This document shows positions 1 to 62,739 of a stretch of 62,739 bases of DNA, piece by piece. The notes below the pieces were generated by a model that made no database searches, was not told the DNA's origin, and saw nothing but the letters and a program-made list of their open reading frames with translations. The position numbers and the translations under genes are program-made. The DNA is from Bacteroidota bacterium. Its GTDB lineage: Bacteria > Bacteroidota > Ignavibacteria > Kapaibacteriales > UBA2268. The stretch covers positions 1 through 62,739 of the forward strand of contig WRLB01000001.1 of NCBI GenBank assembly GCA_009777815.1. Direction: 5' to 3'. Numbering within the stretch: the stretch's first letter is position 1; each line of letters opens with the position of its first letter.

Positions 1-101
1 TAGATATTACTTCATTAATTGCTGGTCGCTATCTTTTGGTTATGGAGGTAAATGGAGATGTTTTTGAGTTTCCATTCATACTAAATATTATCAAGGAATA
101 A
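1..101 (+). CDS. 3' end (partial, enters from upstream of the window) of a T9SS-sorted secreted protein, paralog of 2334..4907
   Basis: Frame is open from nt 3 to TAA at 99-101. It encodes ..DITSLIAGRYLLVMEVNGDVFEFPFILNIIKE, nucleotide-identical to 4807..4907. Confidence 0.6.
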   Translation, partial: DITSLIAGRYLLVMEVNGDVFEFPFILNIIKE

Positions 102-122
102 AGCGTTTGTATAAAAAAAACG

Positions 123-130
123 TATTTTTG
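123..130 (+). promoter_or_regulatory. Bacteroidota-type -7 box TATTTTTG upstream of 196..1095
   Basis: Exact match to TAnnTTTG. It lies inside the 130-bp junction that is duplicated at 4807..4936. Confidence 0.4.
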
Positions 131-195
131 CAAAAATAACAGTTAAAGATTTATAAATTTATTCCGATAATTAAATAAATATAATATAAAAAAAT

Positions 196-1095
196 ATGAT
201 TCAAAATATAATGAAAACATTATTAATAGCGGGATTGATGATATTAGCCGCAACAAAAATATCTGCACAGCAGGTAATTAATTTCTATGCTTTAGAAGAG
301 CCATATCATATTCTGACTAAAGCAGATGTAGATGCTATTTTAGAAGCCGAATGGGACGGTGGCGAATTTGTAGCTGAAATTAGCCCTGATATAACGGTAA
401 TTGGCGAAAGTGCGTTTTTGGCTTATGATTATTTCCCGTATGCCAATCCTATTAATCTATACTTATTAGAAGCAAATGCCCCTAATGTAGAAATTATTGG
501 TACGTATGCTTTTGCGGGTAGCAATATAAATAAATTTTACTTTCCTGAAGTAATGTCTATTGATACTGCAGCTTTTATAGACTGTAACGGTTTAATTGTT
601 ATAGACCTGCCAAAAGCAACTAAAATAGGTGAGTCAGCTTTTAGATGGTGCTATGGTTTATCTACCGCTAAATTTGGATTAGGTTTCTCTGAACCAACTC
701 AAGTTAGTTTTAATTATGCCGTATTTACTGAAGGACTTACAAATGTGATAGACTTGATATTAAGCCAATACACTATCCCAATGCCCGATATAGAGGCAAA
801 AACTTGGCAGTATTTTTTTAAGAATGACTACGATGAATATATTTATAAATGGCGAAGCATTACGATGTATATAGGAATAGAAGAAAAAACAAGTAACTAC
901 ATCTATTATTTGGGCAATAATAGGTATTTATTAGAAAACATAGAACAAGCAGAGTTATTTGATTTGGCAGGAATACAAAATAAAAAGTTTAGCAATGAAA
1001 AAATAGTAGACTTAAATGAATTAAAAACAGGAATTTATTTCCTGCAGTATTTTTATGGAGGAAAAATACAAACTGAAAAAATAATTAAATATTAA
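196..1095 (+). CDS. Secreted BspA-type leucine-rich-repeat surface protein with T9SS C-terminal sorting domain
   Basis: 299-aa ORF with signal peptide MKTLLIAGLMILAATKISAQ. Repeated xIGxxAF units (VIGESAF, IIGTYAF, SIDTAAF, KIGESAF). C-terminus ..GIYFLQYFYGGKIQTEKIIKY is T9SS-CTD-like. Confidence 0.75.
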   Translation: MIQNIMKTLLIAGLMILAATKISAQQVINFYALEEPYHILTKADVDAILEAEWDGGEFVAEISPDITVIGESAFLAYDYFPYANPINLYLLEANAPNVEIIGTYAFAGSNINKFYFPEVMSIDTAAFIDCNGLIVIDLPKATKIGESAFRWCYGLSTAKFGLGFSEPTQVSFNYAVFTEGLTNVIDLILSQYTIPMPDIEAKTWQYFFKNDYDEYIYKWRSITMYIGIEEKTSNYIYYLGNNRYLLENIEQAELFDLAGIQNKKFSNEKIVDLNELKTGIYFLQYFYGGKIQTEKIIKY

Positions 1096-1184
1096 TGATA
1101 TTTTTATTTGTAAAAACAGATTTGGAAATTAGAATAAAAAAAGTTATTTTTGTTTTTAATAATTGACATTAACATAAAAAATAT

Positions 1185-2306
1185 ATGAAAAAATTAGTAA
1201 AAGTATTAGTAATAGCGGGCTTGATGATATTACCCGCAACAAAAATATCTGCACAAATTTATCACGAAGAGTGCAAAGAGGATCTTCGTGAATTTATGAG
1301 ACAAGGCACGAACTACGAAAAGTTAGGTTTGTCCGAAGCCGATACAAATTCTTGGATAACATCTGAAGATTGGGTGCCAAAAGTAAAAGGTGTATCTTGG
1401 TATGAAAATTGGCTTGAGCCAGAGGACCCAGATTTACGAATATACGAAATTCATTGGGGTAATCTTGATTTGGAAGGCAAGATAAAATTTTATACTCCAA
1501 TTTTAATGGATATGTATTGCAATAATAACAAATTAACAGAAATAGATGTTAGTAGCAATATACATTTGGACCTCTTACATTGTTATTATAATAATCTAAC
1601 AAAATTAGATGTTAGAAATCAAGTCCACTTATCATATCTGTCTTGTTCTTATAACAATTTAACTGAATTATTAGTAAATAAGACAGGTCCTTCTATAGGT
1701 TGTTCCTTCAATAAATTAAAACTTTCTACCCTCCCTGTTTTTAGTTTTGGATGCACATTTATTTATTCGCCGCAAGATACTATTTATGGTGGTATCAAGG
1801 AATATTTAGATACAGTAGATCTTAGTAGCGAATACAAAATTGACACAGATTATTGGGGCACTCATTTTACAATTTACAAGTGGTTTGACATAACTGATGG
1901 CGAAGAAAAAGAAGTTGAACAACCACAAAATGATAGTGGTGTATTCTATTTTGCAAAACAACACGCAGGAAAAAAAATGCGATGCAAAATGTTTAATGAA
2001 GTATTTTCATACTCATTTTTAGTAGATTTCAATCTCAATAAAGATACATTTTGGTTAGTTTATGAAACAGATATATTAGTTGGAATACAAGATAATTATG
2101 ATGCACAGCAACTTTACGAGTTAGAAAATAACGTATATTTGTTAAAAAATGCGATGCAAAATGTTAAATTATTTAATATGTCTGGTCAGAAAGTTTTAGA
2201 ATGTAAAGATGAAGTATTAGATTTAACGCCACTGCCGATAGGCGTATATATTTTGCAATACATAGAAAATAAACAATTAAAAAATATTAAATTAATTAGA
2301 AAGTAA
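1185..2306 (+). CDS. Secreted leucine-rich-repeat protein with T9SS C-terminal sorting domain
   Basis: 373-aa ORF with signal peptide VLVIAGLMILPATKISAQ. About 22-residue LRRs (NNNKLTEIDVSSNIHLDLLHCYYNNLTKLDVRNQVHLSYLSCSYNNLTEL). C-terminus GVYILQYIENKQLKNIKLIRK. TATTTTTG box at 1145-1152. Confidence 0.75.
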   Translation: MKKLVKVLVIAGLMILPATKISAQIYHEECKEDLREFMRQGTNYEKLGLSEADTNSWITSEDWVPKVKGVSWYENWLEPEDPDLRIYEIHWGNLDLEGKIKFYTPILMDMYCNNNKLTEIDVSSNIHLDLLHCYYNNLTKLDVRNQVHLSYLSCSYNNLTELLVNKTGPSIGCSFNKLKLSTLPVFSFGCTFIYSPQDTIYGGIKEYLDTVDLSSEYKIDTDYWGTHFTIYKWFDITDGEEKEVEQPQNDSGVFYFAKQHAGKKMRCKMFNEVFSYSFLVDFNLNKDTFWLVYETDILVGIQDNYDAQQLYELENNVYLLKNAMQNVKLFNMSGQKVLECKDEVLDLTPLPIGVYILQYIENKQLKNIKLIRK

Positions 2307-2333
2307 AATTTTATAATATAAAGATAAATTAAA

Positions 2334-4907
2334 ATGAATAGAAAATCGTTAATTTCATTGTTGCAACTTATAGGTTGCAAAATTGTATTAGTTGTAGTAG
2401 TAATATGTGGTTCTACAACAATAAAAGCGTTTGTAGTAACATCTTTTCCAGAATCTGATTTCTTGGTAATAGACCATACTACATACCAACGTGTTATGCA
2501 ATATCCTCCTGCAGTAAATATTTCAATAGATAGCACAATTATTGGCTATTATTACGAAGGTGGAAATACTTATAAATTAACTGACACAAGCGAATTTATG
2601 ACTGTTATTCTTTGGAATGTAGCACATAAAATTGATGCTTCGAAGGATTTCGTTTTCAGTTGTAAAGTATACTTTGGAAGTGGAAGGAAAAAGAACAATA
2701 AACTACCTCCCAAAACACCTAATGTTGCAGATGGGATTTGTATAATTTTTTCTGACAAAAAAAATATAGATTCAAACACAATTGGTGGCAAGCAAGCTAA
2801 TATTGGTTATGTTGGGATTGATTCTTCTATAGCAGTAGAATTAGACACTGAACGTGACCCGCCACAAAATGAGGGCTTCGAATGGGATGCCTCTAATATA
2901 TCTTGCCACCATATCAGTTATATAAGAGGGAATTCTATGGCGGCTTTAGATGGTATTGCATCACCTATGCAGAATAATTGGGGCAGTGTGGCTACTGGCC
3001 AATGGTATTGCTGTAATGTTGTTTGGCGGCAACATACAACAGGAGGATATGTGCTTGAAACATACCTTGAAGAAAAACAAAGTGGACAAATGCTTTTGAG
3101 ACATAGTAAGCATTTTAGTTCTTTGTCTGATTTTATTGATGGGTTATCAGTGGACTCTAACTGTCAAGCATTAATAAATTTTGGTGTTTCTTCATCCACA
3201 TGTATGAATCCTAATAAACATCAGATTGAGTTCTTGGAACTTCAAACAGGCAACATTGTTTTTGGTGGCGACAGCACACGAGTTCGTATACTATTTGATA
3301 ACTGTGGCTTTACAGGAACAGGATATTCCAACCAAATAAACGCTCATTGCGGCAATATCACTACCGCTTATGATTTTGACGTGGACACATTAATTGTCAA
3401 TTGTTCAGGATTTAGAATTGTTTGTTTAACCGAAGAACGTTATTCTGATGACTGGTATAATTTTGCTTATTTTAATTTGCACAATTTTAATAATCCTGAA
3501 TTTTGCTATATGAAAAATGGTGAGTGTATTCCATTTTACGCTGCGGAAGGCGACACAATCAACCTATATCCTTATATAGCAAACAATCCATCTGACAAAT
3601 ACATAGATACATTTTATATTCGTATGGTTGCTATGGGAGATACTGTATATTTTGGAATAAGGTATTACAACCATTCTATCCTTAAAAATTATTTTTCTGC
3701 CGCTACGAATTTAAAAGATAATATGGAAATAAATGATGACACATTAAACCTTACGCTTGTTCCCGACTCATTGGAGCAATCGATAAAACTTCCGTTGCTT
3801 GATAGTTGCGAGTATGTTATTAGTGGCATAGATAGTAGTATGTTTACGGCGGCTGGCGTTCCTAAAATAGTAGGTTTGCCCGATAGTGCGGTTTTGAGTT
3901 TTCAGTTTTTAGATACCTGTGGCATCAGCACATCATTAGAAATAAGTTTGGATTGCCCTTGTATAGATCCACTTCATATAGCAATAAAAACACCAGAGTG
4001 TGATGATTGTGGCTATGTTGTTTTCTTGCCTACTATAAATTTTAGTCAATCATTGCCAGACCATATAGACGATATTGATACTGCTTATTATAATTGCCTG
4101 AACCCGTTTAGTTCTAAATATAATATAATTAATACGCAAGTAAATATATTAGAAAATAATGATAATTTAGAGATTGAAGACATTTCTGACAGAATATGTA
4201 TAAAGTTTGAATGTCCTCCTTTAGTGTGGCTTCCGACAGGAGAACCCTATGAAATTGCTACTTATAGTATTCGATTGGAAGTATGCTTAACAATAGATGC
4301 AGAGCCAGTAAAAGAGTGCTGTATGAATACAAAATTTACTTTTTCGTGTTATAATTTATTAAAAGAAGGTGGCGTTGTAAATCCTGATGGTTGCGACAAA
4401 ACGGTTGCAGTTTATTATGAATTATATGATATTCCGCCTGTGCCGATGCCACTACATATAGCAATCTACGATAAATTTGGCTACAAGAAAAAAGATGTAA
4501 TGAGCGAAGTTCCAACAAAATTATCAGATACATTATATGCTGATGTTCGGTTATTGCCACCTGATGATTATTATATAGCTATCCTTATGGGCAGTCAATT
4601 TGATGTAGTTCCATTTACGATAGAAGGTATAATAAAATCAGCGGCGGTAGTTCCAAATCCGACATCGGGCATTGCGAGTGTAGATTATGAATTAAATTGT
4701 TTGCCGTCAGAGCCGATGCGAGTAACTATAAATGATATAATAACGGGGAATGAATTGATAGAATTGCATAATGGTTTTGTTCAAACATTATCAGATTCAA
4801 TTCCGATAGATATTACTTCATTAATTGCTGGTCGCTATCTTTTGGTTATGGAGGTAAATGGAGATGTTTTTGAGTTTCCATTCATACTAAATATTATCAA
4901 GGAATAA
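2334..4907 (+). CDS. Large secreted L-type (legume) lectin-like domain protein with T9SS C-terminal sorting domain
   Basis: 857 aa with hydrophobic N-terminus. Lectin-like signature ADGICIIF..ANIGYVGIDSSIAVELDTERD..CHHISY. Cys-rich middle. C-terminus ..GRYLLVMEVNGDVFEFPFILNIIKE. Only 27 nt after the preceding gene and no promoter box, so probably co-transcribed. Confidence 0.7.
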   Translation: MNRKSLISLLQLIGCKIVLVVVVICGSTTIKAFVVTSFPESDFLVIDHTTYQRVMQYPPAVNISIDSTIIGYYYEGGNTYKLTDTSEFMTVILWNVAHKIDASKDFVFSCKVYFGSGRKKNNKLPPKTPNVADGICIIFSDKKNIDSNTIGGKQANIGYVGIDSSIAVELDTERDPPQNEGFEWDASNISCHHISYIRGNSMAALDGIASPMQNNWGSVATGQWYCCNVVWRQHTTGGYVLETYLEEKQSGQMLLRHSKHFSSLSDFIDGLSVDSNCQALINFGVSSSTCMNPNKHQIEFLELQTGNIVFGGDSTRVRILFDNCGFTGTGYSNQINAHCGNITTAYDFDVDTLIVNCSGFRIVCLTEERYSDDWYNFAYFNLHNFNNPEFCYMKNGECIPFYAAEGDTINLYPYIANNPSDKYIDTFYIRMVAMGDTVYFGIRYYNHSILKNYFSAATNLKDNMEINDDTLNLTLVPDSLEQSIKLPLLDSCEYVISGIDSSMFTAAGVPKIVGLPDSAVLSFQFLDTCGISTSLEISLDCPCIDPLHIAIKTPECDDCGYVVFLPTINFSQSLPDHIDDIDTAYYNCLNPFSSKYNIINTQVNILENNDNLEIEDISDRICIKFECPPLVWLPTGEPYEIATYSIRLEVCLTIDAEPVKECCMNTKFTFSCYNLLKEGGVVNPDGCDKTVAVYYELYDIPPVPMPLHIAIYDKFGYKKKDVMSEVPTKLSDTLYADVRLLPPDDYYIAILMGSQFDVVPFTIEGIIKSAAVVPNPTSGIASVDYELNCLPSEPMRVTINDIITGNELIELHNGFVQTLSDSIPIDITSLIAGRYLLVMEVNGDVFEFPFILNIIKE

Positions 4908-4928
4908 AGCGTTTATACAAAAAAAACG

Positions 4929-4936
4929 TATTTTTG
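4929..4936 (+). promoter_or_regulatory. -7 box TATTTTTG upstream of 4965..7430
   Basis: Exact TAnnTTTG, 29 nt before the ATG. Part of the duplicated junction (copy of 123-130). Confidence 0.4.
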
Positions 4937-4964
4937 TAAATTATATTTATCATAGGAAACGAAA

Positions 4965-7430
4965 ATGTATAGATTTTTAACCTCTAAAAGTATGCTGATA
5001 TGTTTTTTGGCTACTTTAATTATTCTTAAATCAGCAAGTATTTCTGCGAATGAAAGTATTATTTTAACTGACCCTACGGGCGGTAAATTTCGCGGAATTG
5101 TTGATACTACTCTCAATGAATTTAATTATATTGAGGGCAAAGTTAATGTGTATTCGCAAGACGAATATATTCCACCTATCGGCATTAAAGAGCCAAATGT
5201 GTATTTCCCAAACAAAAATTTAGATAAATTGTTGGCAAGTGTAAATCAAACAAATTATCTAAGACCTGGAGAATATTTTGCTCTAAAAGTAAATCTAATG
5301 TCTGGCTCTATGGACTATTATAGAGTAGATTTTAAATTAGATGCAAAGTGCCAAGAAGCAATGAATATTGCACCTGTGTGGATGCGAAATGATTTGCTAA
5401 TAAAGTTCCGCGAACTTAATTTAGCAAAAGTAGGAAATGAAGCACTTTATGCTCAACTAATATTGGATGCTGCTAAAGACGATATTAAAATTGTTGATGA
5501 AGTTGCTTTTTTAGTGGCACATATTCCTGTTGAAACGCTATCAAATAGTGCGTTTATCAATGGTGATATGAATCGGCTTATTGCTGATGTTAAGCATATT
5601 TATACGATTGCGGATTCGTTAAAATATGTTGAAATTGTAGAACACGGCAATTATGCCAGCGGGGACTATTACACTACCACCCGATACAAGCATAAAACAA
5701 GCAAAAGTGCCACTCCAATATGGACCGAAATACCATCAGAAATATATTATTGGTATGTAGTTCATCCGCAAATATATCAAGAAACTATCCAATATACTGA
5801 CAACCCAAGCAATACTATACAAAGGACTTGGGGATATTCGTATAGGGATTTTTATTGGTCTAATCCTGACCCTGCTCACGATTATAAACCTGTAAATCAA
5901 AAAACAACAGCAGGTGAAGTTGTATCCATTCCTCGCTTGGGTGAGTTAATGCAATCTCCTGAAGTGCTATTTGATAGAGATTATAATTTGCTTAATTTTA
6001 ATAGACCATTTAATGAGGCAAATAATACTGCTTTAAATGTTTTAGGAAATTGGTGTTCAAGGGCGGTGCCGGGAGACCCGTCAAGCAATGATTTTAGACC
6101 AATAGCACCGAATCAAGTGTTAACTCATCATAGAGGTCGCTGTGGTGAAGATACGCAATTATTAGTTGCTGCTGCAAGAACTTGTTTAATACCTATAATT
6201 ACTCGTATTACACATTGTGAAGACCACGTTTTCGGTGCTGTATATGATGCTGATAGATGGCAACATTTTGAATTTTTTAGAGGTGGTTTAGTCCCTACAA
6301 ATAGTAACGGCACAAGTGGATGGGGCTGGACACATTTAAATGCTAATAGCACCTATGAAGATATGGCTCCCGATTATTGGATAATATCTACTGTAAATGG
6401 TATGCGTCCTGATGGCTATTTTTTAAATAACACAGAAGGTTATACGAAAACTTGTGAAATTGTATTTACTGTAAAAGATAAAGATGGAAACCCTGTAGCA
6501 GGTGCCCGTGTTAATTTACACGGATTGCCTCACGCTTTTGGTTCTGATTTTAATCCTACTTATAGTTTTTCAAGAGATGAATATACAGATAGAAATGGGA
6601 TTGCAAGAATGTTAGTAGGTGATAATAAATATTATTTATATAAAATATACCATACTGGTTTTGTTGGCGGACAATATCCCCAACCAGAAAACACGTATAA
6701 CGTAGCAGTAGGTGGCGTAACAGGTGGACAACTTTCTGGACCAAGGTCGCAATCAGGTATGGTGTATGAACATAATATTGCTATAACTAACTATCAGATA
6801 CCCGCACACAGTATTACAAACGTTAATGACATACCAGCAACAAAATATGCTATGGAAATAAATATGAACATCAGCGATATTCTTGTTGCAAAATCTAATA
6901 ACAGAACGTTTCATTACTGGTCGCCCGATAGCACAGGACATTTAACATATTTTGTCGTTAATCAAACCAACTTTGACAAACTTCAAGCAGGACAGCCATT
7001 CGAAGCATATTCAAAATTTGATTTCAAAGGAAACGGGAAAATGATAATTCCAATCCCTGAAACAGAAAATGATTGGTTTGTTGTAGGAAGTAATAAAAGT
7101 TCAACATTGCATTCACAATTTCTTAATTTTGAAGCATCATTGTTGGTAGCACCTGAACCTACTTATAGTTATTTAAGTATTGAGGAAGATTATATTATTG
7201 AAAACTTTATAGTTTCACCTAATCCTTTTGCTGATTTTTGTAAAATTGAGTTGCCTATGGGAACCGAATCTATAGAAATAACAGATGAATCAGGTGCAAT
7301 AGTATTATTCGTAAATGCTAATGATTTAAGAGAGTTTGATTGGTATCCAACCACAGGCAATGGCGTGTATTTCGTTAGAATAAAACTTAATAGCAAGTTC
7401 TATTTACAAAAAATTATTTTTAATAAGTAA
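4965..7430 (+). CDS. Secreted transglutaminase-like (Cys-His-Asp core) protein with T9SS C-terminal sorting domain
   Basis: 821 aa with signal peptide. Core HHRGRCGEDTQLLVAAARTC ... CEDHVFGAVYDAD. C-terminus GVYFVRIKLNSKFYLQKIIFNK. Confidence 0.75.
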   Translation: MYRFLTSKSMLICFLATLIILKSASISANESIILTDPTGGKFRGIVDTTLNEFNYIEGKVNVYSQDEYIPPIGIKEPNVYFPNKNLDKLLASVNQTNYLRPGEYFALKVNLMSGSMDYYRVDFKLDAKCQEAMNIAPVWMRNDLLIKFRELNLAKVGNEALYAQLILDAAKDDIKIVDEVAFLVAHIPVETLSNSAFINGDMNRLIADVKHIYTIADSLKYVEIVEHGNYASGDYYTTTRYKHKTSKSATPIWTEIPSEIYYWYVVHPQIYQETIQYTDNPSNTIQRTWGYSYRDFYWSNPDPAHDYKPVNQKTTAGEVVSIPRLGELMQSPEVLFDRDYNLLNFNRPFNEANNTALNVLGNWCSRAVPGDPSSNDFRPIAPNQVLTHHRGRCGEDTQLLVAAARTCLIPIITRITHCEDHVFGAVYDADRWQHFEFFRGGLVPTNSNGTSGWGWTHLNANSTYEDMAPDYWIISTVNGMRPDGYFLNNTEGYTKTCEIVFTVKDKDGNPVAGARVNLHGLPHAFGSDFNPTYSFSRDEYTDRNGIARMLVGDNKYYLYKIYHTGFVGGQYPQPENTYNVAVGGVTGGQLSGPRSQSGMVYEHNIAITNYQIPAHSITNVNDIPATKYAMEINMNISDILVAKSNNRTFHYWSPDSTGHLTYFVVNQTNFDKLQAGQPFEAYSKFDFKGNGKMIIPIPETENDWFVVGSNKSSTLHSQFLNFEASLLVAPEPTYSYLSIEEDYIIENFIVSPNPFADFCKIELPMGTESIEITDESGAIVLFVNANDLREFDWYPTTGNGVYFVRIKLNSKFYLQKIIFNK

Positions 7431-7456
7431 ATAAATTTGCTGTTTATAATAATTTT

Positions 7457-7486
7457 AAGCCGAACTTTTGTTTCGGCTTTTTTTTA
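7457..7486 (+). terminator. Rho-independent terminator after 4965..7430
   Basis: Stem AAGCCGAA / TTCGGCTT with 7-nt loop, followed by a T-run. Confidence 0.7.
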
Positions 7487-7559
7487 TGCTATTTTGTTAT
7501 ATTTAGATAAATTTGTTATGGCAGAATGCTGAATTTTCTGTTTTTAGAAGTTACCTATA

Positions 7560-8123
7560 CTAAAACTCTTTTGCTTTGTTTTCTAAAGTTTTATACCATT
7601 TTTCGCCAAAAAAGGCAATTAATGGTTCTTTTAATGCTTGATATAATTTTACATTTTTTTGTTTTCCATTTTTAACGGCTGAAGAACATTCTTTTATTTT
7701 TTCGTAATATATATAAAAAGTATTATTAAAAGAAGCAACTCTAATAGGGAATAGCCAACACGAAATTGGTTTTCTGAAATCTGTTTTATTGCGAAAAAAG
7801 CAATTTTCTATTGAGCATAAAGCGACTTTATTACCCTTGTAATAAACAAAAACACAATCTTTATTATTTATGCAAACTGTATAGTATTTATTTAATTTGC
7901 AATTGGCAACGCCATTTTCTTCTATATATTTTATAGTAGTATCAGATAGCAGATGTTTAGTTATTTCAATATGATTTTCTAAAATAGTGATTTCATTTTC
8001 ATCTAAAGGTGCGCCATATATTCCATAAAAAGTGCAGCACGCTCCCAAACATTGCTCTATATCACAAAGAAAATATTTAGTTAATATATCTTTTTCTACG
8101 AATGTGCCATCTATTTCAATCAT
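7560..8123 (-). CDS. DUF3109-like Cys-rich protein
   Basis: 187 aa. N-terminal FLCDIEQCLGACC motif and further conserved Cys residues, as I recall for DUF3109. caaaaata (TATTTTTG on the minus strand) at 8147-8154. Confidence 0.55.
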   Translation of the reverse strand: MIEIDGTFVEKDILTKYFLCDIEQCLGACCTFYGIYGAPLDENEITILENHIEITKHLLSDTTIKYIEENGVANCKLNKYYTVCINNKDCVFVYYKGNKVALCSIENCFFRNKTDFRKPISCWLFPIRVASFNNTFYIYYEKIKECSSAVKNGKQKNVKLYQALKEPLIAFFGEKWYKTLENKAKEF

Positions 8124-8180
8124 CAGTTTTCTTATAAATTTATACGCAAAAATACGATTTTTATAAAAATTTCATATTCG

Positions 8181-8340
8181 TTATGCTGAACTTGTTTCAG
8201 CATCTCCATAAAAAAAGTAATTATGCAGCAAGGGGGCAAGCCCCCTTGTTAAAATAACGATTATTTAACACGGGGGGCTTGCCCCCGTGATGGATAAAGA
8301 GATTCCGAAACAAGTTCGGAATGACATTTTAGATGTCACC
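8181..8340. repeat. Composite palindromic element: F1 left arm, two GC-rich F2 hairpins, F1 right arm plus F3 tail
   Basis: GCTGAACTTGTTTCAGC 8185-8201. CAAGGGGGCAAGCCCCCTTGTTAA 8229-8252. TTAACACGGGGGGCTTGCCCCCGTG 8265-8289. GATTCCGAAACAAGTTCGGAATGACATTTTAGATGTCACC 8301-8340. Confidence 0.8.
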
Positions 8341-8929
8341 CTAATTTAATTTGTGGCTTGTGCATTTTTACTTTTTGTTGAGTTGCAGCGGCTAATTCTC
8401 TTGCTATACCTAAATGACTATTGCAATCTGCTTTATTAGGAGTTAATGATACTTCCAATATAAAGTCATCAAGTCCTAAATACTCTATTGCACTCATACC
8501 AACGGGAGCATTTTCTGGCAGAACCCAAATGCCCGAATGTTCTAATCCCAAATTTAATTCAGATTGGCTGCAAATCATTCCTTCGGAATAATAATCTCTT
8601 ATTTTTCGTTTTTCTAATTTAAATCCCGCACTTGGCACTACAGCACCAACTACACCTACTATAATTTTTTGTTCAGCATCTACATTTGGCGCACCGCATA
8701 TAATAGATAGTTCTTTTTCGCCGATAGAAACTTTGCATAGCGAGAGTTTGTCGGCATTTGGATGTTTTTCTTTTGTTATAACGTAACCTACATAGAAGCC
8801 ATCGTATATAGTTTTTTGGTCTATATATTTTTCTACTTCTATGCCAAGCATAGTAAGTGTATCAGATAATTCTTTCAGATTGAAATCTAAATCTACATAT
8901 TTTTTTAGCCATTTACAAGATATAAGCAT
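8336..8929 (-). CDS. pheT: Phenylalanine--tRNA ligase beta subunit, N-terminal fragment only (B1 + tRNA-binding domain); probable truncated gene/pseudogene
   Basis: 197 aa. MLISCKWLKKYVDLDFNLKELSDTLTMLGIEVE.., KHPNADKLSLCKVSIG.., LEVSLTPNKADCNSHLGIARELAA are PheT N-terminal hallmarks. Full PheT is about 800 aa. The ORF stops exactly at the edge of the repeat cluster. Confidence 0.6.
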   Translation of the reverse strand: MLISCKWLKKYVDLDFNLKELSDTLTMLGIEVEKYIDQKTIYDGFYVGYVITKEKHPNADKLSLCKVSIGEKELSIICGAPNVDAEQKIIVGVVGAVVPSAGFKLEKRKIRDYYSEGMICSQSELNLGLEHSGIWVLPENAPVGMSAIEYLGLDDFILEVSLTPNKADCNSHLGIARELAAATQQKVKMHKPQIKLG

Positions 8930-9174
8930 TATTTTTTAGATAATTAAATAAATCGTTACAAAAATAAGGTTTTTAAATAATTATAGGCAACATCTACTCT
9001 GCAATCACCACTAAAATTTCCGCACATTTTCTAAACCTTGTATATTTTATTTACATTTTGTTTATATCTCGTTTACTTGTGTGAAACTTCTAACTAATCT
9101 ATTTTTGCATTTTGTTTTTATAACAAAAAAACAAATAACACGAAAAGTTTTTAATAATATTTAAGAGAAATAAT

Positions 9175-10233
9175 ATGCTAATAGAAGTATTTAAAAGTGG
9201 TTCTCATACAGATTCTAATGGAGTAAAAACAACATACTCATTAGAACAAATTAATCAAATAGTAAATTCGTATAATCAGTTTGTTGCTGAACACCCTAAC
9301 GACCTTGCACCATTAGTCAAAGGTCATCCGAAAAACGATGCTCCCGCTTACGGCTGGGTTAAACGCCTCGTTAAAAAGAATAGCACCATCTTCGCAGATA
9401 TTGAAGATATTGATGCTACATTAATTGAGGATATAAAAAAGAAAAAGTTCAAAAACTTTTCTGTCGCATTATATCCCGATTTACTATTACGGCATATAGG
9501 AATACTCGGTGCTGTTCCGCCTGCTGTGAAAGGGCTTAATAAGAATGGTATCGCATATTTCCATAATGATTTAGAATACAATGAATATAGACATTGTGTA
9601 GAAAGAAAAAGTGATGCGAAAAGTCCTAATGAAACTATTTCTAAAGAAACGATTTCAACAGAAAATAGTTCCGATAAAACCTATACAGCCATAGAAATAG
9701 ACGCTTTAACAGATGTTTCAGCAAGTATTTCAGCAGAAAATAATGAAATACAGAAACTAAAAGATATAAACGCTCTGCTTATCAATAAGTTACATTCTTT
9801 AGAGAAACAATCATTTCTTTCGTCAATTCAAACCTTTGCCGAATCTATTTGCTCTTCTCCGAACTCACCTGTAGCCCTCTCTCAAAAGGATGTGCTTATT
9901 GATATTCTTGAGCATTGTTATGACGTAGATAAAAACAATATAAGTATAAATGATATAGAAAATTATTCTTTTGCTTATAGCGAAAATCAAAACGGATTAA
10001 CAGCAAAAATTAAAAAGTTTGTATCAAATTTAAGCACCAATAACAAAGAATTGTGCAGTCCGTTAGAGTTAAAAGAATATAGTAATGATAATGCTTTTGA
10101 GGAATTCATTCACCCTAATGCGAAATTAGATTTAGAAAAAAATGAACTTCACAAAAAGATATTAAATTATATAGCATCGCATCCAGATATGTCTTATAGT
10201 GATGCACTTAACAATGTTGTTTTTCAAACGTAA
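9175..10233 (+). CDS. Hypothetical protein; N-terminal third resembles the phage GPO/Mu-I type capsid scaffold-protease fold, C-terminal half coiled-coil/low complexity
   Basis: 352 aa. MLIEVFKSGSHTDSNGVKTTYSLEQINQIV..PLVKGHPKNDAPAYGWVKRL..FADIEDID..FKNFSVALYP follows the P2 gpO N-terminal pattern from memory. Own TATTTTTG box at 9100-9107 and own terminator. Confidence 0.5.
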   Translation: MLIEVFKSGSHTDSNGVKTTYSLEQINQIVNSYNQFVAEHPNDLAPLVKGHPKNDAPAYGWVKRLVKKNSTIFADIEDIDATLIEDIKKKKFKNFSVALYPDLLLRHIGILGAVPPAVKGLNKNGIAYFHNDLEYNEYRHCVERKSDAKSPNETISKETISTENSSDKTYTAIEIDALTDVSASISAENNEIQKLKDINALLINKLHSLEKQSFLSSIQTFAESICSSPNSPVALSQKDVLIDILEHCYDVDKNNISINDIENYSFAYSENQNGLTAKIKKFVSNLSTNNKELCSPLELKEYSNDNAFEEFIHPNAKLDLEKNELHKKILNYIASHPDMSYSDALNNVVFQT

Positions 10234-10311
10234 TTATTTATAAAAAAAACCTTATTTTTGTATCGTAACATTTTGAATTCTTTTATAGAATTTAAATTTA
10301 ATCCCCCCTTT

Positions 10312-10339
10312 GCCACTACCTTCGGGTAGTGGCTTTTTT
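10312..10339 (+). terminator. Rho-independent terminator after 9175..10233
   Basis: GCCACTACC-TTCG-GGTAGTGGC followed by TTTTTT. Confidence 0.8.
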
Positions 10340-10388
10340 ATGTTCAATAAGTTGACAGAATAAAAAAAAGCAATTATGAAAAACGAAG

Positions 10389-10474
10389 ATGAATCCCAGT
10401 GTTAAAGTAGATGCTGAAACAAGTTCAGCAGGACAGCATTTTGTTAATTGTCATTCCGAACTTGTTTCGGAATC
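10389..10474. repeat. Palindromic element cluster (degenerate F2 half, two F1 hairpins)
   Basis: GCTGAAACAAGTTCAGC 10413-10429. GTCATTCCGAACTTGTTTCGGAATC 10450-10474. Confidence 0.75.
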
Positions 10475-11007
10475 TCATTATTAAAAAATGGTATTTTATT
10501 ATGAACAAATAATAGTAATATAACTCCACAAGTAACACAACTATCCGCTATATTAAATACAGGAAAATGTGTGTATTGTAAAAACCAAAAGTTAATATCA
10601 GGAATATCTACTAATATAAAATCTACCACTCCCCCATAAAATAAGGGTGCAGTTCCGTAAATAACACCATAAAAACATCTATCTATTCCGTTTCCAAATG
10701 CTCCTGCAATTATCAACGTAATAGCAATACCTGCTATAAATGGCACCTCTTTTCGTATTTTATATAAATAATATACTAACAAACCACCTAAAATAATAGA
10801 CATTAACGAAGCAAAAATTTTTGCCCATCCTAATTCAATACCGAACGCTATTCCTGTATTTTCTATGTAAGTTAATTGGATTATATTGCTAATTACAGGC
10901 AAAACTTCGCCGTAATCGAATAGTTGTTTTATAGTTATTTTCGTGACCTGATCTATAATTATTAAAATTGTAGCAATAAGATAATATTTAGTTATATTGT
11001 TTTTCAT
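10444..11007 (-). CDS. lspA: Lipoprotein signal peptidase (signal peptidase II)
   Basis: 187 aa, multi-TM. Motifs NTGIAFG, GNGIDR, VVDFI, FNIADS. The last 10 codons (EIPKQVRNDN) are encoded by the F1 repeat. Confidence 0.9.
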   Translation of the reverse strand: MKNNITKYYLIATILIIIDQVTKITIKQLFDYGEVLPVISNIIQLTYIENTGIAFGIELGWAKIFASLMSIILGGLLVYYLYKIRKEVPFIAGIAITLIIAGAFGNGIDRCFYGVIYGTAPLFYGGVVDFILVDIPDINFWFLQYTHFPVFNIADSCVTCGVILLLFVHNKIPFFNNEIPKQVRNDN

Positions 11008-11011
11008 AATG

Positions 11012-11019
11012 CAAAAATA
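11012..11019 (-). promoter_or_regulatory. -7 box (TATTTTTG on the minus strand), 5 nt from the lspA ATG; leaderless candidate
   Basis: caaaaata at 11012-11019; ATG at 11007. Confidence 0.4.
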
Positions 11020-11085
11020 CGAAAACTTTGCAAAATTATTGTAAAAATAAGGTGCTGTGACGAATACGATAGTAATAACGGGAAA

Positions 11086-11736
11086 TTATTTAGAATTAAT
11101 AACGCCTATATTTCTATATATTTCTATAAACTCTGCTAAAATCATTGCTGTTGCTCCCCATAAAGAAACTGCAGGATGGACTTCCCAAAATGGAACATCT
11201 ATTTCTTCGCCACGTATATTCCATTTCTCTACCTTTACATTATTAAATGAAAAAAAATCCAATGGTTTATAAAAAACCTCTTCTACTTCATCCTTATTAA
11301 CTCTAAAATCCAAGTAATTTTTAGCATATCCGACAACAGGAAATATATGTGAATTAGACGGCATAACATATATCGGAGTAAGTTCCCCCAAAACTTCAAT
11401 AGCATTAGATGGAATACCTATTTCTTCTAATGTTTCTCTTAAAGCGGTTTCTGAATTGGTCTCATTATTTTCTTTTTGTCCGCCGGGGAAACTTATTTGT
11501 CCGCTGTGGTCAAGTAAGTGAAAACTACGCAAAGTAAATACAATATGTAACTTTTCATTTACTTCCCACAATAACAATAAAACCGCACTTTTTTTTGATG
11601 ATTTAGTAGGAGGGTCTATTCTATTTACTCCATTATATTTCGGTGCAAGTAAAGAACGAGAGGCATTACCAGGAAGTTCATTTTTTAATTTTATTTTCAA
11701 TTCTGTAATGATTTGTTTTGTTTTTTCTGTTGCCAT
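11086..11736 (-). CDS. Nudix hydrolase, CoA pyrophosphatase-like
   Basis: Nudix box GQISFPGGQKENNETNSETALRETLEEIGI. I prefer the start at Met26 of the 241-aa ORF (MATEKTK, nt 11736) because a TATTTTTG box (11742-11749, minus strand) lies inside the longer ORF. Confidence 0.8.
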   Translation of the reverse strand: MATEKTKQIITELKIKLKNELPGNASRSLLAPKYNGVNRIDPPTKSSKKSAVLLLLWEVNEKLHIVFTLRSFHLLDHSGQISFPGGQKENNETNSETALRETLEEIGIPSNAIEVLGELTPIYVMPSNSHIFPVVGYAKNYLDFRVNKDEVEEVFYKPLDFFSFNNVKVEKWNIRGEEIDVPFWEVHPAVSLWGATAMILAEFIEIYRNIGVINSK

Positions 11737-11741
11737 ACACA

Positions 11742-11749
11742 CAAAAATA
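11742..11749 (-). promoter_or_regulatory. -7 box 6 nt upstream of the Nudix ATG; leaderless candidate
   Basis: caaaaata on the plus strand equals TATTTTTG on the minus strand. Confidence 0.4.
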
Positions 11750-11868
11750 CGAAAAATATTTTCGCATTCGGAAATGCCGAATAAGTCCAGTATGGCATTT
11801 TTATAAGTCACCTTATCTATAAATTCAAAAAAAATACTATATTTGCATATACTTAAAACAAATTAACG

Positions 11869-14088
11869 ATGGATTATATTCTCGGTGAAAATGAAAAAAA
11901 AGATTACGAAGAACTACTGAATAAATGCAAAAATAGATTCTCTGAATTTGATGAAAAATTATTGTATCTTGCTTTTAATTATTGCATTCTCGCACACGCA
12001 GGCAAATATAGAAAGAGTGGACTAAAATACTATACACATCCGCTTGCAGTTGCTTTTATACTTTTAGATGAGATACCTCTGGATTTGGAATCAGTAATAG
12101 CGGCATTGCTACATAATGTATTGGATGAAAGTGATGTATATAGTTATGAAGATATTAGTTTTGTATTTGGACAAAATATAGCGGCAATAGTAGAAGGAAT
12201 CACCCGAATAAAGTTTGTAGAAAGCCAGCATATAGATAGACCCGACCAATTAGATAATTACCGAAAACTACTACTAACATTATTTACAGACATAAGAATT
12301 ATATTAGTAAAATTAGCAGATAGGTTAGATAATATGCGAACTTTACAATATGTATCTACCGAAAGCCAATTAAAGTTTTCGCAAGAAACATTAGATATAT
12401 ACATACCTTTTGCTAATCGCTTCGGACTTACGAGAATTAAATTTGAATTAGAAGATATTTCATTCAAATACTTACGCCCTGATTTATATAAGGAAATAGA
12501 AGATGCTATAAAAGGCACTCACAAAAGCAGAACAGAGTATGTAAATAAATTCAAAGAACCCATAGTTCGCAGGTTAGAAGAAGAAACATTATTAAAACAT
12601 TACAACGTAACATACAGAATAGATGGTAGAGCAAAAAATATTTACTCTATTTATAATAAAACTTTAATTAGGAAAAAGCCCGTCAATGAACTTTATGATA
12701 TTTTTGCAATACGAATAATACTTGATACAAACAATCCTTTCCTTTGCGACTACGTATATGGTATAGTAGGAAGTTTATATAAGCCGATTCCTGAAACATT
12801 TAAAGATTATATATCTGCCCCGAAGCCGAATGGATATAGTTCGTTGCACACAGCAGTAGCAGGTCCAGATGATAAAATAGTAGAAGTTCAAATAAGAACA
12901 ACACAAATGCATCAAGCATCCGAAGAAGGTATAGCAGCACATTTTAGATATAAAAGTTCTGTCAATGGTGCAACTATTTTAGAAGACACACAAGTGCAAA
13001 AATGGCTCGATGAAGTTCAACATATATTCAAAAGCGTTGGCAAAGAAGATTCTAATAAATTATTATCATTGATATTGCAGACGCGATTGGCAGATAAAAT
13101 ATATGTTTTTACTCCACAAGATGAATTTAGAGAACTACCAAGTGGTGCAACGGTGCTGGATTTTGCTTTTAATATACATACGGATATGGGATTTCAGTGC
13201 CTTGGTGCAAAAGTAAATGGTAAGTTTTGTCTTGTTAATCATAAACTGAACAGCGGTGATAGAGTGGAAGTAATAACCTCAAATAAACAGAAACCCGAAA
13301 AAGAATGGTTAGATTATGTCGTCACACCACGAGCAACTACTAAACTTATTGAGTATTTAAAAAAAGAATCTAACACTACATTAAATCGTGGAAAACAACT
13401 ATGGGAAGATAAAAACATAAAACATAATTTCAGCGCTAATGAAGAAGATTTTGCTGATATGTTAAAGAAATATAATTTTGATGATGCAGCAGATTTTTAC
13501 ATAGCAATAGGTAACGGTTCATTAAATTTAGATGCTATTTATCCAATAATAATGTCTAATATGACAATGAACATTATTGATAAAGTTTATGAATCACAGC
13601 CAAATATGTTAGAAGTATTTACACATCTTGATTCCTATAAAGACAAAGAGTTTATGTTTTCTGATTGCTGTAATCCACTGCCTGGCGATTCTATTTTTGG
13701 AATAAAAATATCTTATAATCAAATAGAAGTTCATAATAGTTATTGCCAAAAACACAAAAAAATACTTGATATACAGCAACCCGATATAGTTTTATTAGAT
13801 TGGGAGTATTTTAACGATAAAGATTTTTATGCAAAATTATTTATAACTGCTAACGAAAGTAATGAAATTATAGATAAAATAATTAGCACTATTAACTCTC
13901 CTCATACTGATAATCATCCTCCCGAAACAACTAAAAACAATCAAATATACAATATAGATTGCGATTATATAAATGGCATTATTAACATCAATATAAGATT
14001 CGGAATTGCTAATAATTACTTTATTAAATCTATAACAGATAGTATAGCAAGTATTAGCGAAGTCCGATTGGTAGAAAGAATAAGATAA
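11869..14088 (+). CDS. rel: Bifunctional (p)ppGpp synthetase/hydrolase, RelA/SpoT family
   Basis: 739 aa. HD region (YYTHPLAVA..HNVLDE), RelA_SpoT synthetase region (YSIYNK..DIFAIRII..GYSSLHTAV..VEVQIRT), TGS (YVFTPQDEFRELPSGATVLDFAF) and an ACT-like C-terminus. TATATTTG box at 11838-11845. Confidence 0.92.
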   Translation: MDYILGENEKKDYEELLNKCKNRFSEFDEKLLYLAFNYCILAHAGKYRKSGLKYYTHPLAVAFILLDEIPLDLESVIAALLHNVLDESDVYSYEDISFVFGQNIAAIVEGITRIKFVESQHIDRPDQLDNYRKLLLTLFTDIRIILVKLADRLDNMRTLQYVSTESQLKFSQETLDIYIPFANRFGLTRIKFELEDISFKYLRPDLYKEIEDAIKGTHKSRTEYVNKFKEPIVRRLEEETLLKHYNVTYRIDGRAKNIYSIYNKTLIRKKPVNELYDIFAIRIILDTNNPFLCDYVYGIVGSLYKPIPETFKDYISAPKPNGYSSLHTAVAGPDDKIVEVQIRTTQMHQASEEGIAAHFRYKSSVNGATILEDTQVQKWLDEVQHIFKSVGKEDSNKLLSLILQTRLADKIYVFTPQDEFRELPSGATVLDFAFNIHTDMGFQCLGAKVNGKFCLVNHKLNSGDRVEVITSNKQKPEKEWLDYVVTPRATTKLIEYLKKESNTTLNRGKQLWEDKNIKHNFSANEEDFADMLKKYNFDDAADFYIAIGNGSLNLDAIYPIIMSNMTMNIIDKVYESQPNMLEVFTHLDSYKDKEFMFSDCCNPLPGDSIFGIKISYNQIEVHNSYCQKHKKILDIQQPDIVLLDWEYFNDKDFYAKLFITANESNEIIDKIISTINSPHTDNHPPETTKNNQIYNIDCDYINGIININIRFGIANNYFIKSITDSIASISEVRLVERIR

Positions 14089-14150
14089 GGATTTACTGAA
14101 TATTTTTTTATACAAAAATACTATTTTTGCAGAAATATATAATAAATATT

Positions 14151-14699
14151 ATGGAAAATTATATAAAAAAATTAAAAGAAATAATATTAAAATATCCCGA
14201 TTTATATCAAAAAAAAATGTATAAAAAAGGTGACCATTTGCTTGCAGAAGACAATATCGCAAATAATCTTTATTATATTAAAAAAGGTATTGCTAAAGTT
14301 GTTCATTATTGCGAAGGCAAAATGAAAGAAGCAACAATTCTTTTCTTTTCAGAAGATGAATTTATGTCTCCCTATAAAAGTTTTGTAGACAACGATGCTT
14401 CAAAATTTAGCATAGAAGTTATTGAAAATGCTGATATGCTTGTAATTAGCAAAACAAATTGGCAAAAATTAGAACAATTAGAACCCGAAGTTACACATTT
14501 ACTTAAAGATGCAGCACTGAATATAGTATATCAGTTCGCCTATTATATCGTTGATTATATTCGTTTTGATGCCAATAAACGATTAGAATCTATATTAGAA
14601 AAGAAGCCATCTTTAAGACGACTATCCGATGAAGAATTATCTAAACACTTAGGCGTAACGCGAACAACTATTAATAGAGCAAAAAAGAAAAATGTATAA
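14151..14699 (+). CDS. Crp/Fnr-family transcriptional regulator (cNMP-binding-like domain + C-terminal HTH)
   Basis: Beta-barrel-like N-terminal half; C-terminal LSDEELSKHLGVTRTTINRAKKK HTH. The ATG at 14151 is preferred because the TTG at 14127 sits inside the TATTTTTG box at 14122-14129. Confidence 0.65.
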   Translation: MENYIKKLKEIILKYPDLYQKKMYKKGDHLLAEDNIANNLYYIKKGIAKVVHYCEGKMKEATILFFSEDEFMSPYKSFVDNDASKFSIEVIENADMLVISKTNWQKLEQLEPEVTHLLKDAALNIVYQFAYYIVDYIRFDANKRLESILEKKPSLRRLSDEELSKHLGVTRTTINRAKKKNV

Positions 14700-14777
14700 T
14701 TTTATACAAAAAATGTTGAAATTTGACTTGCGTGCTTCGTTTTTTCTGTTTATTTTTGTAATTATTTTTTTACAAAA

Positions 14778-15359
14778 ATGCGTAATTATACTACAAAATT
14801 AGAACAACTAATAAAAAAATATCCTGAAAAGTGGGAAAAGAAAATGTATGATAAAAATGCTTTCTTGGTTGAAGAAGGTAGCACAAGAACACATAATTAC
14901 TACATAGAATCAGGAATAATAAAGGCATCCGTATTTAATGAAGAAATAAACGATGAAACGATAATTAATTTCTTTGCAAAGGGAGATTTTATAATATCAT
15001 ATGCTATTGATCCTAACGAAAGTAAAAAAGCAGTGCTTAACCTTGAGGTCGTAAAAGATGCAGTAATTCGTAGAATAACAATAAAAGATTGGTTTGATAT
15101 TAGAAATAAAGAACCAATAATAGTAACAAAAATTTTGCAAGAATGTTTAGATATGGTTATTAATAGATTAATCTTTAATGGAAAAATTAATGCACTACCG
15201 CGTGCAGAATCACGTTATAGAAAAATGTTTGAAGTTTTTCCTTTTTTTGCGGACCTAAAAGATAATGACGTTGCAAAAATTATGGGAGTAGACCCTCGCA
15301 CAATTACAAATATAAAACACAACAACAAAAAAATAGCAATACCGAAAGTTTTCTTTTAA
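14778..15359 (+). CDS. Crp/Fnr-family transcriptional regulator, tandem paralog
   Basis: 193 aa with the same architecture and the same opening (..KKYPEKWEKKMYDKN.. versus ..KYPDLYQKKMYKKGD..). HTH DNDVAKIMGVDPRTITNIKHN. TATTTTTG at 14751-14758. Confidence 0.6.
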   Translation: MRNYTTKLEQLIKKYPEKWEKKMYDKNAFLVEEGSTRTHNYYIESGIIKASVFNEEINDETIINFFAKGDFIISYAIDPNESKKAVLNLEVVKDAVIRRITIKDWFDIRNKEPIIVTKILQECLDMVINRLIFNGKINALPRAESRYRKMFEVFPFFADLKDNDVAKIMGVDPRTITNIKHNNKKIAIPKVFF

Positions 15360-15621
15360 ATATAGAAATTTTTCTTTTAAATACCGAAAACTTTCCTTTT
15401 TTTGTTCAAATTAAGAGTTTATTTTTGCAATTAGTTCTTTGGCAAAATTGTAATTGAAATAAATTTTAGTGGCAAAGCGGTGAGAGTGATGATGTCGGAT
15501 GGGTTATTGGCAGTTTAATTTCTGAAGCGTTATTGTTCTAACTGTCCATCGTTTTGCTTCTATAAAATTTCTACTTCAAATAGTCAGAGAATTATTTTTT
15601 TTATTTATTTATGGAGGACTT

Positions 15622-16431
15622 ATGTCACTCTTAACCTTAAAAAACAATAACGCTGAATACGAGATAATAGGAAAGGCGTTATTAAGCCCGGCGGAAGGAC
15701 CAAAGGGTAACAATGCAGTAATATCTGCTAAACTTCATAACACTATTAGAGTGCTAATAGTTTGTGCTGTGGTAGGCACAATGCTCTTTATAAGCCCAGA
15801 TAATGTATTCTCTGCTACAAGCAAAAAAACTTATTATGTAACGGTAGAATATATAGATTGCTATGATAATAATGGTAATCCTACTGGGCAACAATCAAGA
15901 ACTGAAACTTGGCGAAATAATAGTAGTGGTACCCCACTATACCAAGAACATAGAAGTTGTTCTGGGGAAACCTCTACATCAGGTAAAAAGCCATTAGTTG
16001 GATCAGATGGTGCAGATATTATTGAAAGTGCATCGACTAGAGCAACACTATTAGACATTCCACTTGCTACATCATTAGCAATGGATTACCCACCAATTAT
16101 TGATACAGTAGATGAATATGACGCACTCTACTATGAATTTGAGTTCCCATTAGATTGGGTGTATTTAAGTATTGCAAATACTTATATTAAGCAAACGTCA
16201 CATTCAGTAACAATATCAACAGACATTTTTGTCCAAGCTAAACTAGTAGATTTATCTACTGGAATAGAACTTACAGGATTCTATAATGTTGCTGTTGGTA
16301 CGGGTTATACCTTTGATGTAACTGATTTGCCAGAAGGATGTATTTATTCAATTATTATTAAACAATACATTCCTGAAGAAGATGATGATTTTATAATTAG
16401 AAGTCATAACTTCTGCAAATCAATTCAATAA
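15622..16431 (+). CDS. Hypothetical membrane-anchored/secreted protein
   Basis: 269 aa. One TM (IRVLIVCAVVGTMLFI) after a 40-aa N-terminus. GGAGGA Shine-Dalgarno 6 nt upstream. Nearest -7 box at 15420-15427 implies a leader of about 190 nt. Confidence 0.55.
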   Translation: MSLLTLKNNNAEYEIIGKALLSPAEGPKGNNAVISAKLHNTIRVLIVCAVVGTMLFISPDNVFSATSKKTYYVTVEYIDCYDNNGNPTGQQSRTETWRNNSSGTPLYQEHRSCSGETSTSGKKPLVGSDGADIIESASTRATLLDIPLATSLAMDYPPIIDTVDEYDALYYEFEFPLDWVYLSIANTYIKQTSHSVTISTDIFVQAKLVDLSTGIELTGFYNVAVGTGYTFDVTDLPEGCIYSIIIKQYIPEEDDDFIIRSHNFCKSIQ

Positions 16432-16469
16432 AAACTACCACAAAAAACAACTCAACAAAAAAACGTTTT

Positions 16470-16501
16470 CAGGCAGGACTTGTCTTGCCTGTTTTTTTTT
16501 T
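16470..16501 (+). terminator. Rho-independent terminator after 15622..16431
   Basis: CAGGCAGGA-CTTG-TCTTGCCTG followed by a 10-nt T-run. Confidence 0.8.
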
Positions 16502-16587
16502 ATGTAAGGACAAATGAAATGTTATAACGTGCTTGTTTTGGTATCTCCTCGCATAAAATAAGGAGACGTTTTTATAAGTTACTTTTT

Positions 16588-17307
16588 TCACTTTTTCATA
16601 CACGGGCAAATCAAATCAGAAATTTCTTTATCAATTTTATAATTCTGAAATGGCGTAAAGTTTGCTATCATTTTCTTTACGTTATCAAATTTTTTATATG
16701 CTCCATCTGTATTTTGCTCCCAATATGTCCTTGCTTGCTGATTAGAATAGCCGCAAAACTGCATCAATATCATAGCAGATACGTAACCCGACTGGTGCCA
16801 TCCGTTCCAACAATGCAAATAAACAGGTCCTAAACTCGGCTCATCTATTCTTTCTTTAATCATTTTAATAATATCTTCCTGTGTTTTACGGCTCATACCT
16901 GAATTTTGTATATATCGCAAAGTGTCACTATTTGCACTAATAAATACTTTGTTTTCCACTTTAGAAAAATTAGTTCCATACAGATAAATAGCACTACTAA
17001 ATCCTTCGCTACACAAGTTGTTGAGACCATCTTCGGGCAACGGATTTTGATTGTCACGCTTATTAGTTTTATGATAATAATTATTTGCACCACCTCGGTA
17101 AGCGATACCAAAAAGTATCGTTTTCATATTTCGTGTGCCATACAAATCATCAAAACCGTTACCGAAGTTATCAGTAATTTTTTCATTAAGGCAATTAACT
17201 TTATACCTATTTTTATAATAGGTTGCCTTATCATTTATGTTATTAAATGATTTAGAATAAAGAAACACATTCGCAAATAAAAACAATGCTACTAAAATTG
17301 ATTTCAT
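16588..17307 (-). CDS. Secreted Cys-based phosphatase-fold (PTP/DSP-like) protein with atypical P-loop
   Basis: 239 aa with signal peptide. P-loop-like LHCWNGWHQSG, i.e. HCX5 followed by Q where Arg is expected. -7 box (minus strand) at 17334-17341. Confidence 0.5.
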   Translation of the reverse strand: MKSILVALFLFANVFLYSKSFNNINDKATYYKNRYKVNCLNEKITDNFGNGFDDLYGTRNMKTILFGIAYRGGANNYYHKTNKRDNQNPLPEDGLNNLCSEGFSSAIYLYGTNFSKVENKVFISANSDTLRYIQNSGMSRKTQEDIIKMIKERIDEPSLGPVYLHCWNGWHQSGYVSAMILMQFCGYSNQQARTYWEQNTDGAYKKFDNVKKMIANFTPFQNYKIDKEISDLICPCMKK

Positions 17308-17370
17308 ATATTTTATTAAAAATAATTTTTATGCAAAAATACATAAAAATTGTAAAAAAAACATATTTAG

Positions 17371-17394
17371 CACGAGGGCTTGCCCCCGTGTTAA
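17371..17394. repeat. F2 GC-rich hairpin element
   Basis: CACGAGGGCTTGCCCCCGTGTTAA. Confidence 0.75.
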
Positions 17395-17439
17395 ATTGCT
17401 TAATCATTTTACTAAACTTATTCCTAATTCTTTTAATTG
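17393..17439 (-). repeat. Direct repeat R copy 1 (47 bp), a duplicate of the aspS 3' end
   Basis: AAATTGCTTAATCATTTTACTAAACTTATTCCTAATTCTTTTAATTG, identical to 18400..18446. It supplies the last 12 codons plus stop of the DUF2442 ORF. Confidence 0.9.
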
Positions 17440-17676
17440 ATTAACATTTACACTTTTTTCATATAGAGTTTCGGGAGCAATATCTATATCTTTCCCCCAA
17501 GAAACTGTGCCAAATGATGCTTTTGCTTTATTAAACTCCTTAACATCATTAAGAACACGATAGCATTTATAATCTAAATATCTTTTAAAATCAAATATCT
17601 TTATCTCGCCATTATCAAATTGTAATTCCAATTGATAATCGGGAAGAACCTGAACTTTTACTACATTTATTATCAT
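17404..17676 (-). CDS. DUF2442 domain protein
   Basis: 90 aa. MIINVVKVQVLPDYQLELQFDNGEIKIFDFKRYL.. is typical DUF2442. The C-terminal QLKELGISLVK is borrowed from aspS. Confidence 0.75.
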   Translation of the reverse strand: MIINVVKVQVLPDYQLELQFDNGEIKIFDFKRYLDYKCYRVLNDVKEFNKAKASFGTVSWGKDIDIAPETLYEKSVNVNQLKELGISLVK

Positions 17677-17678
17677 AA

Positions 17679-17939
17679 TTATTTTAATGGTTCTATTTTA
17701 CAAATATCTTCTTTATACATTGCTAAATCCCAATTTGCAAGCAATTCATCTTGATGTAATTCCATCCACGCTTTAATTAGCGCATTTTGCTTTTTGGGCA
17801 TTGCTCCATCAATCATTTCACACTCTTTTATGCTATAAACAGCATTATTAGATTGATAATATGCATGAATATGTGGTGGATTATGTTCTGTGTGATACAT
17901 CCTAATTATTATTCCATAAAAAACAGATATTGTTGGCAT
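17679..17939 (-). CDS. DUF4160 domain protein
   Basis: 86 aa. MPTISVFYGIIIRMYHTEHNPPHIHAYYQ is the DUF4160 signature. Lies 2 nt upstream of the DUF2442 gene (the usual two-gene pair). Confidence 0.8.
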   Translation of the reverse strand: MPTISVFYGIIIRMYHTEHNPPHIHAYYQSNNAVYSIKECEMIDGAMPKKQNALIKAWMELHQDELLANWDLAMYKEDICKIEPLK

Positions 17940-17958
17940 ATTTTATCCTTATTTATTT

Positions 17959-17990
17959 AAACTTATTCCTAATTCTTTTAATTGATTAAC
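17959..17990 (-). repeat. Direct repeat R' (32 bp), partial copy of R upstream of the DUF4160 gene
   Basis: AAACTTATTCCTAATTCTTTTAATTGATTAAC, identical to 17414..17445. Confidence 0.9.
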
Positions 17991-18052
17991 GTTTTTTAAC
18001 TTCTTTTATTCCTTTTATTACTATACAATTTTTGATTACATTATTTTTGCTA

Positions 18053-18070
18053 AATTAGTAACGTTTTTGA
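18053..18070 (+). other. Conserved 17-18 nt motif AATTAGTAACGTTTTTGA (copy 1 of 3)
   Basis: Also at 25855-25871 and 38336-38352, always on the plus strand and always shortly after a TTTG-type box. Confidence 0.6.
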
Positions 18071-18128
18071 TATTTATTTAAAGAATCCCCTATTTATCTG
18101 TTGTTTAAGCGATTTTGCCACCAAAAAA

Positions 18129-18410
18129 CCAATTATATAATTGCTTTTTGCATTATAATATGCAATTTTCGATTTATATAATTGCTTTTTGCATTATAAT
18201 ATGCAATTTTCGATTTATATAATTGCTTTTTGCATTATAATACGCAAATTCCAATTATATAATTGCTTTTCCGATTATATAATTGCTTTTCCGATTATAT
18301 AATTGCTTTTCCAATTATATAATTGCTTTTCCAATTATATAATTGCTTTTCCGATTATATAATTGCTTTTCCGATTTATAAATTGCTTTTTCAAATAACA
18401 AATTGCTTAA
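18129..18410 (+). repeat. Tandem repeat array A: 3 x 41-bp units, then 8 x 20-bp units, ending at the aspS stop codon
   Basis: AATTGCTT starts at 18139, 18180, 18221, 18261, 18281, 18301, 18321, 18341, 18361, 18381 and 18401. The 20-bp unit is AATTGCTTTTCC(G/A)ATTATAT. Confidence 0.95.
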
Positions 18411-18446
18411 TCATTTTACTAAACTTATTCCTAATTCTTTTAATTG
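18400..18446 (-). repeat. Direct repeat R copy 2 (47 bp), the genuine 3' end of aspS
   Basis: Identical to 17393..17439. Confidence 0.9.
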
Positions 18447-20222
18447 TCCTGCGTCTATAACAGACGGACAGCCGTCCATCAATGATGTTGCACTTGTTGT
18501 TTTCGGAAATGCTATTACATCGCGTATATTATCTGTGCCGCAAAGCAACATCACTATTCTATCTATTCCAAGTGCTATTCCGCCGTGTGGTGGCGCCCCG
18601 TATTGCAATGCTTTTAGCAAAAAGCCAAACTTTTCTTCTTTTTCATTATCACTTAATCCAAGCAGTTCAAACACTTTACTTTGCACTTCAGAGTTATGTA
18701 TTCTGATGCTCCCGCCTCCTATTTCATTGCCATTTAAAACTAAATCATAAGCATCTGCATTTATGGTTGAAGGGTCTGTATTTAGCATATTTATCGCATT
18801 ATTTGCATCTAAATTAGGAGAAGTAAAAGGATGATGCTTCGACACATAACGCTCTGCATCCGAATCGTATTCAAATAAAGGAAAATCAATAACATAATGA
18901 AAACTATAAGTGTTTTTTAACTTATCAATAATGCCCAACTGCTTTGCTAATTCCAATCGCAAAGCACCAAGTATAGTTAATGCACGATATTTTTCATCAG
19001 ACGAAATTAAAATCAAATCATTATTTTCTGCATTTGCTATATCTTTTATTGCTTCTATGTCATTATCATTTAAGAACTTAGCAATAGGGGAAGATATCTC
19101 GCCTGATTCATTTATCTTAATATACGCCAAACCTTTTGCTCCATATTTCTTAGCAAAATCAGTTAAATTATCTAATTGCTTTCGCGAATAATTACCTGCT
19201 CCTTTGACATTTATAAGTGCAATATATCCGTCTTTTTGACTTAACACATCCTGAAAAACTTTGAAATCCACATCCTTCATTATATTAGTAATATCTTTAA
19301 TTTTCATATCAAAACGAATATCGGGCTTATCACTTCCATACTGCAACATAGCATCTTCATAAGTCATTCGCGGGAATTTATCGGGCAAGTTAATATTGAG
19401 AATTTCCTTCCAAAGTTCCTTAAAAAGTCCTTCAATAATAGTTAAAATATCATCTCTTTCAATAAAAGACATCTCTAAGTCCAGTTGCGTAAATTCAGGT
19501 TGTCTATCAGAGCGTAAATCCTCATCTCTAAAGCATTTTACAATCTGAATGTATTTATCAAAGCCCGCCATCATTAGTATTTGTTTATAAATCTGTGGAG
19601 ATTGCGGCAAGGCATAAAACTTCCCATTATGTATTCTACTCGGCACAACATAATCTCTTGCACCTTCGGGCGTGGATTTTACTAAAATAGGCGTTTCAAC
19701 TTCTAAAAAGTTATGTTTTTCAAAATATCTATGGATTATTTGATATACCTTATTCCTAATTATAAAATTTCGCTGCAAAGAATGCCTTCGCAAATCCAAA
19801 TAACGATAGCGGAGTTTAAGTTCTTCATTAGTATCTAAATTATCAACGATTTCAAATGGTGGCAGTTCTGCTTTATTTATAATTCCGAAATCATTTAGTA
19901 GTATTTCCATATATCCTGTAGGTATTTTAGGATTAGGGTTGGAACGCAATCTTAAATTACCTTCAGCCCATATAACATATTCTGATTTTAGTGCTTTTGC
20001 TTTTTCGGCGAGTTTAGGATAATTTTCGGTTTCAATAACGAGTTGCATTATTCCGTATCTATCTCTTAAATCAATAAATACAAGTCCGCCCATATCACGG
20101 ACATTATGAATCCATCCATTTAATATGAATTTATTTTTATAATTTTCTTGTTTAAATTCGTTTGGATTAATTACATTTTGAGCGAAGTCATTGCATATAG
20201 CATTTCTTTTTTTCCAGTTCAT
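18411..20222 (-). CDS. aspS: Aspartate--tRNA ligase
   Basis: 603 aa. OB-fold N-terminus (GWIHNVRDMGGLVFIDLRDRYG). Class II motifs (FRDEDLRSDRQPEFTQLDLE, GGGSIRIH, GAPPHGGIALGIDR). Confidence 0.95.
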   Translation of the reverse strand: MNWKKRNAICNDFAQNVINPNEFKQENYKNKFILNGWIHNVRDMGGLVFIDLRDRYGIMQLVIETENYPKLAEKAKALKSEYVIWAEGNLRLRSNPNPKIPTGYMEILLNDFGIINKAELPPFEIVDNLDTNEELKLRYRYLDLRRHSLQRNFIIRNKVYQIIHRYFEKHNFLEVETPILVKSTPEGARDYVVPSRIHNGKFYALPQSPQIYKQILMMAGFDKYIQIVKCFRDEDLRSDRQPEFTQLDLEMSFIERDDILTIIEGLFKELWKEILNINLPDKFPRMTYEDAMLQYGSDKPDIRFDMKIKDITNIMKDVDFKVFQDVLSQKDGYIALINVKGAGNYSRKQLDNLTDFAKKYGAKGLAYIKINESGEISSPIAKFLNDNDIEAIKDIANAENNDLILISSDEKYRALTILGALRLELAKQLGIIDKLKNTYSFHYVIDFPLFEYDSDAERYVSKHHPFTSPNLDANNAINMLNTDPSTINADAYDLVLNGNEIGGGSIRIHNSEVQSKVFELLGLSDNEKEEKFGFLLKALQYGAPPHGGIALGIDRIVMLLCGTDNIRDVIAFPKTTSATSLMDGCPSVIDAGQLKELGISLVK

Positions 20223-20248
20223 ATTATAACATTATTAATTCTATATTG

Positions 20249-20256
20249 CAAAAATA
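20249..20256 (-). promoter_or_regulatory. -7 box for aspS
   Basis: caaaaata equals TATTTTTG on the minus strand, 27 nt upstream of the ATG at 20222. Confidence 0.4.
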
Positions 20257-20269
20257 AGAAAAAAAACCT

Positions 20270-20277
20270 TATTTTTG
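20270..20277 (+). promoter_or_regulatory. -7 box for the prolyl oligopeptidase gene
   Basis: TATTTTTG, 21 nt before the ATG at 20298. Confidence 0.4.
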
Positions 20278-20297
20278 CATTTTATATATATTGCAAT

Positions 20298-22394
20298 ATG
20301 AATATCAAATTAAATTATTTATCTATTTTATTAGTGGCATCAACTATTTCACTAAACTCAATGGAAGCGTTTAATCCACCGCCGACTGAAATCATTCCCG
20401 TTGTGGATACGCTTTTTAATTACAATATAATTGATAACTATCGTTGGCTCGAAGATAAAAAAGACCCGAAAGTCCTCGAATGGTCGCAAGCACAACATAA
20501 TTATACTATCGATTATATTAACAAAAACTTCAAACAATATCCTGGAATGAAGGATGAAATCCGTGCTATTTATGATAGAGATAACATTTCTGCTCCATTT
20601 TTCAAGCACGACAGAGAGTTCTTTTATAAAAAGATGCGTGGCGAACAGCAATCTAAAATTTATACAAGAATCAAAAATAAAGAAGTTTTAATCTTTGACC
20701 CTCTTAAAATTGACCCGACAGGAAAAACCGCAATCAATTCATTTGTTCTCACAAAGAAAGGAGATAAAGCCGCTGTTGGAGTGCAATTCCAAGGGAATGA
20801 AGTCAATACTTTTTATGTTATTGATACAAAAACGGGAAAGCAAATAACAGAACCGCTTTCCGGTTTATCGGGCTGGGCTTGGACTCAAGACGAAAAAGGT
20901 GCTTATCTTTGGGAACGCACCCGCGAAATGTTAGAAAAGCAAATCCCTACGATTACTTATTATCACAAATTAGGTGATAATAGAAAAAATGATATAAAAC
21001 TTCTGCAACCCGATAATCCAAAAGATTTTGCAAGTATTTCTGATGACGATGAAGCACCATATACTATTGTTACAGATTCGGATTTTTGGTCTAATACATT
21101 ATATATTATGCCTCTTTATAATACTACAACAAATAACGATTTAACAAAGAAAAAGCAAATTTTTTCAAGCAAAGAGTTTAAAGCAAACCCTGATATTAGA
21201 AAAGATAAAATATATTTTATGACCAATCATAATGCACCAAATTGGAAAATTATGGTTGCTGATATTACTAATCCTGAATTTGAAAATTGGAAAGATTTTT
21301 ATCCCGAAAAAGAAACTAAACTTGAAGGATATGTTTTTACGAGTGATTATTTTTTAGCATATTATCGCAAAGATGTTTTAGCACATATTGATATTTATGA
21401 TTTGAATGGAAACTTCGTTAAAAAACTTGAAATGCCTGAAACCGCTGAACCATCAAGTATGAGTTATCATAAATTAACTAATACCGTTTATATCTCTTTT
21501 ACTTCTGTTGATGTTCCAACAAAAATATATTCGCTAAATGGCAAGACATTAGAGTGGAAATTCTTTTGGCAAGATACGACTATAAAAGTTGATGCAAAAG
21601 ATATTATTGTAGAACAAAAATTTTATAATTCTTTGGATGGCACTCGCATTCCTTTATTTATAATTCGCAAAAAAGATACTCCGCTTGATGGCAATAATCC
21701 TGTATTAATGTATGGTTATGGTGGTTTTAATAATGTTGTAAAACCAAGTTTTTTGAATCATTATTTATCTTTTATTAATCGCGGTGGCATTTATGTTTTG
21801 GGATGTTTTCGTGGCGGAGGTGAGTATGGTGAAGTGTGGCATCAAGGCGGAATGCTAAAGAATAAACAAAATACTATTTCTGATTGCATTGCTGCTTGCG
21901 AGTTTTTGATAAATGAAAAATATACTAATCCTAAACGAATTGCTTTGCGTGGTGGTTCTAATGGTGGAATACTAATTGGAGGGATGGCTGTTCAGCGACC
22001 TGATTTATTTAATGCGGCTGTGTGTGCTGTTCCGTTGTTAGATATGGTGCGTTATCATTTATTTTTAATGGGTCCTTATTGGATACCTGAATATGGTTCT
22101 GCTGATGTTAAAGAGGATTTAGATTACATTTTAACTTATTCGCCTTATCATAATATTCGGTCAGGGCTTGGAGTTCCATCATTATTGGTTAAAGCAGGTG
22201 AAAATGATGCAAGAGTGGATCCATTACACGCTAAAAAGTTTGCAGCAGCGTTGCAAAATCATATAGGACAAATAGAACCAATTTTCTTACATATTGACTT
22301 CGAAAGCGGACACGGAAGCGGACAAGCAATAGACCAACTAATAGATAACTTATACTTCGAACTCCGCTATATTATGGATAGAATAGGAATGTAA
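20298..22394 (+). CDS. Prolyl oligopeptidase family serine peptidase (S9A), secreted
   Basis: Start at MNIKLNYLSILLVASTISLNS (signal peptide). The longer ORF from 20148 overlaps aspS and the promoter. Catalytic region RGGSNGGILIG, ENDARV, ESGHGSG. Confidence 0.9.
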   Translation: MNIKLNYLSILLVASTISLNSMEAFNPPPTEIIPVVDTLFNYNIIDNYRWLEDKKDPKVLEWSQAQHNYTIDYINKNFKQYPGMKDEIRAIYDRDNISAPFFKHDREFFYKKMRGEQQSKIYTRIKNKEVLIFDPLKIDPTGKTAINSFVLTKKGDKAAVGVQFQGNEVNTFYVIDTKTGKQITEPLSGLSGWAWTQDEKGAYLWERTREMLEKQIPTITYYHKLGDNRKNDIKLLQPDNPKDFASISDDDEAPYTIVTDSDFWSNTLYIMPLYNTTTNNDLTKKKQIFSSKEFKANPDIRKDKIYFMTNHNAPNWKIMVADITNPEFENWKDFYPEKETKLEGYVFTSDYFLAYYRKDVLAHIDIYDLNGNFVKKLEMPETAEPSSMSYHKLTNTVYISFTSVDVPTKIYSLNGKTLEWKFFWQDTTIKVDAKDIIVEQKFYNSLDGTRIPLFIIRKKDTPLDGNNPVLMYGYGGFNNVVKPSFLNHYLSFINRGGIYVLGCFRGGGEYGEVWHQGGMLKNKQNTISDCIAACEFLINEKYTNPKRIALRGGSNGGILIGGMAVQRPDLFNAAVCAVPLLDMVRYHLFLMGPYWIPEYGSADVKEDLDYILTYSPYHNIRSGLGVPSLLVKAGENDARVDPLHAKKFAAALQNHIGQIEPIFLHIDFESGHGSGQAIDQLIDNLYFELRYIMDRIGM

Positions 22395-22405
22395 AAACCA
22401 AAAAT

Positions 22406-22461
22406 GTCATTCCGAATTTATTTCAGTGTCTATTTTAACACGGGGATTCATCCCCGTGTTA
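22406..22461. repeat. F1 left arm + F2 hairpin (left half of the composite element flanking the TA pair)
   Basis: GTCATTCCGAATTTATTTCAGTGTC 22406-22430. TTAACACGGGGATTCATCCCCGTGTTA 22435-22461. Confidence 0.8.
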
Positions 22462-22528
22462 TGTAATAATAAATAAAAAAAAGAAAAAGTTATATTTGTA
22501 TTTTGTAAATTAATTATTTAATAAAAAT

Positions 22529-22771
22529 ATGGCAGTAGCAATTGTAGAAGTTCCGTTTCAATTGGATTTATTACAACAAATAGATAATTTCGTCGAAGAA
22601 AAAACTTGTTCAAGAGCAGATATTATTCTTGAAGCAACTAAAATGTATATTGCACATAAACAAAATTGGCAAGATATATTTTTACTTGGTGACCATCTGG
22701 CTTTAGAGAATAATCTCGCTAAAGACGATGTTATAAACGAAATAAAGGCATACCGGCAAGAAAGAAAATGA
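22529..22771 (+). CDS. Ribbon-helix-helix (CopG-like) antitoxin
   Basis: 80 aa. Beta-strand IVEVPF followed by two helices (LLQQIDNF.., SRADIILEATKMY). 4-nt ATGA overlap with the PIN gene. Confidence 0.65.
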   Translation: MAVAIVEVPFQLDLLQQIDNFVEEKTCSRADIILEATKMYIAHKQNWQDIFLLGDHLALENNLAKDDVINEIKAYRQERK

Positions 22772-23193
22772 AACTCGTATTAGATACAAATGTTTTTATA
22801 TCCTCATTTTTTTGGAGCGGCAATCCTCGGAAAATAATGACAAGAATTATAGAAAGAAAAGATGTCCTGTTTGCTTCTAACGAAATACTACAAGAAGTAT
22901 TTTTTGTTATGTCACGCCCTAAATTTAATGTGTCTCATCATCAAGTTGTTCATTTTGTTAATTCTATTGCAGAAATTTCCAGTCGTGTTAATTTATTGGG
23001 AACAGTAAAAGGAGTTTGTCGTGATAGTGATGACGATAAAATATTGGAATGTGCTATATTAGGCAAAGTAGATTTTATAATTACAGGCGATAAAGATTTA
23101 TTAATTTTGAAAAAATTTAAAGAAATACCCATATTATCTCCTTTGGAATATATTGAAAAGATTAAAAAAATTAATAGATTAAACATCCATTAA
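22768..23193 (+). CDS. PIN-domain toxin (VapC-like, PIN_3 type)
   Basis: 141 aa. MKLVLDTNVFISSF (Asp5), ..NEILQEV.., CRDSDDDKILECA, IITGDKDLL acidic residues. Confidence 0.8.
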   Translation: MKLVLDTNVFISSFFWSGNPRKIMTRIIERKDVLFASNEILQEVFFVMSRPKFNVSHHQVVHFVNSIAEISSRVNLLGTVKGVCRDSDDDKILECAILGKVDFIITGDKDLLILKKFKEIPILSPLEYIEKIKKINRLNIH

Positions 23194-23250
23194 CACGGGG
23201 GCTTGCCCCCGTGCTAATTTTATGGGAATTCCGAAATAAATTCGGAATGA
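23190..23250. repeat. F2 hairpin + F1 right arm (right half of the composite element flanking the TA pair)
   Basis: TTAACACGGGGGCTTGCCCCCGTGCTAA 23190-23217 (contains the PIN stop codon). GGAATTCCGAAATAAATTCGGAATGA 23225-23250. Confidence 0.8.
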
Positions 23251-23382
23251 TATTTTGTATAATTCTCCTCATCTGTGCATTCACCACCGCTGCCGATTGC
23301 CTGATTAACGGCGGACCAATGACAGGAGCGTCAATTACAGACGATATAATAATTGCTGATGGATTAGATATACCTAATGTCC

Positions 23383-24375
23383 TTAAATAATAAAGCAATC
23401 AATCAGTTCGTCAATAGAAATTAAATAAAAACAATTAGCATAATTTGTTTCTGAAATCAAATTATATATAGCAGATTTTTCGTATTTGCAATTAATTATA
23501 TGATTCGTAAAATCATCAATATTACCACTAAAAAAGAAGTCACCATTTAGTTTGCAATCATTAATAATTCCGTCTTTAATATTCAAATTAACAATAACAT
23601 TGCCGCCACTTGTTAGTGTTCGTTTGGTAACATTAAATTCGGGCGACTTGCCATAGTTCCACTCCCAAGATAAAAACTTTTTATGTTCTATATTTTTAAT
23701 TATAGGAATATGTTCTTTGGAAATAGTAATTGTTTCCATATTTTTAGTGACAATATTTAGTATTTCATTTTTAAAATCTTCACTTGTCATATCAGGATTG
23801 CTTAAAAAAGGTTTTATGTTAATAACCTTATCTTTCGCCGATTTAACGCTTTTTGAAAAGATTTTATTGGTGCAAATAGTAAGTGCATTATTCATCTTAT
23901 CCAAATCAGCATCAAATAAAATACTACCATGATGCAAGCACCTATTACCTAAACTGAATTGAGCGTTCCCCGAAAACTTACGTTCATTTAAGATAAGGTC
24001 ATTCCTTCCCGAGAAATTACACTCAAGCCCTAATTTTTCCAAAATATACAATATTGGTTTAGTAAAGGCGTGGAAATTATTAGTGTTTTGCTTGTTTTTA
24101 TGTGTAATAAAACTAAATTGCCAGCAATTTTCATCTGTATAAATAGTTCCGCCGCCACTATTTCTTCTGATAATATCTATATTATTTTGTGTTGCATATA
24201 CGCAATTAATTTCCTCTATCGGATTTTGGAATCTACCAACCATTAAAGTTGGTTTATTATTCCATATAAAAAAATAGTCATCATTTAGATTGCTCTGTTT
24301 ATTAGTCATAATAAACTCTTCCAAAGCAAAACTATACGATGCTTTTAATTGATTATCAAATTCAATATATTTCAT
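23383..24375 (-). CDS. lplA: Lipoate--protein ligase
   Basis: 330 aa. RRNSGGGTIYTDENCWQFSF, GRNDLILNERKFSGNAQ, HHGSILFDADL. Confidence 0.88.
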   Translation of the reverse strand: MKYIEFDNQLKASYSFALEEFIMTNKQSNLNDDYFFIWNNKPTLMVGRFQNPIEEINCVYATQNNIDIIRRNSGGGTIYTDENCWQFSFITHKNKQNTNNFHAFTKPILYILEKLGLECNFSGRNDLILNERKFSGNAQFSLGNRCLHHGSILFDADLDKMNNALTICTNKIFSKSVKSAKDKVINIKPFLSNPDMTSEDFKNEILNIVTKNMETITISKEHIPIIKNIEHKKFLSWEWNYGKSPEFNVTKRTLTSGGNVIVNLNIKDGIINDCKLNGDFFFSGNIDDFTNHIINCKYEKSAIYNLISETNYANCFYLISIDELIDCFII

Positions 24376-24532
24376 AATTATTTTAATTTTTTTATTAATA
24401 TACGTTTTTTCTAATAATTAAATAACATTTTGTTTTTTATGAAACGTAACCTGTAAAAACGCCATACGCAGCATCCCAAATTAAATAAAGAGATGCCCAA
24501 ACAAGTTAGATATGGCTTAACGGCTAACTTTT

Positions 24533-25759
24533 TCACATAAATATAGTATCTTGTCTGTCGGGACCTGTGGATACGATTGAGATAGGGACTTCTACATAAT
24601 CTTCAATGAATTTTATGTAATCTCGTGTGGCAGAAGGAAGTTTATTAAAATCATTCAAGCCCGCAATGTTTTGCTGCCAACCCTTTAATGTAGTGTATTC
24701 TGGCAGAGCATCCGCACATTCATTAACAGGAAACATATTTGTTAAAGCACCTTTTAATTTATATTGCGTTGCTACTTTTATTTCATCAAAAGCGTCTAAT
24801 ACATCTAACTTTGTAATGACAATTTCGGTTATTCCGTTAATCATAACAGAATACTTTAAAGCAACTAAATCAAGCCAACCACACCTACGTTTCCTCCCCG
24901 TAGTAGAGCCAATCTCAAAACCACGCTCTGATAACATTTCGCCTATCGCATTTACTTGCTCCGTAGGAAAAGGACCATTGCCGACACGCGTGCAATATGC
25001 TTTTGTTATGCCAAGCACTTTATTTATTTTAGTTGGCGGAATTGCTGCACCAGTGCAAGCACCACCTGACGTAGTGTTAGAACTCGTAACAAAAGGATAA
25101 GTCCCGTAATCTATGTCTAATAAAGCACCCTGCGCCCCCTCAAGAATGATATTTTTATTCTTATTTATGGCATCGCTCATATAATAAGCCGTATCCTTAA
25201 TAAATGGAAGCAAAGCCATACAATGTGCTATAAATGCGTCAATTTTATCTATTTCCTCATCATTTTTTGTTATTGCCAGTATTTTTGCTCTTAATGCCTG
25301 TTCATTCCTGATATCGTGGACTCTAATCCCTGTTCTACTAATTTTATTAGTATAAGCAGGTCCGATACCCCGTCCTGTTGTGCCGATAGCCGTATTTAAC
25401 TCTTTTTCACGCATTAAATCAAGTTTTTTATAGATAGGCAAAACGATATTAGCATTTTCACTAATAAATAAGCGATTGCTTATATCAATATCATTTTCGG
25501 CTAACATATTTAACTCTTCTGTAAATGCTATCGGGTCAATAACTACGCCATTGCCAATCACACATTCTATGTTTTTATGCAAAATACCTGACGGAATTAG
25601 ATGTAATATATATTTTTTGCTATTGAAAACTAAGGTATGTCCTGCATTTGCTCCGCCTTGATAACGAGCAACAATATCTGCTTTTTCAGAAAGGTAATCG
25701 ACTATTTTTCCTTTACCTTCATCACCCCATTGGGCACCAACAATAATAGATACGCTCAT
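24533..25759 (-). CDS. purA: Adenylosuccinate synthase
   Basis: 408 aa. GAQWGDEGKGKIVD, GGANAGHT, GTTGRGIGPAY, GSTTGRKRRCGWLD. Confidence 0.95.
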   Translation of the reverse strand: MSVSIIVGAQWGDEGKGKIVDYLSEKADIVARYQGGANAGHTLVFNSKKYILHLIPSGILHKNIECVIGNGVVIDPIAFTEELNMLAENDIDISNRLFISENANIVLPIYKKLDLMREKELNTAIGTTGRGIGPAYTNKISRTGIRVHDIRNEQALRAKILAITKNDEEIDKIDAFIAHCMALLPFIKDTAYYMSDAINKNKNIILEGAQGALLDIDYGTYPFVTSSNTTSGGACTGAAIPPTKINKVLGITKAYCTRVGNGPFPTEQVNAIGEMLSERGFEIGSTTGRKRRCGWLDLVALKYSVMINGITEIVITKLDVLDAFDEIKVATQYKLKGALTNMFPVNECADALPEYTTLKGWQQNIAGLNDFNKLPSATRDYIKFIEDYVEVPISIVSTGPDRQDTIFM

Positions 25760-25792
25760 ATATTAGATTTATAATATTTTTAATTTAATATG

Positions 25793-25800
25793 CAAAAATA
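25793..25800 (-). promoter_or_regulatory. -7 box for purA
   Basis: caaaaata equals TATTTTTG on the minus strand, 34 nt upstream of the ATG at 25759. Confidence 0.4.
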
Positions 25801-25854
25801 CTTATTTTTCACTAATTATCTATATAATTGACATATTTTGCGTAAAAAAAACTC

Positions 25855-25871
25855 AATTAGTAACGTTTTGA
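25855..25871 (+). other. Conserved motif AATTAGTAACGTTTTGA (copy 2 of 3), abutting array B
   Basis: Same motif as 18053-18070 with one T fewer. Confidence 0.6.
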
Positions 25872-26060
25872 CGCGAAACGCCTTAATTTGACGCGAAACG
25901 CCTTAATTTGACGCGAAACGCGTTAATTTGACGCGAAACGCCTTAAATTGACGCGAAACGCCTTAATTTGACGCGAAACGCGTTAAATTGACGCGAAACG
26001 CGTTAAATTGACGCGAAACGCCTTAAAATGACGCGAAACGCCTTAAAATGACGCGAAACG
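25869..26060 (+). repeat. Tandem repeat array B: 9 full + 1 partial copies of the 20-bp unit TGACGCGAAACGC(C/G)TTAA(T/A)(T/A)
   Basis: Unit starts at 25869, 25889, ... 26049 (exactly 20 bp apart). Units 3, 6 and 7 contain the inverted repeat ACGCG-AAA-CGCGT. Confidence 0.95.
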
Positions 26061-26142
26061 CACGAAAAAAACTCCTAATTTGATTTTAAGTCACGTAATG
26101 TAAAAGAATAAGAGGATTGCGGATAATTACATATTTTTTCCT

Positions 26143-26150
26143 TATTTTTG
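26143..26150 (+). promoter_or_regulatory. -7 box for rng
   Basis: TATTTTTG, 23 nt before the ATG at 26173. Confidence 0.4.
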
Positions 26151-26172
26151 CAAAAATACAAAATGAAATTAA

Positions 26173-27813
26173 ATGAATATGCGTAAAGAAATAATTATCA
26201 ACTCCGCAATAAATGAACTCCGTATCGCAATCACTGAAGACGGACATTTGGCTGAATATTTTATAGAATTGCCCGAGCGGGAGAAGGTTCTCGGCAATGT
26301 TTATTATGGCAAGATAAAAAGAGTAATTCAAGGGATAGGTGCAGCATTTATTGATTTAGGGAAGGAACAAGATGCTTTTTTATCGTTTTCAGATGTAGAT
26401 TTATCTTATACTTACTCTGACGCAGATGCAGATGCGGATGAGATAGAAAAAGAGGATTACGAAGTTGATAAAGAAGATTACGAGGATTTAGCGGCGAGCA
26501 ACCCTGCAGAAGAGAATAGCAAAACAGATGAGGGGGTGAAGCGGGATTTAGCGGTTTTTAATACAAGATATTCGGGTGATATCTTTCTTAATTTGCAAGA
26601 GGGTAAAGAGATATTGGTTCAAGCAGTTCGGGAGCCATACGGGCGTAAAGGTATGCGTGTGACTACTGAAATTGGCATTCCGGGGAGATATGTTGTTTTG
26701 CTTCCTTTTGAGAACTCTATCGGTATATCAAAACGGATTTGGAACATATCGGAGCGTAAAAGATTAAGACGTATAGCACGGAGCGTATTGCCACAGGGAT
26801 TTGGCTGCATAATCAGAACAGCATCATTAAATAGAAAAGATGGTGAATTATTGGACGACTGGTATAATGTTCTTACGAATTGGAAGAGAATAGAGCAAAA
26901 GATACAATTAGCACGGATAACGCAAACACCATCGCTTGTTTATCAAGATATGACGCTTGCTACAAGCATAATTAGGGATTACTTTACTAAAAATATATCA
27001 CGTGTTATTGTAGATTCAAATAAGTTATATAATACAATTGTTTCGTATTTAGAAATAGCGGACCCTAAATCACTTAACAAAATAGAATATTATAAGGGAC
27101 ATAAGCCGATATTTGAAGTTTTTTCTATAGAAAAAGAGTTAGCAAGAACAAGTAAAAGAGTTTTATCATTGCCGAGCGGCGGCGATATAGTTATAGATAA
27201 AACAGAAGCATTAACAGTAATTGATGTTAATTCAGGGCGGTCGAACGATACAGATAGAGATAAAAATGCTTTGCAGACAAATCTCGAAGCCGCTTATGAA
27301 ATTACTAAACAAATACGCTTAAGGGACATCGGTGGGATAATAGTCGTAGATTTTATAGATATGATAAACGAAAATAATAATAACAAATTGTATAAAGAGA
27401 TGATTAATCTTATAAGATATGATAGGTCTAAAGCCACAATATACCCAATAACTCAACTCGGTTTAATGCAAATTACTCGTCAAAGGATGCAACTTAATCT
27501 TGCAGATAAAGTAAGCACCAATTGTCCTACTTGTTATGGTGCGGGCAGAATTATTTCTAATTCTACGATACTTAATTCTATTGAGAAATGGTTAAAAAAA
27601 TATACGGTTAAGAAAAACGATTTTAAGGTAGAATTATTAGTTCATCCCCAGACGGCAGAATTTCTTACCGCAGGCGATTATCCGATATCAACCAAACTAA
27701 TGCTTAAATACTTTATAAAGTTAATTATACTGCAAGTAGATACAATGCCTATTGATAGTTTTAGGATGCATTCTTTCAGAACCCAAAAAGATATAACAAA
27801 CGATTATATGTAA
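26173..27813 (+). CDS. rng: Ribonuclease G/E family endoribonuclease
   Basis: 546 aa. S1 domain GNVYYGKIKRVIQGIGAAFIDLG. Catalytic region TEALTVIDVNSGR, DIGGIIVVDFIDM. Zn-link-like CPTCYGAGR. Contains an acidic insertion (DADADADEIEKEDYEVDKEDYED). Confidence 0.9.
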   Translation: MNMRKEIIINSAINELRIAITEDGHLAEYFIELPEREKVLGNVYYGKIKRVIQGIGAAFIDLGKEQDAFLSFSDVDLSYTYSDADADADEIEKEDYEVDKEDYEDLAASNPAEENSKTDEGVKRDLAVFNTRYSGDIFLNLQEGKEILVQAVREPYGRKGMRVTTEIGIPGRYVVLLPFENSIGISKRIWNISERKRLRRIARSVLPQGFGCIIRTASLNRKDGELLDDWYNVLTNWKRIEQKIQLARITQTPSLVYQDMTLATSIIRDYFTKNISRVIVDSNKLYNTIVSYLEIADPKSLNKIEYYKGHKPIFEVFSIEKELARTSKRVLSLPSGGDIVIDKTEALTVIDVNSGRSNDTDRDKNALQTNLEAAYEITKQIRLRDIGGIIVVDFIDMINENNNNKLYKEMINLIRYDRSKATIYPITQLGLMQITRQRMQLNLADKVSTNCPTCYGAGRIISNSTILNSIEKWLKKYTVKKNDFKVELLVHPQTAEFLTAGDYPISTKLMLKYFIKLIILQVDTMPIDSFRMHSFRTQKDITNDYM

Positions 27814-27844
27814 TAGACGCAGACATAGGTTCGGCAGGGCATTT

Positions 27845-28315
27845 TTAGATGCTACCTATATGTTTTTCTTTTCTAATGCTTTGAAAGAAATCAACAAGCA
27901 AAGATTTACATTTATCGGCATTTATGCCAAAATAAACTTCACAATTATGATTAAAACGCTTGTCCTGAATCACATTAATTACACTGCCACAAGCACCACT
28001 TTTACCATCTTCTGCTCCAATATAAATACGTCTTGGTCTTGCTAATGCTATTGCACCTGCACACATAACACACGGCTCAAGCGTAGTATAAATCTCACAA
28101 TCAGTTAAGTATTTAGTTTTTAAAATATTTATAGCAGTATGAATAGCAATAATTTCAGCATGATATAGCGGATTGTTTAATGCTTGTATTTTATTATGTG
28201 CTTTAGCAATAATTTCATTATTTTTCACAATAATTGCTCCTACAGGCACGTCATTAGTATCTTTTGTCTTAATTGCTTCTTCGATAGCAATATCCATATA
28301 GTGTTGAACAGACAT
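27845..28315 (-). CDS. tadA: tRNA-specific adenosine deaminase
   Basis: HAEIIAI and TLEPCVMCAGAI zinc motifs. The ATG at 28315 is preferred because the TTG at 28351 lies inside the TAATTTTG box (28349-28356, minus strand). Confidence 0.9.
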   Translation of the reverse strand: MSVQHYMDIAIEEAIKTKDTNDVPVGAIIVKNNEIIAKAHNKIQALNNPLYHAEIIAIHTAINILKTKYLTDCEIYTTLEPCVMCAGAIALARPRRIYIGAEDGKSGACGSVINVIQDKRFNHNCEVYFGINADKCKSLLVDFFQSIRKEKHIGSI

Positions 28316-28455
28316 AATTTTAATATGAGTTTTAGTAATTATTTGTTGCAAAATTACATATTTTTTAACGAGGATTTCATTATATCAAAATTAATATTCT
28401 AACAGATAACTTCGGTTTTGCTGTTTTTTTTATATAAAAAAAATGCTGATATGAT

Positions 28456-29439
28456 TTATTTTTTCATAGTTTTTTTCTTTTTGTTGGATTGCAATTTTTG
28501 TTTGTATCTATATTTTTCTATTATGGAGCGTGTATCTATTTTGAGTTGTAGTTCTCTTTTTTCTTTCAAATCGTAGAGGTATTTAGATAATTCGGCAGAA
28601 AATAGCATAATGAAGCAAAAGTAAAATAGCCACACTAACATAGTTATTATTGCAGCGTAAGTGCCATAAAATTTGGAATAATTGGACAGCCCCGATATAT
28701 ACCATGTAAATAAATATTTTGCTAATTCGGTAGAAAAAACAGCAATTAGTGTAGCATTTATAGAAATTCTGTGTATCATTTTTGTTTTTGATGAAGGAAT
28801 TATCCAGTAAATGAAATAGAAAAATACGAACGAAACCGATATGTTCATCAGCAAAACCATTGCTTTAGATAGCCATATATTTACTTCTTCGGGCGCTATA
28901 GAGACACTGTTTATGAACGATGTAGCAAAACTAAATACAGGTAGCAAAACGGCATACAAAATTATTAAAATGTTAAGCAATATAGTCATACCTATATCCT
29001 TAACTTTGGTTTTGAAATAATGTGGCTGTTCCAAACGAAATATGTGCGTAATGCAGGTATTTAGCGTGCTGATGACCGTAGAAGACAGCCATAAAAGTAT
29101 TACAAAACCGAGTATTCCAAAGAATTTATGACTGCCTGCGATATTGTTTATCTCGGATACTATCCCGTTAAGCAATTTTGCATGATTTTCTATGCCTGGT
29201 AGATAACTTTGTATAAGGTATTCGGTGGTAGCGATAAGGACTTCTCGCTCTACAAATATGTTCACAAATAGCACTAATATTAGCACTAAAGGTATAATGT
29301 ATAAGAGGATATTAAATGCTATTCCACCTGCCAGAACAAATAATTTATGCTCACTGATGCTACTTCCTAATTCATAAATAAAATTAAAACCTTTCGATTT
29401 CTCTAATTTATTATACAATTCAATAATTTTCTTTATCAA
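28456..29439 (-). CDS. YihY/BrkB (ribonuclease BN-like) family membrane protein
   Basis: 327 aa, about 6 TM. C-terminal YGTYAAIITMLVWLFYFCFIMLFSAELSKY is typical of the family. TTG start. Confidence 0.75.
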   Translation of the reverse strand: MIKKIIELYNKLEKSKGFNFIYELGSSISEHKLFVLAGGIAFNILLYIIPLVLILVLFVNIFVEREVLIATTEYLIQSYLPGIENHAKLLNGIVSEINNIAGSHKFFGILGFVILLWLSSTVISTLNTCITHIFRLEQPHYFKTKVKDIGMTILLNILIILYAVLLPVFSFATSFINSVSIAPEEVNIWLSKAMVLLMNISVSFVFFYFIYWIIPSSKTKMIHRISINATLIAVFSTELAKYLFTWYISGLSNYSKFYGTYAAIITMLVWLFYFCFIMLFSAELSKYLYDLKEKRELQLKIDTRSIIEKYRYKQKLQSNKKKKTMKK

Positions 29440-29522
29440 CTATACGACTCATTGATTAAAACTTCAACAAAAATAATGAAAAATTATTTTTATTTTTGTA
29501 AAAAATTATCTTATTATTAATT

Positions 29523-30269
29523 ATGTGTAATAGATTTAGTAACAAAGTTGCCGTAGTTACAGGTGGATGTCGCGGCATAGGTAAAGCAATAGTAGAAAGG
29601 TTTCTTAATGAAGGTGCAAAGGTTTATGCACTTGATTATGCTATACCAAATTCTAATGAAGTATTTATAGAAAACAGCAATTTTTCTGATAATATTTTTA
29701 TCAAACAACTTGATGTAACTAATTTTGAGCAAGTCCAAAAAGTTATAGACGAAATAATTAAAGAAGCAGGCAGAATTGATTTTCTTATTAATAATGCGGG
29801 AATTACTCGTGATAACCTTCTTATTAGGATGGAAGAAAAAGATTGGGATGCAGTATTGAATACTAATTTGAAGGGTGTATTTTGCTGCACTAAAGCAACT
29901 ATTAGGCAGATGATGAGCCAAAAATATGGTAGAATTATCAATATGGGGTCAGTAGTTGGTGTTATGGGAAATGCAGGACAAACTAATTATTCCGCTTCAA
30001 AAGCAGGATTAATCGGTTTTACTAAATCCATCGCTAAAGAATATGGTGGCAAAAATATTTTGTGTAATTATGTTGCGCCGGGTTATGTAGAAACGCCAAT
30101 GACTGATGTTCTTTCTGATGCTGTTAAAGAAGAATATCTTAAAAATATTCCTTTAAAACGTGCTGCTACACCTGTGGATATTGCAAATGTCGTTGCATTT
30201 TTTTGTTCGGAAGACGCAAGTTATTTAACAGGACAAGTAGTTCATATTGATGGTGGTATGGTAATGTAA
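29523..30269 (+). CDS. fabG: 3-oxoacyl-[acyl-carrier-protein] reductase
   Basis: 248 aa SDR. VAVVTGGCRGIGKAI, NNAGITRD, YSASKAG, PGYVETPMT. TATTTTTG at 29491-29498. Confidence 0.88.
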   Translation: MCNRFSNKVAVVTGGCRGIGKAIVERFLNEGAKVYALDYAIPNSNEVFIENSNFSDNIFIKQLDVTNFEQVQKVIDEIIKEAGRIDFLINNAGITRDNLLIRMEEKDWDAVLNTNLKGVFCCTKATIRQMMSQKYGRIINMGSVVGVMGNAGQTNYSASKAGLIGFTKSIAKEYGGKNILCNYVAPGYVETPMTDVLSDAVKEEYLKNIPLKRAATPVDIANVVAFFCSEDASYLTGQVVHIDGGMVM

Positions 30270-30535
30270 ATGCACAATTTGTTTTGCTAAATTTTTATGA
30301 AATACTTTTATTATCGTTTTTTCAAAAAAACACATATTTTCATTAATTTAAAATACTTTTACATAATTTTTAGTAATAACTACTACAATGTAGCAAATTA
30401 TTTCATAATAAATAATAAAAATTAAAAATATATAAATTATTTTAAAAATATATTTTATATTTGTATGTTCTATAATTTAAAAATATAGAAAATTTTCTTA
30501 GACATTTTTTTATAATAATATATGGAGTTGCATTA

Positions 30536-31876
30536 ATGGCAGCAAAATTAAAAAAACAATTTGAAGAATACCAAACTGGCGCACAGCATTTAGTCGTGTT
30601 GCTTATAATGATTGTTGGATTCTTCTGTTTATATCAATTCATTGTAATTCCGAATGTTTTCGGAACATTTATTAATTCTTTATTTGCACCGTATGGTGAA
30701 ATGCTCGAAAAAACGGGCTTCGAAGAATTTAAAGACGGCGTAAAAGCTTCTGTTCCTAAAGATGCTGAACATCAAAATTACGCCAATATAGAAATCAATG
30801 GAGAATTGATTACCAAAGAATATATCTTTGATTGTTCTTGGAAAGAAAGAAAAACCGTAGAACACGGTTATGCAAAAGGGGCAAATGAATTTTATTTCAA
30901 ATGTCCTAAACTTGGCGAAAGTGCTATTATCATTGAGCCGTGGGTGTGCCTATGGCTATTAGCATTAGTATTGTCAGTAATATCTGCTTTACTGATAAGT
31001 ATGTTTATGCCTATCGGTATAGGTTATATGTCCGCCCTATTCTACGGACAAATCTATGCTACAGAAGTTAAACTACGCCTACAGACGGGCTTTACAGACA
31101 GAATTATAGAACTGTTAGTTATGCCCGATGAACAGTTTCGCAATGTAGACAACAACGAAGCACGTTCAGTATTCAGAGCAATATGGGATAGAACCGTCAC
31201 CGAAGACCTCGCATCTACCCATGTAATGCAAAACTTTGACGACATCTATTATGATGAAGTTGACAACGTTACGTTCAGAAATGAAATTATCTACAAAAGA
31301 ATTAAAGAGTTCTATTCTGACTTCCTATTAAAAGAAATAGAAGATACTAAAGCAGGTATCAGATGGTCTGAAAACCATTTTCTTGTATTTAACGGATTAA
31401 CGTTGTATATGTCTCACCACTTCTGCGAAAAATACCAAAACATCGTTACAGGTATGGCTTATGGTGGTGCTGCATTCCTTATCGTGTTTATCGGTATTAG
31501 AGGACTAAAATTTATTCCTGCCGACAAACCTTCTTTCATATTTTTAGCAATTATCCTTGAGTTCAGTATGCTTATGTTGATGGCTGTAACATTGCTATTC
31601 ACCGAAGGCGAAGAAAGAATGGACAAAATAATGAAGAAAATGGAAGACGCTAACAAGAGTTCGCTGGAAACTCAAAGAGTCCAAGCAGAAGATATGCACA
31701 TGCTCACAAACGCTCTCGTAGGACAAACTTCAGCACTTATCAAAGACAGAGTAGAAAAAGCAATTGAAGAGTTTATGACCTCTAACGATGAAGTCGAAAA
31801 GAAAATTGCAGGGGCAGTCGCAGATAAGATTCTTGTCAGTTTAAGAAGCAATAAAGAATTAGAATATAAAAAATAA
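30536..31876 (+). CDS. Hypothetical polytopic membrane protein with C-terminal coiled-coil
   Basis: 446 aa. TM segments near residues 20-45, 140-175 and 310-360. Own -7 box (30456-30463), TGGAG Shine-Dalgarno and a strong terminator. No family recognised. Confidence 0.6.
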   Translation: MAAKLKKQFEEYQTGAQHLVVLLIMIVGFFCLYQFIVIPNVFGTFINSLFAPYGEMLEKTGFEEFKDGVKASVPKDAEHQNYANIEINGELITKEYIFDCSWKERKTVEHGYAKGANEFYFKCPKLGESAIIIEPWVCLWLLALVLSVISALLISMFMPIGIGYMSALFYGQIYATEVKLRLQTGFTDRIIELLVMPDEQFRNVDNNEARSVFRAIWDRTVTEDLASTHVMQNFDDIYYDEVDNVTFRNEIIYKRIKEFYSDFLLKEIEDTKAGIRWSENHFLVFNGLTLYMSHHFCEKYQNIVTGMAYGGAAFLIVFIGIRGLKFIPADKPSFIFLAIILEFSMLMLMAVTLLFTEGEERMDKIMKKMEDANKSSLETQRVQAEDMHMLTNALVGQTSALIKDRVEKAIEEFMTSNDEVEKKIAGAVADKILVSLRSNKELEYKK

Positions 31877-31902
31877 TTATTGTTTCATTTTGTTTATTTT
31901 TA

Positions 31903-31929
31903 AAAGACATCTTCGGATGTCTTTTTTTT
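31903..31929 (+). terminator. Rho-independent terminator after 30536..31876
   Basis: AAAGACATC-TTCG-GATGTCTTT followed by a T-run. Confidence 0.85.
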
Positions 31930-32107
31930 GTCAGTGTTCATTTTAAGGAACATAATATTTTTATATTCTCCCTGTCATAGATTATCATTTTTTTGTTATT
32001 TTTGTATAATTTTTTAGATTAAATTAACATTAAATTATGTTAAAAGTAGATATCAATGACAGTGGAGAGTATAGCAGAAAAAAAAGAATAAAAGAAATAT
32101 AACACGC

Positions 32108-32203
32108 AAACAATTTTTTTATAATATATAACGATAACCCCTTATTTCTCGGAGTAGAAAAAGTATAGATGTTTTTATTTCTAAAAAAAGTGTATTTTTG
32201 TAA
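32108..32203 (+). repeat. Cassette-head direct repeat C1 (96 bp, includes a promoter box)
   Basis: AAACAATTTTTTTATAATATATAACGATAACCCCTTATTTCTCGGAGTAGAAAAAGTATAGATGTTTTTATTTCTAAAAAAAGTGTATTTTTGTAA. About 5 mismatches to C2. Confidence 0.95.
32193..32200 (+). promoter_or_regulatory. -7 box of R-M cassette 1
   Basis: TATTTTTG, 11 nt before the ATG at 32211. Lies within repeat C1. Confidence 0.45.
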
Positions 32204-32210
32204 ATAAACT

Positions 32211-32525
32211 ATGTATAAAGAACAAGAACATTTAACACTAAATAATAAACGAACACAAGGACAATATTTTACTAAATATAATCCATTTGAAAATGAAGGG
32301 TTTTTAGAATGGGCAGAAAAGTACAACCTTAAAGAACAAACTATACTTGAACCTTTTGCGGGTGCTAATAATTTAATAGATATGTTGAATGATAGATTAG
32401 CACGATTTAGAGAAGACACAAATGATATATTTTTAACTCCTTTCAAAGGATTAAGAAAAGATAATAAATATAGACGGCGCTTGGATTATGCTTTGGCAAG
32501 GAAGTTAATAAGTGAGGTGGCTTGA
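32211..32525 (+). pseudogene. N-terminal fragment of a gamma-class N6-adenine DNA methyltransferase (truncated after motif I)
   Basis: 104 aa. QGQYFTK (motif X-like GQYFTP) and ILEPFAGANNL (motif I), but no NPPY. The TGA overlaps the dcm ATG (TGATG). Confidence 0.55.
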
Positions 32526-33703
32526 TGTTTAAAGTAGTATCTTTGTTTTGTGGTGCAGGCGGATTAGATTTGGGTTTTAAAAAGCAAAAATTTAAAATTA
32601 TGTTTGCAAATGATTTTGATAAAGATTCCTGTGAAACATATAAAAACAATATAGATAAAAATGTTTTATGTCAGGATATAAAAGAAATAGAAAGTTTATC
32701 TATTCCTGATAATTGTGACGTTGTTTTAGGAGGGTTCCCGTGTCAGGGGTTTTCGGTTGCAAATAACAAAAGATATATAGATGACCCAAGAAATTATTTA
32801 TATAAAGAAATGTTAAGGGTAATTAAAGATAAAAAACCGAAGATATTTGTGGGAGAGAATGTAAAAGGTATGATGACTTTGGCAAAAGGGAAAGCGTTCA
32901 AACAAATACAAGAAGATTTTCAAAGTATTGGTTACGATGTAGAAGCAAAACTGCTTAATACCGCTGATTTTGGTGTCCCCCAAAACAGATTTAGAATTAT
33001 TATTATTGGCAATAATATTAATGTTAAAAATATATTTCCTGACGATATTAAGAAAAAGGTTAGAAAACTAAAAACAACAGAAAATGCAATAAAAGATTTA
33101 AAAGATATTCCAATATCTTATAATCCAATTTGTATAGCCAATAAAAAAATTTATAATCATATAGCATTTCAGAATGTTAGTGATAAATTTTTAGGTAGAA
33201 AATATAGTATAAACCAACACGATATATGTGACTATTTGAAAGAATGGCGAAATAAAAGAAAAATTTCAACAAAAAAAATAGATGAGATTTTTGGTTATAG
33301 GCACACAGCAGGTCATTGGTTCAGAAAAGATAATAATTCAGGTTCTATTCCTAAACCAAGTGATTGGTGGCGGTTAAAAAAAATATTAGATTTTGATGAT
33401 AAATATGATAAGCAAGTAACAACCCTTGAAGAGAAACAAATAACTTTTGACCAATCTTTAAGAATTGTAAATTGGGATACTCCAAGCGATACAATAACGG
33501 CTTCTATACCAGAAATTCATATTAACAGAGAAAGACGTTTGTCCGTTAGAGAATGTGCTAGATTACAAACTTTTCCTGATAAATTTGTATTTTATGGCAG
33601 TTTAAATAGTATGCACAGACAGGTTGGCAACGCTGTTCCCGTTAAGTTTGCTGTAATAATTGCAAAATGTGTTAAATTAATGTTAGAAGGAGAAAAATGT
33701 TAA
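32525..33703 (+). CDS. dcm: DNA (cytosine-5)-methyltransferase
   Basis: Motifs LFCGAGG (I), GGFPCQGFS (IV), ENV (VI), QNRFR (VIII), GNAVP (X). GAGGTGG Shine-Dalgarno upstream. ATG at 32525 (TTG at 32522 also possible). Confidence 0.93.
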   Translation: MFKVVSLFCGAGGLDLGFKKQKFKIMFANDFDKDSCETYKNNIDKNVLCQDIKEIESLSIPDNCDVVLGGFPCQGFSVANNKRYIDDPRNYLYKEMLRVIKDKKPKIFVGENVKGMMTLAKGKAFKQIQEDFQSIGYDVEAKLLNTADFGVPQNRFRIIIIGNNINVKNIFPDDIKKKVRKLKTTENAIKDLKDIPISYNPICIANKKIYNHIAFQNVSDKFLGRKYSINQHDICDYLKEWRNKRKISTKKIDEIFGYRHTAGHWFRKDNNSGSIPKPSDWWRLKKILDFDDKYDKQVTTLEEKQITFDQSLRIVNWDTPSDTITASIPEIHINRERRLSVRECARLQTFPDKFVFYGSLNSMHRQVGNAVPVKFAVIIAKCVKLMLEGEKC

Positions 33704-34449
33704 ATAATTTAGATTTAGAAAAAATAGAAAGTAAATATTTAGAAAAATTTTATCATTTTTTAAAATTTACTGAAGATGAAATGCTAAAAGGATTACAAAC
33801 AAAAGAAAAAATTAAAGATGATTGGTATAAATATTGGAATAGTGGGGCCGGTTCTAGTGATTTTGATATCGGTGCCGAAAGAATAGTATATGCTTTATTT
33901 AATGGAAAAGGTATAGGGCAACCTAATTCTTGTCCAATAGGAAGTGATTTGTTTTTTGAAGTAGATGATGCTTTTATACATATTGATTTAAAAACAGTTC
34001 AAACAAGAAATGTTGGTGATTATAACACTTCCATTTTTGTAGGTGCAAATCAAAACAGTTATAATGGCGATATGATTGTAAATAGAACTGAAATTAGAAA
34101 ATATGGACCACATTTGCCACATTATTATACTTGTGGTAAAATAAAAAAACCTTGTTTAACATATTTTGTAACTATTTTATATGAAGATATAAAATTAGAT
34201 ATTCTGAATATAAATTTATTATGTATGCCAAATGGTCAGTTAATAAATGAATATAGGACAGATGTTTTAAAAGCAGGTAAATTGGTTACGCAAACAAGAT
34301 TTAATTTTTCAAAAACATTAGATTTTAGATTATTAAAAAATAAAAAAAGAGTGAAAATTGTTTATATGAATGAAAATAAAATATTAAAAGATGATAAGTT
34401 GAAAAAAGGATTAAACTTATTATTAGATGTTTATAAAGAACAAAAATAG
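33697..34449 (+). CDS. Putative type II restriction endonuclease partnered with the C5-MTase
   Basis: 250 aa. Overlaps dcm by 7 nt and has a GGAG Shine-Dalgarno. PD-(D/E)XK-like GSDLFFEVDDAFIHIDLK. No other family recognised. Confidence 0.5.
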   Translation: MLNNLDLEKIESKYLEKFYHFLKFTEDEMLKGLQTKEKIKDDWYKYWNSGAGSSDFDIGAERIVYALFNGKGIGQPNSCPIGSDLFFEVDDAFIHIDLKTVQTRNVGDYNTSIFVGANQNSYNGDMIVNRTEIRKYGPHLPHYYTCGKIKKPCLTYFVTILYEDIKLDILNINLLCMPNGQLINEYRTDVLKAGKLVTQTRFNFSKTLDFRLLKNKKRVKIVYMNENKILKDDKLKKGLNLLLDVYKEQK

Positions 34450-34550
34450 TAACTAAAAAGATTAACAGATAACAAAACAAGTTTCGTCTTAACAATAAAC
34501 GAATTAATGGATTTTTTGAAAGAAATAAAGTAAAATACAAATAAAACAGC

Positions 34551-34646
34551 AAACAATTTTTTTATAATATATAATGATAACCCCTTATTTCTCGGAGCAG
34601 AAAAAGTATAGATGTTTTTATTTCTAAAAAAATCTTATTTTTGTAA
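34551..34646 (+). repeat. Cassette-head direct repeat C2 (96 bp, includes a promoter box)
   Basis: Same sequence as C1 with about 5 mismatches. Confidence 0.95.
34636..34643 (+). promoter_or_regulatory. -7 box of R-M cassette 2
   Basis: TATTTTTG, 14 nt before the ATG at 34657. Confidence 0.45.
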
Positions 34647-34656
34647 TATTGTTAAA

Positions 34657-35415
34657 ATGGAAATCATAAATAAAGTTTTTTGTGGTGATAGAATAGAAGT
34701 AATAAATAAGTTGCCTGAAGAGTCAGTGCATTTGATAATTACATCGCCGCCGTATAATGTTGGAATTGCTTATGATAATCATAATGATACAATGCCGTAT
34801 AACGAGTATTTGGAATTTTTAAATGAAACTTGGGAAGCGTGCTATAAGATATTAGTTAATGGTGGCAGAATAGCAATAAATATACCAAGTGTTACGGCTG
34901 ATGGTTGTTATCAACCGCTTTTTTCTGATGTTATACAGCAAATGAAAAAGATTGGCTATATTATGCGAGGCGATATTTTGTGGTATAAGCAATCTATTTC
35001 TAAAAGAACTGCTTGGGGAAGTTGGAAAAGTCCAAGTAATCCATATGTTGTGCAACCATATGAATTTGTGCTAACGTTTTCAAAAGGAACAAAGAAATTA
35101 GAAGGAGATAAAGAAATGATTGATATTACAAAAGAAGAGTTTATAGAATATTCAAATTCTTTTTGGTCAATAAAACCGCAAACACAACCCAAAGGACATC
35201 CTGTGCCTTTTCCAGAGGAGTTAGTTTATAGGTTAATAAAATTTTATACTTATAAAAATAATATAGTGTTGGACCCTTTTGGTGGAAGTGGAACAGTTGC
35301 TGTTGTAGCACAAAAAACAGGTAGAAATTTTATTTATATAGATAAGTCATTAGAATATTGTAAATTAGCAGAACAATTTATTTTAGAACAAAAGGAGAAT
35401 ATATTTTATGTTTAA
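34657..35415 (+). CDS. Beta-class N4/N6 DNA methyltransferase (SPPY type, likely N4-cytosine)
   Basis: Motif IV IITSPPYN precedes motif I VLDPFGGSGTVAVVAQKTGRNFIYID (the N6_N4_Mtase order). Start at MEIINKVFCGD, because the upstream ATG at 34612 lies within the repeat/promoter. Confidence 0.88.
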   Translation: MEIINKVFCGDRIEVINKLPEESVHLIITSPPYNVGIAYDNHNDTMPYNEYLEFLNETWEACYKILVNGGRIAINIPSVTADGCYQPLFSDVIQQMKKIGYIMRGDILWYKQSISKRTAWGSWKSPSNPYVVQPYEFVLTFSKGTKKLEGDKEMIDITKEEFIEYSNSFWSIKPQTQPKGHPVPFPEELVYRLIKFYTYKNNIVLDPFGGSGTVAVVAQKTGRNFIYIDKSLEYCKLAEQFILEQKENIFYV

Positions 35416-36202
35416 TCTTAATCATATAGATTATATAGAAACAAAACTTAAAAAACCCATTGCAAATAAAGGTATTATAGAAATAGGTGTTAATTTTAAT
35501 GATTATTTTTCTTTTAATGATGCAAATAAATATGCTTCGTTATATGCAGAAAATTTTGTTAGAAAAGCAACTACAGATAAATCAAGGCAAGAAAAATCTT
35601 CCAAAGATAGCATATTAGGAAAATTAGTTGAGGAAGTAATAATTTATTTATTAGGTTCTTTTTTTAAAGTTAATAAAAGAGATTTTACAATAACAAATAA
35701 TAAAACCGAAAATGAAATTGTAGAAGATATTATATATTCTCTTTGCATAGAAAGAAAAAATACAGGACATATTAAAAACTTTGATACAGATATAATTATT
35801 TACAACAATAAAAATATTAATACAACTAGAAAAGTTTTTATATTGTCTGCTAAAGGCACTACAAGAGAACGAATTGGTCAATTTTTGTCGCATTTATTTT
35901 TGATGGATCAAGATGTTTTAAATGCAAAATATGGTAAAAATAAATATGAAGTAATTTTTGAAAAAGAAAATATAAAACTGAAATATGCTTTTGTTACGCT
36001 TGATTGGGCGGCAGGCAAAGATTTTATTAAATATACTAAAACAGGTAAAGAAAGAAACTCTGTAAAAGAAACAGAAGTGCAATTAATTTTAGATGATAAA
36101 AAACTCGGCGGTGGAATTTATGTTTTAAACAACAATGAAAATTTTGATGGTATAGGAAACTTTACAACACTCGCAGGAACTATCTGCGATTATTTGAAAT
36201 AA
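35408..36202 (+). CDS. Putative type II restriction endonuclease partnered with the SPPY MTase
   Basis: 264 aa. 8-nt overlap with the MTase and a GGAG Shine-Dalgarno. DTDIIIY ... ILSAKGTTRERIGQ resembles the D...SxK..(R)ER catalytic variant of CCGG-family (Cfr10I/NgoMIV-like) enzymes, from memory. Confidence 0.45.
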   Translation: MFNLNHIDYIETKLKKPIANKGIIEIGVNFNDYFSFNDANKYASLYAENFVRKATTDKSRQEKSSKDSILGKLVEEVIIYLLGSFFKVNKRDFTITNNKTENEIVEDIIYSLCIERKNTGHIKNFDTDIIIYNNKNINTTRKVFILSAKGTTRERIGQFLSHLFLMDQDVLNAKYGKNKYEVIFEKENIKLKYAFVTLDWAAGKDFIKYTKTGKERNSVKETEVQLILDDKKLGGGIYVLNNNENFDGIGNFTTLAGTICDYLK

Positions 36203-36208
36203 AACAGT

Positions 36209-36262
36209 AAACAATTTTTTTATAATATATAATGATAACCCCTTATTTCTCGGAGCAGAAAA
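36209..36262 (+). repeat. Cassette-head direct repeat C3 (54-bp core only), directly upstream of rpsJ
   Basis: AAACAATTTTTTTATAATATATAATGATAACCCCTTATTTCTCGGAGCAGAAAA. Confidence 0.95.
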
Positions 36263-36305
36263 TAGAAAAGTGCAAAGGGAATAAGAATATCTAAGGGAAA
36301 GTATC

Positions 36306-36617
36306 GTGGCAACACAGAAAATTAGAATATGCCTCAGAGCATACGACCATATCTTAATAGATAAATCGTCAGAGCGCATAGTTGATACTCTTAAAAAGAG
36401 TGGCGCCGAAATATCAGGACCAGTTCCGCTACCAACACGGCGCAGTTTATATGTGGTAAATCGTTCTCCACACGTGGATAAGAAATCTCGCGAACAGTTT
36501 GAATCAAGAATTCATAAGAGATTGATAGACATTATTAACTCTACACCAAAAGCAGTAGAAGCCCTAATGCGTTTGGAACTACCTGCAGGCGTAGATGTAG
36601 AAATTAAACAATATTAG
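36306..36617 (+). CDS. rpsJ: 30S ribosomal protein S10
   Basis: GTG start. [39 protein letters not shown]. Confidence 0.95.
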
Positions 36618-36625
36618 GAGGACCA

Positions 36626-37258
36626 ATGAAAATCACAAAGAAAGCCATTTTAGGCAAGAAATTAGGTATGACCCGAGTATTCAGCGAAGACGGAAGAATG
36701 GTTCCTGTAACTGTCGTTGAATGTGGTCCATGTCCTGTCGTTCAAATTAGAACTGACGAAAAAGATGGTTACTCCGCCATCCAAATCGGCTACCAAGTAG
36801 CAAAAGAAAAACATACGCCTCGTCCATTACAAGGACATTTTAAAAAGGCAGGAGTTTCGTTCCAAAGGCATCTTAAAGAGTTTAGGAATTATGAAAAAGA
36901 TGTCAAAGTTGGAGATATTATTACTGTAGAAGAGTTTGCAGTTGGCGATTTAGTCCGTATCTCAGGAACAAGTAAGGGTAAAGGTTGGCAAGGTGTAGTA
37001 AAAAGACATCATTTTAGTGGTGTTGGTATGCAAACACATGGTCAATCAGATAGACAACGACATCCTGGTTCTATCGGTGCTTCATCCGACCCATCAAGAG
37101 TATTTAAGGGCATAAAGATGGCAGGTCAGATGGGCAACAAGCGTGCAACATTACGCAATTTAGAAGTCGTAGAAGTGCTTCCTGAAAAGAACATCCTTTT
37201 AATTAAAGGCGGAGTTCCAGGAGCAAATAATTCATTTTTAGAAATAGATATGGTATAG
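36626..37258 (+). CDS. rplC: 50S ribosomal protein L3
   Basis: 210 aa. [42 protein letters not shown] Shine-Dalgarno. Confidence 0.95.
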
Positions 37259-37267
37259 GAGGCAACA

Positions 37268-37900
37268 ATGTTAGTAAATCTATATAACAAAACAGGAAAT
37301 ACTACGGGACAAATAGAATTGCCCGATAACGTGTTCGCAATAGAACCGAATGAACACGTAATGCACCAAGCAATAGTAACTTACCGTGCTAACCAAAGGC
37401 AAGGAACTAAAAAAACAAAAATACGCTCCGAAGTGTCAGGCGGCGGTAAAAAACCTTGGGGACAAAAAGGTAGAGGTGGAGCAAGAGCAGGTTCTACTCG
37501 CTCACCATTATGGCCAGGCGGCGGAACTATACACGGACCTAAACCCGTTGATTATAGAATGAACCTGCCTAAAAAAGTTAAACGTCTCGCAAGAAAATCT
37601 GCATTCAGCGCCAGAGCAGCAGAACAAAATATTTTCGTATTAGACGAAATGAATATGAACGAAGTTAAAACAAAAACGTTCTCTGAAATGCTAAAAGCAT
37701 TAAATTTAGGTAATACTTCTGTACTTGTTCTCACACCCGAATACAATAAGACATTGTATTTGTCATCAAGGAATATTCCAAATATTACCTTAAATGCTGC
37801 CGATAAAGTATCTACTTACGATATTCTTACACATCGTAAATTACTTATACTAAAAGACGCAATAGAACCTATAGTAAAAACTTTCGAAGGAGGTATATAA
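37268..37900 (+). CDS. rplD: 50S ribosomal protein L4
   Basis: 210 aa. GGGKKPWGQKGRGGARAGSTRSPLWPGGG. AGGAGG Shine-Dalgarno. Confidence 0.95.
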   Translation: MLVNLYNKTGNTTGQIELPDNVFAIEPNEHVMHQAIVTYRANQRQGTKKTKIRSEVSGGGKKPWGQKGRGGARAGSTRSPLWPGGGTIHGPKPVDYRMNLPKKVKRLARKSAFSARAAEQNIFVLDEMNMNEVKTKTFSEMLKALNLGNTSVLVLTPEYNKTLYLSSRNIPNITLNAADKVSTYDILTHRKLLILKDAIEPIVKTFEGGI

Positions 37901-38199
37901 TGCAAATAATCCAAAAACCAATATTGTCCGAAAAGGCAATGAAATACACTGCTGACGGCAGATATGTATTCCAATGCGTTCCTTCTACCAATAAAATAGA
38001 AATAAAGAAGGAAATAGAAAAAATATTCGAAGTTAAAGTAAAAAGTGTTAGAACTTTGAATGTTAAGCCGAAGGCAACACGTAGATTTACACGCACTGCC
38101 GTTCTACGTGGACACACTGCACGCCGTAAGAAAGCATATATCACACTTATGCCAGGATATAACATAGAACTTACAGGCGTAGATACACGTAGCGAATAG
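37900..38199 (+). CDS. rplW: 50S ribosomal protein L23
   Basis: 99 aa. ILSEKAM.., F.V....NK.EIKKEIEKIFEVKV..V. ATG overlaps the rplD stop (TAATG). Confidence 0.93.
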   Translation: MQIIQKPILSEKAMKYTADGRYVFQCVPSTNKIEIKKEIEKIFEVKVKSVRTLNVKPKATRRFTRTAVLRGHTARRKKAYITLMPGYNIELTGVDTRSE

Positions 38200-38225
38200 C
38201 AAATGCCGTGTATAATTAAATAAAT

Positions 38226-38258
38226 ATAGGCGTTGCAAAGCAACGCCTATTTGTGTTT
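38226..38258 (+). terminator. Rho-independent terminator directly after rplW
   Basis: ATAGGCGTTGC-AAA-GCAACGCCTAT followed by TTGTGTTT. Confidence 0.8.
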
Positions 38259-38335
38259 ATTGAACGTTCAAATGTTATAAAAATATGATATGAATATATT
38301 TTTTCTAATCTTTTTCGCATTTTTGTAAAAAAAGG

Positions 38336-38352
38336 AATTAGTAACGTTTTTA
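38336..38352 (+). other. Conserved motif AATTAGTAACGTTTTTA (copy 3 of 3)
   Basis: Same 16-nt core as 18053 and 25855. Here it is not followed by a tandem array. Confidence 0.6.
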
Positions 38353-38516
38353 GAATATTAAAGTTATTTTTTGTAGTAATATGCTGTTATACCAACCTTG
38401 TTTGGGTATCTACTAATTTTTATTATAAGTGTTTATTAAAGAATTAATGGTCTGTGTCAAGCACACTATTAAAAAATACAGAAGTTTTATTTTTAGTGGT
38501 ATATCAATTCAATTAT

Positions 38517-39146
38517 TTAAATAGCAAATAAAGTAGTTGCAGTGGGCAAGATTTTATTTAAAAACGAGGTTCTATGGTATTTGCATATTCCGTATTTTTT
38601 TATTAATTCAATATGTTCTTTTGTTCCATAGCCCTTGTGTTTAGCGAAATTATATTGCGGAAATTCTTTATCCACAATTTCAATCATAAAATTATCTCTA
38701 TAAACTTTTGCTAATATAGATGCCGCAGAAATCGACTTGCAAATACTATCGCCCTTAATAATAGTTCTAAACGGAATAGCATCAGAGCAATATCTATTGC
38801 CATCAATTAGCAAATAATCGGGTTGTATTTTTAGATTTGAAACAGCATTTTCCATTGCTTTCATTGTTGCATTTAGAATATTGATTTCATCAATTATATT
38901 ATTATTTATTTCCGCAATAGAATATGCGATGGCATTATTTATAATAATATCGGATAGTTGGTGTCGTTTTTTTTCTTTTATTAGTTTGCTATCATTTACT
39001 TCGTAGAACAAATTATTATTAATAGTTAGTATTATAGCGGCGGCGACTACAGGTCCAGCGAGTGGTCCTCTTCCTGCTTCATCTATTCCTGCGATATATT
39101 TATAATTTTGTTTTATAAGTTCTTCTTCTATACGAAAATCTGACAT
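38517..39146 (-). CDS. rnhB: Ribonuclease HII
   Basis: GIDEAGRGPLAGPVVAAA, DSK, SIAAASILAK. Start at MSDFRIEE (39146). The 55 extra N-terminal codons of the 264-aa ORF are a read-through of palindromic repeats. Confidence 0.9.
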   Translation of the reverse strand: MSDFRIEEELIKQNYKYIAGIDEAGRGPLAGPVVAAAIILTINNNLFYEVNDSKLIKEKKRHQLSDIIINNAIAYSIAEINNNIIDEINILNATMKAMENAVSNLKIQPDYLLIDGNRYCSDAIPFRTIIKGDSICKSISAASILAKVYRDNFMIEIVDKEFPQYNFAKHKGYGTKEHIELIKKYGICKYHRTSFLNKILPTATTLFAI

Positions 39147-39195
39147 ATAATTGTAAAAATAAAAATATTTAACATCTAAAAATATAGTTTGATAT

Positions 39196-39329
39196 ACTCT
39201 GTTATGCGGACTTGTTTCAGCATCTACTCGCATAAAATAAGTTGATGATGAAACAAGTTCAGCATAACTGCTTTTTAATAAATGGATGTCGAAACAGGTT
39301 CTATATGACATTTTTAGATGTCACCTAAA
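39196..39329. repeat. Cluster of F1 hairpins plus F3 tail
   Basis: TGCGGACTTGTTTCAGCA, GATGAAACAAGTTCAGCA, GTCGAAACAGGTTC, ATGACATTTTTAGATGTCACCTAA. Confidence 0.75.
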
Positions 39330-39330
39330 T

Positions 39331-40101
39331 TCACTCATCTAAAAAAGCAGTCATTGGACTACTTGCAAAAGCATAATTAAATGCACTCCCTAAACCTGAT
39401 TCATATCCCAACCTACCTGCTTCTACTGCCATTGCAAATGCTCTTGCCATATCTATTGGATGTTCTGCTATTGCTATTGCAGTATTTACTAAAACAGCAT
39501 CGGCACCCATTTCCATTGCTTCAGCAGCATCTGATGGCGAACCAATTCCTGCATCAATTATAACAGGAATATTACTTTGCGATATAATTATTTCTAACAT
39601 ATCTTTTGTTCGTAATCCTTTATTGCTACCTATTGGGCTTCCCAAAGGCATAACTGTTGCTGCACCTACGTCTTCTAACAACTTACATAAAACAGGATCC
39701 GCTTGAATATAGGGAAGAACTATAAAGCCCTGTTTTGATAAATCTTCGGTTGCTTTTAAGGTCTCTATTGGGTCGGGCAAAAGATATTTTGGGTCGGGAT
39801 GAATTTCCAATTTTATAAAGTTTGTTTCAAATGCTTCTCGGGCTAATTGAGCAGCAAATACGGCTTCTTTGGCATTGCGGACACCTGACGTATTAGGAAG
39901 TAATTTTATATTTGGATGAACAATATGTTTTAGCATATCATCTTCCGAATCATCTAAATCTATTCGTTTCATAGCAACTGTGACCATTTCTGTTCCTGAT
40001 GCTGCTATTACTTTTTGCATCATATCGTTTGATTGAAACTTTCCTGTTCCAAGAAACAAACGCGATGTAAATATCTTATTACCTATTATTAAATTATTCA
40101 T
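39331..40101 (-). CDS. thiG: Thiazole synthase
   Basis: 256 aa. [43 protein letters not shown]. Confidence 0.93.
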
Positions 40102-40105
40102 ATTT

Positions 40106-42601
40106 TCACTCCAGCAAGAACCCGTATTGATATACTTTTGGTTCTATTTTTGATGCTAATATATCTAATGTCTTTTTTAGATTATTTAGCAAATCCTTGT
40201 AATGTTCATCATCACTTTTAGTAAGCATTCTATTGTTTTTTCTGCCTTGGAAGTATTCACGAATATCATACAAACTGGCATTAGCATTATACTTCGACCT
40301 TGAAAAAGGATTGTCGTTTGCTACTGAATGATAATACTTCCATAACTCTCGCCCTGCATCAAAAACAGCAGTTGCTTCTTTACTAAATTCTCTTTTAGGC
40401 GATGGTATTGTGCCATTTTTGAATACGCCATTCCCGTTATCAATATGTATCTTACCTGCTATGAAATCGGACATAAAATTACTATCAAATGGCTTTCGTG
40501 CTTCCACTTCTTCTTCCGTAAAAGGTATCCAATGGTTAATTCCGTATTTTGCTTGGACATTATTTGCGTTATGAAACAGAGCATAAGCAAGACAATCATT
40601 TTTAAATTCTTTATCTTTTATCCAACCATCATTAGGATGCAAAAACTGGTCCCTATCGTTCAACCAAGTAGGTTTTACTATTTTCTGAACTGAAAGATAA
40701 ATGCAAGAACTAATTAAATTATCTTTTGTAATTTTATATGACGTAGTTTTGTAACTTTCAACTCCGCTATGAATATTAACAAAATTAGTATGTTGAAAAT
40801 CATTACCACCCTTATATCCCCAAGCAATGATATCATTTTCATTATCGTAATTATCGCTTAACCAATCATTTATTCGCGAATATTGGTCATAACAATAAAC
40901 TTTTTTGTCATTTAATTTTTTTACATCTTTTATTTCTTTAAATATTTCTTTATTATCTTTTTTCGCAAAATAGACATCAAATTTATAATCTTTAATTTCA
41001 TCTTTTATTGCTGTATTCCAACATTGAAATGCAATTGGAAATTGCCCTTTCACATTGTCAAAAGTCCAAGCAGGAATCAAAAATCCTTTTTCAAAATGTG
41101 CCTTAAAAAACTGACGGAATTGTTTAAAATTAGTTCCTTGAATATGTTTTAGTTTAGAAAAATGTCCTATTTTGCAATTAGGTATTTCAAAGTATATTCT
41201 TGCTAAAAATTGTGCGAACACTTCCTTACTCGCTGCTCCAAGTTCTTTTTTATAGTCATCTCTTATTTTTGTTTTGCCAATATTTTTCCTTCCTGCTTTT
41301 CCTTGAACAACTCGCATTCCTGCACTTTCTACATATGGTGGGTTCATAAATATAATAAGATTTTTTGGATCCTTTCTTATAACATTTTGTAATTTTAAAG
41401 GAAGTTTGCTAAAATCATCATTCAAAAAATCAAATTGAAAACAATTATCTTCATATAAATTAAGTTCGTTCTGCTGAACCCTACCCCGAGTAATATATAC
41501 ATTCTCTATGTTTATATCCGATATATACAATTTAGATTTATTAGTTAAGCCCTCCATCAAATTACCCGTTCCGCCCGCACAATCCCAAATAAAATAATCA
41601 TCCAAATCGCCCCAAGCAGAAGACATACACTCTTGCGCCTTCCTAACCCACATAGACGGCGTGAAAAACGCTCCAAGACGCTCACGTATATCCAAAGGAA
41701 CAAGCAAATCCCTACGCTTAAGAATTAAATCCCAATACTGCTCCGAAGGGGGACGCTTATACCTATTCCAAAATTGACAATGTGCCGACTGATTGTCTAT
41801 AAAATTAACTTTAATCTCCGCAATCAAGCCAATATTAGCATCAGGACCCTCTTTTTGTATCTTATAATAATCCGACTCTAACAAAATATAAAGTTTATCA
41901 TTTATAGTCGCTGTATCATTGTCCACCGACATCAAATCAGCAAGGAAAAAATCACCATCAAGAATATTATACGACTGCCTTATAGCATCCCAATCTGCAT
42001 CAATACTAATCTTCACCTCATCACGCCACCTATTATATACCTTGTTAAAATTATCAGAAGTTATCTGCTTTGCCTCCGAAGGACCAACACTATAAATATT
42101 CCTATCTATCCACTCTTTCAGTTCAGTTTTATCTTTTTTAAAATAAAAAACAAGTTGCTTAAAATCGTAAAGATTATCTGACTCATATAAAACCTCCTTA
42201 CGCTCAATAGCACCTTTGATTAAATGCGATATTTTTTTGAACTCTTTTGTGGTCGTATCCGAGGGACGGACCTTCCAATTAAAATCAGCAGTTTTATACT
42301 CATTATAAAGTATCTCTATAGCACTAAAAGGTATAAATGCTATTTTTTCATTATCAAAAACAGAAAGAAACCTCGGCGCTTCATATTCTTTTTGCACCTT
42401 ATAAATAGTGAAAATTAGTTGTGCAAACATTACATCAATGCGAGTAGGTTTCTTCTTGGCTTCGCACCAGATAATAGGTTCGTGATGATATTTCAATTCT
42501 AAATCAATACCTTTAAAACCCGGATTGTATTCACATTTTTTAAAGTAATTTGACCATATCTCGAACTTATTTTTTTCTTCTCTTTCATCTTTTATTAGCA
42601 T
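40106..42601 (-). CDS. Single-chain type IIG/IIL-like restriction-modification enzyme candidate (PD-ExK nuclease N-terminus + gamma-class N6-adenine MTase + C-terminal specificity region)
   Basis: 831 aa. [17 protein letters not shown] (D-x13-ExK). LGAFFTP (motif X), [11 protein letters not shown] (motif I), [11 protein letters not shown] (motif IV). About 330 aa of unassigned C-terminus. Confidence 0.6.
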
Positions 42602-42607
42602 CTTTTA

Positions 42608-43453
42608 TCATTTATTTATGCAAAGATAAAGAAAATTATTCATAAAGTATTCTTTATTTTTGATTGCAGTATTAAATAGTGCTTCAATATTTAGGGGAGT
42701 TTTAACGTTATTATTGTTCGGCTTTACGCACAAATATCCATTGTTTGTTTGCTCGCAATATAAGGCATCATTGCTCGGCTGTTGCTCTATAACAAATTGC
42801 AATTTATTAGTAATTTCAGCAACGCTGTTATTCAAAAGTATCTGATTTTGCTCCAAAATTATTATAGGGTCAATCATATTTTCCAAATCTTTCACCTGAT
42901 GTGTAGAAATAATAAAAGTAGTATTTTCATTTAGCAAATTGGAAATAAGTTGCCTGAAAATAGTTTTAGAAGGGATATCAAGCCCATTCGTTGGCTCATC
43001 CATAAGAAGCAAAGGAGTTTTACAAGCCAGAGCAAAAGCAATCATAGTTTTCTTTTGCTGTCCGTAAGAAAACTCTTTCATTTTCTTTTTAGTATCTATG
43101 CTAAATATTTGTAAATATTCTGTGAAATTTTTATACGAGAAGTTTGGATATAGTTTGCCATATATATTTGCATATTCATTTGGCTTAATCGGTTGAGGAT
43201 TAAATACTTCAGGCAGGTAATATATTTTTTCGAGCATACTTGGTGTTCTTTTTTTAGTATCTGCATCAAAAGTTTTGCAATTACCTGAATTAGGGAACAA
43301 CAGACCACAAATTAATCTTAATAAAGTTGTTTTACCTACGCCGTTTTCCCCTAATAGACCATAAATATTCCCCATTTTAACATTTAGATTAATGTTTGAA
43401 AAAATAGGATTATTTTTATTATAGAAAAAAGTTAAATCATTAATTTTAATCAT
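42608..43453 (-). CDS. ABC transporter-type ATP-binding protein (no permease gene adjacent)
   Basis: Walker A GENGVGKTT, signature FSYGQQKK, Walker B LLLMDEPTNGLD, H-loop STH. Start at MIKINDLTFFY (43453). Confidence 0.85.
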   Translation of the reverse strand: MIKINDLTFFYNKNNPIFSNINLNVKMGNIYGLLGENGVGKTTLLRLICGLLFPNSGNCKTFDADTKKRTPSMLEKIYYLPEVFNPQPIKPNEYANIYGKLYPNFSYKNFTEYLQIFSIDTKKKMKEFSYGQQKKTMIAFALACKTPLLLMDEPTNGLDIPSKTIFRQLISNLLNENTTFIISTHQVKDLENMIDPIIILEQNQILLNNSVAEITNKLQFVIEQQPSNDALYCEQTNNGYLCVKPNNNNVKTPLNIEALFNTAIKNKEYFMNNFLYLCINK

Positions 43454-43460
43454 AGTATTG

Positions 43461-43468
43461 CAAAAATA
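43461..43468 (-). promoter_or_regulatory. -7 box 8 nt from the ABC ATPase ATG; leaderless candidate
   Basis: caaaaata equals TATTTTTG on the minus strand. Confidence 0.4.
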
Positions 43469-43562
43469 CATTTTTTATAAAAAAACCTTATTTTTGTAAT
43501 CTTATTTGGTCTCGACATATTAGATCGAGTTTTGTTTAACTATTAATTTAATCGGAGAAAAA

Positions 43563-45956
43563 ATGTCCGAAAATACAAATCCTACAAGTATTGAAAATAA
43601 TGCTGAAAACAATATTCAAAATACTAACGTAGAACTTAATGTAACAGGAAATGAAATGGATGCCGTAAGTAAGAAAAAATCTATTTCACAAATGTTTCCA
43701 AATGTTGCAGAATTTATGGAACAAAACTTCAAACAATTTGAAATGGATGACAAAGAGTTTGAAGAATTAGCATTCAAAGATGTTCCAGAAATTAAAGAAG
43801 ATGAGTTAATTAAAGGTAAAATCGTCTCTATAACGAAAGACGAAGTGCTTGTTGATATTAATTTCAAATCATATGGAATTATACCGAAAGGCGAGTTAGT
43901 TAATTCAGAAGCATACTTCGAAGGCGAAGAAATTGATGTCTATATCGAAAAAGTAGAAGACACCGATGGAAAAATAATTTTATCACGCAGGCGTGCTGAT
44001 TTTATGCGTATATGGAAAGATATACTTGCACTTCATAAAAATCAAGAAGTGATTAAAGTTAAAATTATTCGCAAGATTAAAGGCGGAATGATGGTAGAAT
44101 TATTTGGTATAGAAGCATTTTTACCAGGTTCGCAAATAGATATTCGTCCTATCAAAGATTTTGATTCTTGGGTCGGACAGAATATTGAAGTAAAAGTAGT
44201 AAAGGTAAATAATCCTTATGAAAATGTTATCGTTTCGCATAAGATATTATTAGAAGAACTGCTTGCCGACCAGCGAATGGAAATAATGAACAGATTAGAA
44301 AAAGGTTTAGTGCTTGAAGGAGTAGTTAAAGCAATTTCTGAATTCGGTGTATTTGTTGATTTAGGTGGCATAGATGGTCTTGTCCATATTACTGACTTAA
44401 GTTGGGGTAGAGTGCAGAACCCTCGCGAAGTAGTAGAAGAAGATACAGCAGTGCGAGTAGTTGTGCTTGATTTTGATAAGGTAAAACAACGTATTGCTTT
44501 AGGTATGAAGCAACTTACACCGCATCCTTGGGATGAAATAGGTGATAAGTATGTTGAAGGAACTAAAGTAGGCGGCAAGGTAGTATCACTTACCGAATAT
44601 GGTGCTTTCATAGAAATAGAAAAAGGCATAGAAGGATTAATCCACCTTAGAGAAATGTCTTGGACACAGCACGTTAAATATGCTCACCAAGTATTGCAAA
44701 TAGGACAATATGTAGAAGCACTAGTTTTAAGTATTGATAAGTCAGAGAAAAAACTATCGCTTGGTATGAAACAATTAACACCTGACCCTTGGGAAGATAT
44801 AATTAAAAAATTCCCTATTGGTTCTAAACAACAAGGTGTTATTCGGCACTTATCTACATTTGGTGCTTTTGTTGAACTTGAACAAGGAGTAGAAGGACTA
44901 ATTTATGTAGCGGATTTGAGTTGGACTAAAAGATTTATCCATCCCGCAGAAATATTTAGAAAAGGTGATGATATAGATGTTGTAATCCTAAATGTAGATT
45001 CAGAACAAAGAAGAATATCATTAGGACATAGACAACTTAAAGAAAATCCTTGGGAGAAATTAGAAGAAGTTTATCCAGTGGGTATGGAAACTGAAGCAAG
45101 AATAGAACGTATTATAGAAAAAGGAGTTATTATTGGCTTGCCTGATGACGTAGATGGATTTGTTCCAAGTTCGCAACTTTCATTTGCACCTATAAAACAC
45201 GTTAGAAATTACTTTGAGCCAGGAGATATTTTGCCTTTAAAAGTTGTAGAATTTGATAAAGAAACTAAAAAAATTGTTCTATCTGTGGTTGAGTGTTTGA
45301 GGGGTAAAGACCAAGCAATTATAGATAAATATAATAAGCAACATCCTGTTCCTCATGCTGATAGATACTCTTCGGGTACTGAACTATCTGAACATATTAA
45401 GACGTATCAACCAGGCGACAAAGAAGTAGATGAAATAATAAAACAAGAATTTTCGTATCCTGAACTGCCTGAAGATATTGTTTCTGCTACTATACACGAT
45501 ATAACAGTAGAAAAAAATGCCGAAAAACTTGGTATGACTATAGAGGAATATAAAGAATATTTAGAAATAGAAAAAGCAAAAGAATCTGCAAAAATAGTTT
45601 CTGTTGAGGAGGTTGCTCCTGTCGTAGAAGAAGTTACTCCTGCTGTTGAGGAGGTTGCTCCTGCTGTTGAGGAGGTTGCTCCTGCTGTTGAAGAAGTTGC
45701 TCCCGCTGTAGAAGAAGTTGCTCCTGCCGTGGAAGAGGTTGCTCCTGCCGTAGAGGAAGTTGCTCCTGCCGTGGAAGAAGTTGCTCCTGATGTTGAGGAA
45801 GTTGCTCCTGATGTTGAAGAGGTTGCTGAAACAGAAGAAGTTTCTGATGAAGATGATGAATATAATGAAGATATAGTTTTTGATGAAGACGATGAATATG
45901 ATGATGATGATGAAGTTCCCGATAAAGAAAAGGAAGAACCAGCATCATTGTTTTAA
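43563..45956 (+). CDS. rpsA: 30S ribosomal protein S1 with a long repetitive acidic C-terminal extension
   Basis: 797 aa. Six S1 domains (e.g. GKIVSITKDEVLVDI, GVVKAISEFGVFVDLGGIDGLVHITD, GKVVSLTEYGAFIEIEKGIEGLIH). Tail of VEEVAPA heptads plus a D/E-rich end. Confidence 0.93.
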   Translation: MSENTNPTSIENNAENNIQNTNVELNVTGNEMDAVSKKKSISQMFPNVAEFMEQNFKQFEMDDKEFEELAFKDVPEIKEDELIKGKIVSITKDEVLVDINFKSYGIIPKGELVNSEAYFEGEEIDVYIEKVEDTDGKIILSRRRADFMRIWKDILALHKNQEVIKVKIIRKIKGGMMVELFGIEAFLPGSQIDIRPIKDFDSWVGQNIEVKVVKVNNPYENVIVSHKILLEELLADQRMEIMNRLEKGLVLEGVVKAISEFGVFVDLGGIDGLVHITDLSWGRVQNPREVVEEDTAVRVVVLDFDKVKQRIALGMKQLTPHPWDEIGDKYVEGTKVGGKVVSLTEYGAFIEIEKGIEGLIHLREMSWTQHVKYAHQVLQIGQYVEALVLSIDKSEKKLSLGMKQLTPDPWEDIIKKFPIGSKQQGVIRHLSTFGAFVELEQGVEGLIYVADLSWTKRFIHPAEIFRKGDDIDVVILNVDSEQRRISLGHRQLKENPWEKLEEVYPVGMETEARIERIIEKGVIIGLPDDVDGFVPSSQLSFAPIKHVRNYFEPGDILPLKVVEFDKETKKIVLSVVECLRGKDQAIIDKYNKQHPVPHADRYSSGTELSEHIKTYQPGDKEVDEIIKQEFSYPELPEDIVSATIHDITVEKNAEKLGMTIEEYKEYLEIEKAKESAKIVSVEEVAPVVEEVTPAVEEVAPAVEEVAPAVEEVAPAVEEVAPAVEEVAPAVEEVAPAVEEVAPDVEEVAPDVEEVAETEEVSDEDDEYNEDIVFDEDDEYDDDDEVPDKEKEEPASLF
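45603..45833 (+). repeat. In-frame 21-bp tandem repeat (about 11 units) encoding VEEVAPA heptads in rpsA
   Basis: GTTGAGGAGGTTGCTCCTGCT and synonymous variants (GAA/GAG, GTA/GTT/GTG, CCT/CCC). Confidence 0.9.
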
Positions 45957-45987
45957 TTTTACTAAAAATCTTTTTAAGTAAAATAAC

Positions 45988-46035
45988 AAGCCCCTAAAAA
46001 TTGGAAACAATTTTTAGGGGCTTTTGTTTGTTTTT
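45988..46035 (+). terminator. Rho-independent terminator after rpsA
   Basis: 15-bp stem AAGCCCCTAAAAATT / AATTTTTAGGGGCTT followed by a T-rich tail. Confidence 0.85.
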
Positions 46036-46200
46036 ATAGTATTATGTTTAATTAGAATAGCATCAAGTTACATTTAGTTTAGTCAAATAACAACTCGTTT
46101 TAGCATCACTTATACATAATATTTTAGAGTTTTCTCTTTTCTTCCAAATAATTTTGTATTTTTGTTAAATTTATTTGTATATTTTAAAAGGAAAATTAAA

Positions 46201-46617
46201 ATGTTAGAATTTCTTTTTTATTTTAAAAAATGTTTACTAAATTACGCAAACTTCGAAGGAAGAGCAAGACGTAAAGAATGCTGGATGTTTTATTTCGTAA
46301 ACATTATTATTTGCGCTATTTTAGCAGCATTTTTAATTCTTATTAATCAAAATGAAAATCAATATAGTTGGGCAATCGATATAATTTCAACATTACTTTT
46401 TTTCATTATGACAATTTACGGATTAGCAATAATTATTCCTACCATTGCAGTATCGGTGCGGCGTTTACACGATATAGGCAAAAGTGGTTGGTTTTATTTA
46501 TTATTTTTAGTGCCAATCGTTGGTTCAATTATAATGCTTGTCTTTCTTTGTAGTTCTGGCGATATTGGTGACAATAAATATGGACCTGACCCCAAAGAAA
46601 CACCAATAGTAGAATAG
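46201..46617 (+). CDS. DUF805 family membrane protein
   Basis: GRARRKECWMFY.., SVRRLHDIGKSGW, NKYGPDP. ATG at 46201, because the TTG at 46162 lies inside the TATTTTTG box at 46157-46164. Confidence 0.85.
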   Translation: MLEFLFYFKKCLLNYANFEGRARRKECWMFYFVNIIICAILAAFLILINQNENQYSWAIDIISTLLFFIMTIYGLAIIIPTIAVSVRRLHDIGKSGWFYLLFLVPIVGSIIMLVFLCSSGDIGDNKYGPDPKETPIVE

Positions 46618-46620
46618 AGT

Positions 46621-46687
46621 TATGCCGAACTCGTTTTAGCATCTCCTAATAGAAATAGAGGATACATAAATAAGTTCGGAATGACAG
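46621..46687. repeat. F1-type MITE-like element (two arms, about 67 bp)
   Basis: GCCGAACTCGTTTTAGCATCTCC ... TAAGTTCGGAATGACAG. Confidence 0.7.
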
Positions 46688-46732
46688 ATATTTTTTATAT
46701 GATTATCTATTGTTTAATAAATTATTTTTTAG

Positions 46733-46740
46733 TATATTTG
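46733..46740 (+). promoter_or_regulatory. -7 box 6 nt from the ATG of 46746..48047; leaderless candidate
   Basis: TATATTTG. Confidence 0.4.
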
Positions 46741-46745
46741 TATAA

Positions 46746-48047
46746 ATGATTTGCAATATATTATTAACTTTATTATTTGTTTTGGCGAATGCGTTTTTTG
46801 TAGCAGGAGAATTTGCTATTGTCAAAGTTCGTCTATCACAACTCAAAGTCCGAGTAAAACAAGGAAGCAAATTAGCAAAATATGCCGAAAATATAGTTCA
46901 CAATCTTGATTCATATTTATCTGCAACGCAATTAGGAATTACGCTTTCAAGTTTAGGTTTAGGATGGATAGGGGAGTCCGTAGTAAGTAAAATAATCATA
47001 TCACTATTAAGTATAATAAATGTCAGTATTTCATTAGAAGCAGCACATAGCATCGCATTACCTACTGCATTTGTGCTAATATCATTTTTGCATATAGTGT
47101 TCGGCGAATTAGCACCGAAAAGCATTGCAATAATTTATTCAGAAAATGTTACTCTTGGTTTAAGTATTCCACTTAAAATTATACATTTTGTATTCAAACC
47201 ATTCATTGTTTTGCTAAATGGAACTGCAAATCTTTTTCTAAAAATATTCGGTATTAGAGTTCAAAATGAAACTGAAGAACCACATTCTTCCGAAGAACTA
47301 CGAGTTATTATAGAAGAAAGCACAAAAGGTGGAACTATTAAAGATACCGAAAGCAAACTAATAGAAAATATATTTGACTTCAAAAGTATTCCCGTTAAGC
47401 AAATTATGATACCAAGAAATAAAATAATTGCACTGAAAAAAGATAGCGATATTAATGATATACTTAATTGTTTTATTGATTGTGGTTATTCGCGTATTCC
47501 TGTTTATGATGCAGATATAGATAATATAGTTGGAGTTATTTTTAGTAAAGATTTACTTAAATTTATCAATAGTTCTGTCCAAATTGAATTAGAAAATATT
47601 TTACGGGAGCCGATAACTCTTAATGAAGATGATTTAATTCAAGATGTATTAATAAGGATGCAAAAGACACATATTCAAATTGCTATTGTTTTGAATGAGT
47701 TTGGCGGAACAGCAGGACTAATTACATTAGAAGATATTATAGAAGAAATAGTCGGTGAGATACAAGATGAATACGATGATGAAGAAGAATTAGTAGAAGA
47801 AAAACTTGATGGGGCAGTTGATATATCTGCTTCTATTACTATAAATGACGTAAATGATGTGCTAAAAGAACCATTGCCCGAGAGCGAAGTGTATGAAACA
47901 TTAGGGGGGTATATTTTGCATTCTATCGGACGTATTCCAAATGAAAACGAACAAATTGCCATCGGACAGCATACTTTCACAATAATTGAAAGTAACGAAC
48001 GAAAAATAGAAAAAGTTAGAATAAAAGAAATTGTTCAGTTAGATTAA
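46746..48047 (+). CDS. Hemolysin/CNNM family transporter (DUF21 + CBS pair + CorC_HlyC)
   Basis: 433 aa. N-terminal 4-TM DUF21 (FFVAGEFAIVKVR, GELAPKS), CBS region, C-terminal transporter-associated domain. Confidence 0.85.
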   Translation: MICNILLTLLFVLANAFFVAGEFAIVKVRLSQLKVRVKQGSKLAKYAENIVHNLDSYLSATQLGITLSSLGLGWIGESVVSKIIISLLSIINVSISLEAAHSIALPTAFVLISFLHIVFGELAPKSIAIIYSENVTLGLSIPLKIIHFVFKPFIVLLNGTANLFLKIFGIRVQNETEEPHSSEELRVIIEESTKGGTIKDTESKLIENIFDFKSIPVKQIMIPRNKIIALKKDSDINDILNCFIDCGYSRIPVYDADIDNIVGVIFSKDLLKFINSSVQIELENILREPITLNEDDLIQDVLIRMQKTHIQIAIVLNEFGGTAGLITLEDIIEEIVGEIQDEYDDEEELVEEKLDGAVDISASITINDVNDVLKEPLPESEVYETLGGYILHSIGRIPNENEQIAIGQHTFTIIESNERKIEKVRIKEIVQLD

Positions 48048-48168
48048 AATTGTGTTTTTGCTATACTGAAAGTAAATTCTGTATGACATTTTTAGATGCC
48101 TAATTAAGATATGTTACCTATACTAATTATCAAAAAAACATTATTTTGCAAAGAAAAATATATGATAA

Positions 48169-49746
48169 ATGAAAAAATATATATTTATTTCTGTTATAAT
48201 TTTTATTGTTGCGAGTAATTATTTGTTTGCGGTTTCTGTTCGCAATTATGCTATTGCTCCGCTTAATAGATTAACTATATATTTTGACCAAATGCCCACC
48301 ATTATTGAAGATTCTCTTGCTGATGATAAACAAACTTTATATATTAATATCGGTAATGTTGATTTCAACCCTGATCAACAATTCGCTATCGGCGAAGGCA
48401 TTATTAAAAAAGTTGAACTAATAAAAACTAATAAAAGCACGAATATTGTTATATCTTTATCGGATAAGAGAGGTTTTACTATTGCTAAATTGCCTTATTC
48501 GAGAGGATTAGTTGTTGATTTTTTTGATTGGAAAAAATTAGATTCGGCTGAAGAATCTTATAGATTGGGTCTATTAAGTTTGATAGATAATTATGTAGAA
48601 ATTGCTGAACCTGACCTATTAAAAGGCACTAATGGTGGTATTGGTGATGCGGGTTTCTTTTTGGGAAGCATACATTTTAATAGAGGAAAAATAAATACTG
48701 CATTAAAATTATTTCATTTTGCTGATGTAAAAAAAACAACAATAAACGATAATTATGCCGCTTTAAGTCAAATATATAATCATAAAAAACAAGATTATGA
48801 AGCAGAAAAATATGCAAATGTTTATAAAAACAGAACGGGATTTGGTTCTGTTCCGAATATTTTATTTCCACAAGTTATAGAAACAGGTGAACAGGCAGAT
48901 TTGCTTCCTACTATTGATAGTATTATGAATGCAAATAATAAGCAGGATTTAGTTGATTCTATGCCTGACGATACAGCCGAAATTGATACTAATAAAACTG
49001 AAATAATAGATACAAATAAAATTCAAAATGACGAATCTATTTGGCAGGCAGAAAATTATTTGCTTACAAAATATGCTGTTGGTATTGCTATTGCACTAAT
49101 TTTATTTGTAGTTTATTTATATCTAAAATGGCGGAACAAACAATTATTAGCAATACAAAACCAACAAGCAAAAACTACTAATAAACAACCACAAAATCAA
49201 ACGCAAAAAAAAGAAAACTTTAATAAAATTATGGAAGAAAAAATTAAAATGACAAACCCCGTTCCTCCAAAAATTGAAAAAAAAGTTTCTAACTCAGCAC
49301 CAACTAAACAACAAAATAATGCTACTCCAAAACAAGTTATTAAGCCACCTACTTCTAAAATTGATTATTCTAAAAATGCTAATCAACTCCTTAATTTAAT
49401 TGATAAAATTAAAAATGATGATGATTTAATTACAAGCGATTCTATACTTAATTCAGAACTTTATGCATCTAATCTTAATGCTACAAAAATTAATAAACCT
49501 ATAACAAAAACACATAATCCGAATATAGATTTAGCAAGCCGTCTGCTTTTAGAACAGAAAAAATTAAAACAAGAAAAGTTATCAAATATTCCTAATAACG
49601 AGAAATTAACTCCCGATAAAATTAATGAAGTCGCAAAAAAAATTAGAATAGATAAAGGAAGTTTAGCAACAAAAAGCAATTTAGATAACTTAAAAAACGA
49701 AGACGAATTAAAAAAATTACGCGAAAAGTTTGGTATGAAAAGTTAG
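48169..49746 (+). CDS. Hypothetical membrane protein (N-terminal AMIN-like region, central TM, Lys/Asn/Gln-rich tail)
   Basis: 525 aa with signal/anchor. ..RGLVVDFFDW resembles the AMIN domain end. TM YAVGIAIALILFVVYLYL. Low-complexity C-terminus. Confidence 0.55.
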   Translation: MKKYIFISVIIFIVASNYLFAVSVRNYAIAPLNRLTIYFDQMPTIIEDSLADDKQTLYINIGNVDFNPDQQFAIGEGIIKKVELIKTNKSTNIVISLSDKRGFTIAKLPYSRGLVVDFFDWKKLDSAEESYRLGLLSLIDNYVEIAEPDLLKGTNGGIGDAGFFLGSIHFNRGKINTALKLFHFADVKKTTINDNYAALSQIYNHKKQDYEAEKYANVYKNRTGFGSVPNILFPQVIETGEQADLLPTIDSIMNANNKQDLVDSMPDDTAEIDTNKTEIIDTNKIQNDESIWQAENYLLTKYAVGIAIALILFVVYLYLKWRNKQLLAIQNQQAKTTNKQPQNQTQKKENFNKIMEEKIKMTNPVPPKIEKKVSNSAPTKQQNNATPKQVIKPPTSKIDYSKNANQLLNLIDKIKNDDDLITSDSILNSELYASNLNATKINKPITKTHNPNIDLASRLLLEQKKLKQEKLSNIPNNEKLTPDKINEVAKKIRIDKGSLATKSNLDNLKNEDELKKLREKFGMKS

Positions 49747-49759
49747 TAAGAAAGATTTT

Positions 49760-50329
49760 TTAAACTTTTCTATAGCCCGCAAATCTATTTTCCAAAGAAG
49801 ACCCTAAAATTGTTTGTATAATTACACCTTTTCCCGAAGACGAATGAATCATTTTGCCATCGCCAATAAAAATACCTACATGGTTGATAGTATTTTTTTT
49901 CTTAAAAAACACTAAATCGCCTACAACAGGACTATTAGTATGTTTAAGAAACTTAAATTGTTCAGCAGATGTGCGTGGCAAATCAATACCTACTTCTTTA
50001 TAGACATTTTTTACAAAACCACTACAATCCACTCCTGCTTTAGTATTGCCGCCATATAGATATGGTGTTCCAAGCCATTTTTCAGCAATGTTTTTAATTT
50101 TAGTTCCATTCTTGCTACTAATTTCTTTCGGATAAATTATTTTTGCTTGCGTATTATAATTTTGGTTATAATGTGTATCAATATTTTTATTTTGTGTTTT
50201 ATTGTCATTATTGCTAATATTGGTCGATTTTGCTATATTTTTATTATTAGCGAACCTAACACTTGGCTGACAACCAACTATTAGAAACAGCAAAAAACAA
50301 TTAGAAAACATAATAATTATACTCTTCAT
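49760..50329 (-). CDS. NlpC/P60 (C40) family peptidoglycan peptidase lipoprotein
   Basis: Lipobox LFLIVGC. GTPYLYGGNTKAGVDCSGFV, HVGIFIGDGKMIHSS. Confidence 0.88.
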   Translation of the reverse strand: MKSIIIMFSNCFLLFLIVGCQPSVRFANNKNIAKSTNISNNDNKTQNKNIDTHYNQNYNTQAKIIYPKEISSKNGTKIKNIAEKWLGTPYLYGGNTKAGVDCSGFVKNVYKEVGIDLPRTSAEQFKFLKHTNSPVVGDLVFFKKKNTINHVGIFIGDGKMIHSSSGKGVIIQTILGSSLENRFAGYRKV

Positions 50330-50362
50330 GCTAATATAATGTCAAATATTATGCCGAATATT

Positions 50363-50420
50363 GCTGAACTTGTTTCGGAATCTCCACAAAACAAAACACG
50401 GGGGCAAGCCCCCGTGTTAA
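50363..50420. repeat. F1 arm + F2 hairpin
   Basis: GCTGAACTTGTTTCGGAATCTCC 50363-50385. AACACGGGGGCAAGCCCCCGTGTTAA 50395-50420. Confidence 0.8.
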
Positions 50421-50437
50421 AATGTCTTGCACCGATT

Positions 50438-50638
50438 TTACGGCTGTGGTGTTATTATCAACCTGCCTTTTTTAACGTTAACTTTTTTGATGCGTTGCTT
50501 CTTGTTGGCGACATCAAATATTGCGGTTAATGATGTATTATCACCAATGTTAAAAGTATATGGATTTGCCGTTGATACTAATCCACCGCCGTCATCCCAA
50601 CCTACAAATTTGTAACCCCCATTTGGAGTTGCGTCCAC
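50438..50638 (-). pseudogene. 3' fragment of a surface protein with a Listeria-Bacteroides (Flg_new/InlB-B type) repeat, 5' part lost at the IS remnant
   Basis: ..ATPNGGYKFVGWDDGGGLVSTANPYTFNIGDNTSLTAIF matches the GYxFxGW...F repeat. No plausible start. It abuts the IS1-like sequence. Confidence 0.5.
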
Positions 50639-50639
50639 G

Positions 50640-51124
50640 GATACACTGCAAGATAATCGGGTGCCGGAAGTAATAGAGATGGACGAGATTTACACTCGTG
50701 TAAAAAAAGGGGCTTGCGAGTTCAGGTATGGGTTGCTTATTCTCGGCGGCGAAGTAAAGTTGTTGCATATACGATAGGTGCCAGCAGCAATTGCGCCATA
50801 GAACTTTACAATCTGACTAAGCGTGCAGTAGGCAATATTAGTTGTATTTACACTGATGGCAATTCAAGTTATCGGGAGCGATTTACCGATATTGGCATAT
50901 CTGATTTGCATAAAGTAGCACCGGGCAAGTCACAGACGCATCTGATAGAGAGTGTCAATAGCAGTATCCGAGACAATTTAGCTAGATTTAACAGACGTAG
51001 CAAGCGTTATAGTAAGACATTAGAAATGTTAGATAATACGCTATTATTATTTTTTCATTACAAAAAATACAAACGTCACATAAAGCGAACACTGCCAACG
51101 TTACTGAAATTGTTAAATTTATAA
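50640..51124 (+). mobile_element. IS1-family transposase remnant (N-terminally truncated, frame-disrupted)
   Basis: Frame 0 reads ..VPEVIEMDEIYTRVKKG. After the A7 run at 50702-50708 the homology continues in the -1 frame: VWVAYSRRRSKVVAYTIG..IYTDGNSSY..KSQTHLIESVNSSIRDNLARFNRRSKRYSKTLEML (InsB-like DDE region). Locally higher GC. Confidence 0.7.
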
Positions 51125-51220
51125 ATGTATTGTAGAACATCTTCTAATTCGGATAACATTTTTCGGATATTTTTCATTATTTTTGTTGTTTCTTAATAAT
51201 TCATAATAATAAATTAGAAT

Positions 51221-53317
51221 ATGACGTTTTTAAATCCTGCAGTATTATTCGGATTAATAGCAGCATCGCTGCCAATTCTATTACATATACTAAACTTGCG
51301 AAAACTTAAAACAATAGAGTTTTCATCGTTGCAATTCCTAAAAGAGATGCAAAAGAATAAAATCAGGCGGCTAAAATTGAAGCAGATAATTTTATTAATA
51401 ATTAGGACATTATTAATAGTATGTATCGTGCTTGCATTCGCTAGACCTACAATAGATAGACCTATTACGGGCTTAGATAGTTTTGCTAAATCAAGTTCGG
51501 TTATCCTAATAGATAATTCTTTTTCGCTTGATTTTTCTGATGCAAATGGTAATCGTTTTAATCAATCAAAGAAAATAATTAATGAGATTATAGATAATAT
51601 GAAAGAAGGTGAAGAAGCCACAATTATAGAATTAGCAAATATAAATGAGTTTAAAGTATATGAATTTAGTAGAAGTGTTGATTATTTGAAAGATAATTTA
51701 AGTAAATTGCAGATTTCATATCAGCCGGCAGATTTAGATAAGGGCTTGCAATTAACAGCAAAGGTTTTAGAAAATGCTAACCATATAAATAAAAATATCT
51801 TTATCATATCGGATTATCAGGCAAATGTTTTTGAGCAATCCAATATTAAAAAAATACAAACCAAACACACAAATATCTATGTTATTCCTATCGGAAATAC
51901 TAATAATTCAAATATAAAGAACCTATCAATAGATAGCATAAATATCTTATCACGTATATTTCAAATCAATAAATCAGTGGAGTTAGAGGGCGTTGTTAGA
52001 AATAGTGGCGGCGATGTAGATGCAACTATAATGAAATTATATTTCAACGGCAACAATGTAGCACAGCGAACTTTTAATATCCAATCTGAGCAAACAAGAA
52101 GTATTTCTATCGGTGCAACGGCAATAAATCCGGGCGTAGTTAGTGCTTATATTGAATTAGAAAATGATGCATTTATGGAAGATAATAAAAAGTATTTCGG
52201 TTTTATAATTCCTGATAAGCCGACAATAGCACTATTTAGCAATGATAACATAAATACTAATTTTGTTCATACCGCAATAACTTTAACAGGTAATGAGGGC
52301 TTTGCAAGGGTAAATTATTTTCCGAGCAATCAAGTAGCAAGTGCTAATTTATCGCAATTTGATTTAATAATTGTTGGCAATGGAATATATAGTTCGTCCG
52401 ACTATAAACTTATAAAAGATTATATAAACAATGGTGGTGCTGCTTTGATATTTGCTAACAATCTTACAGACCATTCTGTATTTTCTGATGCAATGTTTGA
52501 GTTTGGTTTTGGCAATGTTAAAGTAAAAGAATATTCAAAACAACAGCCAACACAATTTACTACAACAGATAAAATGCACCCATTATTTGAAGGCGTTTTT
52601 AAGATAGATAACGATTCAAGAAGCGTAGTAGAATCACCTAAAATATATAGAGCAATACCTGCATTAGATGGACAAAGTTTAATAGATATTGGCGATGGAA
52701 GTTTTTTATCCGAGAGTATTATTGGCGATGGCAAGGTTCTTTATTGTGCAGTTGCTCCTATTTTAGAATGGAGCACACTTCCTGTAACAGGCATATTTCC
52801 TACTATTGTAATTCGCAGTATTGCATATTTGGGCTCGCATCCTGAACTATCATATAACTTTGAAATAGGTAGAAATTCTACTATCCAAATCCTCAAAAAA
52901 TATGCTACAAGTAATAATTTTAAAATTATTGACCCTAATGGAAATGAGTTTTTGCGTCAGGCAGTAATGCTTCCAAGTGGTGCAATGCTTGATTTTAGTG
53001 ATATGAATTTGCCAGGTTTATATACGGTATATAATTCTAATAATGTTGTAGTAGCATTAGTAGCACTTAATTTGCAAGGTTCTGAATCAGATTTCACTAA
53101 ATATACAGACGCTCAATTATTAGAAAAATTACGTGAAAGATTTGAAGATAAAACCAAAATAGAACTAATAAATAGTGACGACAATATCAAAAAACGAATA
53201 GAATATACAAGGTCAGGCACCGAACTATGGCGTTTGTTTATATTACTTGCCTTATTACTCGCCATCGCTGAAATGCTCGTCAGAAGAGATAGCACAAAAG
53301 AAACAAAAAGTAGTTAA
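51221..53317 (+). CDS. BatA-N-terminal-domain / vWA-like membrane protein
   Basis: 698 aa. MTFLNPAVLFGLIAASLPILLHILN (aerotolerance BatA_N-type double-TM N-terminus). LIDNSFS (DxSxS MIDAS-like). C-terminal TM. TATTTTTG at 51178-51185. Confidence 0.65.
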   Translation: MTFLNPAVLFGLIAASLPILLHILNLRKLKTIEFSSLQFLKEMQKNKIRRLKLKQIILLIIRTLLIVCIVLAFARPTIDRPITGLDSFAKSSSVILIDNSFSLDFSDANGNRFNQSKKIINEIIDNMKEGEEATIIELANINEFKVYEFSRSVDYLKDNLSKLQISYQPADLDKGLQLTAKVLENANHINKNIFIISDYQANVFEQSNIKKIQTKHTNIYVIPIGNTNNSNIKNLSIDSINILSRIFQINKSVELEGVVRNSGGDVDATIMKLYFNGNNVAQRTFNIQSEQTRSISIGATAINPGVVSAYIELENDAFMEDNKKYFGFIIPDKPTIALFSNDNINTNFVHTAITLTGNEGFARVNYFPSNQVASANLSQFDLIIVGNGIYSSSDYKLIKDYINNGGAALIFANNLTDHSVFSDAMFEFGFGNVKVKEYSKQQPTQFTTTDKMHPLFEGVFKIDNDSRSVVESPKIYRAIPALDGQSLIDIGDGSFLSESIIGDGKVLYCAVAPILEWSTLPVTGIFPTIVIRSIAYLGSHPELSYNFEIGRNSTIQILKKYATSNNFKIIDPNGNEFLRQAVMLPSGAMLDFSDMNLPGLYTVYNSNNVVVALVALNLQGSESDFTKYTDAQLLEKLRERFEDKTKIELINSDDNIKKRIEYTRSGTELWRLFILLALLLAIAEMLVRRDSTKETKSS

Positions 53318-53359
53318 AACTCTTATTTTATGCGAAGGTATGCCGTTTATTTATAAAAA

Positions 53360-53416
53360 AACACGGGGATGAATCCCCGTGTTAATTGTATGTAATTCCG
53401 AACTTGTTTCGGCATC
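53360..53416. repeat. F2 hairpin + F1 arm
   Basis: AACACGGGGATGAATCCCCGTGTTAA 53360-53385. GTAATTCCGAACTTGTTTCGGCATC 53392-53416. Confidence 0.8.
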
Positions 53417-53444
53417 TTACTGATTTATATTACAAAAAAAACCT

Positions 53445-53452
53445 TATTTTTG
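53445..53452 (+). promoter_or_regulatory. -7 box 8 nt from the ridA ATG; leaderless candidate
   Basis: TATTTTTG then TAAAAAA then ATG at 53460. Confidence 0.4.
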
Positions 53453-53459
53453 TAAAAAA

Positions 53460-53849
53460 ATGTTTAGTATAATGAAGAAAATAATTAATTCAAATGAAGC
53501 ACCACCACCTATCGGTCCATATTCGCATTCTGTTATGGCAGAAGGAAAGTTGCTTTTTGTATCAGGGCAAATACCATTCGATAAAAATGGAAATCTTGTA
53601 GGTAATGAAATAATATCGCAAACCCACCAATCAATAAAAAATATAAAAGCAATAGTTGAAGAAGCAGGTGGGGAACTATCCAATGTTGTAAAAACAACCG
53701 TGCTGCTAAATGATATGGCAAACTTTACTAAAATGAACGAAGTATATGAACAATACTTCGGCGAAAGTAAGCCAGCAAGAGCAGCATACCAAGTAGCAAG
53801 ATTGCCCAAAGATGTCCTAGTGGAAATAGAAGCAATTGCCTGTTTGTAA
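53460..53849 (+). CDS. ridA: RidA/YjgF family reactive-intermediate deaminase
   Basis: 129 aa. [18 protein letters not shown], ..[22 protein letters not shown]. Confidence 0.9.
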
Positions 53850-53985
53850 TGCATTATAACACTTGGAATAAATAGAGTTTAAAAAATCTTTTTTATTTGT
53901 TGCACATATAAAAAATGTGTGACGGGGTATTTTAATAGATTGCTATTACTATTAAATAATAATTAGCAATAAGAGAATTCAGAAT

Positions 53986-54252
53986 TCATTTTTTGCTTCT
54001 AACAGAAAATAATAATACTGTAAATAAAGCCGAAAATACTACTGCGATAATTGGCTCTACATATCCTTCATAAAAAGATAATTCACCCGAATCAGAACTC
54101 AATGTATCTAATTTGAGTGAATCATTTTGTATTATTTCTACTGTATCTATTAAGTTATTATTAGTATCTACTTCAGCCCCTACACTGATATAAAAACCAA
54201 TAAAAAATAGAAATATAGCAACAATAATTTTATACTTTATTCGGTGTAGCAT
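53986..54252 (-). CDS. Small hypothetical membrane protein downstream of nuoC
   Basis: N-terminal signal/TM KIIVAIFLFFIGFYISVGA and C-terminal TM IIAVVFSALFTVLLF. Start uncertain (Met at 54282, 54261 or 54252); overlaps the nuoC 3' end. Confidence 0.35.
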   Translation of the reverse strand: MLHRIKYKIIVAIFLFFIGFYISVGAEVDTNNNLIDTVEIIQNDSLKLDTLSSDSGELSFYEGYVEPIIAVVFSALFTVLLFSVRSKK

Positions 54253-54718
54253 CAATACCATTATATTCTTTTGGAGCAACATAATCTTTTCTTAACGGAA
54301 AACCTTCCCAATCATCAGGACACAAAATCCTATCTAAATTAAAATGCCCTTCAAATTTTATTCCGAACATATCAAATGCTTCTCGTTCGTGCCAATTTGC
54401 TGTTTTCCATACTCTTTCTATGGTAGGAACGATAGGTTTTTTTCTATCTAATTTAACTTTTAGCACTAATTTATGTTTTAACGGAATTGAATATAGATGA
54501 TATACTACGCCAATTGCATCTTTATAATCCATACCTGTAAGCATTGAAAAGTAATCAAATTGCATTTCGCTATTATCTCGCAAAAACATTGCAATCTCTT
54601 TTATGCTGTTGGGATTAACATTAATAAATGAATCAGAACCTGCTTCAAGTTCCACAAGTTCTATTACTTGGTCACCAAAATTTTCTTTTAATTTACTATA
54701 AATATCTTTTGTTTGCAT
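54230..54718 (-). CDS. nuoC: NADH-quinone oxidoreductase subunit C (30-kDa subunit)
   Basis: 162 aa. ANWHEREAFDMFGIKFEGH.NL.RIL, DDWEGFPLRKDY. Confidence 0.88.
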   Translation of the reverse strand: MQTKDIYSKLKENFGDQVIELVELEAGSDSFINVNPNSIKEIAMFLRDNSEMQFDYFSMLTGMDYKDAIGVVYHLYSIPLKHKLVLKVKLDRKKPIVPTIERVWKTANWHEREAFDMFGIKFEGHFNLDRILCPDDWEGFPLRKDYVAPKEYNGIDATPNKV

Positions 54719-54992
54719 ATATTTTATGTTTAATTTAACTATATTTTCATAAAAATAATAAAAATATTTTTAATTTATATAATGTCTTTTAATTATTTAC
54801 AATAAGATTGCATACATTATACAAGAAAAATACAAGAAAAATACAAGTATAATTAAAATATATTGTAAATGTTTAACAGACTTTATATAAGGTAATTTAT
54901 TAGACATTTTTATATAAATATAAATTGAATAAAATTCTAATTTTTTTATATAAAAGCCAAAGGCAACTCTAAAATGTTATTTTTATATTCTC

Positions 54993-55436
54993 CTACTCCT
55001 TCATCAACATCTTACTGTTTGTTTTTTCAAATTCATTTAAGAACAGAGAGATTTCATAATTATCTAGTTCATCACTTAAATATTTATCTGTGGTTTCTTT
55101 AAATGAATCAGAATCTTCATAAAAATTAATAAGTTCGCCAAAACGCCGTTCCACAATAATTTTACCTAAACGTCCGTCTTTTTTAACCTTTATCCATTTT
55201 TCACGTATCTCTACAATTTCATCATATATTGGCTTTATTACAGTAAACCTATCAAGAAACAAACCGTATTTAATAGAGTTTTCGTATTCCATAAAATCAT
55301 TTATTATAATTTTAATCCCTTTATGTTGTTCCGTAACTATAAATCCATTTTTGTATAAATATTCTGAATTTTCTTCTTCTATGGTTAAATTTATTAATAA
55401 ATTTGATAAAAAGTTTATTATTACTTGGATGATCAT
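54993..55436 (-). CDS. Hypothetical protein (weak WG-repeat-like pattern)
   Basis: 147 aa. Starts 5 nt after the ettA stop, using the GGAG inside the ettA end as Shine-Dalgarno. Ends with the same LMKE-stop as ettA. Confidence 0.5.
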   Translation of the reverse strand: MIIQVIINFLSNLLINLTIEEENSEYLYKNGFIVTEQHKGIKIIINDFMEYENSIKYGLFLDRFTVIKPIYDEIVEIREKWIKVKKDGRLGKIIVERRFGELINFYEDSDSFKETTDKYLSDELDNYEISLFLNEFEKTNSKMLMKE

Positions 55437-55441
55437 TCTTA

Positions 55442-57133
55442 CTACTCCTTCATCAACTTTTTATATCTTACTCTTGTTGGTTCTATATTGCCTAATCTTT
55501 GTTTGCGATTTTCAATATATTCTGAATAACCGCCTTCAAAATAATAAACCTGCGAATCTCCTTCAAAAGCAAGAATATGTGTGGCAACTCTGTCCAAAAA
55601 CCACCTATCGTGTGAAATAATTACAGCACATCCCGCAAATCCTTCTAAACCTTCCTCCAAAGCACGCAAAGTATTTACATCAATATCATTAGTAGGTTCG
55701 TCCAACAAAAGAACATTTGCTTCTTTCTTCAGTGTTAAAGCAAGATGAAGACGATTCCTTTCGCCACCCGATAAGATACCACACTTCTTTTGTTGGTCGG
55801 CACCTGCAAAATTAAAACGAGCAACATAAGCCCGTGAATTAAACGAACGACCTTGAATAGTAATCTCTTCGTGTCCTTCTGAAACAACTTCCCATATAGT
55901 TTTATCGGGGTCAATTTCGGTATGCTGCTGATCTACATATCCAACAACAACGGTATCTCCTATCTTGAACTCGCCCGAATTAGGTGATTCAATTCCCATA
56001 ATCATTCGAAACAGCGTTGTTTTTCCCGCACCATTCGGACCAATAATACCTACAATTCCTGCTGGTGGTAGTTTGAAATTAAGTTTTTCAAAAAGCAATT
56101 TATCATCAAAAGATTTAGAAACATCAACAGAATCAATAACATTATTTCCTAACCGCGGACCATTAGGAATAAATATCTCTAATTTTTCTTCTTTTTCTTT
56201 AACATCTTCATTTAGCATATTTTCATAAGCAGAAAGACGTGCTTTTGCCTTGGCGTGCCTTGCTTTTGGAGACATTCTAACCCATTCCAGTTCTCGTTCT
56301 AATGTTTTTTGTCGTTTAGATTCTTGCTTACCTTCTTGCTCTAATCTTTTTGCTTTTTGCTCCAACCAAGAAGAATAATTGCCTTGATATGGAATACCTT
56401 CGCCTCTATCCAACTCTAAAATCCAACCCGCAACATTATCTAAAAAATATCTATCGTGTGTGATAGCAATAACAGTACCTTTATATTGCTGAAGATGTTG
56501 CTCTAACCAATCAACTGATTCGGCATCTAAATGGTTCGTTGGCTCATCCAATAAAAGAATATCGGGTTCAGTTAAAAGCAATCTACACAATGCAACTCTT
56601 CTTCTTTCGCCACCCGACAGGTTTTTAATCGGTGCATCAGCAGACGGACATCTTAACGCATCCATTGCTCGTTCAAGTTTATTATCAAGATTCCAAGCAT
56701 CTTTTGCTTCTAACAAATCGGTAAGTTTGCCTTGTCTTTCTATTAGTTTATTCATTTCATCGTCAGACATCGGCTCGGCAAATTTTGCACTTATATCGTC
56801 ATATTCTTTTAGTAAATCCACAATTTCTTGCATACCTTGTTGTATAGTTTCTTTAACTGTAAGGTTATCATCAAGTTCGGGTTCTTGTGCTAAATGACCG
56901 ATAGAATAGCCCGGCGAAAAAGTAACATCACCTGTATAAGATTTTTCTATTCCTGCAATAATTTTAAGTAGTGTAGATTTGCCTGAACCATTAAGCCCAA
57001 TGATACCAATTTTAGCACCATAATAGAAGGACAGATAGATATTTTTAAGCACTTGTTTATGTGGAGGAAATATTTTATTTATTCCGATAAGGGAAAAAAT
57101 TATTTTTTTATCATCTAAATTAGTTGTAGCCAT
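55442..57133 (-). CDS. ettA: Energy-dependent translational throttle protein EttA (ABC-F)
   Basis: 563 aa. Two ABC cassettes (GLNGSGKST, LSGGERRRVAL, LLLDEPTNHLD; GPNGAGKTT, LSGGERNRLHL, LLLDEPTNDID) with a charged linker. Confidence 0.93.
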   Translation of the reverse strand: MATTNLDDKKIIFSLIGINKIFPPHKQVLKNIYLSFYYGAKIGIIGLNGSGKSTLLKIIAGIEKSYTGDVTFSPGYSIGHLAQEPELDDNLTVKETIQQGMQEIVDLLKEYDDISAKFAEPMSDDEMNKLIERQGKLTDLLEAKDAWNLDNKLERAMDALRCPSADAPIKNLSGGERRRVALCRLLLTEPDILLLDEPTNHLDAESVDWLEQHLQQYKGTVIAITHDRYFLDNVAGWILELDRGEGIPYQGNYSSWLEQKAKRLEQEGKQESKRQKTLERELEWVRMSPKARHAKAKARLSAYENMLNEDVKEKEEKLEIFIPNGPRLGNNVIDSVDVSKSFDDKLLFEKLNFKLPPAGIVGIIGPNGAGKTTLFRMIMGIESPNSGEFKIGDTVVVGYVDQQHTEIDPDKTIWEVVSEGHEEITIQGRSFNSRAYVARFNFAGADQQKKCGILSGGERNRLHLALTLKKEANVLLLDEPTNDIDVNTLRALEEGLEGFAGCAVIISHDRWFLDRVATHILAFEGDSQVYYFEGGYSEYIENRKQRLGNIEPTRVRYKKLMKE

Positions 57134-57237
57134 TTTATTACTTATTTTATAAATATTATGTGCAAAAATAAGGTTTTATTCTAAATTCAAAATAAAAACG
57201 TATTTTTGTAAAGATTATTAACAAATGGCTATTTAAA

Positions 57238-57447
57238 ATGGTACGACCAGAATATATACCACAAAATATAACAGATGAAAATTTAATTTGGTATAATAAC
57301 TATCTTACTAAAGTGGCAAAACATCTTTTGAAACAAGATGGTAAAGCGCTAACAGAAGAAAATATAGAAAATTATAGAAGCCGAATAAATTTAATAAGAA
57401 AGAAAAATATAAACTCAAATGTAAATAAAAAAAACAATACATTTTAA
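57238..57447 (+). CDS. Small hypothetical protein
   Basis: 69 aa, Lys/Asn-rich. TATTTTTG at 57201-57208. Confidence 0.35.
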   Translation: MVRPEYIPQNITDENLIWYNNYLTKVAKHLLKQDGKALTEENIENYRSRINLIRKKNINSNVNKKNNTF

Positions 57448-57453
57448 TAAAAA

Positions 57454-57684
57454 ATGCAGGAAGTTATAGATAAAATTATTAAAATTATAGGTAAAATAAC
57501 TATTGCTGATATTATTTCAATTATAGTTTTTATTACTATTCTAAAGGATGGTCGTTTTAGTAAAAAAGAAAGATATATTAGAAAAATAGAAAGATGTATA
57601 AAATCACAAGAAATTAATATAGCACATTTAATGTATGAAAAAAATATTATAGCAAGAGATTTTATACAATTTCATACAAAATAA
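57454..57684 (+). CDS. Small hypothetical membrane-anchored protein
   Basis: 76 aa. One TM (ITIADIISIIVFITIL), then a basic tail. Lies 6 nt after the preceding small ORF. Confidence 0.35.
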   Translation: MQEVIDKIIKIIGKITIADIISIIVFITILKDGRFSKKERYIRKIERCIKSQEINIAHLMYEKNIIARDFIQFHTK

Positions 57685-57833
57685 TAATTTATTACATTAA
57701 TAAAAAATCTTAAAATAAACAAGGTATTAGATAACAATAAATATAATTATACACTTTTTGTTTCTAATTTCCTTTTTTTTTGAAAAAAAATACGTTTTTT
57801 TCTTATATAACTTGCCAACTTGACTATATAAGA

Positions 57834-57862
57834 AACACTACCCGAAGGCAGTGTTTTAGTAT
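57834..57862. terminator. Possible bidirectional hairpin terminator between 57454..57684 and 57892..58569
   Basis: CACTACCC-GAA-GGCAGTG hairpin with one internal mismatch and T-rich flanks on both strands. Confidence 0.4.
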
Positions 57863-57891
57863 CATGAATAAATTATGTCTTTAGTAATAAA

Positions 57892-58569
57892 CTAAATTTC
57901 AATTGTTTCGCCGAATTCCATTACTCTTGAATTAAAATTATTTGCTTTAACTTTAGTAACGAACTCATTCGGGTCGGCTAAAATAACAGGAAAAGTATTA
58001 TAGTGCATAGGAATTGCTAATTTAGGTTTAACAAATTGCACTGACTTAACGGCATCTTCAATTCCCATCGTAAAATTATCACCAATAGGAACAAGCATTA
58101 CGTCAGGTTGGCTTATTTCGCCGATAAGTTGCATATCTGAAAACAATCCTGTATCGCCGGTGTGATATATTTTTTTACCACCTATATTAATTATAGCACC
58201 AGCAGGAGGACCCATATATACTCCTTCTTCGTTCACCGATGAGTGATGTGCGATAGTTAATTTTACACTTCCGAAAGGAAACTGAAACTCGCCACCGATA
58301 TGAAGGGGATGATATTTTAATCCTTTTGTGCCGAGATATATTGCTAATTCATTAACAGCAATAACAGTAGCATCATTAGATTTTGCTAATTCTACTGTGT
58401 CTCCGAGATGGTCGCCGTGTGCGTGGGTTAATACTATGAAATTAGGATTAATGTCTGCTGCTTTAATAGTTGCAGTCGGATTACCTGTAATAAAAGGGTC
58501 TATTGCTATTATGTTATTCCCATCCGATACAACAAATGCAGAATGCCCAATATAAGTTAATTTTACCAT
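57892..58569 (-). CDS. UPF0173-type metallo-beta-lactamase-fold hydrolase
   Basis: 225 aa. MVKLTYIGHSAFVV.., IDPF, LTHAHGDHLGD. Confidence 0.85.
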   Translation of the reverse strand: MVKLTYIGHSAFVVSDGNNIIAIDPFITGNPTATIKAADINPNFIVLTHAHGDHLGDTVELAKSNDATVIAVNELAIYLGTKGLKYHPLHIGGEFQFPFGSVKLTIAHHSSVNEEGVYMGPPAGAIINIGGKKIYHTGDTGLFSDMQLIGEISQPDVMLVPIGDNFTMGIEDAVKSVQFVKPKLAIPMHYNTFPVILADPNEFVTKVKANNFNSRVMEFGETIEI

Positions 58570-58737
58570 TATATATTCCTTAAAAATAAAATATAATTAT
58601 ACAAAAATACTAAAAATATTTAAATTATTGGTAACCTCTAAAAATACAACTTCAAATATTCTTCCATCCCGCACTGTATTTAAACAGTTAGAACATTTAA
58701 CAAAAAAATAGTAAATTGCCATAAAAATTCGAAATAT

Positions 58738-59415
58738 ATGCGAAAAATCATAATAGCAATAGATGGTCCAGCAGGGGCAGGAAAAACTTCAACCGCAAAG
58801 TTGTTAGCAACTAAATTAAAATATATCTACATAGATACAGGAGCAATGTATAGAGCAGTCACTCTTGCTTATCTTAATTCTAAAACAGAACTTAATAACG
58901 AAAATCTCGCTAAAACTATTAGTAATATCAGCATAGAATTAAAACCATCCGATAACGGACAGATAACACTGCTTAATGGCACAGATGTGAGCGAAGAGAT
59001 ACGTTCCGTTTTAGTAAATCAGTATGTTAGTCCCGTCAGTGCTAATGAACACGTTAGAAAAAAACTTGTAGATATTCAGCGAAAACTCGGAGAAAGAAAA
59101 TGTTGCGTTATGGACGGCAGAGATATAGGAACAATAGTATTCCCCAACGCCGAATTAAAAATTTTTCTTACAGCATCTCTCGAAGAACGAACAAAACGAA
59201 GATGGCTTGAATACAATAAACAGGCAGGGGTAAATAATCTATCTTTTGATGAAGTATCAGAGCAAATATCAAGCAGAGATAAATATGATTCTTCACGTGC
59301 GGTTTCACCATTATATATGGCAGATGACGCAATAAAAATAGACAATTCTAATATAACATTAGAACAGCAAGTAGAAATAATTTATAACCTTGCCATAGAT
59401 ATTATTGGTAATTAA
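58738..59415 (+). CDS. cmk: Cytidylate kinase
   Basis: IAIDGPAGAGKTSTAKLLA..YIDTGAMYRA, GRDIGT. Confidence 0.93.
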   Translation: MRKIIIAIDGPAGAGKTSTAKLLATKLKYIYIDTGAMYRAVTLAYLNSKTELNNENLAKTISNISIELKPSDNGQITLLNGTDVSEEIRSVLVNQYVSPVSANEHVRKKLVDIQRKLGERKCCVMDGRDIGTIVFPNAELKIFLTASLEERTKRRWLEYNKQAGVNNLSFDEVSEQISSRDKYDSSRAVSPLYMADDAIKIDNSNITLEQQVEIIYNLAIDIIGN

Positions 59416-59546
59416 GATACCTCTTTTAAAATATTTAAGAGAACTACTAAAAAGTTATGTCGTGCTTGACATTTTTAGTAGTATCCACTTATTTTCATCT
59501 TTTTTCGTATTTTTGCAATCAGTAATAAAGTAATTGCAATAAAGTA

Positions 59547-60875
59547 ATGTTTGAAAATTTACAAGAAAAATTAGAACTCGCACTAAAAAAAATAAGCGGC
59601 AAAGCAACCATAACAGAAGATAATATAGCAGAAGCATTAAAAGAAATACGAAAAGCATTTTTAGATGCCGATGTTAATTTTAAGGTAGCCAACGACTTCG
59701 TTCAGCAAGTAAAAGTAAAAGCACTCGGCACAAAAGTAAAAGGTATGCTACGTCCCGAGCAAGTTATCGTGAAAATAGTCCACGATGAACTTGTAGAAAC
59801 AATGGGAAATAAAAATAGCGAACTTATGTTAGCACCGCAACCACCAACTATTATTCTTGTGGCAGGATTGCAAGGTTCAGGTAAGACAACGTTTTGTGCT
59901 AAAATGGCTAAAAATCTTCGCAAAAAAGGAAGGCAACCTCTACTTGTTGCTTGTGATATACACCGCCCTGCCGCTATATTACAATTGAAACAACTCGGCG
60001 AACAAATAAATATTCCTGTATTTTCAGAAGACAATTCTGCTCCTCAAATTGCTCAAAATGCAATACAATATGCCAAAAAATTTGCTCGCGATGTAGTAAT
60101 TATTGATACTGCAGGTAGATTAACTATTGACGAAGAAATGATGCAAGAAGTTAAAGACGTATCTTTAATTAGCAAGCCGACAGAGACGCTTTTTGTATGT
60201 GATGCAATGATAGGACAAGATGCTGTTAATACTGCGAAAGCATTTAATGATTTGCTATCTTTAACAGGAGTTGTGCTAACTAAAATGGATGGTGATACAA
60301 GAGGTGGTGCTGCTTTGTCCGTATTAAAAGTAGTAGGGGCACCAATTAAATTTGTTGGTGTCGGAGAAAAAATAGATGATTTAGAACCATTTTATCCTGA
60401 TAGAATAGCATCGCGCATTCTTGGAATGGGCGATATTCTTACTTTGGTAGAAAGAGCAGAACGAGAAATAGATGATAAAAAAGCAGAAGAACTTGAAGAA
60501 AAAATAAGAAAGAACCAATTTACTTTTGATGATTTTTTAGACCAACTTAAAATGCTGAAAAAGATGGGAAATATTAAAGACCTTGTAGGTATGTTGCCCG
60601 GTATGGATAAAAAATTAATAGATACTAATGTTGATAATACGGGCTTAATTCGTATGGAAGCAATTATTAATTCTATGACGAAACAAGAAAGAAGCAACCC
60701 TAAAATTATAAATGGTAGCCGAAGGATGCGAATTGCCAGAGGAAGCGGTAATAGTGTGCAACAAGTTAATATGTTGCTGAAAAAATTTGAAGATATGCAA
60801 AAAATGATGAAAAGTTTGTCGCTGGGTAAAAAATCAAAAATGTCACAGCAATTCAAAAAATGGGGAATAATGTAA
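59547..60875 (+). CDS. ffh: Signal recognition particle protein
   Basis: 442 aa. GLQGSGKTT, DTAGR, TKMDGDTRGGAALS. Met-rich M domain (MLPGMDK.., MRIARGSG). Confidence 0.95.
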   Translation: MFENLQEKLELALKKISGKATITEDNIAEALKEIRKAFLDADVNFKVANDFVQQVKVKALGTKVKGMLRPEQVIVKIVHDELVETMGNKNSELMLAPQPPTIILVAGLQGSGKTTFCAKMAKNLRKKGRQPLLVACDIHRPAAILQLKQLGEQINIPVFSEDNSAPQIAQNAIQYAKKFARDVVIIDTAGRLTIDEEMMQEVKDVSLISKPTETLFVCDAMIGQDAVNTAKAFNDLLSLTGVVLTKMDGDTRGGAALSVLKVVGAPIKFVGVGEKIDDLEPFYPDRIASRILGMGDILTLVERAEREIDDKKAEELEEKIRKNQFTFDDFLDQLKMLKKMGNIKDLVGMLPGMDKKLIDTNVDNTGLIRMEAIINSMTKQERSNPKIINGSRRMRIARGSGNSVQQVNMLLKKFEDMQKMMKSLSLGKKSKMSQQFKKWGIM

Positions 60876-60879
60876 GAAA

Positions 60880-61131
60880 ATGGAAAACAAAAACAATGAA
60901 AGTTATAATGAAAGAAAACAAATTTATCAATCTGTGGGACCATTTTTAAATTTAGGTTTGCAGATGTCAATAACTATTGGTGTGTTTGTTTTGGGAGGTT
61001 GGTGGCTTGACAAACAATTTGATACATCGCCGATATGGACTTTAATTTTGAGTGGTATTGGCATATTTGGTGCATTTTATAGTTTCATCAGAAAAGTAAT
61101 CAATTTAGAAAAAAAGAAGAAAGATGAGTGA
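60880..61131 (+). CDS. AtpZ/AtpI-like small membrane protein
   Basis: 83 aa, two TM. LNLGLQMSITIGVFVLGGWWLDKQFDTSPIWTLILSGIGIFGAFYSF matches the ATPase_gene1 pattern from memory. Confidence 0.5.
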   Translation: MENKNNESYNERKQIYQSVGPFLNLGLQMSITIGVFVLGGWWLDKQFDTSPIWTLILSGIGIFGAFYSFIRKVINLEKKKKDE

Positions 61132-61151
61132 TAATGTTCTTTTTGTTACTT

Positions 61152-61221
61152 GTCATTCCGAACTTATTTCAGCATCTCCTTGTTAATATTAGTAGATTCC
61201 GAAACAAGTTCGGAATGACAG
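61152..61221. repeat. Complete F1 MITE-like element (about 70 bp, two inverted arms, each itself a hairpin)
   Basis: GTCATTCCGAACTTATTTCAGCATCTCC - 15 nt - GATTCCGAAACAAGTTCGGAATGACAG. Confidence 0.85.
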
Positions 61222-61229
61222 ATTTTTGT

Positions 61230-61406
61230 TTAGAAATTTCTAATTGTTGAACAGGTTTTTCTAATTATTTTTAGAAATTTCTAATTTATTTTAGAAATTT
61301 CTAATTGTTGAACAGGTTTTTCTAATTATTTTTAGAAATTTCTAATTTATTTTAGAAATTTCTAATTGTTGAACAGGTTTTTCTAATTTATTTTAGAAAT
61401 TTCTAA
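61230..61406. repeat. Tandem repeat array C: 3 x 61-bp units carrying six perfect 14-bp palindromes TTAGAAATTTCTAA plus three half-sites
   Basis: Palindromes start at 61230, 61271, 61291, 61332, 61352 and 61393. Half-sites TTTTTCTAA at 61256, 61317 and 61378. Effective spacing is 20-21 bp. Confidence 0.95.
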
Positions 61407-61445
61407 TATATTTTTGCTCGTTCTATAATATTTAGTTAAAATTAG

Positions 61446-61469
61446 CACGGGGATTAATCCCCGTGTTAA
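61446..61469. repeat. F2 GC-rich hairpin element
   Basis: CACGGGGATTAATCCCCGTGTTAA. Confidence 0.8.
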
Positions 61470-61495
61470 AGTAGATGTAAAATTAGTTACAGCAA

Positions 61496-62739
61496 CTAAA
61501 CAACTTTATTAACTTTATCTATTAGTTTTTTGTAGATGTCGTCTTGCGATAGTATTTCGTAGTTGCCGAGTATTATTAACTTCTTTTTTGCACGAGTGAT
61601 TGCTACATTTAATTTTCTATCTACAACTAAATCGTCTATTAGTGCTTTATTAGAAAGTATATTTAGTAAATACGAGGAATTTGTTGCTAATGATAATATT
61701 ATTATATCTCGTTCTGAACCTTGAAATCTTTCTACTGTATCAATAGTTATTTTATTTTTATCATCTTCATTTAATTTGTTTCTTATGTCGTTACATTGCA
61801 TTCGCCAAGGAGAAATAATTCCAATAGTTTTGTTATTAATTGCTATTTTTTCTTTAATTTTTGTTATTAATTTTACTATTATATTTACTTCTGTGCTATT
61901 TATTTTAGAATGTTTTTCTGCGGGCGTATTTATAAAAAAGCAATCGCTTTTGTTAAAAGGGAATGCCGAAAAGAATTCGCTATAACTATACTCCATAACT
62001 TTATTATCTTCTTTTTCTAAACACTCATCACCTAATACTAACTTATTATCATAAAACAGCGAATTAGCAAGCGACATTATTTCATTAGACATACGATATT
62101 GCTTATCTAATAAAGCAAAAGCAGGATAATTTTTTGTTTTACATATTTTCAAAAGTCGTTCAAATAAAGAACATTTTAGATTATTTAATCCTATATCTAC
62201 TAACATTTTATCATTAACTTTTAAATACTTCTCTTGCTGAATACTAATAGGTGGCAGTTGTTTTTCATCACCAATCATTATAAATCTTTTACATTTTGAT
62301 AACAAACCTATAATATTAGATTCCAGTATTTGTGCTGCTTCATCAACTATTATTGTATCAATATCTTTTATAAAAAATAGTTCTTGTTGCGAATGGGCTG
62401 TTAAAATTGTTGTAACAAATATGCGACAATTATATATTCTTTTTTCAAATTCATCAATTCCGATATTAGATAATAAATGCTCGGTGTATTGGCTATTTTC
62501 AGGACTTCCGATACGAATAAAATCAAAATCAGGCAAAACATTTTTTATTTTAATAAGATTAGAACAAATCTCTTCTACCGCCCTATTAGTATAAGCAACT
62601 AATAACACATTTTCATTAGTATTATTAAAAAGTATTTGCGTAAGATAGCGTAGGATAAAAGATGTTTTGCCTGTCCCCGGCGGACCTTGAATTAGAAAAT
62701 AATTATTACTATTTAGTGCATTTATTATAATTTGTTTTT
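61496..62739 (-). CDS. Superfamily-1 helicase, Upf1/DNA2-like (AAA_11/AAA_12), 5' end beyond the window
   Basis: The frame stays open upstream of the listed Met to the window edge and encodes Walker A IQGPPGTGKTS (about 62660-62692). Then IIVDEAAQ, MIGDEKQLPP, LDKQYRM, TVERFQGSERDIIILS, LNVAITRAKKKLIILG. Confidence 0.85.
   Translation of the reverse strand, partial: KQIIINALNSNNYFLIQGPPGTGKTSFILRYLTQILFNNTNENVLLVAYTNRAVEEICSNLIKIKNVLPDFDFIRIGSPENSQYTEHLLSNIGIDEFEKRIYNCRIFVTTILTAHSQQELFFIKDIDTIIVDEAAQILESNIIGLLSKCKRFIMIGDEKQLPPISIQQEKYLKVNDKMLVDIGLNNLKCSLFERLLKICKTKNYPAFALLDKQYRMSNEIMSLANSLFYDNKLVLGDECLEKEDNKVMEYSYSEFFSAFPFNKSDCFFINTPAEKHSKINSTEVNIIVKLITKIKEKIAINNKTIGIISPWRMQCNDIRNKLNEDDKNKITIDTVERFQGSERDIIILSLATNSSYLLNILSNKALIDDLVVDRKLNVAITRAKKKLIILGNYEILSQDDIYKKLIDKVNKVV

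Follow-up and report, generated by a model that had tools for sequence, protein, structure and literature searches.

In a 62,739-nucleotide window of the genome of an uncultured gut bacterium, several accessory genes are bracketed by duplicated or triplicated core sequence from their immediate neighbourhood. We distinguish four cases, in which the bracketed genes are T9SS cargo genes (case i), a reported toxin-antitoxin pair (case ii), two R-M systems (case iii) and an orphan ORF (case iv). The inserts are 0.45–2.4 kb long and hold one to three genes each, and the G+C content of the bracketed genes is 0.235–0.307, compared to 0.33–0.40 in the flanking core genes. Over the four cases, the shortest repeat has 16 nt and the longest at least 134 nt, and the repeats of different cases are unrelated in sequence; the duplicated targets differ as well, being a gene 3' end, a promoter or leader, or a terminator. 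A preliminary description had proposed that accessory genes are bracketed here by direct duplications of core sequence, and the verified repeats and the lower G+C content of the inserts bear this out: the bracketing is real, non-random and located around accessory genes. For the pattern as a whole, we lean slightly towards an explanation that combines insertion, a survival filter, repeat-driven exchange and persistence through addiction.

Case (ii) is located at the 3' end of aspS, a core gene assigned by Pfam (18411–20222, minus strand), whose last 11 codons, stop codon and 11 downstream nucleotides constitute the native copy A (18400–18446, minus strand). An identical copy C (47/47) is found at 17393–17439 on the same strand, where it provides the last 11 codons and the stop of a DUF2442 gene (17404–17676, minus strand, 90 aa). 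Next to it lies a DUF4160 gene (17679–17939, minus strand), described as the effector of a toxin-antitoxin pair; the adjacent Pfam matches, PF13711 followed by PF10387, have E-values of 4e-24 and 7e-14. A Dickeya homologue is reported to have toxin-antitoxin activity (PMC8198452, cited in PMC12065111), and the pair in the window is a putative module of this kind. The window DUF2442 ends in frame on QLKELGISLVK, encoded by aspS codons, and uses the stop of aspS, while DUF2442 relatives of 76–80 aa end 10–12 residues earlier, at EKS(IKM/VFL/VAVN). As the tail is conserved in all close aspS relatives, which end in QL(K/T/A)ELGI, these codons are native to aspS, and the earlier claim that DUF2442 reuses duplicated aspS codons together with the stop holds. 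The aspS copies, which had been put at 47 and 32 bp, are confirmed at the positions given; copy B (17958–17994, minus strand) is partial, with 27/27 identity to copy A over 17958–17984, and aligns to copy C (17413–17449) over 37 nt at 97%, 33 nt of them exact. Between copies B and A lies the array A element (18037–18400, plus strand), in which a TAnnTTTG box is followed by a conserved 15-mer, AATTAGTAACGTTTT (18053–18067), and by 20/41-nt tandem units (18129–18400). Because copy B includes GTTAAT from the DUF2442 end, and array A is in phase with the sequence downstream of aspS, one simple insertion fails to explain case (ii).

In related metagenomes, the DUF4160/DUF2442 cassette is found upstream of rpsQ (L009–L012) and of another gene (L013), in both contexts bracketed by imperfect repeats of 42–56 nt of that gene's leader or promoter. 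The bracketing repeats score 51 and 55 in these two contexts and 69 in the window, and none of 1500 random window flank pairs reached 51. Within one lineage, the same cassette family thus occupies three contexts, the duplicated target being a different one each time, and the two contexts outside the window, each with its own bracketing duplication, support the view that the family has moved. Homology between the cassettes begins at the DUF4160 ATG and ceases near codon 76 of DUF2442. At aspS, the end of the cassette is fused in frame to host codons; in L013 it is fused to duplicated promoter sequence, and the duplication there overlaps at either end with the ends of the cassette (AAGYGTA and AAAATATG). 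In a GTDB set, the DUF4160-DUF2442 pairing holds in 76 of 80 loci, and the cassette ends differ from locus to locus. Bracketing direct repeats occur at 7 of 68 unrelated GTDB loci and in 4 of 390 control segments (Fisher p = 2.4e-4; about tenfold), at thresholds that were picked after the data were seen and with an inverted control that peaks at 37. This first cross-phylum count suggests that DUF4160/DUF2442 pairs often show the footprint; the repeats in L047 and L084 may be REP-like elements rather than target copies. At a further locus, L069, three copies of a hicB 5' segment surround two toxin-antitoxin cassettes.

A comparable stack is formed in case (iii), all on the plus strand, by two R-M cassettes in front of rpsJ (36306–36617). 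Head copy 1 (32079–32203), composed of the common core and a promoter-like part ending in TATTTTTGTAA, precedes R-M cassette 1 (32211–34449), which contains a 104-aa ORF, a C5 cytosine methylase and a 250-aa ORF with a precomputed MwoI_N match. Head copy 2 (34523–34646) precedes R-M cassette 2 (34657–36202), consisting of an N4/N6 methylase with its called start at 34657 and a BsaWI-like endonuclease, and head copy 3 (36196–36262), reduced to the core, lies 44 nt upstream of rpsJ. Both cassettes are pairs of a methylase and an endonuclease-like protein, 2.4 and 1.7 kb in size. The heads align over 125 nt at 90% (32079–32203 with 34523–34646), over 66 nt at 98.5% (34539–34604 with 36197–36262) and over 68 nt at 92.6% (32094–32161 with 36196–36262), in agreement with the earlier description of repeats that head two R-M cassettes and rpsJ; the promoter that the duplicate had been said to carry is represented by a promoter-like TAnnTTTG box. 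In another strain (L014), the head repeat in front of rpsJ is followed by a third, unrelated R-M system, whose junction with the head, just past the promoter box, is identical in position, and the L014 head matches copy 1 in the left flank. All three R-M cassettes are therefore joined at the same nucleotide after the box, which would be unexpected for random illegitimate joining and is better accommodated by homologous exchange or by a site preference.

Homologous exchange could even account for more than case (iii). In a Campbell-type process, circles or transforming DNA that carry one copy of the local repeat together with a cassette would recombine via RecA with the copy already in the chromosome, so that the repeats would be the substrate rather than the product of integration, and the architecture would spread, stack and swap its content among strains of one population without a new illegitimate event. 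The 66–125-nt heads with their 90–98% identity, the three unrelated R-M systems behind one head at one junction, with the matching left flank in L014, and the three-copy, two-cassette stacks in case (ii), case (iii) and L069 are all in line with this, as is the amplification via such repeats that has been reported (PMC2853133). In addition, metagenome contigs break at the cassette boundaries, suggesting presence/absence variation within samples. However, homologous exchange cannot generate the first head-cassette-head arrangement where none exists, whereas three different duplicated targets are seen for the DUF4160/DUF2442 cassette within one lineage; moreover, repeats of 16 nt, as in case (iv), are too short for efficient RecA recombination. 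We regard it as unlikely, if clearly worth considering, and continue to prefer an account in which insertion comes first and repeat-driven exchange follows.

In case (iv), the 16-nt sequence CTACTCCTTCATCAAC is present at 54993–55008 and at 55442–55457 (both minus strand) and encodes the last five codons (VDEGV) and the stop of two adjacent genes, an orphan 147-aa ORF with weak similarity to WG repeats (54993–55436, minus strand) and ettA (55442–57133). The ORF starts 5 nt past the ettA stop, and an AGGAG inside the ettA end is found at the position expected of a ribosome-binding site. That this ORF reuses the ettA stop region is correct, with five codons and the stop identical and in frame. 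As one unrelated inverted 16-mer also occurs in the window, the 16-mer by itself is not significant, and it is the register that counts. Measured from the stop codon, identity extends over 36 nt in case (ii) and 16 nt in case (iv), in adjacent pairs only, while the next best value among 1596 ORF pairs is 10; when window pairs are compared for identical 3' ends, as had been suggested for the whole genome, these two cases stand alone.

The restored 3' ends in cases (ii) and (iv) resemble a classical att pattern, as in integrase islands at tRNA or protein gene 3' ends: the core gene end is regained, and its displaced copy is found on the other side of the insert. Under site-specific recombination, with an integrase encoded elsewhere and acting in trans, the repeats would be attL and attR, and the element would bring along a replacement of the target gene end, comparable to such islands or to integron cassettes, and the common junction position of the three R-M cassettes could be taken in the same sense. 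However, except for an IS1-type DDE transposase remnant (50714–51124; 3.9 kb from the nearest case), Pfam and NCBIfam scans revealed no transposase, integrase or recombinase among the window ORFs, ten of which have no family match, although a trans-acting integrase could lie beyond the 63-kb window. The earlier statement that no recombinase is nearby thus applies to all scanned ORFs apart from this remnant. Neither a shared junction motif nor an attC-like palindrome was found across the cases, the targets are unrelated and the repeats 16 to at least 134 nt long, cassette ends differ among the GTDB loci, and one cassette uses three unrelated targets. This variability, together with the lack of a shared site or attC-like structure, argues against site-specific recombination, which we consider improbable. 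The preliminary description had proposed a common capture mechanism, site-specific or templated by microhomology; its site-specific variant is not supported, in view of the varying targets and lengths and the missing motif, and the four cases need not share one mechanism.

The likeness to integrons extends to small promoterless cassettes, often toxin-antitoxin or R-M, that are arranged head to tail at one chromosomal site and vary in content by strain. In contrast to integrons, the repeats here are copies of local host sequence instead of a cassette-borne site, and the cassettes of case (iii) each obtain a promoter box. The ORFs flanking 32.0–36.3 kb and 17.3–18.5 kb include no IntI or recombinase domain, and the cassette 3' ends show only weak A+T-rich inverted matches when searched for attC imperfect palindromes. 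With neither an IntI gene nor attC-like palindromes found there, we rejected an integron identity. The inserts also differ from integrase islands in their heterogeneous targets and repeat lengths and in having no integrase in or beside them; an att-flanked island was likewise dismissed, as there is no conserved core att at the junctions and no integrase at either end within the window.

As such, the pattern is already known and corresponds to what has been described for R-M systems as insertion with long target duplication (Furuta, Abe and Kobayashi 2010, PMC2853133; Nobusato et al. 2000, Gene 259:99). In these insertions, which affect all R-M types and involve no mobility genes, the target duplications measure 46 to about 420 bp, the repeats represent a single-copy target sequence and can overlap the 3' end of the flanking gene, as seen in one instance, and can produce gene fusions, and they permit amplification (PMC2853133). 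Furuta et al. 2010 looked for R and M homologues in an insert of <20 kb, direct repeats >30 bp that are single copy in an empty relative, and no mobile element (PMC2853133). Case (iii), with its R-M pairs, variable-length direct repeats and no mobility genes, looks like a textbook example, while the inserts of cases (ii) and (iv) have 0.45–1 kb and are not R-M. The repeats exceed 30 bp in cases (i) (134 nt), (ii) (47 nt) and (iii) (66–125 nt) and fall short of it in case (iv) (16 nt), and the IS1 remnant, the sole mobile-element match in the scans, is away from all cases. Unlike the earlier reports, which concern R-M systems only, the pattern is seen here also on a toxin-antitoxin pair and an orphan ORF, and three tandem copies stack two cassettes; in turn, an empty allele is lacking here. 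In none of the four cases did near-identical strains or relatives with 83% aspS identity yield an empty site: the former have all inserts, and the latter lack the DUF4160/DUF2442 cassette, but synteny is lost there too, while L014 represents an alternative cassette at the rpsJ head. The term target duplication therefore reflects the structure of the loci rather than a comparison of occupied with empty alleles.

It is an old open question how small modules of defence and addiction come to occupy ordinary chromosomal positions when no mobility gene is present. To our knowledge, long target duplications are the only known footprint of such insertion, so far documented for R-M systems. In the explanation we favour, cassettes would insert at staggered breaks that are then filled in, or a replication template switch would leave the target, copy the cassette and re-enter the target upstream of the exit point. 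The joins would be guided by short homologies, for which the A+T-rich genome offers a near-consensus promoter box (AAAAAAnnnTATTTTTG) as well as the start context AAAATATG, and junctions at gene boundaries would follow from this; this microhomology reading relies on low-complexity A+T-rich sequence. Only those insertions would survive that keep the core gene 3' end or give a downstream essential gene a new promoter or leader copy. The flanking repeats would then allow RecA-dependent amplification, stacking and cassette exchange, yielding three copies around two cassettes, and the arrangement would persist mainly around addictive modules (R-M, toxin-antitoxin), as loss of the insert by deletion between the repeats is proposed to kill the cell. 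MMBIR/FoSTeS template switching and homology-facilitated illegitimate recombination share with it a variable duplication, a templated insert, short junction homologies and the lack of a dedicated recombinase. Descriptions of these processes, however, come mainly from eukaryotes or from experimental systems, while here they could be deduced only from junction sequences in A+T-rich DNA. A far bolder generalization, to which we give little credence, is that addictive modules spread across phyla by a general recombinase-independent insertion anchored on gene-boundary motifs (promoter box, start context, gene 3' ends), duplicating the target while leaving the host gene intact and building integron-like stacks from host-sequence copies, with breaks possibly provoked by the nuclease or toxin of the module. 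The window offers several such examples close together in a single uncultured lineage; if confirmed by an occupied-versus-empty comparison, the phenomenon would widen from R-M systems to toxin-antitoxin modules, and the junction sets would be suited to discriminating break-and-fill, template-switch and homologous-recombination models.

It is highly improbable that metagenome assemblers created the duplications at repeats. The window does begin inside the repeat of case (i), and other assemblies break there, but the repeats of the other three cases recur in independent assemblies, with the junctions of case (ii) reproduced in L003 and L004, of case (iii) in L001 and L002 and of case (iv) in L015–L017, on contigs whose samples and centres differ (JGI 3300002469; ENA ERZ27257302, ERZ27257348). 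In case (i), 1–134 and 4807–4940 (both plus strand) match over 134 nt at 97.8%, 108 nt being exact. The repeat comprises the last 33 codons and stop of a gene, in copy 1 one upstream of the window and in copy 2 ORF 2334–4907, followed by 34 intergenic nucleotides that end just past a TAnnTTTG promoter box, for copy 2 upstream of ORF 4965–7430. The junction reported earlier as 130 bp at 1 and 4807 is real, but copy 1 is cut by the window edge at base 1, so that 134 nt is a minimum. The bracketed region (196–4907, plus strand) holds an LRR_5/T9SS cargo gene (196–1095), a gene for a protein with a T9SS tail (1185–2306) and a lectin-like T9SS cargo gene (2334–4907), the last 33 codons of which lie inside copy 2. 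A recent paralogue tail or gene conversion in the T9SS cargo gene family may account for this repeat. By extension, all cases could be unrelated local events, with a promoter duplication under selection in case (iii) and a chance or slippage match in case (iv). We judge this quite unlikely, given that the register test places cases (ii) and (iv) far outside the background, that the DUF cassette has other bracketing repeats in its other contexts and that such repeats are enriched in the GTDB loci. On the other hand, unrelated 16-mers do occur in the window, and case (i) falls among four consecutive T9SS cargo genes, two of which (196–1095 and 1185–2306) have an 89-nt upstream-plus-signal-peptide segment in common at 85%. 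A separate tandem paralogue pair is located at 14127–15359.

All four sets of bracketing repeats were found where the preliminary description had placed them, so that its central observation, accessory genes standing between direct copies of neighboring core sequence, is confirmed. In case (i), around T9SS cargo genes, positions 1-134 recur at 4807-4940 with 97.8% identity, 108 nt of which are exact. This repeat comprises the last 33 codons and the stop of a lectin-like T9SS cargo ORF (2334-4907) together with 34 nt of intergenic sequence, and terminates right after a TAnnTTTG box, the Bacteroidota-type -7 promoter consensus; its visible extent is a lower bound, as copy 1 begins at the first base of the window and its gene lies outside. 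In case (ii), the 3' end of aspS together with the next 11 nt (copy A, 18400-18446) has a perfect copy at 17393-17439 (copy C) and a partial one at 17958-17994 (copy B); Pfam confirmed the identity of aspS as well as those of DUF4160 (17679-17939) and DUF2442 (17404-17676). The heads of case (iii), at 32079-32203, 34523-34646 and 36196-36262, lead, in this order, a C5-methylase cassette, a cassette of an N4/N6-methylase and a BsaWI-like endonuclease, and rpsJ; copies 1 and 2 have 125 nt in common at 90% identity, and each has 66-68 nt in common with copy 3. In case (iv), a 16-mer at 54993 and 55442 provides ettA as well as ORF147, an adjoining ORF of 147 residues, with its stop and five codons (VDEGV). 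Rfam and tRNA scans across the window gave no matches, and a reading of the repeats as RNA genes or as tRNA-type att sites was rejected.

When exact direct repeats 200-6000 nt apart in the window are ranked, the four cases come out on top, while the inverted-repeat control is topped by REP-like elements and A+T-rich strings. As this control also includes one unrelated 16-mer, the 16-mer of case (iv) is not significant by length alone. What is significant is its register: with all 1596 ORF pairs of the window aligned at their stop codons, the proposed search for gene pairs with identical 3' ends returns only two, DUF2442/aspS (36 nt) and ORF147/ettA (16 nt). Both are adjacent same-strand neighbors, and the next best pair reaches 10 nt. 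Cases (ii), (iii) and (iv) are not assembly artefacts, because their junctions recur in independent assemblies; the repeat of case (i) is a contig break point in other assemblies. That the four sets reflect unrelated local events appears quite unlikely to us, with case (i) as the place where such a reading applies best.

In case (ii), the two users of the duplicated codons can be told apart. The C-termini of all close aspS relatives read QL(K/T/A)ELGI plus a few residues, and the duplicated codons are therefore those of aspS. DUF2442 relatives have 78-80 residues and terminate at ...APETLYEKS(IKM|VFL|VAVN), and the window protein, with 90 residues, runs on as ...EKSVNVN-QLKELGISLVK; the cassette gene has thus been deprived of its own stop and continues through the displaced aspS end. 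In case (iv), ORF147 starts 5 nt past the ettA stop, with the AGGAG of the ettA end at the position of a putative ribosome-binding site, and closes with the VDEGV codons of ettA. The reuse of duplicated core codons and stop by the inserted gene, as claimed for these two cases, thus holds for both. ORF147 itself is an orphan, for which a word-based search found no homologues and a full phmmer search only weak WG-repeat similarity. The cassette genes have a G+C content of 23.5-30.7%, compared to 33-40% for the flanking core genes. The case (ii) locus also records more than one event, given that copy B includes GTTAAT from the DUF2442 end, that the tandem array beside aspS keeps phase with the sequence following that gene, and that copy C is extended to 61 nt in a variant locus (L004).

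The DUF4160/DUF2442 pair provides the most useful new element, evidence for a toxin-antitoxin cassette. In two further contexts, related pairs (~75% DNA identity) precede rpsQ in four contigs, each from a different sample (L009-L012), and another gene in contig L013, so that one cassette family occupies unrelated targets. In both, imperfect copies of the leader/promoter of the downstream gene, in direct orientation, enclose the pair (331-370 versus 879-918 in L009; about 520-569 versus 1050-1102, at roughly 85% identity, in L013). Under one scoring scheme, the repeats of the window, L009 and L013 contexts score 69, 51 and 55, compared to a maximum of 49 among 1500 random window flank pairs of the same geometry (0/1500 at 51). 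A three-way alignment delimits the common part as roughly 490 nt that begin at the DUF4160 ATG and end near codon 76 of DUF2442, a cassette with neither promoter nor terminator of its own. In L013, the duplicated segment starts within the DUF2442 end (GAAAAAAGCGTATTTTTGTAA, encoding EKSVFL and the stop) and finishes at AAAATATG; both ends of the duplication thus overlap the ends of the cassette.

A GTDB scan with the DUF4160 alignment as query returned 80 loci from many phyla, 76 of them with an adjacent DUF2442. When the 215 nt before each pair were compared with the 260 nt after it, direct repeats with a score of at least 40 were present in 7 of 68 loci, against 4 of 390 control segments of the same length from the same loci (Fisher p = 2.4e-4, with thresholds picked after the scores had been seen, and with two of the seven repeats resembling REP-type elements). 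The longest of these repeats measures 138 nt (98% identity), and the inverted control peaks at a score of 37. The positions of the repeats vary, between -5 and -114 nt relative to the ATG and between +11 and +156 nt relative to the stop, indicating that there are no fixed element ends. In one unrelated genome (L069, 2810-4306), three copies of a hicB-like promoter with the first 31-35 codons bracket a DUF pair and a hicBA pair, the same layout of three copies and two cassettes as in cases (ii) and (iii). DUF4160 homologues are also found on 37 plasmids from diverse genera. The DUF4160/DUF2442 pair is reported to be a toxin-antitoxin system in Dickeya (PMC8198452, as cited in PMC12065111), and the DUF4160 effector, which has a distinct fold with no confident structural homologue, is classed as a toxin effector (PMC12065111). 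We had considered DUF4160, with its HNPPHIHA-YY motif, as a small HUH nuclease that mobilizes its own cassette, but dropped this idea in view of the published structural analysis.

At rpsJ, a metagenome scan with a 27-nt core of case (iii) as query uncovered one further contig, L014. There, a third R-M system, a BsaWI-like endonuclease ahead of an N4/N6 methylase, stands behind the case (iii) head, whose left flank is that of copy 1; beyond the family level, this system is unrelated to either window cassette. The cassette behind one and the same head has thus been replaced. All three R-M cassettes start directly after TATTTTTGT(A/G)A, and a TAnnTTTG box marks or adjoins one boundary of the case (i) repeat and of the L013 duplication. 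Promoter regions resemble one another strikingly in this genome (families D15 and D20) and could therefore act as dispersed short homologies. The main rival explanation, in which homologous, Campbell-type integration and exchange are the primary process, accounts well for this hotspot; it leaves the new targets and the 16-nt repeat unexplained, and we regard it as rather unlikely.

The preliminary description had noted no recombinase nearby, and Pfam and NCBIfam scans of the window ORFs agree, revealing no integrase, resolvase or HUH enzyme (ten ORFs matched no family). As the sole mobility gene of the window, they picked up a truncated IS1-family DDE transposase remnant (50714-51124; PF03400, E = 7e-10), which sits in a patch of higher G+C content (39%, 50430-51124). 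A search for attC-like palindromes at the cassette ends yielded weak A+T-rich matches only. A site-specific recombinase acting in trans is disfavored by the heterogeneity of targets and repeat lengths, and strikes us as very unlikely. Empty sites in relatives were sought as well: exact-copy look-ups of rpsJ, DUF4160, the LRR gene, ORF147 and ettA led only to near-identical strains with the same inserts, two aspS relatives at 83% identity (P0002, P0007) have no synteny with the window, so that no site can be defined there, and a contig scan with RNase G, chosen for flanks spanning cases (ii) and (iii), had no match. At rpsJ, L014 holds an alternative cassette rather than an empty site. A PIN-domain toxin-antitoxin pair, in which the small partner ORF lies upstream of the toxin (22529-23193), was rejected as a fifth case, its flanks being REP-like hairpins (22435-22465, 23190-23220) and inverted copies of another REP family (22401-22424, 23233-23256), in mixed orientation and with no duplication of core sequence.

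Insertions of R-M systems with direct repeats of 46 to about 420 bp were described by Furuta, Abe and Kobayashi, after Nobusato et al.; one repeat in Haemophilus influenzae overlaps 15 bp of the 3' end of a gene, insertion can cause gene fusion, and the repeats permit amplification (PMC2853133). The mechanism is unknown in that work, which suggests double-strand breakage, and a later review gives the same account, for R-M systems only (PMC3874152). Empty-site comparison set aside, case (iii) fits this class in each criterion checked, while cases (ii) and (iv) leave the same footprint but carry a toxin-antitoxin pair and an orphan ORF. The pattern thus adds new members to a known, mechanistically unexplained kind. 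The common cassette-capture mechanism that had been proposed is supported in part: bracketing, codon reuse and cassette movement stand, and the site-specific option is disfavored, given how heterogeneous targets and lengths are. The sequence of steps that we favor, with a confidence slightly better than even for the whole, is that cassettes would be joined illegitimately into staggered breaks, or arrive through a template switch whose point of re-entry into the target lies upstream of its exit point, whereby the interval between the two switch points would be duplicated. Consensus boundary motifs may provide the short homologies, and selection would retain only events that keep the end of the core gene or re-supply the promoter of the downstream gene. 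The repeats could afterwards support RecA-dependent stacking and exchange, and addiction might guard the structure against deletion between them.

The contig is A+T-rich (31% G+C), and its aspS has its best relatives in Ignavibacteria/Kapabacteria-type metagenome genomes, at 62-73% identity to the named ones and 79-84% to others; near-identical contigs are present in ENA ERZ27257348 and ERZ27257302 and in JGI metagenome 3300002469. The aspS genes of relatives carry in-frame insertions, of ~27 residues in P0008 and, in P0010, of a segment that contains DUF559. For such divergence, the order of genes is unusually scrambled: two contigs with 83% identical aspS (L007, L008) have no neighboring gene on either side in common with 8-30 kb of the window, and the 433-residue radical SAM protein and 525-residue ORF that are adjacent in L008 lie at 46.7-49.7 kb in the window. 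The ribosomal protein cluster is fragmented, rpsJ-rplC-rplD-rplW (36306-38199) being followed by RNase HII on the opposite strand, with neither fusA nor tuf upstream of rpsJ; in related contigs, rpsQ stands downstream of the DUF4160/DUF2442 pair (L009, 928-1203). Sample ERZ27257348 contains both a near-identical copy of 26.3-46.6 kb (L001) and a contig, L015 (1-2245, 5085-5134), that diverges fully from the window past 57718, where it has a second nuoC-like gene, and lacks ~113 nt of intergenic sequence (54778-54890). These differences point to strain-level rearrangement near case (iv). In L005, from the same sample as L001, the sequence upstream of the first T9SS gene differs from ~20 nt before the ATG; in the window, T9SS cargo ORFs 196-1095 and 1185-2306 have an 89-nt segment of upstream region and signal peptide in common (182-269 versus 1170-1255, 85%). 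An S1-domain protein gene (43563-45956) contains ~11 copies of a 21-nt, seven-codon tandem repeat (45561-45882), and its L001 homologue has 790 residues instead of 797.

An exact 15-mer, AATTAGTAACGTTTT, occurs three times (18053-18067, 25855-25869, 38336-38350), with a promoter-like TAnnTTTG box a few nt ahead of every copy. Tandem arrays with a 20-nt period lie at 18129-18400, 25867-26061 and 61224-61425, their units differing by array and each with a 9-14-nt palindrome; one 15-mer abuts an array, another lies ~60 nt upstream of one, and the array at 61224-61425 has none. From their arrangement, 15-mer, box and array look like a family of promoter-leader-array elements. Two dispersed REP/MITE-like families, GTCATTCCGAACTTGTTTCGGAATCT-type elements and the hairpin AACACGGGGGCTTGCCCCCGTGTTAA, populate many intergenic regions in both orientations, for example at 8176-8346, 10375-10486, 17367-17397, 22402-22465, 23190-23256, 50354-50423, 53355-53426, 61141-61235 and 61439-61472.

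Follow-up and report, generated by a model that had tools for sequence, protein, structure and literature searches.

The 3′ end of aspS, the aspartate-tRNA ligase gene in the 62.7-kb stretch of DNA analyzed here (the window), holds an insert that lies between exact copies of the end of the gene, and the question raised by this locus is how a unit of this kind could come to occupy the boundary of an essential gene. The preliminary description of this DNA had pointed to an insert of more than one layer with a regenerated target sequence, and our analysis agrees with it in both respects. We propose that the aspS flank is probably a site of cassette turnover, created by insertion with long target duplication (ILTD) and remodeled afterwards by amplification, loss and exchange mediated by the resulting repeats.

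The gene itself (18411-20222; like all features of the locus described below, on the minus strand) encodes a protein of 603 aa with the Pfam domains tRNA-synt_2, GAD and tRNA_anti-codon. The last 12 codons of aspS, its stop and 8 more bases constitute R1 (18400-18446), the native 47-bp aspS terminus and the upstream copy of an outer direct repeat, made up of a 27-bp core and a 20-nt segment termed u0 (GTAAAATGATTAAGCAATTT). The downstream copy (17393-17439) matches R1 at 47 of 47 bp, as had been claimed with the same coordinates and sequences, and forms part of R2 (17393-17445), which also contains, at 17413-17445, the right copy of a 33-bp inner direct repeat. The left copy, R′ (17958-17990), has the same sequence, consisting of GTTAAT (the last two native codons of the DUF2442 gene discussed below) and the 27-bp aspS core, with a local alignment z-score of 11.9 against shuffled sequences; its presence near the DUF4160 start and its identity to the R2 stretch had been recognized before, with a length of 32 rather than 33 bp. 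Read on the minus strand, 26 bp of the core (CAATTAAAAGAATTAGGAATAAGTTT) occur in three copies (17414-17439, 17959-17984 and 18421-18446) and nowhere else in the window when up to three mismatches are allowed (0 expected from 100 shuffles). The whole insert spans 1007 bp, has a GC content of 25% against 31% in the window, and contains an inner unit of 545 bp composed of a toxin-antitoxin (TA) gene pair and one repeat copy.

Since the same arrangement was recovered in independent assemblies (L081 and L112 from JGI, L082 from ENA), with agreement among three assemblers or sources, an assembly artefact can be ruled out. As a base-rate control, we reused the aspS loci from a pattern-based scan of a genome collection, which had yielded no close relatives of the AspS studied here (best identity 52%); an exact duplicate of the aspS 3′ end longer than 15 bp and at most 4 kb downstream was present in 0 of these 79 unrelated loci. 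Rfam and tRNA scans detected no RNA gene and no tRNA-like target, and no inverted repeat joining the cassette ends was found. A DNA transposon or MITE was rejected as an explanation, given that terminal inverted repeats are lacking and that the duplications measure 33-47 bp instead of the short 2-14 bp expected.

Judged by its sequence, R belongs natively to aspS. QLKELGI is present near the C-terminus of every AspS relative with 61-84% identity, QLKELGI.L was a common AspS ending in our metagenome scan, and the strain variants P0128 and P0129 end in ISLLK. The bases gattaagcaattt that follow the aspS stop in the window match coding sequence (attaagcaataa) in the relative L113, a comparison by which they read as ancestral aspS coding sequence. 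The preliminary description had allowed for relatives free of the insert and lacking R at the aspS end; instead, the relatives carry the QLKELGI ending, and in two of them, L113 and L114, the aspS 3′ flank is plain, with a single aspS terminus. Relatives with plain flanks are only ~83% identical in AspS and not syntenic downstream, and looking up a variant of the downstream gene showed that synteny is not conserved there and yielded no isogenic empty site. Exact look-ups of AspS and DUF2442 returned nothing on record. The matches of a metagenome scan with a codon-degenerate R pattern all fell into three groups, namely AspS termini without relation to this one, OmpR-type regulators matched in a different frame, and a set of unrelated AT-rich sequences; none of them gave a new cassette context, and the core was likewise absent from the metagenome collection except in unrelated AspS termini.

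The inner cassette carries two genes separated by a 2-nt gap in the order typical of DhiTA, a DUF4160 gene (17679-17939; 86 aa; PF13711, E = 4e-24) and a DUF2442 gene (17404-17676; 90 aa; PF10387, E = 7e-14, residues 5-75). The pairing of these domains as a toxin-antitoxin system has been described (PMC12065111, PMC8198452), and on the basis of domain pair and gene order we regard the two products as a putative DhiT-like toxin and DhiA-like antitoxin of the DhiTA type II family. A PADLOC scan of the cassette proteins gave no defence-system matches except a restriction enzyme. With DhiTA of Dickeya dadantii (PMC8198452) the pair shares the Pfam domains, the order of the genes and their near-abutting layout, but its antitoxin is longer by 13 C-terminal residues than relatives of 77-78 aa, and the last 11 of these residues derive from aspS. 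The extension falls outside the DUF2442 domain, which ends at residue 75 of 90. Because the aspS end recurs at 17393-17439, the antitoxin gene takes its last 11 codons and stop (QLKELGISLVK*) from duplicated aspS sequence, and the shared ending of AspS and DUF2442 noted earlier is thereby confirmed. The alternative that DUF2442 proteins natively end in this way finds no match in relatives elsewhere, which have 76-80 aa and no such ending. A relative of the gene in L110 has TAA at the position where the window has CAA, and the endings of L110 and P0005 mark GTTAAT as native to DUF2442. The gene thus reads as a fusion in which the native stop has been replaced.

The array and its first degenerate unit (18129-18399) comprise about seven 20-bp units and units of 41 bp; the tandem array proper (18129-18394) has a period of 20 and 13.2 copies. 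The 20-bp unit (AAAAGCAATTATATAATYGG) holds a 16-bp palindrome (CCAATTATATAATTGG), the 41-bp units hold TTGCATATTATAATGCAA, and the array unit occurs nowhere else in the window. Copy number differs by strain: exact 41-bp units number two in the window as in L081, and three or more in L082. Further arrays with a period of 20/21 bp are located at 25807-26101, 45561-45882 and 61224-61425 of the window. Between the array and R′ lies an AT-rich non-coding spacer (17991-18128; 22.5% GC), 97% identical to that of strain L111, the last ~25 nt of which may be a decayed DUF2442 3′ end.

At the other end of the insert, R2 is followed by a GC-rich hairpin with a T8 run (17354-17395; AACACGGGGGCAAGCCCTCGTGCTAA), with a folding energy of -14.4 kcal/mol, as opposed to -0.2 and no hairpin after R1. 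This hairpin, which missed the T-run spacing rule of the terminator scan and was judged by folding, belongs to a dispersed family with related copies at 22435-22461, 23190-23216 and 61445-61470. It is probably the original aspS terminator, moved 1 kb downstream; aspS remains intact despite the insertion, with a duplicated terminus and the hairpin at the R2 end. As the hairpin now stands after R2, aspS transcription probably reads through into the cassette. A sigma-70 promoter and terminator scan was uninformative; the lineage presumably uses promoters of the TAnnTTTG type, and no such motif was found inside the insert.

Strain comparison shows presence/absence polymorphism at the repeat boundaries. 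In the co-occurring strain L111, the same backbone carries a different ORF of 164 aa (ORF164) in place of the TA pair, flanked by its own repeat (33 bp with one mismatch, extending to 61 nt at 80%), which sits ~25 nt upstream of R. When each cassette is removed together with one repeat copy (545 bp from the window, 513 bp from L111), the two sequences are collinear, with matches in 434 of 446 columns. The search for empty sites among related aspS flanks, which the preliminary description had put forward, accordingly succeeded in part: the inner TA and ORF164 events have a single-copy counterpart, but the outer 47-bp event is matched only by the single terminus of the distant relatives L113 and L114. 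The empty site of L111 reads G-TAAT, while GTTAAT is native to DUF2442, so this site may be a post-excision scar instead of a target that was never occupied, and the event could have been either a gain or a loss.

The same comparison bears on the order of events. If duplication had come first, a slippage-prone aspS flank would have generated the R copies, and cassettes would have entered between them later, either through homologous recombination with donor DNA that had diverged or through a chance insertion. Such a flank would be in keeping with the several 20/21-bp-period arrays of the window, that at 18129-18394 included, with an aspS array in register with the end of R, and with a 23-bp tandem duplication inside the aspS of L081. 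We nevertheless hold this sequence of events to be improbable: in six or more independent cases, involving various genes and loci, the repeats coincide exactly with the limits of the cassette, the window and L111 differ only by a cassette and one repeat copy, and R′ contains cassette-derived GTTAAT, so it is no simple duplication of host sequence.

A 524-bp contig from another sample (L104) contains a head-to-tail junction, DUF2442-GTTAAT-core-DUF4160, of which R′ appears to be the equivalent by its sequence; on a contig of this size, the junction is consistent with a tandem copy and with a circle alike. It involves the TA unit alone, without the array. In L082, the repeat after DUF2442 measures 61 bp instead of 47, R continuing into 14 nt from the start of the array and then into a REP-like element, an arrangement for which a single simple event does not account. 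One might read the latter as the product of a circle or tandem of the 1007-bp unit and the locus as the remnant of a mini-replicon, with the array providing iteron- or centromere-like binding sites, the TA pair acting as a maintenance module and the 1-kb unit replicating with Rep/Par supplied in trans. Next to an addiction module there are indeed seven tandem repeats of a 20-bp unit that holds a 16-bp palindrome, and DUF4160/DUF2442 stabilizes plasmids in Thermus (PMC12724237). Against this stand the lack of a rep or par gene, the presence of similar 20-bp arrays of other sequence in ordinary intergenic regions of the window, the occurrence of array and spacer without the TA pair in L111, and the array-free junction of L104, and we consider such an origin very unlikely indeed.

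Related cassettes at other loci place the aspS insert in a broader setting. In L105-L108 the TA pair lies upstream of rpsQ with its own repeat of ~40 nt (z = 6.7), and in L109 a relative of the pair is flanked by a repeat of ~55 nt (z = 10.4); the repeats of these relatives are locus-specific and unrelated to R. In a related species (L115), aspS is followed by a DUF4180 gene whose end is formed by a 36-bp duplicate of a different part of aspS, translated in a frame of its own (z = 19.6). The window itself contains two restriction-modification (RM) cassettes upstream of rpsJ (32211-36202), one with a C5 methyltransferase and a Type II restriction enzyme, the other with an N6/N4 methyltransferase and a BsaWI-like enzyme; ahead of each, the rpsJ upstream region is duplicated over 66-125 nt (z = 38-44). 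Across cases, the locus-specific repeats range from 33 to 125 bp.

This diversity of repeats weighs on the comparison with att-site integration made in the preliminary description. In an att-type or integron-like process, R would be the site of a tyrosine or serine recombinase encoded elsewhere, and circular cassettes would join serially at the aspS terminus. An identical 27-bp core at three cassette boundaries fits this scheme, as do the extra G(T)TAAT on the 5′ side of the core copies outside aspS and the modular junctions (aspS-array, spacer-DUF4160, DUF2442-terminator, ORF164-terminator, DUF2442-array start and DUF2442-DUF4160), and the L104 junction could be a circular intermediate. However, the related TA cassettes found at other loci do not share the repeats of the aspS insert; the aspS segment duplicated in L115 is not the one duplicated here, and the repeat on either side of ORF164 in L111 is not R. 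The RM cassettes rely on rpsJ-upstream repeats, and R, absent elsewhere in the window, has no attC-type imperfect palindrome, its copies being identical direct repeats. A Pfam scan of all large ORFs revealed no integrase in the 62.7-kb window, as stated earlier, although an enzyme acting in trans may lie outside this stretch; mobility genes are represented solely by an IS1 transposase fragment (50714-51124), 33 kb away. The analogy therefore holds for the regenerated target 3′ end and fails for the locus-specific repeats, the varying aspS segment and the missing integrase, and we judge a dedicated site-specific recombinase to be an unlikely cause. A Xer/dif-like or attC-like reading of R was set aside by inspection. 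An integron or CALIN array was likewise rejected: the boundaries are identical direct aspS copies in place of attC sites (imperfect palindromes with RYYYAAC and GTTRRRY boxes), GTTAATC departs from GTTRRRY, no matching inverse box or arm pairing was found, and the window has no intI, which complete integrons have close by.

Among known mobile elements, SCCmec at rlmH exemplifies the integrase-mediated island that targets the 3′ end of a gene and carries a replacement 3′ end. Islands of this class resemble the aspS insert in that the direct repeat is the target 3′ end, the target stays intact and serial or tandem occupancy is possible; they differ in that no integrase lies in or near the element here, the elements are only 0.5-1 kb long, repeats vary by locus for related cassettes and the duplicated aspS segment varies by species. 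With integron cassettes and CALINs the insert has in common small, promoter-less, co-oriented cassettes, often TA, placed serially behind a fixed point, with circular or head-to-tail forms and strain-variable content, whereas its boundaries are identical direct host copies without intI and with unrelated repeats at each locus. Long and variable target duplications are also made by an IS element, IS1634. Those of IS1630 measure 19-26 bp (cited in PMC2853133); both elements share with the aspS case duplications far longer than the usual 2-14 bp, but here there is neither a transposase nor a terminal inverted repeat, and the duplications, at 33-125 bp, exceed those of IS1630.

The closest counterpart is ILTD, described by Nobusato 2000 (Gene 259:99, as cited in Furuta 2010 and Lim 2012) and by Furuta 2010 (PMC2853133). 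Its traits are repeats above 30 bp and of variable length, absence of mobility genes, overlap with gene 3′ ends, gene fusions and repeat-mediated amplification (PMC2853133; PMC3457768). At aspS, direct repeats above this length (47/47 bp for R1/R2, 33/33 bp for R′/R2) are unique to the locus and enclose an insert that, at 1007 bp, stays below 20 kb and is free of linked mobility genes. Like the RM units for which ILTD was described (Nobusato 2000; PMC2853133), the insert is an addiction-type unit whose repeats align to a single copy in another strain, may overlap a gene 3′ end, fuse genes and support tandem amplification, and two textbook-like RM cases lie upstream of rpsJ in the same window. 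Unlike them, it carries a type II TA pair of the DhiTA family, other cassettes in the lineage carry genes without assigned function (ORF164, DUF4180), a single hotspot has seen nested and reciprocal events, and the host belongs to an uncultured Ignavibacteria-like lineage instead of Helicobacter, Haemophilus or Neisseria. Paired restriction and modification genes are present in the cassettes at 32211-36202 and absent from the aspS insert; since its cargo is DUF4160/DUF2442, we treat it as a variant and not as a strict member of the ILTD class. In the searchable literature, we found no report of a TA case of ILTD.

Under ILTD, the history of the locus may be outlined as follows. Small, promoter-less selfish units would insert without a recombinase gene of their own, duplicating tens of target bases; staggered-break repair or a template switch during replication could produce the first duplication. 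The outer, older layer would be a 415-bp non-coding segment, the 20-bp array and spacer, between the 47-bp R1 and R2. Because the array keeps the register of the final 20 nt of R1, it may have arisen by growth in place, and this outer insertion is therefore uncertain. The inner, younger layer would be a 512-bp DhiTA-type cassette between the 33-bp R′ and the left part of R2, whose antitoxin gene would have lost its stop and now continue into 11 codons of aspS origin, ending at the aspS stop of the duplicate. The direct repeats would then become substrates of host homologous recombination, leading to tandem amplification or circular excision (with the L104 junction as an instance and R′ as a possible relic), to cassette loss, and to renewed integration or exchange among strains. 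Circles that carry the repeat could contribute to later spread through RecA-type recombination, and the addiction property of the TA pair would favor retention of the cassette.

Recombinase-free movement of selfish genes has rarely been documented, and earlier mainly for restriction-modification systems, and little is understood of how TA modules change their chromosomal position when neither a transposase nor an integrase is involved. At aspS, a DhiTA cassette bears the signature that the Kobayashi group described for RM systems: its insertion appends codons of an essential gene to the antitoxin gene, co-existing strains carry different cassettes at adjacent positions of one backbone, and a head-to-tail junction agrees with the cycle that has been proposed, in which units insert, amplify and are released. 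That TA, RM and functionally unassigned cassettes all show this signature within one 62-kb window speaks against a mechanism tied to restriction enzymes, and it draws attention to a lineage in which the mechanism could be studied. We tentatively suggest, as a possibility that we still hold to be doubtful, that the lineage has an active and general insertion process that is independent of restriction enzymes and requires no recombinase gene, proceeds through a circular or tandem intermediate, places promoter-less selfish cassettes (TA, RM and unassigned ORFs) at gene boundaries with duplication of 30-125 bp of target, and has reused the aspS 3′ end across species. If this were true, the mechanism would be a host DNA-repair or replication pathway and not a property of RM systems.

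The aspS gene (18411-20222, minus strand) ends in ...CAATTAAAAGAATTAGGAATAAGTTTAGTAAAATGATTAAGCAATTT, a 47-bp terminus (R1, 18446-18400, minus) that recurs identically at 17439-17393 on the same strand (R2), confirming the preliminary description of a 3' insert bounded by duplications of the aspS end. The third copy (R', 17990-17958, minus), reported just upstream of the DUF4160 gene, was indeed found there, with the DUF4160 start codon 18 nt downstream, but measures 33 bp rather than 32 bp; it comprises GTTAAT and 27 bp of core, and is identical to 17445-17413. A tandem array of 13 copies with a 20-bp period (18129-18394) and a 138-nt AT-rich spacer lie between R1 and R'. The DUF2442 ORF (17404-17676, minus) takes its final 11 codons and its stop from R2. 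The 26-bp core occurs at only three sites in the window, even at three mismatches (chance expectation, none), and no exact aspS 3'-end duplicate longer than 15 bp was detected within 4 kb downstream among 79 unrelated aspS loci. The arrangement is repeated in independently assembled contigs from JGI (L081, L112) and ENA (L082). In L081, from the same strain, a perfect 23-bp tandem duplication (523-568; two copies of AAATGCTTTAGAGATGAGGATTT) splits aspS, and N bases are also present; genuine slippage in the strain could account for this, as could an error of sequencing or assembly.

The duplicated sequence is native to aspS. All AspS homologues at 61 to 84% identity, from an Ignavibacteria/Kapabacteria-related lineage, carry ...QLKELGI... 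near the C-terminus, and according to a degenerate-pattern scan this ending recurs in many other bacteria. Because aspS of a relative (L113) ends ...gaaATTAAGCAATaa, the gATTAAGCAATtt found 3' of the window aspS stop is ancestral aspS sequence. Pfam identifies the domains securely, and within the 90-residue DUF2442 protein the domain stops at residue 75. Among DUF2442 relatives (40-78% identity), lengths run from 76 to 80 aa, except for a 59-aa pseudogene fragment, and the endings are ...EKSIKM, ...EKSVFL or ...EKSVAVN, upholding the view that QLKELGISLVK is foreign to this family. These shorter native endings, together with ...gttaatCAA in the window versus ...attaatTAA in contig L110, point to loss of the antitoxin stop codon, the reading frame now running into the duplicated aspS sequence. 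Both checks that the preliminary description named as possible refutations were carried out, and it withstood each of them. The L110 locus (180-520) belongs to the same toxin-antitoxin family and is decaying: of DUF4160 just the 3' part is left, and DUF2442 has an in-frame TGA (…GTVS*DRNIDIAPETLYENSIKIN*).

Contig L111, from the same sample as L082, shares with the window the array end, spacer, repeat (R), hairpin and downstream gene, and carries in place of the toxin-antitoxin pair a 164-aa ORF (ORF164) without any family match. A separate repeat (33 nt, one mismatch; 61 nt at 80% when extended) brackets ORF164, ~25 nt upstream of the single R of this contig. After in silico removal of the cassette and one repeat copy (545 bp from the window, 513 bp from L111), the two sequences are collinear, with 434/446 columns matching, and each thus constitutes an empty site for the other's cassette. 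Cassette presence and absence coincide exactly with the repeat boundaries, and the preliminary reading of an insert that regenerates its target is right. G-TAAT is kept at the 'empty' site of L111; this site may be a post-excision scar, and the event may be a gain or a loss.

Insertions with long target duplication (ILTD) are units of <20 kb lacking mobility genes, flanked by direct repeats of >30 bp and varying length that match a single-copy sequence in another strain (Furuta et al. 2010, PMC2853133); the concept, as presented there, follows Nobusato et al. 2000. Published cases include 45-47-bp repeats overlapping gene 3' ends and gene fusions; in the cycle put forward by the authors, insertion is followed by repeat-mediated amplification and release, with double-strand breakage suggested (PMC2853133). 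The insert matches ILTD in size, absent mobility genes and long direct repeats, and we regard ILTD-type cassette turnover at the aspS 3' end as the best explanation, and a reasonably probable one. The literature searched yielded no description of a toxin-antitoxin module bearing an ILTD signature.

A head-to-tail junction exists in L104, a contig from another sample, which reads DUF2442-GTTAAT-core-AATAAATAAGG-ATG-DUF4160 and is identical to R'. Since GTTAAT encodes the native last two DUF2442 codons, R' is itself a copy of such a junction; L104 would fit a circle and a tandem copy alike. DUF4160/DUF2442 pairs constitute the DhiTA type II toxin-antitoxin system (PMC8198452, PMC12065111) and stabilise Thermus plasmids (PMC12724237); that the cassette is the remnant of a mini-replicon is, in our estimate, very improbable. 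In L082, the 61-bp repeat that follows DUF2442 combines a copy of R carrying a single mismatch with 14 nt from the start of the array, and precedes a REP-like hairpin of a type dispersed in the window; ILTD-type turnover needs one more step to explain this repeat.

An empty site is seen for the toxin-antitoxin and ORF164 units, and no isogenic one for the outer 47-bp layer. That duplication came first is an unlikely alternative to ILTD-type turnover. The array keeps the register of the final 20 nt of R (u0, which is this segment, and u1 and u2 have ...AAGCAATT... in common) and differs in copy number between strains; it may therefore have grown in place, starting from the aspS 3' end. Further arrays of period 20/21 bp comprise TTGACGCGAAACGCCTTAAT repeated 11 times between purA and the RNase E/G gene (25807-26101), a 20/41/61-bp periodicity with palindrome TTAGAAATTTCTAA in a convergent intergenic region (61224-61425), and a 21-bp coding array within an S1-domain protein gene (45561-45882). 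Taken with the aspS array, they suggest that the lineage has its own class of palindrome-bearing minisatellites or putative protein-binding arrays.

Related toxin-antitoxin pairs (66-70% identity) occupy other loci, directly upstream of rpsQ in L105-L108 and in L109, each with its own imperfect ~40-55-nt repeat reaching the next start codon. In L105-L108, rpsQ (S17; L105 928-1203) stands alone outside any S10/spc operon and shares its leader sequence with the DhiTA pair immediately upstream. In L115, from a related species, the next gene after aspS encodes DUF4180; a 36-bp stretch internal to aspS, ~45 nt before the aspS stop, is duplicated exactly at the end of the DUF4180 gene and supplies, in a frame other than that of aspS, its final codons (QVQHH*). 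L113 and L114 (AspS ~83% identical) have plain 200-nt flanks. The 780-aa AspS of L115 (1716-4058) carries a DUF559 (Vsr-like endonuclease) domain between catalytic core and GAD, bordered by 26-nt GC-rich repeats GCCACCCCTCCACAGGAGGGGAACTT (2721-2746, 2772-2797; inverted 3157-3182), which may be an in-frame mobile insertion.

The flanking repeats are hence locus-specific and no recombinase is encoded in cis: the window holds no integrase or recombinase gene anywhere, its sole mobility-related gene being a 136-aa IS1-family transposase fragment (50714-51124). The analogy with att-site integration is thus only partly supported, for target regeneration and not on these two points, and a site-specific recombinase acting in trans seems improbable next to ILTD-type turnover.

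Immediately upstream of rpsJ (36306-36617) are two restriction-modification cassettes: a small ORF, C5 methyltransferase and Type II restriction enzyme (32211-34449), and an N6/N4 methyltransferase with a BsaWI-like enzyme (34612-36202). A 98-nt repeat at 32106, 34549 and, partly, 36207 precedes the C5 unit, the N6/N4 unit and rpsJ, in that order. The rpsJ-upstream copies span 66-125 nt (32080-32204, 34524-34646, 36196-36262); ~125 nt align in the first pair, 65/66 nt in the second. Both cassettes look like nested ILTD, the rpsJ upstream region being duplicated each time.

A second toxin-antitoxin pair (22401-23256; 80-aa antitoxin 22529-22771, PIN toxin 22768-23193) is bracketed by two 78% identical hairpin copies (TTAACACGGGG..CCCCGTGTTA; 22435-22461, 23190-23216) and, outside them, by 24-nt inverted repeats (22401-22424, 23233-23256; 96% complementary), as if a REP-like element had received the pair in its loop. 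Two families of REP-like or terminator-like hairpins, GTCATTCCGAAC..GTTCGGAATGAC / TGCTGAACTTGTTTCAGCA and AACACGGGG..CCCCGTGTT, are dispersed at 8181-8216, 10410-10475, 39210-39264, 50359-50383, 53393-53417 and 61150-61222, and also at 17366-17395 and 61445-61470; in strain L082, a member of the first family stands where the window has its hairpin after R2. A 134-nt direct repeat (1-134, cut by the window edge, and 4807-4940; 98% identical, 4806 bp apart) overlaps a lectin-domain gene 3' end and brackets three secreted/T9SS-type protein genes; possible readings are a further unit flanked by long repeats and a C-terminus conserved among paralogues.

Because folding predicts a strong hairpin after R2 (dG -14.4, then T8) and none after R1 (dG -0.2), and the TAnnTTTG promoter motif is absent within the insert, read-through transcription from aspS probably drives expression of the cassette. 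Under ILTD-type turnover, staggered-break repair or replication template switching would first have inserted DNA and duplicated the target. The repeats, whose lengths are near the minimum for RecA-type recombination, would then allow tandem amplification or circular excision, and loss, as well as re-integration or exchange among strains sharing the conserved aspS terminus, while the addiction property of the toxin-antitoxin pair would favour retention.

Follow-up and report, generated by a model that had tools for sequence, protein, structure and literature searches.

The tandem arrays of 20- and 21-bp units in this genome are, on balance, probably a genome-private population of non-autonomous mosaic elements of the REP/BIME, BOX or MITE kind, grown by slippage and selfish or neutral. 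Each element would consist of conserved flanks around a core in which 1 to about 14 units, each 20 or 21 bp long, follow one another head to tail. The flanks would be of three types: a ATTAGTAACGTTTT head, to which a leader may be joined, two terminal inverted repeats (TIRs) of about 26 bp, or REP-like hairpins. The assembly examined is a 1.94-Mb short-read MAG of an uncultured bacterium and is 73% complete. The window is the whole stretch of 62,739 nucleotides that was analysed; it contains the following features.

18053–18128, + strand: head AATTAGTAACGTTTT (18053–18067) and conserved leader of about 75 bp of the family-1 mosaic element that carries array A
18129–18410, + strand: array A, in which eight 20-bp units follow three 41-bp doublets (20+21)
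25855–25869, + strand: head AATTAGTAACGTTTT of array B, which it abuts directly
25868–26061, + strand: array B (family 6), ten 20-bp units TTGACGCGAAACGC(C/G)TTAA(T/A)(T/A)
38336–38372, + strand: mosaic element (n = 1) in which a solo head AATTAGTAACGTTTT is followed by one family-2-like unit (TAGAATATTAAAGTTATTTTT) and by a hairpin module
45601–45827, + strand: coding 21-bp array in the gene of ribosomal protein S1, 10.8 copies, VEEVAPA heptads
61152–61219, no strand assigned: inverted pair of REP-like hairpin modules GTCATTCCGAACTTRTTTCRGMATC, left flank of array C
61229–61414, + strand: array C, three 61-bp higher-order units, each of 21+20+20-bp modules
61446–61465, no strand assigned: GC-rich hairpin module CACGGGGATTAATCCCCGTG, closing the mosaic region after array C

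Arrays in the window and the genome-wide period

According to the preliminary description of this DNA, three arrays with unrelated units share a strict 20-bp period. Base-level word spacing and TRF agree that the arrays are real and spaced in this way. AATTGC recurs in array A after 41, 41, 40 and then seven times 20 bp (18139–18401), GACGCG in array B nine times after 20 bp (25870–26050), and TTTCTAA in array C after 21, 20 and 20 bp, repeatedly (61237–61400). TRF yielded period 20 with 13.2 copies for array A (18129–18394), period 20 with 9.7 copies and 95% matches for array B (25868–26061), and period 61 with 3.0 copies and 97% matches for array C (61229–61414), the latter also with period 20 and 7.8 copies. 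The flanking genes bear out the differing contexts: array A is bordered by a DUF4160/DUF2442 cassette and the 3' end of aspS, array B by the divergent genes purA and rng, and array C by convergent genes.

The units of array A are built on the near-palindrome CCRATTATATAATTGC, and other family-1 copies contain the perfect palindrome CCAATTATATAATTGG; its final units are degenerate and extend into the 3' end of aspS. The G variants of the array B unit form the palindrome ACGCG-AAA-CGCGT. The modules of array C carry the inverted repeats TTTCTAA / TTAGAAA, and its unit has relatives at C36 22366 and C75 1–76. Folded as single-stranded DNA, arrays A, B and C reached z-scores of -3.6, -4.5 and -6.6 versus shuffles. 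The REP-like hairpin modules GTCATTCCGAACTTRTTTCRGMATC occur 13 times in the window (0 expected) and yield about 439 strand-hits genome-wide. Modules of the type that closes the region after array C trail arrays elsewhere, where AACACGAGGGCAAGCCCCCGTGTTAA recurs.

In the whole assembly, the nearest recurrence of 10-mers was found 2,742 times at 20 bp and 3,036 times at 21 bp, versus 46 times at 19 bp and 174 times at 22 bp; the peak is 15–65 times as high as its neighbours and has harmonics at 40–42, 60–63 and 80–84 bp. TRF detected 88 arrays with period 20 and 132 with period 21, but only 14 with period 19 and 18 with period 22, and a third-order Markov genome contained two arrays each at 20 and 21 bp (maximum score 81) and no peak. 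The strong excess of 20/21-bp units means that the claimed common period withstands a genome-wide check of unit lengths. In contrast, periods of one and three helical turns are not enriched in the 10-mer recurrences (68 at 10 bp, 52 at 11 bp, 52 at 31 bp, 18 at 32 bp). The 20/21-bp peak was absent in the 851 kb sampled from five relatives, and the arrays themselves are absent from relatives, including a genome of the same genus.

With a period of 19–23 bp, at least three copies and a score of at least 90 as thresholds, 99 arrays in about 23 unit families were obtained. Their copy numbers derive from short-read assemblies, and 32 of the 99 arrays touch contig ends. Units are spaced by 20 bp in 177 and by 21 bp in 254 cases, versus 19 bp once and 22 bp ten times, and mismatches outnumber indels within arrays by 707 to 80. 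Arrays A, B and C belong to separate families, and the consensus units of 19 curated families resemble each other no more than shuffles do, which confirms that the units are unrelated. Most units hold a short inverted repeat, and about 10 of the 23 families have no palindrome. The lengths of stem, loop and linker vary between units and their sum is fixed at 20 or 21 bp. Many units carry one phased A/T tract, and in many a hairpin is followed by a T run in head orientation. Outside the arrays, young two-copy duplications comprised one independent 20-bp, five coding 21-bp and three 18-bp cases.

Heads, shells, placement and strain differences

The 14-mer ATTAGTAACGTTTT occurs 55 times in this genome, compared to 0–1 times per genome in 30 relatives. 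It starts arrays in at least four unrelated families, including those of A and B. An inward-pointing head lies within 40 bp of 16 of the 99 arrays (0.3 expected), again in four unrelated families, and about 65–90 bp upstream of family-1 arrays. The family-6 members at C3, C17, C37, C42, C56 and C96 all carry the head motif of array B. The family-1 element is present in about 30 copies, with at least 20 arrays; leader and tail are conserved and the core is variable, and the leader (...AGTAACGTTTT.GCAATTTATTTA..GAA..CC.ATTTATCTGTTGTTTAAGCGATTT) recurs at about 30 loci. The register is maintained where unit types switch, with the head behaving as unit zero, and at several loci the head itself forms a 21-bp tandem doublet that is polymorphic between strains. 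The boundary next to the head is always sharp, the first unit having an identity of 70–100% with the consensus of its array (85% or more in 13 of 15 arrays), and distal ends commonly contain one to three degenerate units. The TIR shell TTATGTAAAAATTAC..AATCGGAT is present in nine complete copies containing 2–10 units; its stem is constant and the loop differs in every copy. One copy contains another unit. The unit in the C19 shell resembles a 21-bp duplication in shifted register that spans shell sequence.

Arrays are spread in proportion to the available non-coding space: 31 lie in tandem spacers, 13 in divergent ones and 9 in convergent ones, and these spacer types make up 55, 26 and 19% of intergenic bp, respectively. 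There is no overall orientation preference; relative to the downstream gene, 21 heads are co-oriented and 18 anti-oriented. This placement fits selfish DNA like that of REP, BIME or BOX elements, and it suggests that the elements are selfish or neutral rather than dedicated regulators. Family 1 is oriented antisense to its flanking genes by 9 to 1, which hints at some selection or function. In the gene neighbourhoods examined, no gene family systematically adjoined the arrays and no phased-binding protein was identified. Arrays are also found in frame inside MutS2, IleRS, RNase R, SppA and others, with the Pfam domains of the host intact around them. All true in-gene arrays have a period of 21 bp (7 codons) and are read through as heptad peptides, keeping reading frames of 700–1,300 codons; the inserts are mosaics of hairpin modules and 21-bp arrays that encode at most a dozen heptads. 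The example of this class in the window is the array of the S1 gene, whose host ORF (43563–45956) encodes 798 aa.

For comparison, an independent assembly of a near-identical strain (ENA ERZ27257348) and JGI sample contigs were used. Four of the six arrays compared with the near-identical strain differ, and the changes in array cores among close strains involve entire units. Exactly one unit separates the two versions of C48 (+21 bp) and those of C15 (-21 bp). In array B, a 21-bp head unit TAGGGAAATTAGTAACGTTTT doubles the head and takes the place of the initial 20-bp unit, and the unit variants stand in a reshuffled order; upstream the flank is identical, and downstream it carries a few substitutions. 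Array A has at least four doublets before the contig end in another strain's contig and is thereby longer by one 41-bp doublet or more. The other strain has identical copies of array C and of the C37 array. JGI contigs begin or end beside the locus of array A as well as within the C15 array. Such in-register differences of whole units fit slippage or unequal recombination in register.

Mobilising enzymes were searched for in the 73% complete assembly, and no Y1/RAYT, Cas1, reverse transcriptase, tyrosine recombinase or rve transposase was found. The ends of an IS1-like element have only an 8-mer in common with the inverted head, and its second copy has no match. The dispersal of the elements alone points to past mobility.

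Origin of the constant period

Cores probably change by slipped-strand mispairing or by in-register unequal exchange; under such processes, the period would stay constant and each array would be homogenised. With less certainty, the 20/21-bp module length may be a design constraint of the whole superfamily: together with its linker, a recognition site would cover roughly two helical turns for a putative protein that binds head and units, and this constraint would persist passively, since slippage leaves the period unaltered. Passive inheritance, however, needs a common ancestry of the families, yet the similarity of their units does not exceed that of shuffles. Alternatively, a putative nickase, integrase or transposase at the head or the shell TIRs would cut or template-jump 20–21 bp apart, similar to CRISPR repeat duplication without spacers or to an oversized target-site duplication. 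Since each event would duplicate whatever 20–21 bp adjoin, unrelated arrays would be born repeatedly inside the same shells, and would grow from the head end. Sequence-unrelated arrays in the same head or shell, the strain-polymorphic head doublets at several loci, the sharp head-proximal boundary opposed to degenerate distal units, the C19 shell unit, and the constant sum of variable stem, loop and linker lengths all speak for such an enzyme. We nevertheless consider it unlikely: no candidate was detected in the assembly, the young duplications outside arrays have no clear 20/21-bp peak, strain changes also occur inside arrays beyond the head, and the polarity is mild, with distal decay also predicted by plain slippage beside a constrained head. 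A slippage or recombination process with a 20-bp register, as had been proposed, agrees with the strain changes. The two-copy duplications outside arrays are too few to show a general 20-bp mutational ruler.

Somewhat less likely still are host-beneficial phased sites, i.e. two-turn platforms on one face of the helix for cooperative binding of nucleoid-associated or regulatory proteins, or DNA with an intrinsic bend that would serve chromosome organisation or the tuning of neighbouring promoters. The period close to two helical turns, the phased A/T tract of many units and the predominance of palindromes, of a kind that dimeric proteins bind, are consistent with them. In E. coli, the binders of BIME-type REP arrays include gyrase and IHF. 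The binding of several proteins to such arrays is reported (PMC2817692). On the other hand, at least 20 unrelated unit sequences would require many binders or a shape reader, the arrays favour neither promoter nor terminator spacers and also lie within coding regions, no gene family is systematically adjacent, relatives including the same-genus genome lack the arrays, and near-identical strains differ in copy number. The common generating or selecting mechanism suggested earlier is partly supported: a real common denominator shows in the genome-wide excess, the shared head, the kept register and the whole-unit strain changes. Generic helical phasing is not supported, as it would predict one- and three-turn excesses too, and these are absent; the gene neighbourhoods examined yielded no phased-binding protein. 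A function at the RNA level is more doubtful again. Runs of small hairpins, transcribed from head or leader or by read-through, could serve as terminators, RNA stabilisers or protein sponges, or could be cut into unit RNAs of 20–21 nt. Arrays A, B and C fold far better as single strands than shuffles, in many units a T run follows the hairpin, and the 9-to-1 oriented family-1 elements have a GC-rich hairpin at their end; moreover, the variants that dominate in family 1 give G-T on one strand but A-C on its complement, and are tolerated only in RNA or single strands of the head strand. But no Rfam match was obtained in the window, a promoter was not assignable, heads show no bias in orientation relative to genes, stems are AT-rich as well as short, and about 10 of the 23 families have no hairpin. 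Finally, de Bruijn-graph cycles (k=21) could have produced the period in place of real DNA, given that it is near a common minimal k and that 32 of 99 arrays of this short-read MAG are at contig ends. This is hardly credible: ENA ERZ27257348 agrees at every base of array C and of the C37 array and has arrays B, C48 and C15 with in-register whole-unit differences, JGI contigs begin or end beside array A and within the C15 array, the flanks of the families are conserved and non-repetitive, and 21-bp arrays preserve frames of 700–1,300 codons.

Relation to known repeat classes

Abutting repeats of 17–22 bp, about two helical turns apart, are also typical of plasmid iterons, partition centromeres such as those of the parC type (direct repeats of about 20 bp) and the multi-site ends of Mu-, Tn7- and Tn402-type transposons, all of them protein-binding repeats. 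These occur at one or few loci beside their rep, par or transposase genes, whereas the arrays lie at more than 100 loci among housekeeping genes, with no adjacent cognate gene and no rve-type transposase. With CRISPR they share regular runs of short, partly palindromic repeats after a conserved leader-like sequence. The absence of spacers, the roughly 100 loci and the failure to find Cas1 distinguish them.

The BOX element of Streptococcus pneumoniae consists of boxA, n copies of boxB, and boxC, a single boxB unit being about 45 bp long; mycobacterial MIRU units measure 40–100 bp, and each of the two is one family per genome. Conserved end modules, variable tandem inner units, dispersed intergenic copies and strain-variable copy number are common to them and the present elements, which differ by many unrelated 20/21-bp units in shared shells and have no sequence relationship to them. 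Rickettsia palindromic elements likewise are selfish palindromic repeats in frame inside functional genes, as here in MutS2, IleRS, RNase R and SppA; they are, however, single elements of 100–150 bp instead of hairpin modules plus 21-bp tandem arrays. RPE-4 and RPE-6 have been classed as CGTC REPs (PMC3733652).

REPs are 20–40 bp long, are in some cases tandemly reiterated, can occur inside ORFs including repair genes, and comprise GTAG- and CGTC-tagged superfamilies (Di Nocera et al. 2013, PMC3733652). Their stems have 8–9 bp and they form mainly head-head or tail-tail dimers with 20–100-bp spacers, head-to-tail dimers being negligible for CGTC REPs (PMC3733652). The arrays share with REP/BIME sequences short, often palindromic units, a high intergenic copy number and several families per genome, and both are sometimes in tandem and sometimes within ORFs, including repair genes. 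As a further resemblance, the units of family 7 start with GTAGG...CCTAC and a family-6 variant is GACGCGAAACGCGTC. In contrast to REPs, the arrays are strictly head-to-tail and spacerless, with a fixed period of 20/21 bp in about 23 unrelated families, some 10 of them non-palindromic, and the search for a RAYT gene found none. To say that no described class fits was too strong: conserved flanks around a variable number of short, often palindromic units are a known architecture, that of REP/BIME, BOX, NIME and MIRU kinds. What is unusual in this genome is the fixed period across many families, together with the shared head.

A 20/21-bp period in one genome

The three arrays of the window were confirmed by TRF and by base-level word spacing.

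Tandem arrays in the window
18129-18410: array A, family 1, near the 3' end of aspS; AATTGC recurs after 41, 41 and 40 bp, then seven times after 20 bp
25868-26061: array B, family 6, between purA and rng; GACGCG recurs nine times after 20 bp
61229-61414: array C, between convergent genes; TTTCTAA recurs after 21, 20 and 20 bp inside three 61-bp higher-order units

Inspection of the neighbouring genes bore out the preliminary description, which had assigned these arrays to differing gene contexts. Their common 20-bp period also stood up in a scan of unit lengths across the whole assembly, which is an incomplete short-read MAG of 1.94 Mb (121 contigs, 31% G+C, about 73% complete) and has a strong excess at 20/21 bp. 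TRF yielded 564 non-overlapping arrays, 88 of period 20 and 132 of period 21, compared to 14 of period 19 and 18 of period 22; harmonics appeared at 40-42, 60-63 and 80-82 bp. An alignment-free count of nearest 10-mer recurrences gave 2,742 at 20 bp and 3,036 at 21 bp, with 46 at 19 bp and 174 at 22 bp. In a simulated genome of equal size (third-order Markov), TRF returned 40 rows, two at period 20 and two at period 21, with a top score of at most 81. Periods of one and three helical turns were not enriched (68 10-mer recurrences at 10 bp, 52 at 11, 52 at 31 and 18 at 32).

Arrays with a period of 19-23 bp, at least three copies and a score of at least 90 were defined as strong. The genome contains 99 of them, belonging to about 23 families of unit sequences; since 32 of the 99 reach contig ends, both the number and the length of the arrays are minimum values. 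Five relatives, one of the same genus, contributed 851 kb and contained three strong arrays. Their 10-mer recurrences (12 at 20 bp, 99 at 21 bp) are, per Mb, about 100-fold lower at 20 bp and 13-fold lower at 21 bp than in this genome.

Unit families, conserved frames and the shared head

The units had been described as unrelated in sequence. This holds, because the consensus units of 19 curated families are as dissimilar as shuffled units: the mean best-rotation identity is 0.517 compared to 0.506, and six pairs are at least 65% identical where 4.2 are expected. Hidden homology between families was rejected as not significant on these values.

The arrays are not free-standing and are carried by three kinds of conserved frame. 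Family 1, to which array A belongs, forms a mosaic element of about 350-450 bp with about 30 copies in the genome; between its conserved leader and its GC-rich hairpin tail, 20-bp units and 41-bp doublets follow one another in variable number. The second frame is a shell, a flank pair with terminal inverted repeats ATGTAAAAATTAC.T.AATCGGAT (also written TTATGTAAAAATTAC..AATCGGAT). Nine complete copies each hold 2-10 units of the form AAGCAGT-N7-ACTGCTT, in which the stem is constant and the loop is uniform inside one copy and unlike in every other; one shell copy holds a quite different unit. Further arrays lie between REP-like hairpins GTCATKCYGAACTYRTTTCRGMATC, of which 13 occur in the window (0 expected by chance) and about 439 strand-hits genome-wide.

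Regions of the window with REP-like hairpin modules GTCATKCYGAACTYRTTTCRGMATC (13 modules in all), often in inverted pairs
8180-8325: hairpin module
10410-10474: hairpin module
22406-22430: hairpin module
23227-23251: hairpin module
39244-39268: hairpin module
46619-46685: hairpin module
50358-50382: hairpin module
53392-53416: hairpin module
61152-61219: hairpin module

The lengths of stem, loop and linker vary widely between families and their sum is constant at 20/21 bp. An inverted repeat of 4-8 bp is present in about 13 of the 23 families, and arrays A, B and C fold strongly as single strands (z of -3.6 to -6.6). A known RNA family was rejected for the lack of any Rfam match in the window. 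Stem variants, counted with imperfect regular expressions, appear mostly G-T/A-C instead of compensated, and no compensatory covariation is claimed. In family 1, the commonest variants have G-T on the head strand with A-C opposite, an asymmetry that is compatible with pairing in RNA or in a single strand. Array A, together with a DUF4160/DUF2442 gene pair, is flanked by direct copies of the aspS 3' terminus (window 17393-18446), and similar sequence (ttcaaataacaaattgcttaatc...) also closes a family-1 array in L210 and C117.

A short motif, the head ATTAGTAACGTTTT, opens arrays of several families. It occurs 55 times in this genome and at most once in each of 30 relatives. The association of arrays with this motif, raised in the preliminary description, was found: the head points inward at no more than 40 bp from 16 of the 99 arrays (0.3 expected), which represent four unrelated families and include array B. 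In family 1, array A included, the head is part of the leader and precedes the array by about 65-90 bp. An inverted head closes or bounds elements on contigs C37 and C19, and a 42-bp unit on C49 consists of head plus inverted head. The head stands in register as unit zero, double heads are spaced by 21 bp, and the register is unbroken where one unit type switches to another. Array C has no head and is flanked by the same hairpin modules as other elements. Relative to the downstream gene, 21 heads are co-oriented and 18 anti-oriented; a role as promoter was rejected for this lack of orientation bias.

Outside this genome, a search of 300 further genomes from the class gave no instance of the tandem pattern GTAGG-N4-CCTAC. 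The purA locus had no close relative in the JGI metagenome set (PurA identity of at most 56%), and the viral contigs searched contained no match to the double head. By the searches for the head and for the GTAGG pattern, both head and units are specific to this genome.

Genomic placement and arrays inside genes

Most arrays (85 of 99) lie outside called genes. Their spacers (31 tandem, 13 divergent, 9 convergent) match the 55/26/19% split of intergenic bases. The overall strand bias is not significant (11 versus 19, p=0.2); family 1 alone is biased, 9 to 1 antisense to co-directional flanking genes. With the exception of WG-repeat (KWG-type) surface proteins, the arrays are not systematically next to any multi-copy protein family. 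Four of the six WG-repeat genes are followed by a head and a family-2 array, and gene and element seem to have been duplicated together.

WG-repeat genes with head and family-2 array
C101, 3883-4587: WG-repeat locus
C17, 29674-31985: WG-repeat locus
C19, 12337-12867: WG-repeat locus

Fourteen arrays fall in long ORFs. One lies in a spurious N-terminal extension, and the other 13 all have period 21; the 20-bp class, which would shift the frame, is absent from genuine coding sequence. Among the host proteins are MutS2, IleRS, RNase R, SppA, an S9-type peptidase, a penicillin-acylase-like protein, a glycosyltransferase, a 1,317-aa surface protein and, in the window, ribosomal protein S1.

Genes with in-frame inserts (contigs of the same genome, G000, and the window)
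C12, 27007-30000: gene with in-frame insert
C34, 11752-14961: gene with in-frame insert
C32, 1732-3768: gene with in-frame insert
C67, 2730-5087: gene with in-frame insert
C22, 2035-5349: gene with in-frame insert
C13, 17984-21031: gene with in-frame insert
C70, 2691-5057: gene with in-frame insert
C49, 195-4145: gene with in-frame insert
Window, 43563-45956: rpsA with in-frame 21-bp array

At the protein level the arrays read as heptads such as PTQRGEI, SEKPLMQ and VEKPTQK, with translated hairpin modules (EMPKQVRHD, CHAELVSAS, HPVSAIALPPLHRGE) on their flanks. The insert in IleRS comprises about 500 aa. In the three hosts checked (MutS2, RNase R and SppA), the Pfam domains on both sides of the insert are intact. 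Rickettsia palindromic elements are likewise inserted in frame into genes, and the inserts described here are an extreme analogue of them.

Strain differences, mobility and the origin of the period

Six arrays were compared with those of a near-identical strain from an independent assembly (ENA ERZ27257348). Copy number or unit composition differs in four of the six; array C and the array on C37 are identical. Array A has at least four 41-bp doublets in the other strain, where the contig ends, versus three here. In array B, the upstream flank is identical and the downstream flank has few substitutions; a 21-bp second-head unit replaces the first 20-bp unit and the order of unit variants is changed, with a net length change of 1 bp. 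The arrays on C48 and C15 differ by +21 bp and -21 bp, exactly one unit each. The differences between the strains are whole-unit changes in register. Within arrays, successive units are spaced by 20 bp (n=177) or 21 bp (n=254), rarely by 19 bp (n=1) or 22 bp (n=10), and mismatches outnumber indels (707 versus 80) despite linkers made of A/T runs. The boundary next to the head is sharp; at the distal end, one to three units are often decayed.

The left neighbours of the shell differ between C15 (19150-19560) and contig L238 of the other assembly (1000-1510). L238 carries a 214-aa gene there, which in the present genome adjoins another copy of the same shell (C32, 22238-22882). The change of neighbour points either to recombination among copies of the shell or to a join made at the repeat during assembly.

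Dispersed palindromic repeats (REP, BIME, BOX, MIRU, RPE) have been known for decades; their origin and length rules are poorly understood. BOX and MIRU have a modular minisatellite architecture. The elements described here resemble them in their conserved end modules, their variable number of tandem internal units and their many dispersed loci, and also in differing from strain to strain in copy number (4 of 6 arrays). By this analogy, they would work like BOX and MIRU without being members of either; homology to pneumococcal BOX or mycobacterial MIRU would not be expected, because head and units appear confined to this genome. REP and BIME are palindromes of 20-40 bp tagged GTAG or CGTC, at times tandem and at times within ORFs (PMC3733652). 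The present units are similar in being 20-21 bp long, often palindromic, high in copy number and mostly extragenic. As to the tags, family 7 starts with GTAG and one family-6 variant ends with CGTC; most other families carry neither. In contrast to REP/BIME, the arrays run head-to-tail instead of forming inverted HH/TT dimers or alternating orientations, both orientations being combined only in few elements (C19 9529-9731, C49), and a profile search of the ~73%-complete assembly found no cognate RAYT (Y1 HUH transposase, PF01797). Terminal inverted repeats (in the shells, and as inverted heads on C37 and C19) recall MITEs, but neither an autonomous IS with matching ends nor a target-site duplication was found. 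As tandem direct repeats in the 17-22-bp range, the arrays also resemble plasmid iterons or partition centromeres; these were ruled out by the approximately 100 loci among housekeeping genes, which have no cognate gene or systematic gene family beside them. CRISPR had been dismissed at the outset for want of spacers, and rightly: units abut directly, the spacing equals the unit length, and Cas1 (PF01867) gave no match in a profile search, which is no proof of absence because the assembly is 73% complete. We class the arrays with the mosaic repeats, as a variant that belongs to no named family.

Mobility of the elements was deduced from their dispersal, not from empty sites, and no target-site duplication was established. 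As mobilisers, RAYT or other HUH enzymes, reverse transcriptase and rve transposase were not detected in the ~73%-complete assembly. Nor was tyrosine recombinase (PF00589, which includes XerC/D), for which 14 of 14 control genomes match; the missing match may reflect incompleteness (73%) or real loss. Of the transposase classes searched for, IS1-type alone turned up, with seven IS1-family fragments in the genome.

IS1-type element in the window
50664-51110: IS1-family transposase fragment; an inverted head-like word, AACGTTACT, adjoins one end at 51097

IS1 was dropped as mobiliser: the ends of one element (GGCATTGGTKACTAAATACTTG) match the inverted head over no more than an 8-mer, and no match was seen in a second copy.

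The data are consistent with selfish mosaic repeats whose cores would grow and shrink by in-register slippage or unequal exchange. Of the common mechanisms proposed in the preliminary description, slippage or recombination in register agrees with the whole-unit changes between strains; generic selection for helical phase is unsupported, since the periods of one and three turns show no excess. Three candidates may set the period, namely a two-turn protein footprint, an enzymatic ruler and passive inheritance. Passive inheritance would require common ancestry of the families, which is not detectable in the unit sequences. A general mutational ruler of 20/21 bp was not visible in young two-copy duplications outside arrays, where events are few. 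A two-turn protein footprint or a head-anchored enzymatic ruler is kept alive by the constant sum of stem, loop and linker and by the shells common to unrelated units. It is conceivable, if rather improbable, that the head ATTAGTAACGTTTT and other shells anchor a putative repeat-adding machinery whose own ruler measures about 20.5 bp and which would repeatedly create new 20/21-bp units from adjacent sequence, either by an oversized staggered-cut duplication or in the manner of CRISPR-type repeat duplication, as a relative of it that has no spacers. If true, this would explain one period across about 23 unrelated families in one genome.

For practical purposes, short-read assemblies of this lineage fragment at the arrays, which would be usable as VNTR-type strain markers. 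One small genome combines about 100 arrays of some 23 unrelated families with a single 20/21-bp period and a common head motif; near-identical strains differ in these arrays by whole units, and essential genes tolerate them in frame. The question of what sets a repeat period independently of sequence thereby becomes directly testable, and the genome is an extreme natural case of apparently selfish DNA translated as peptide inserts in housekeeping proteins.
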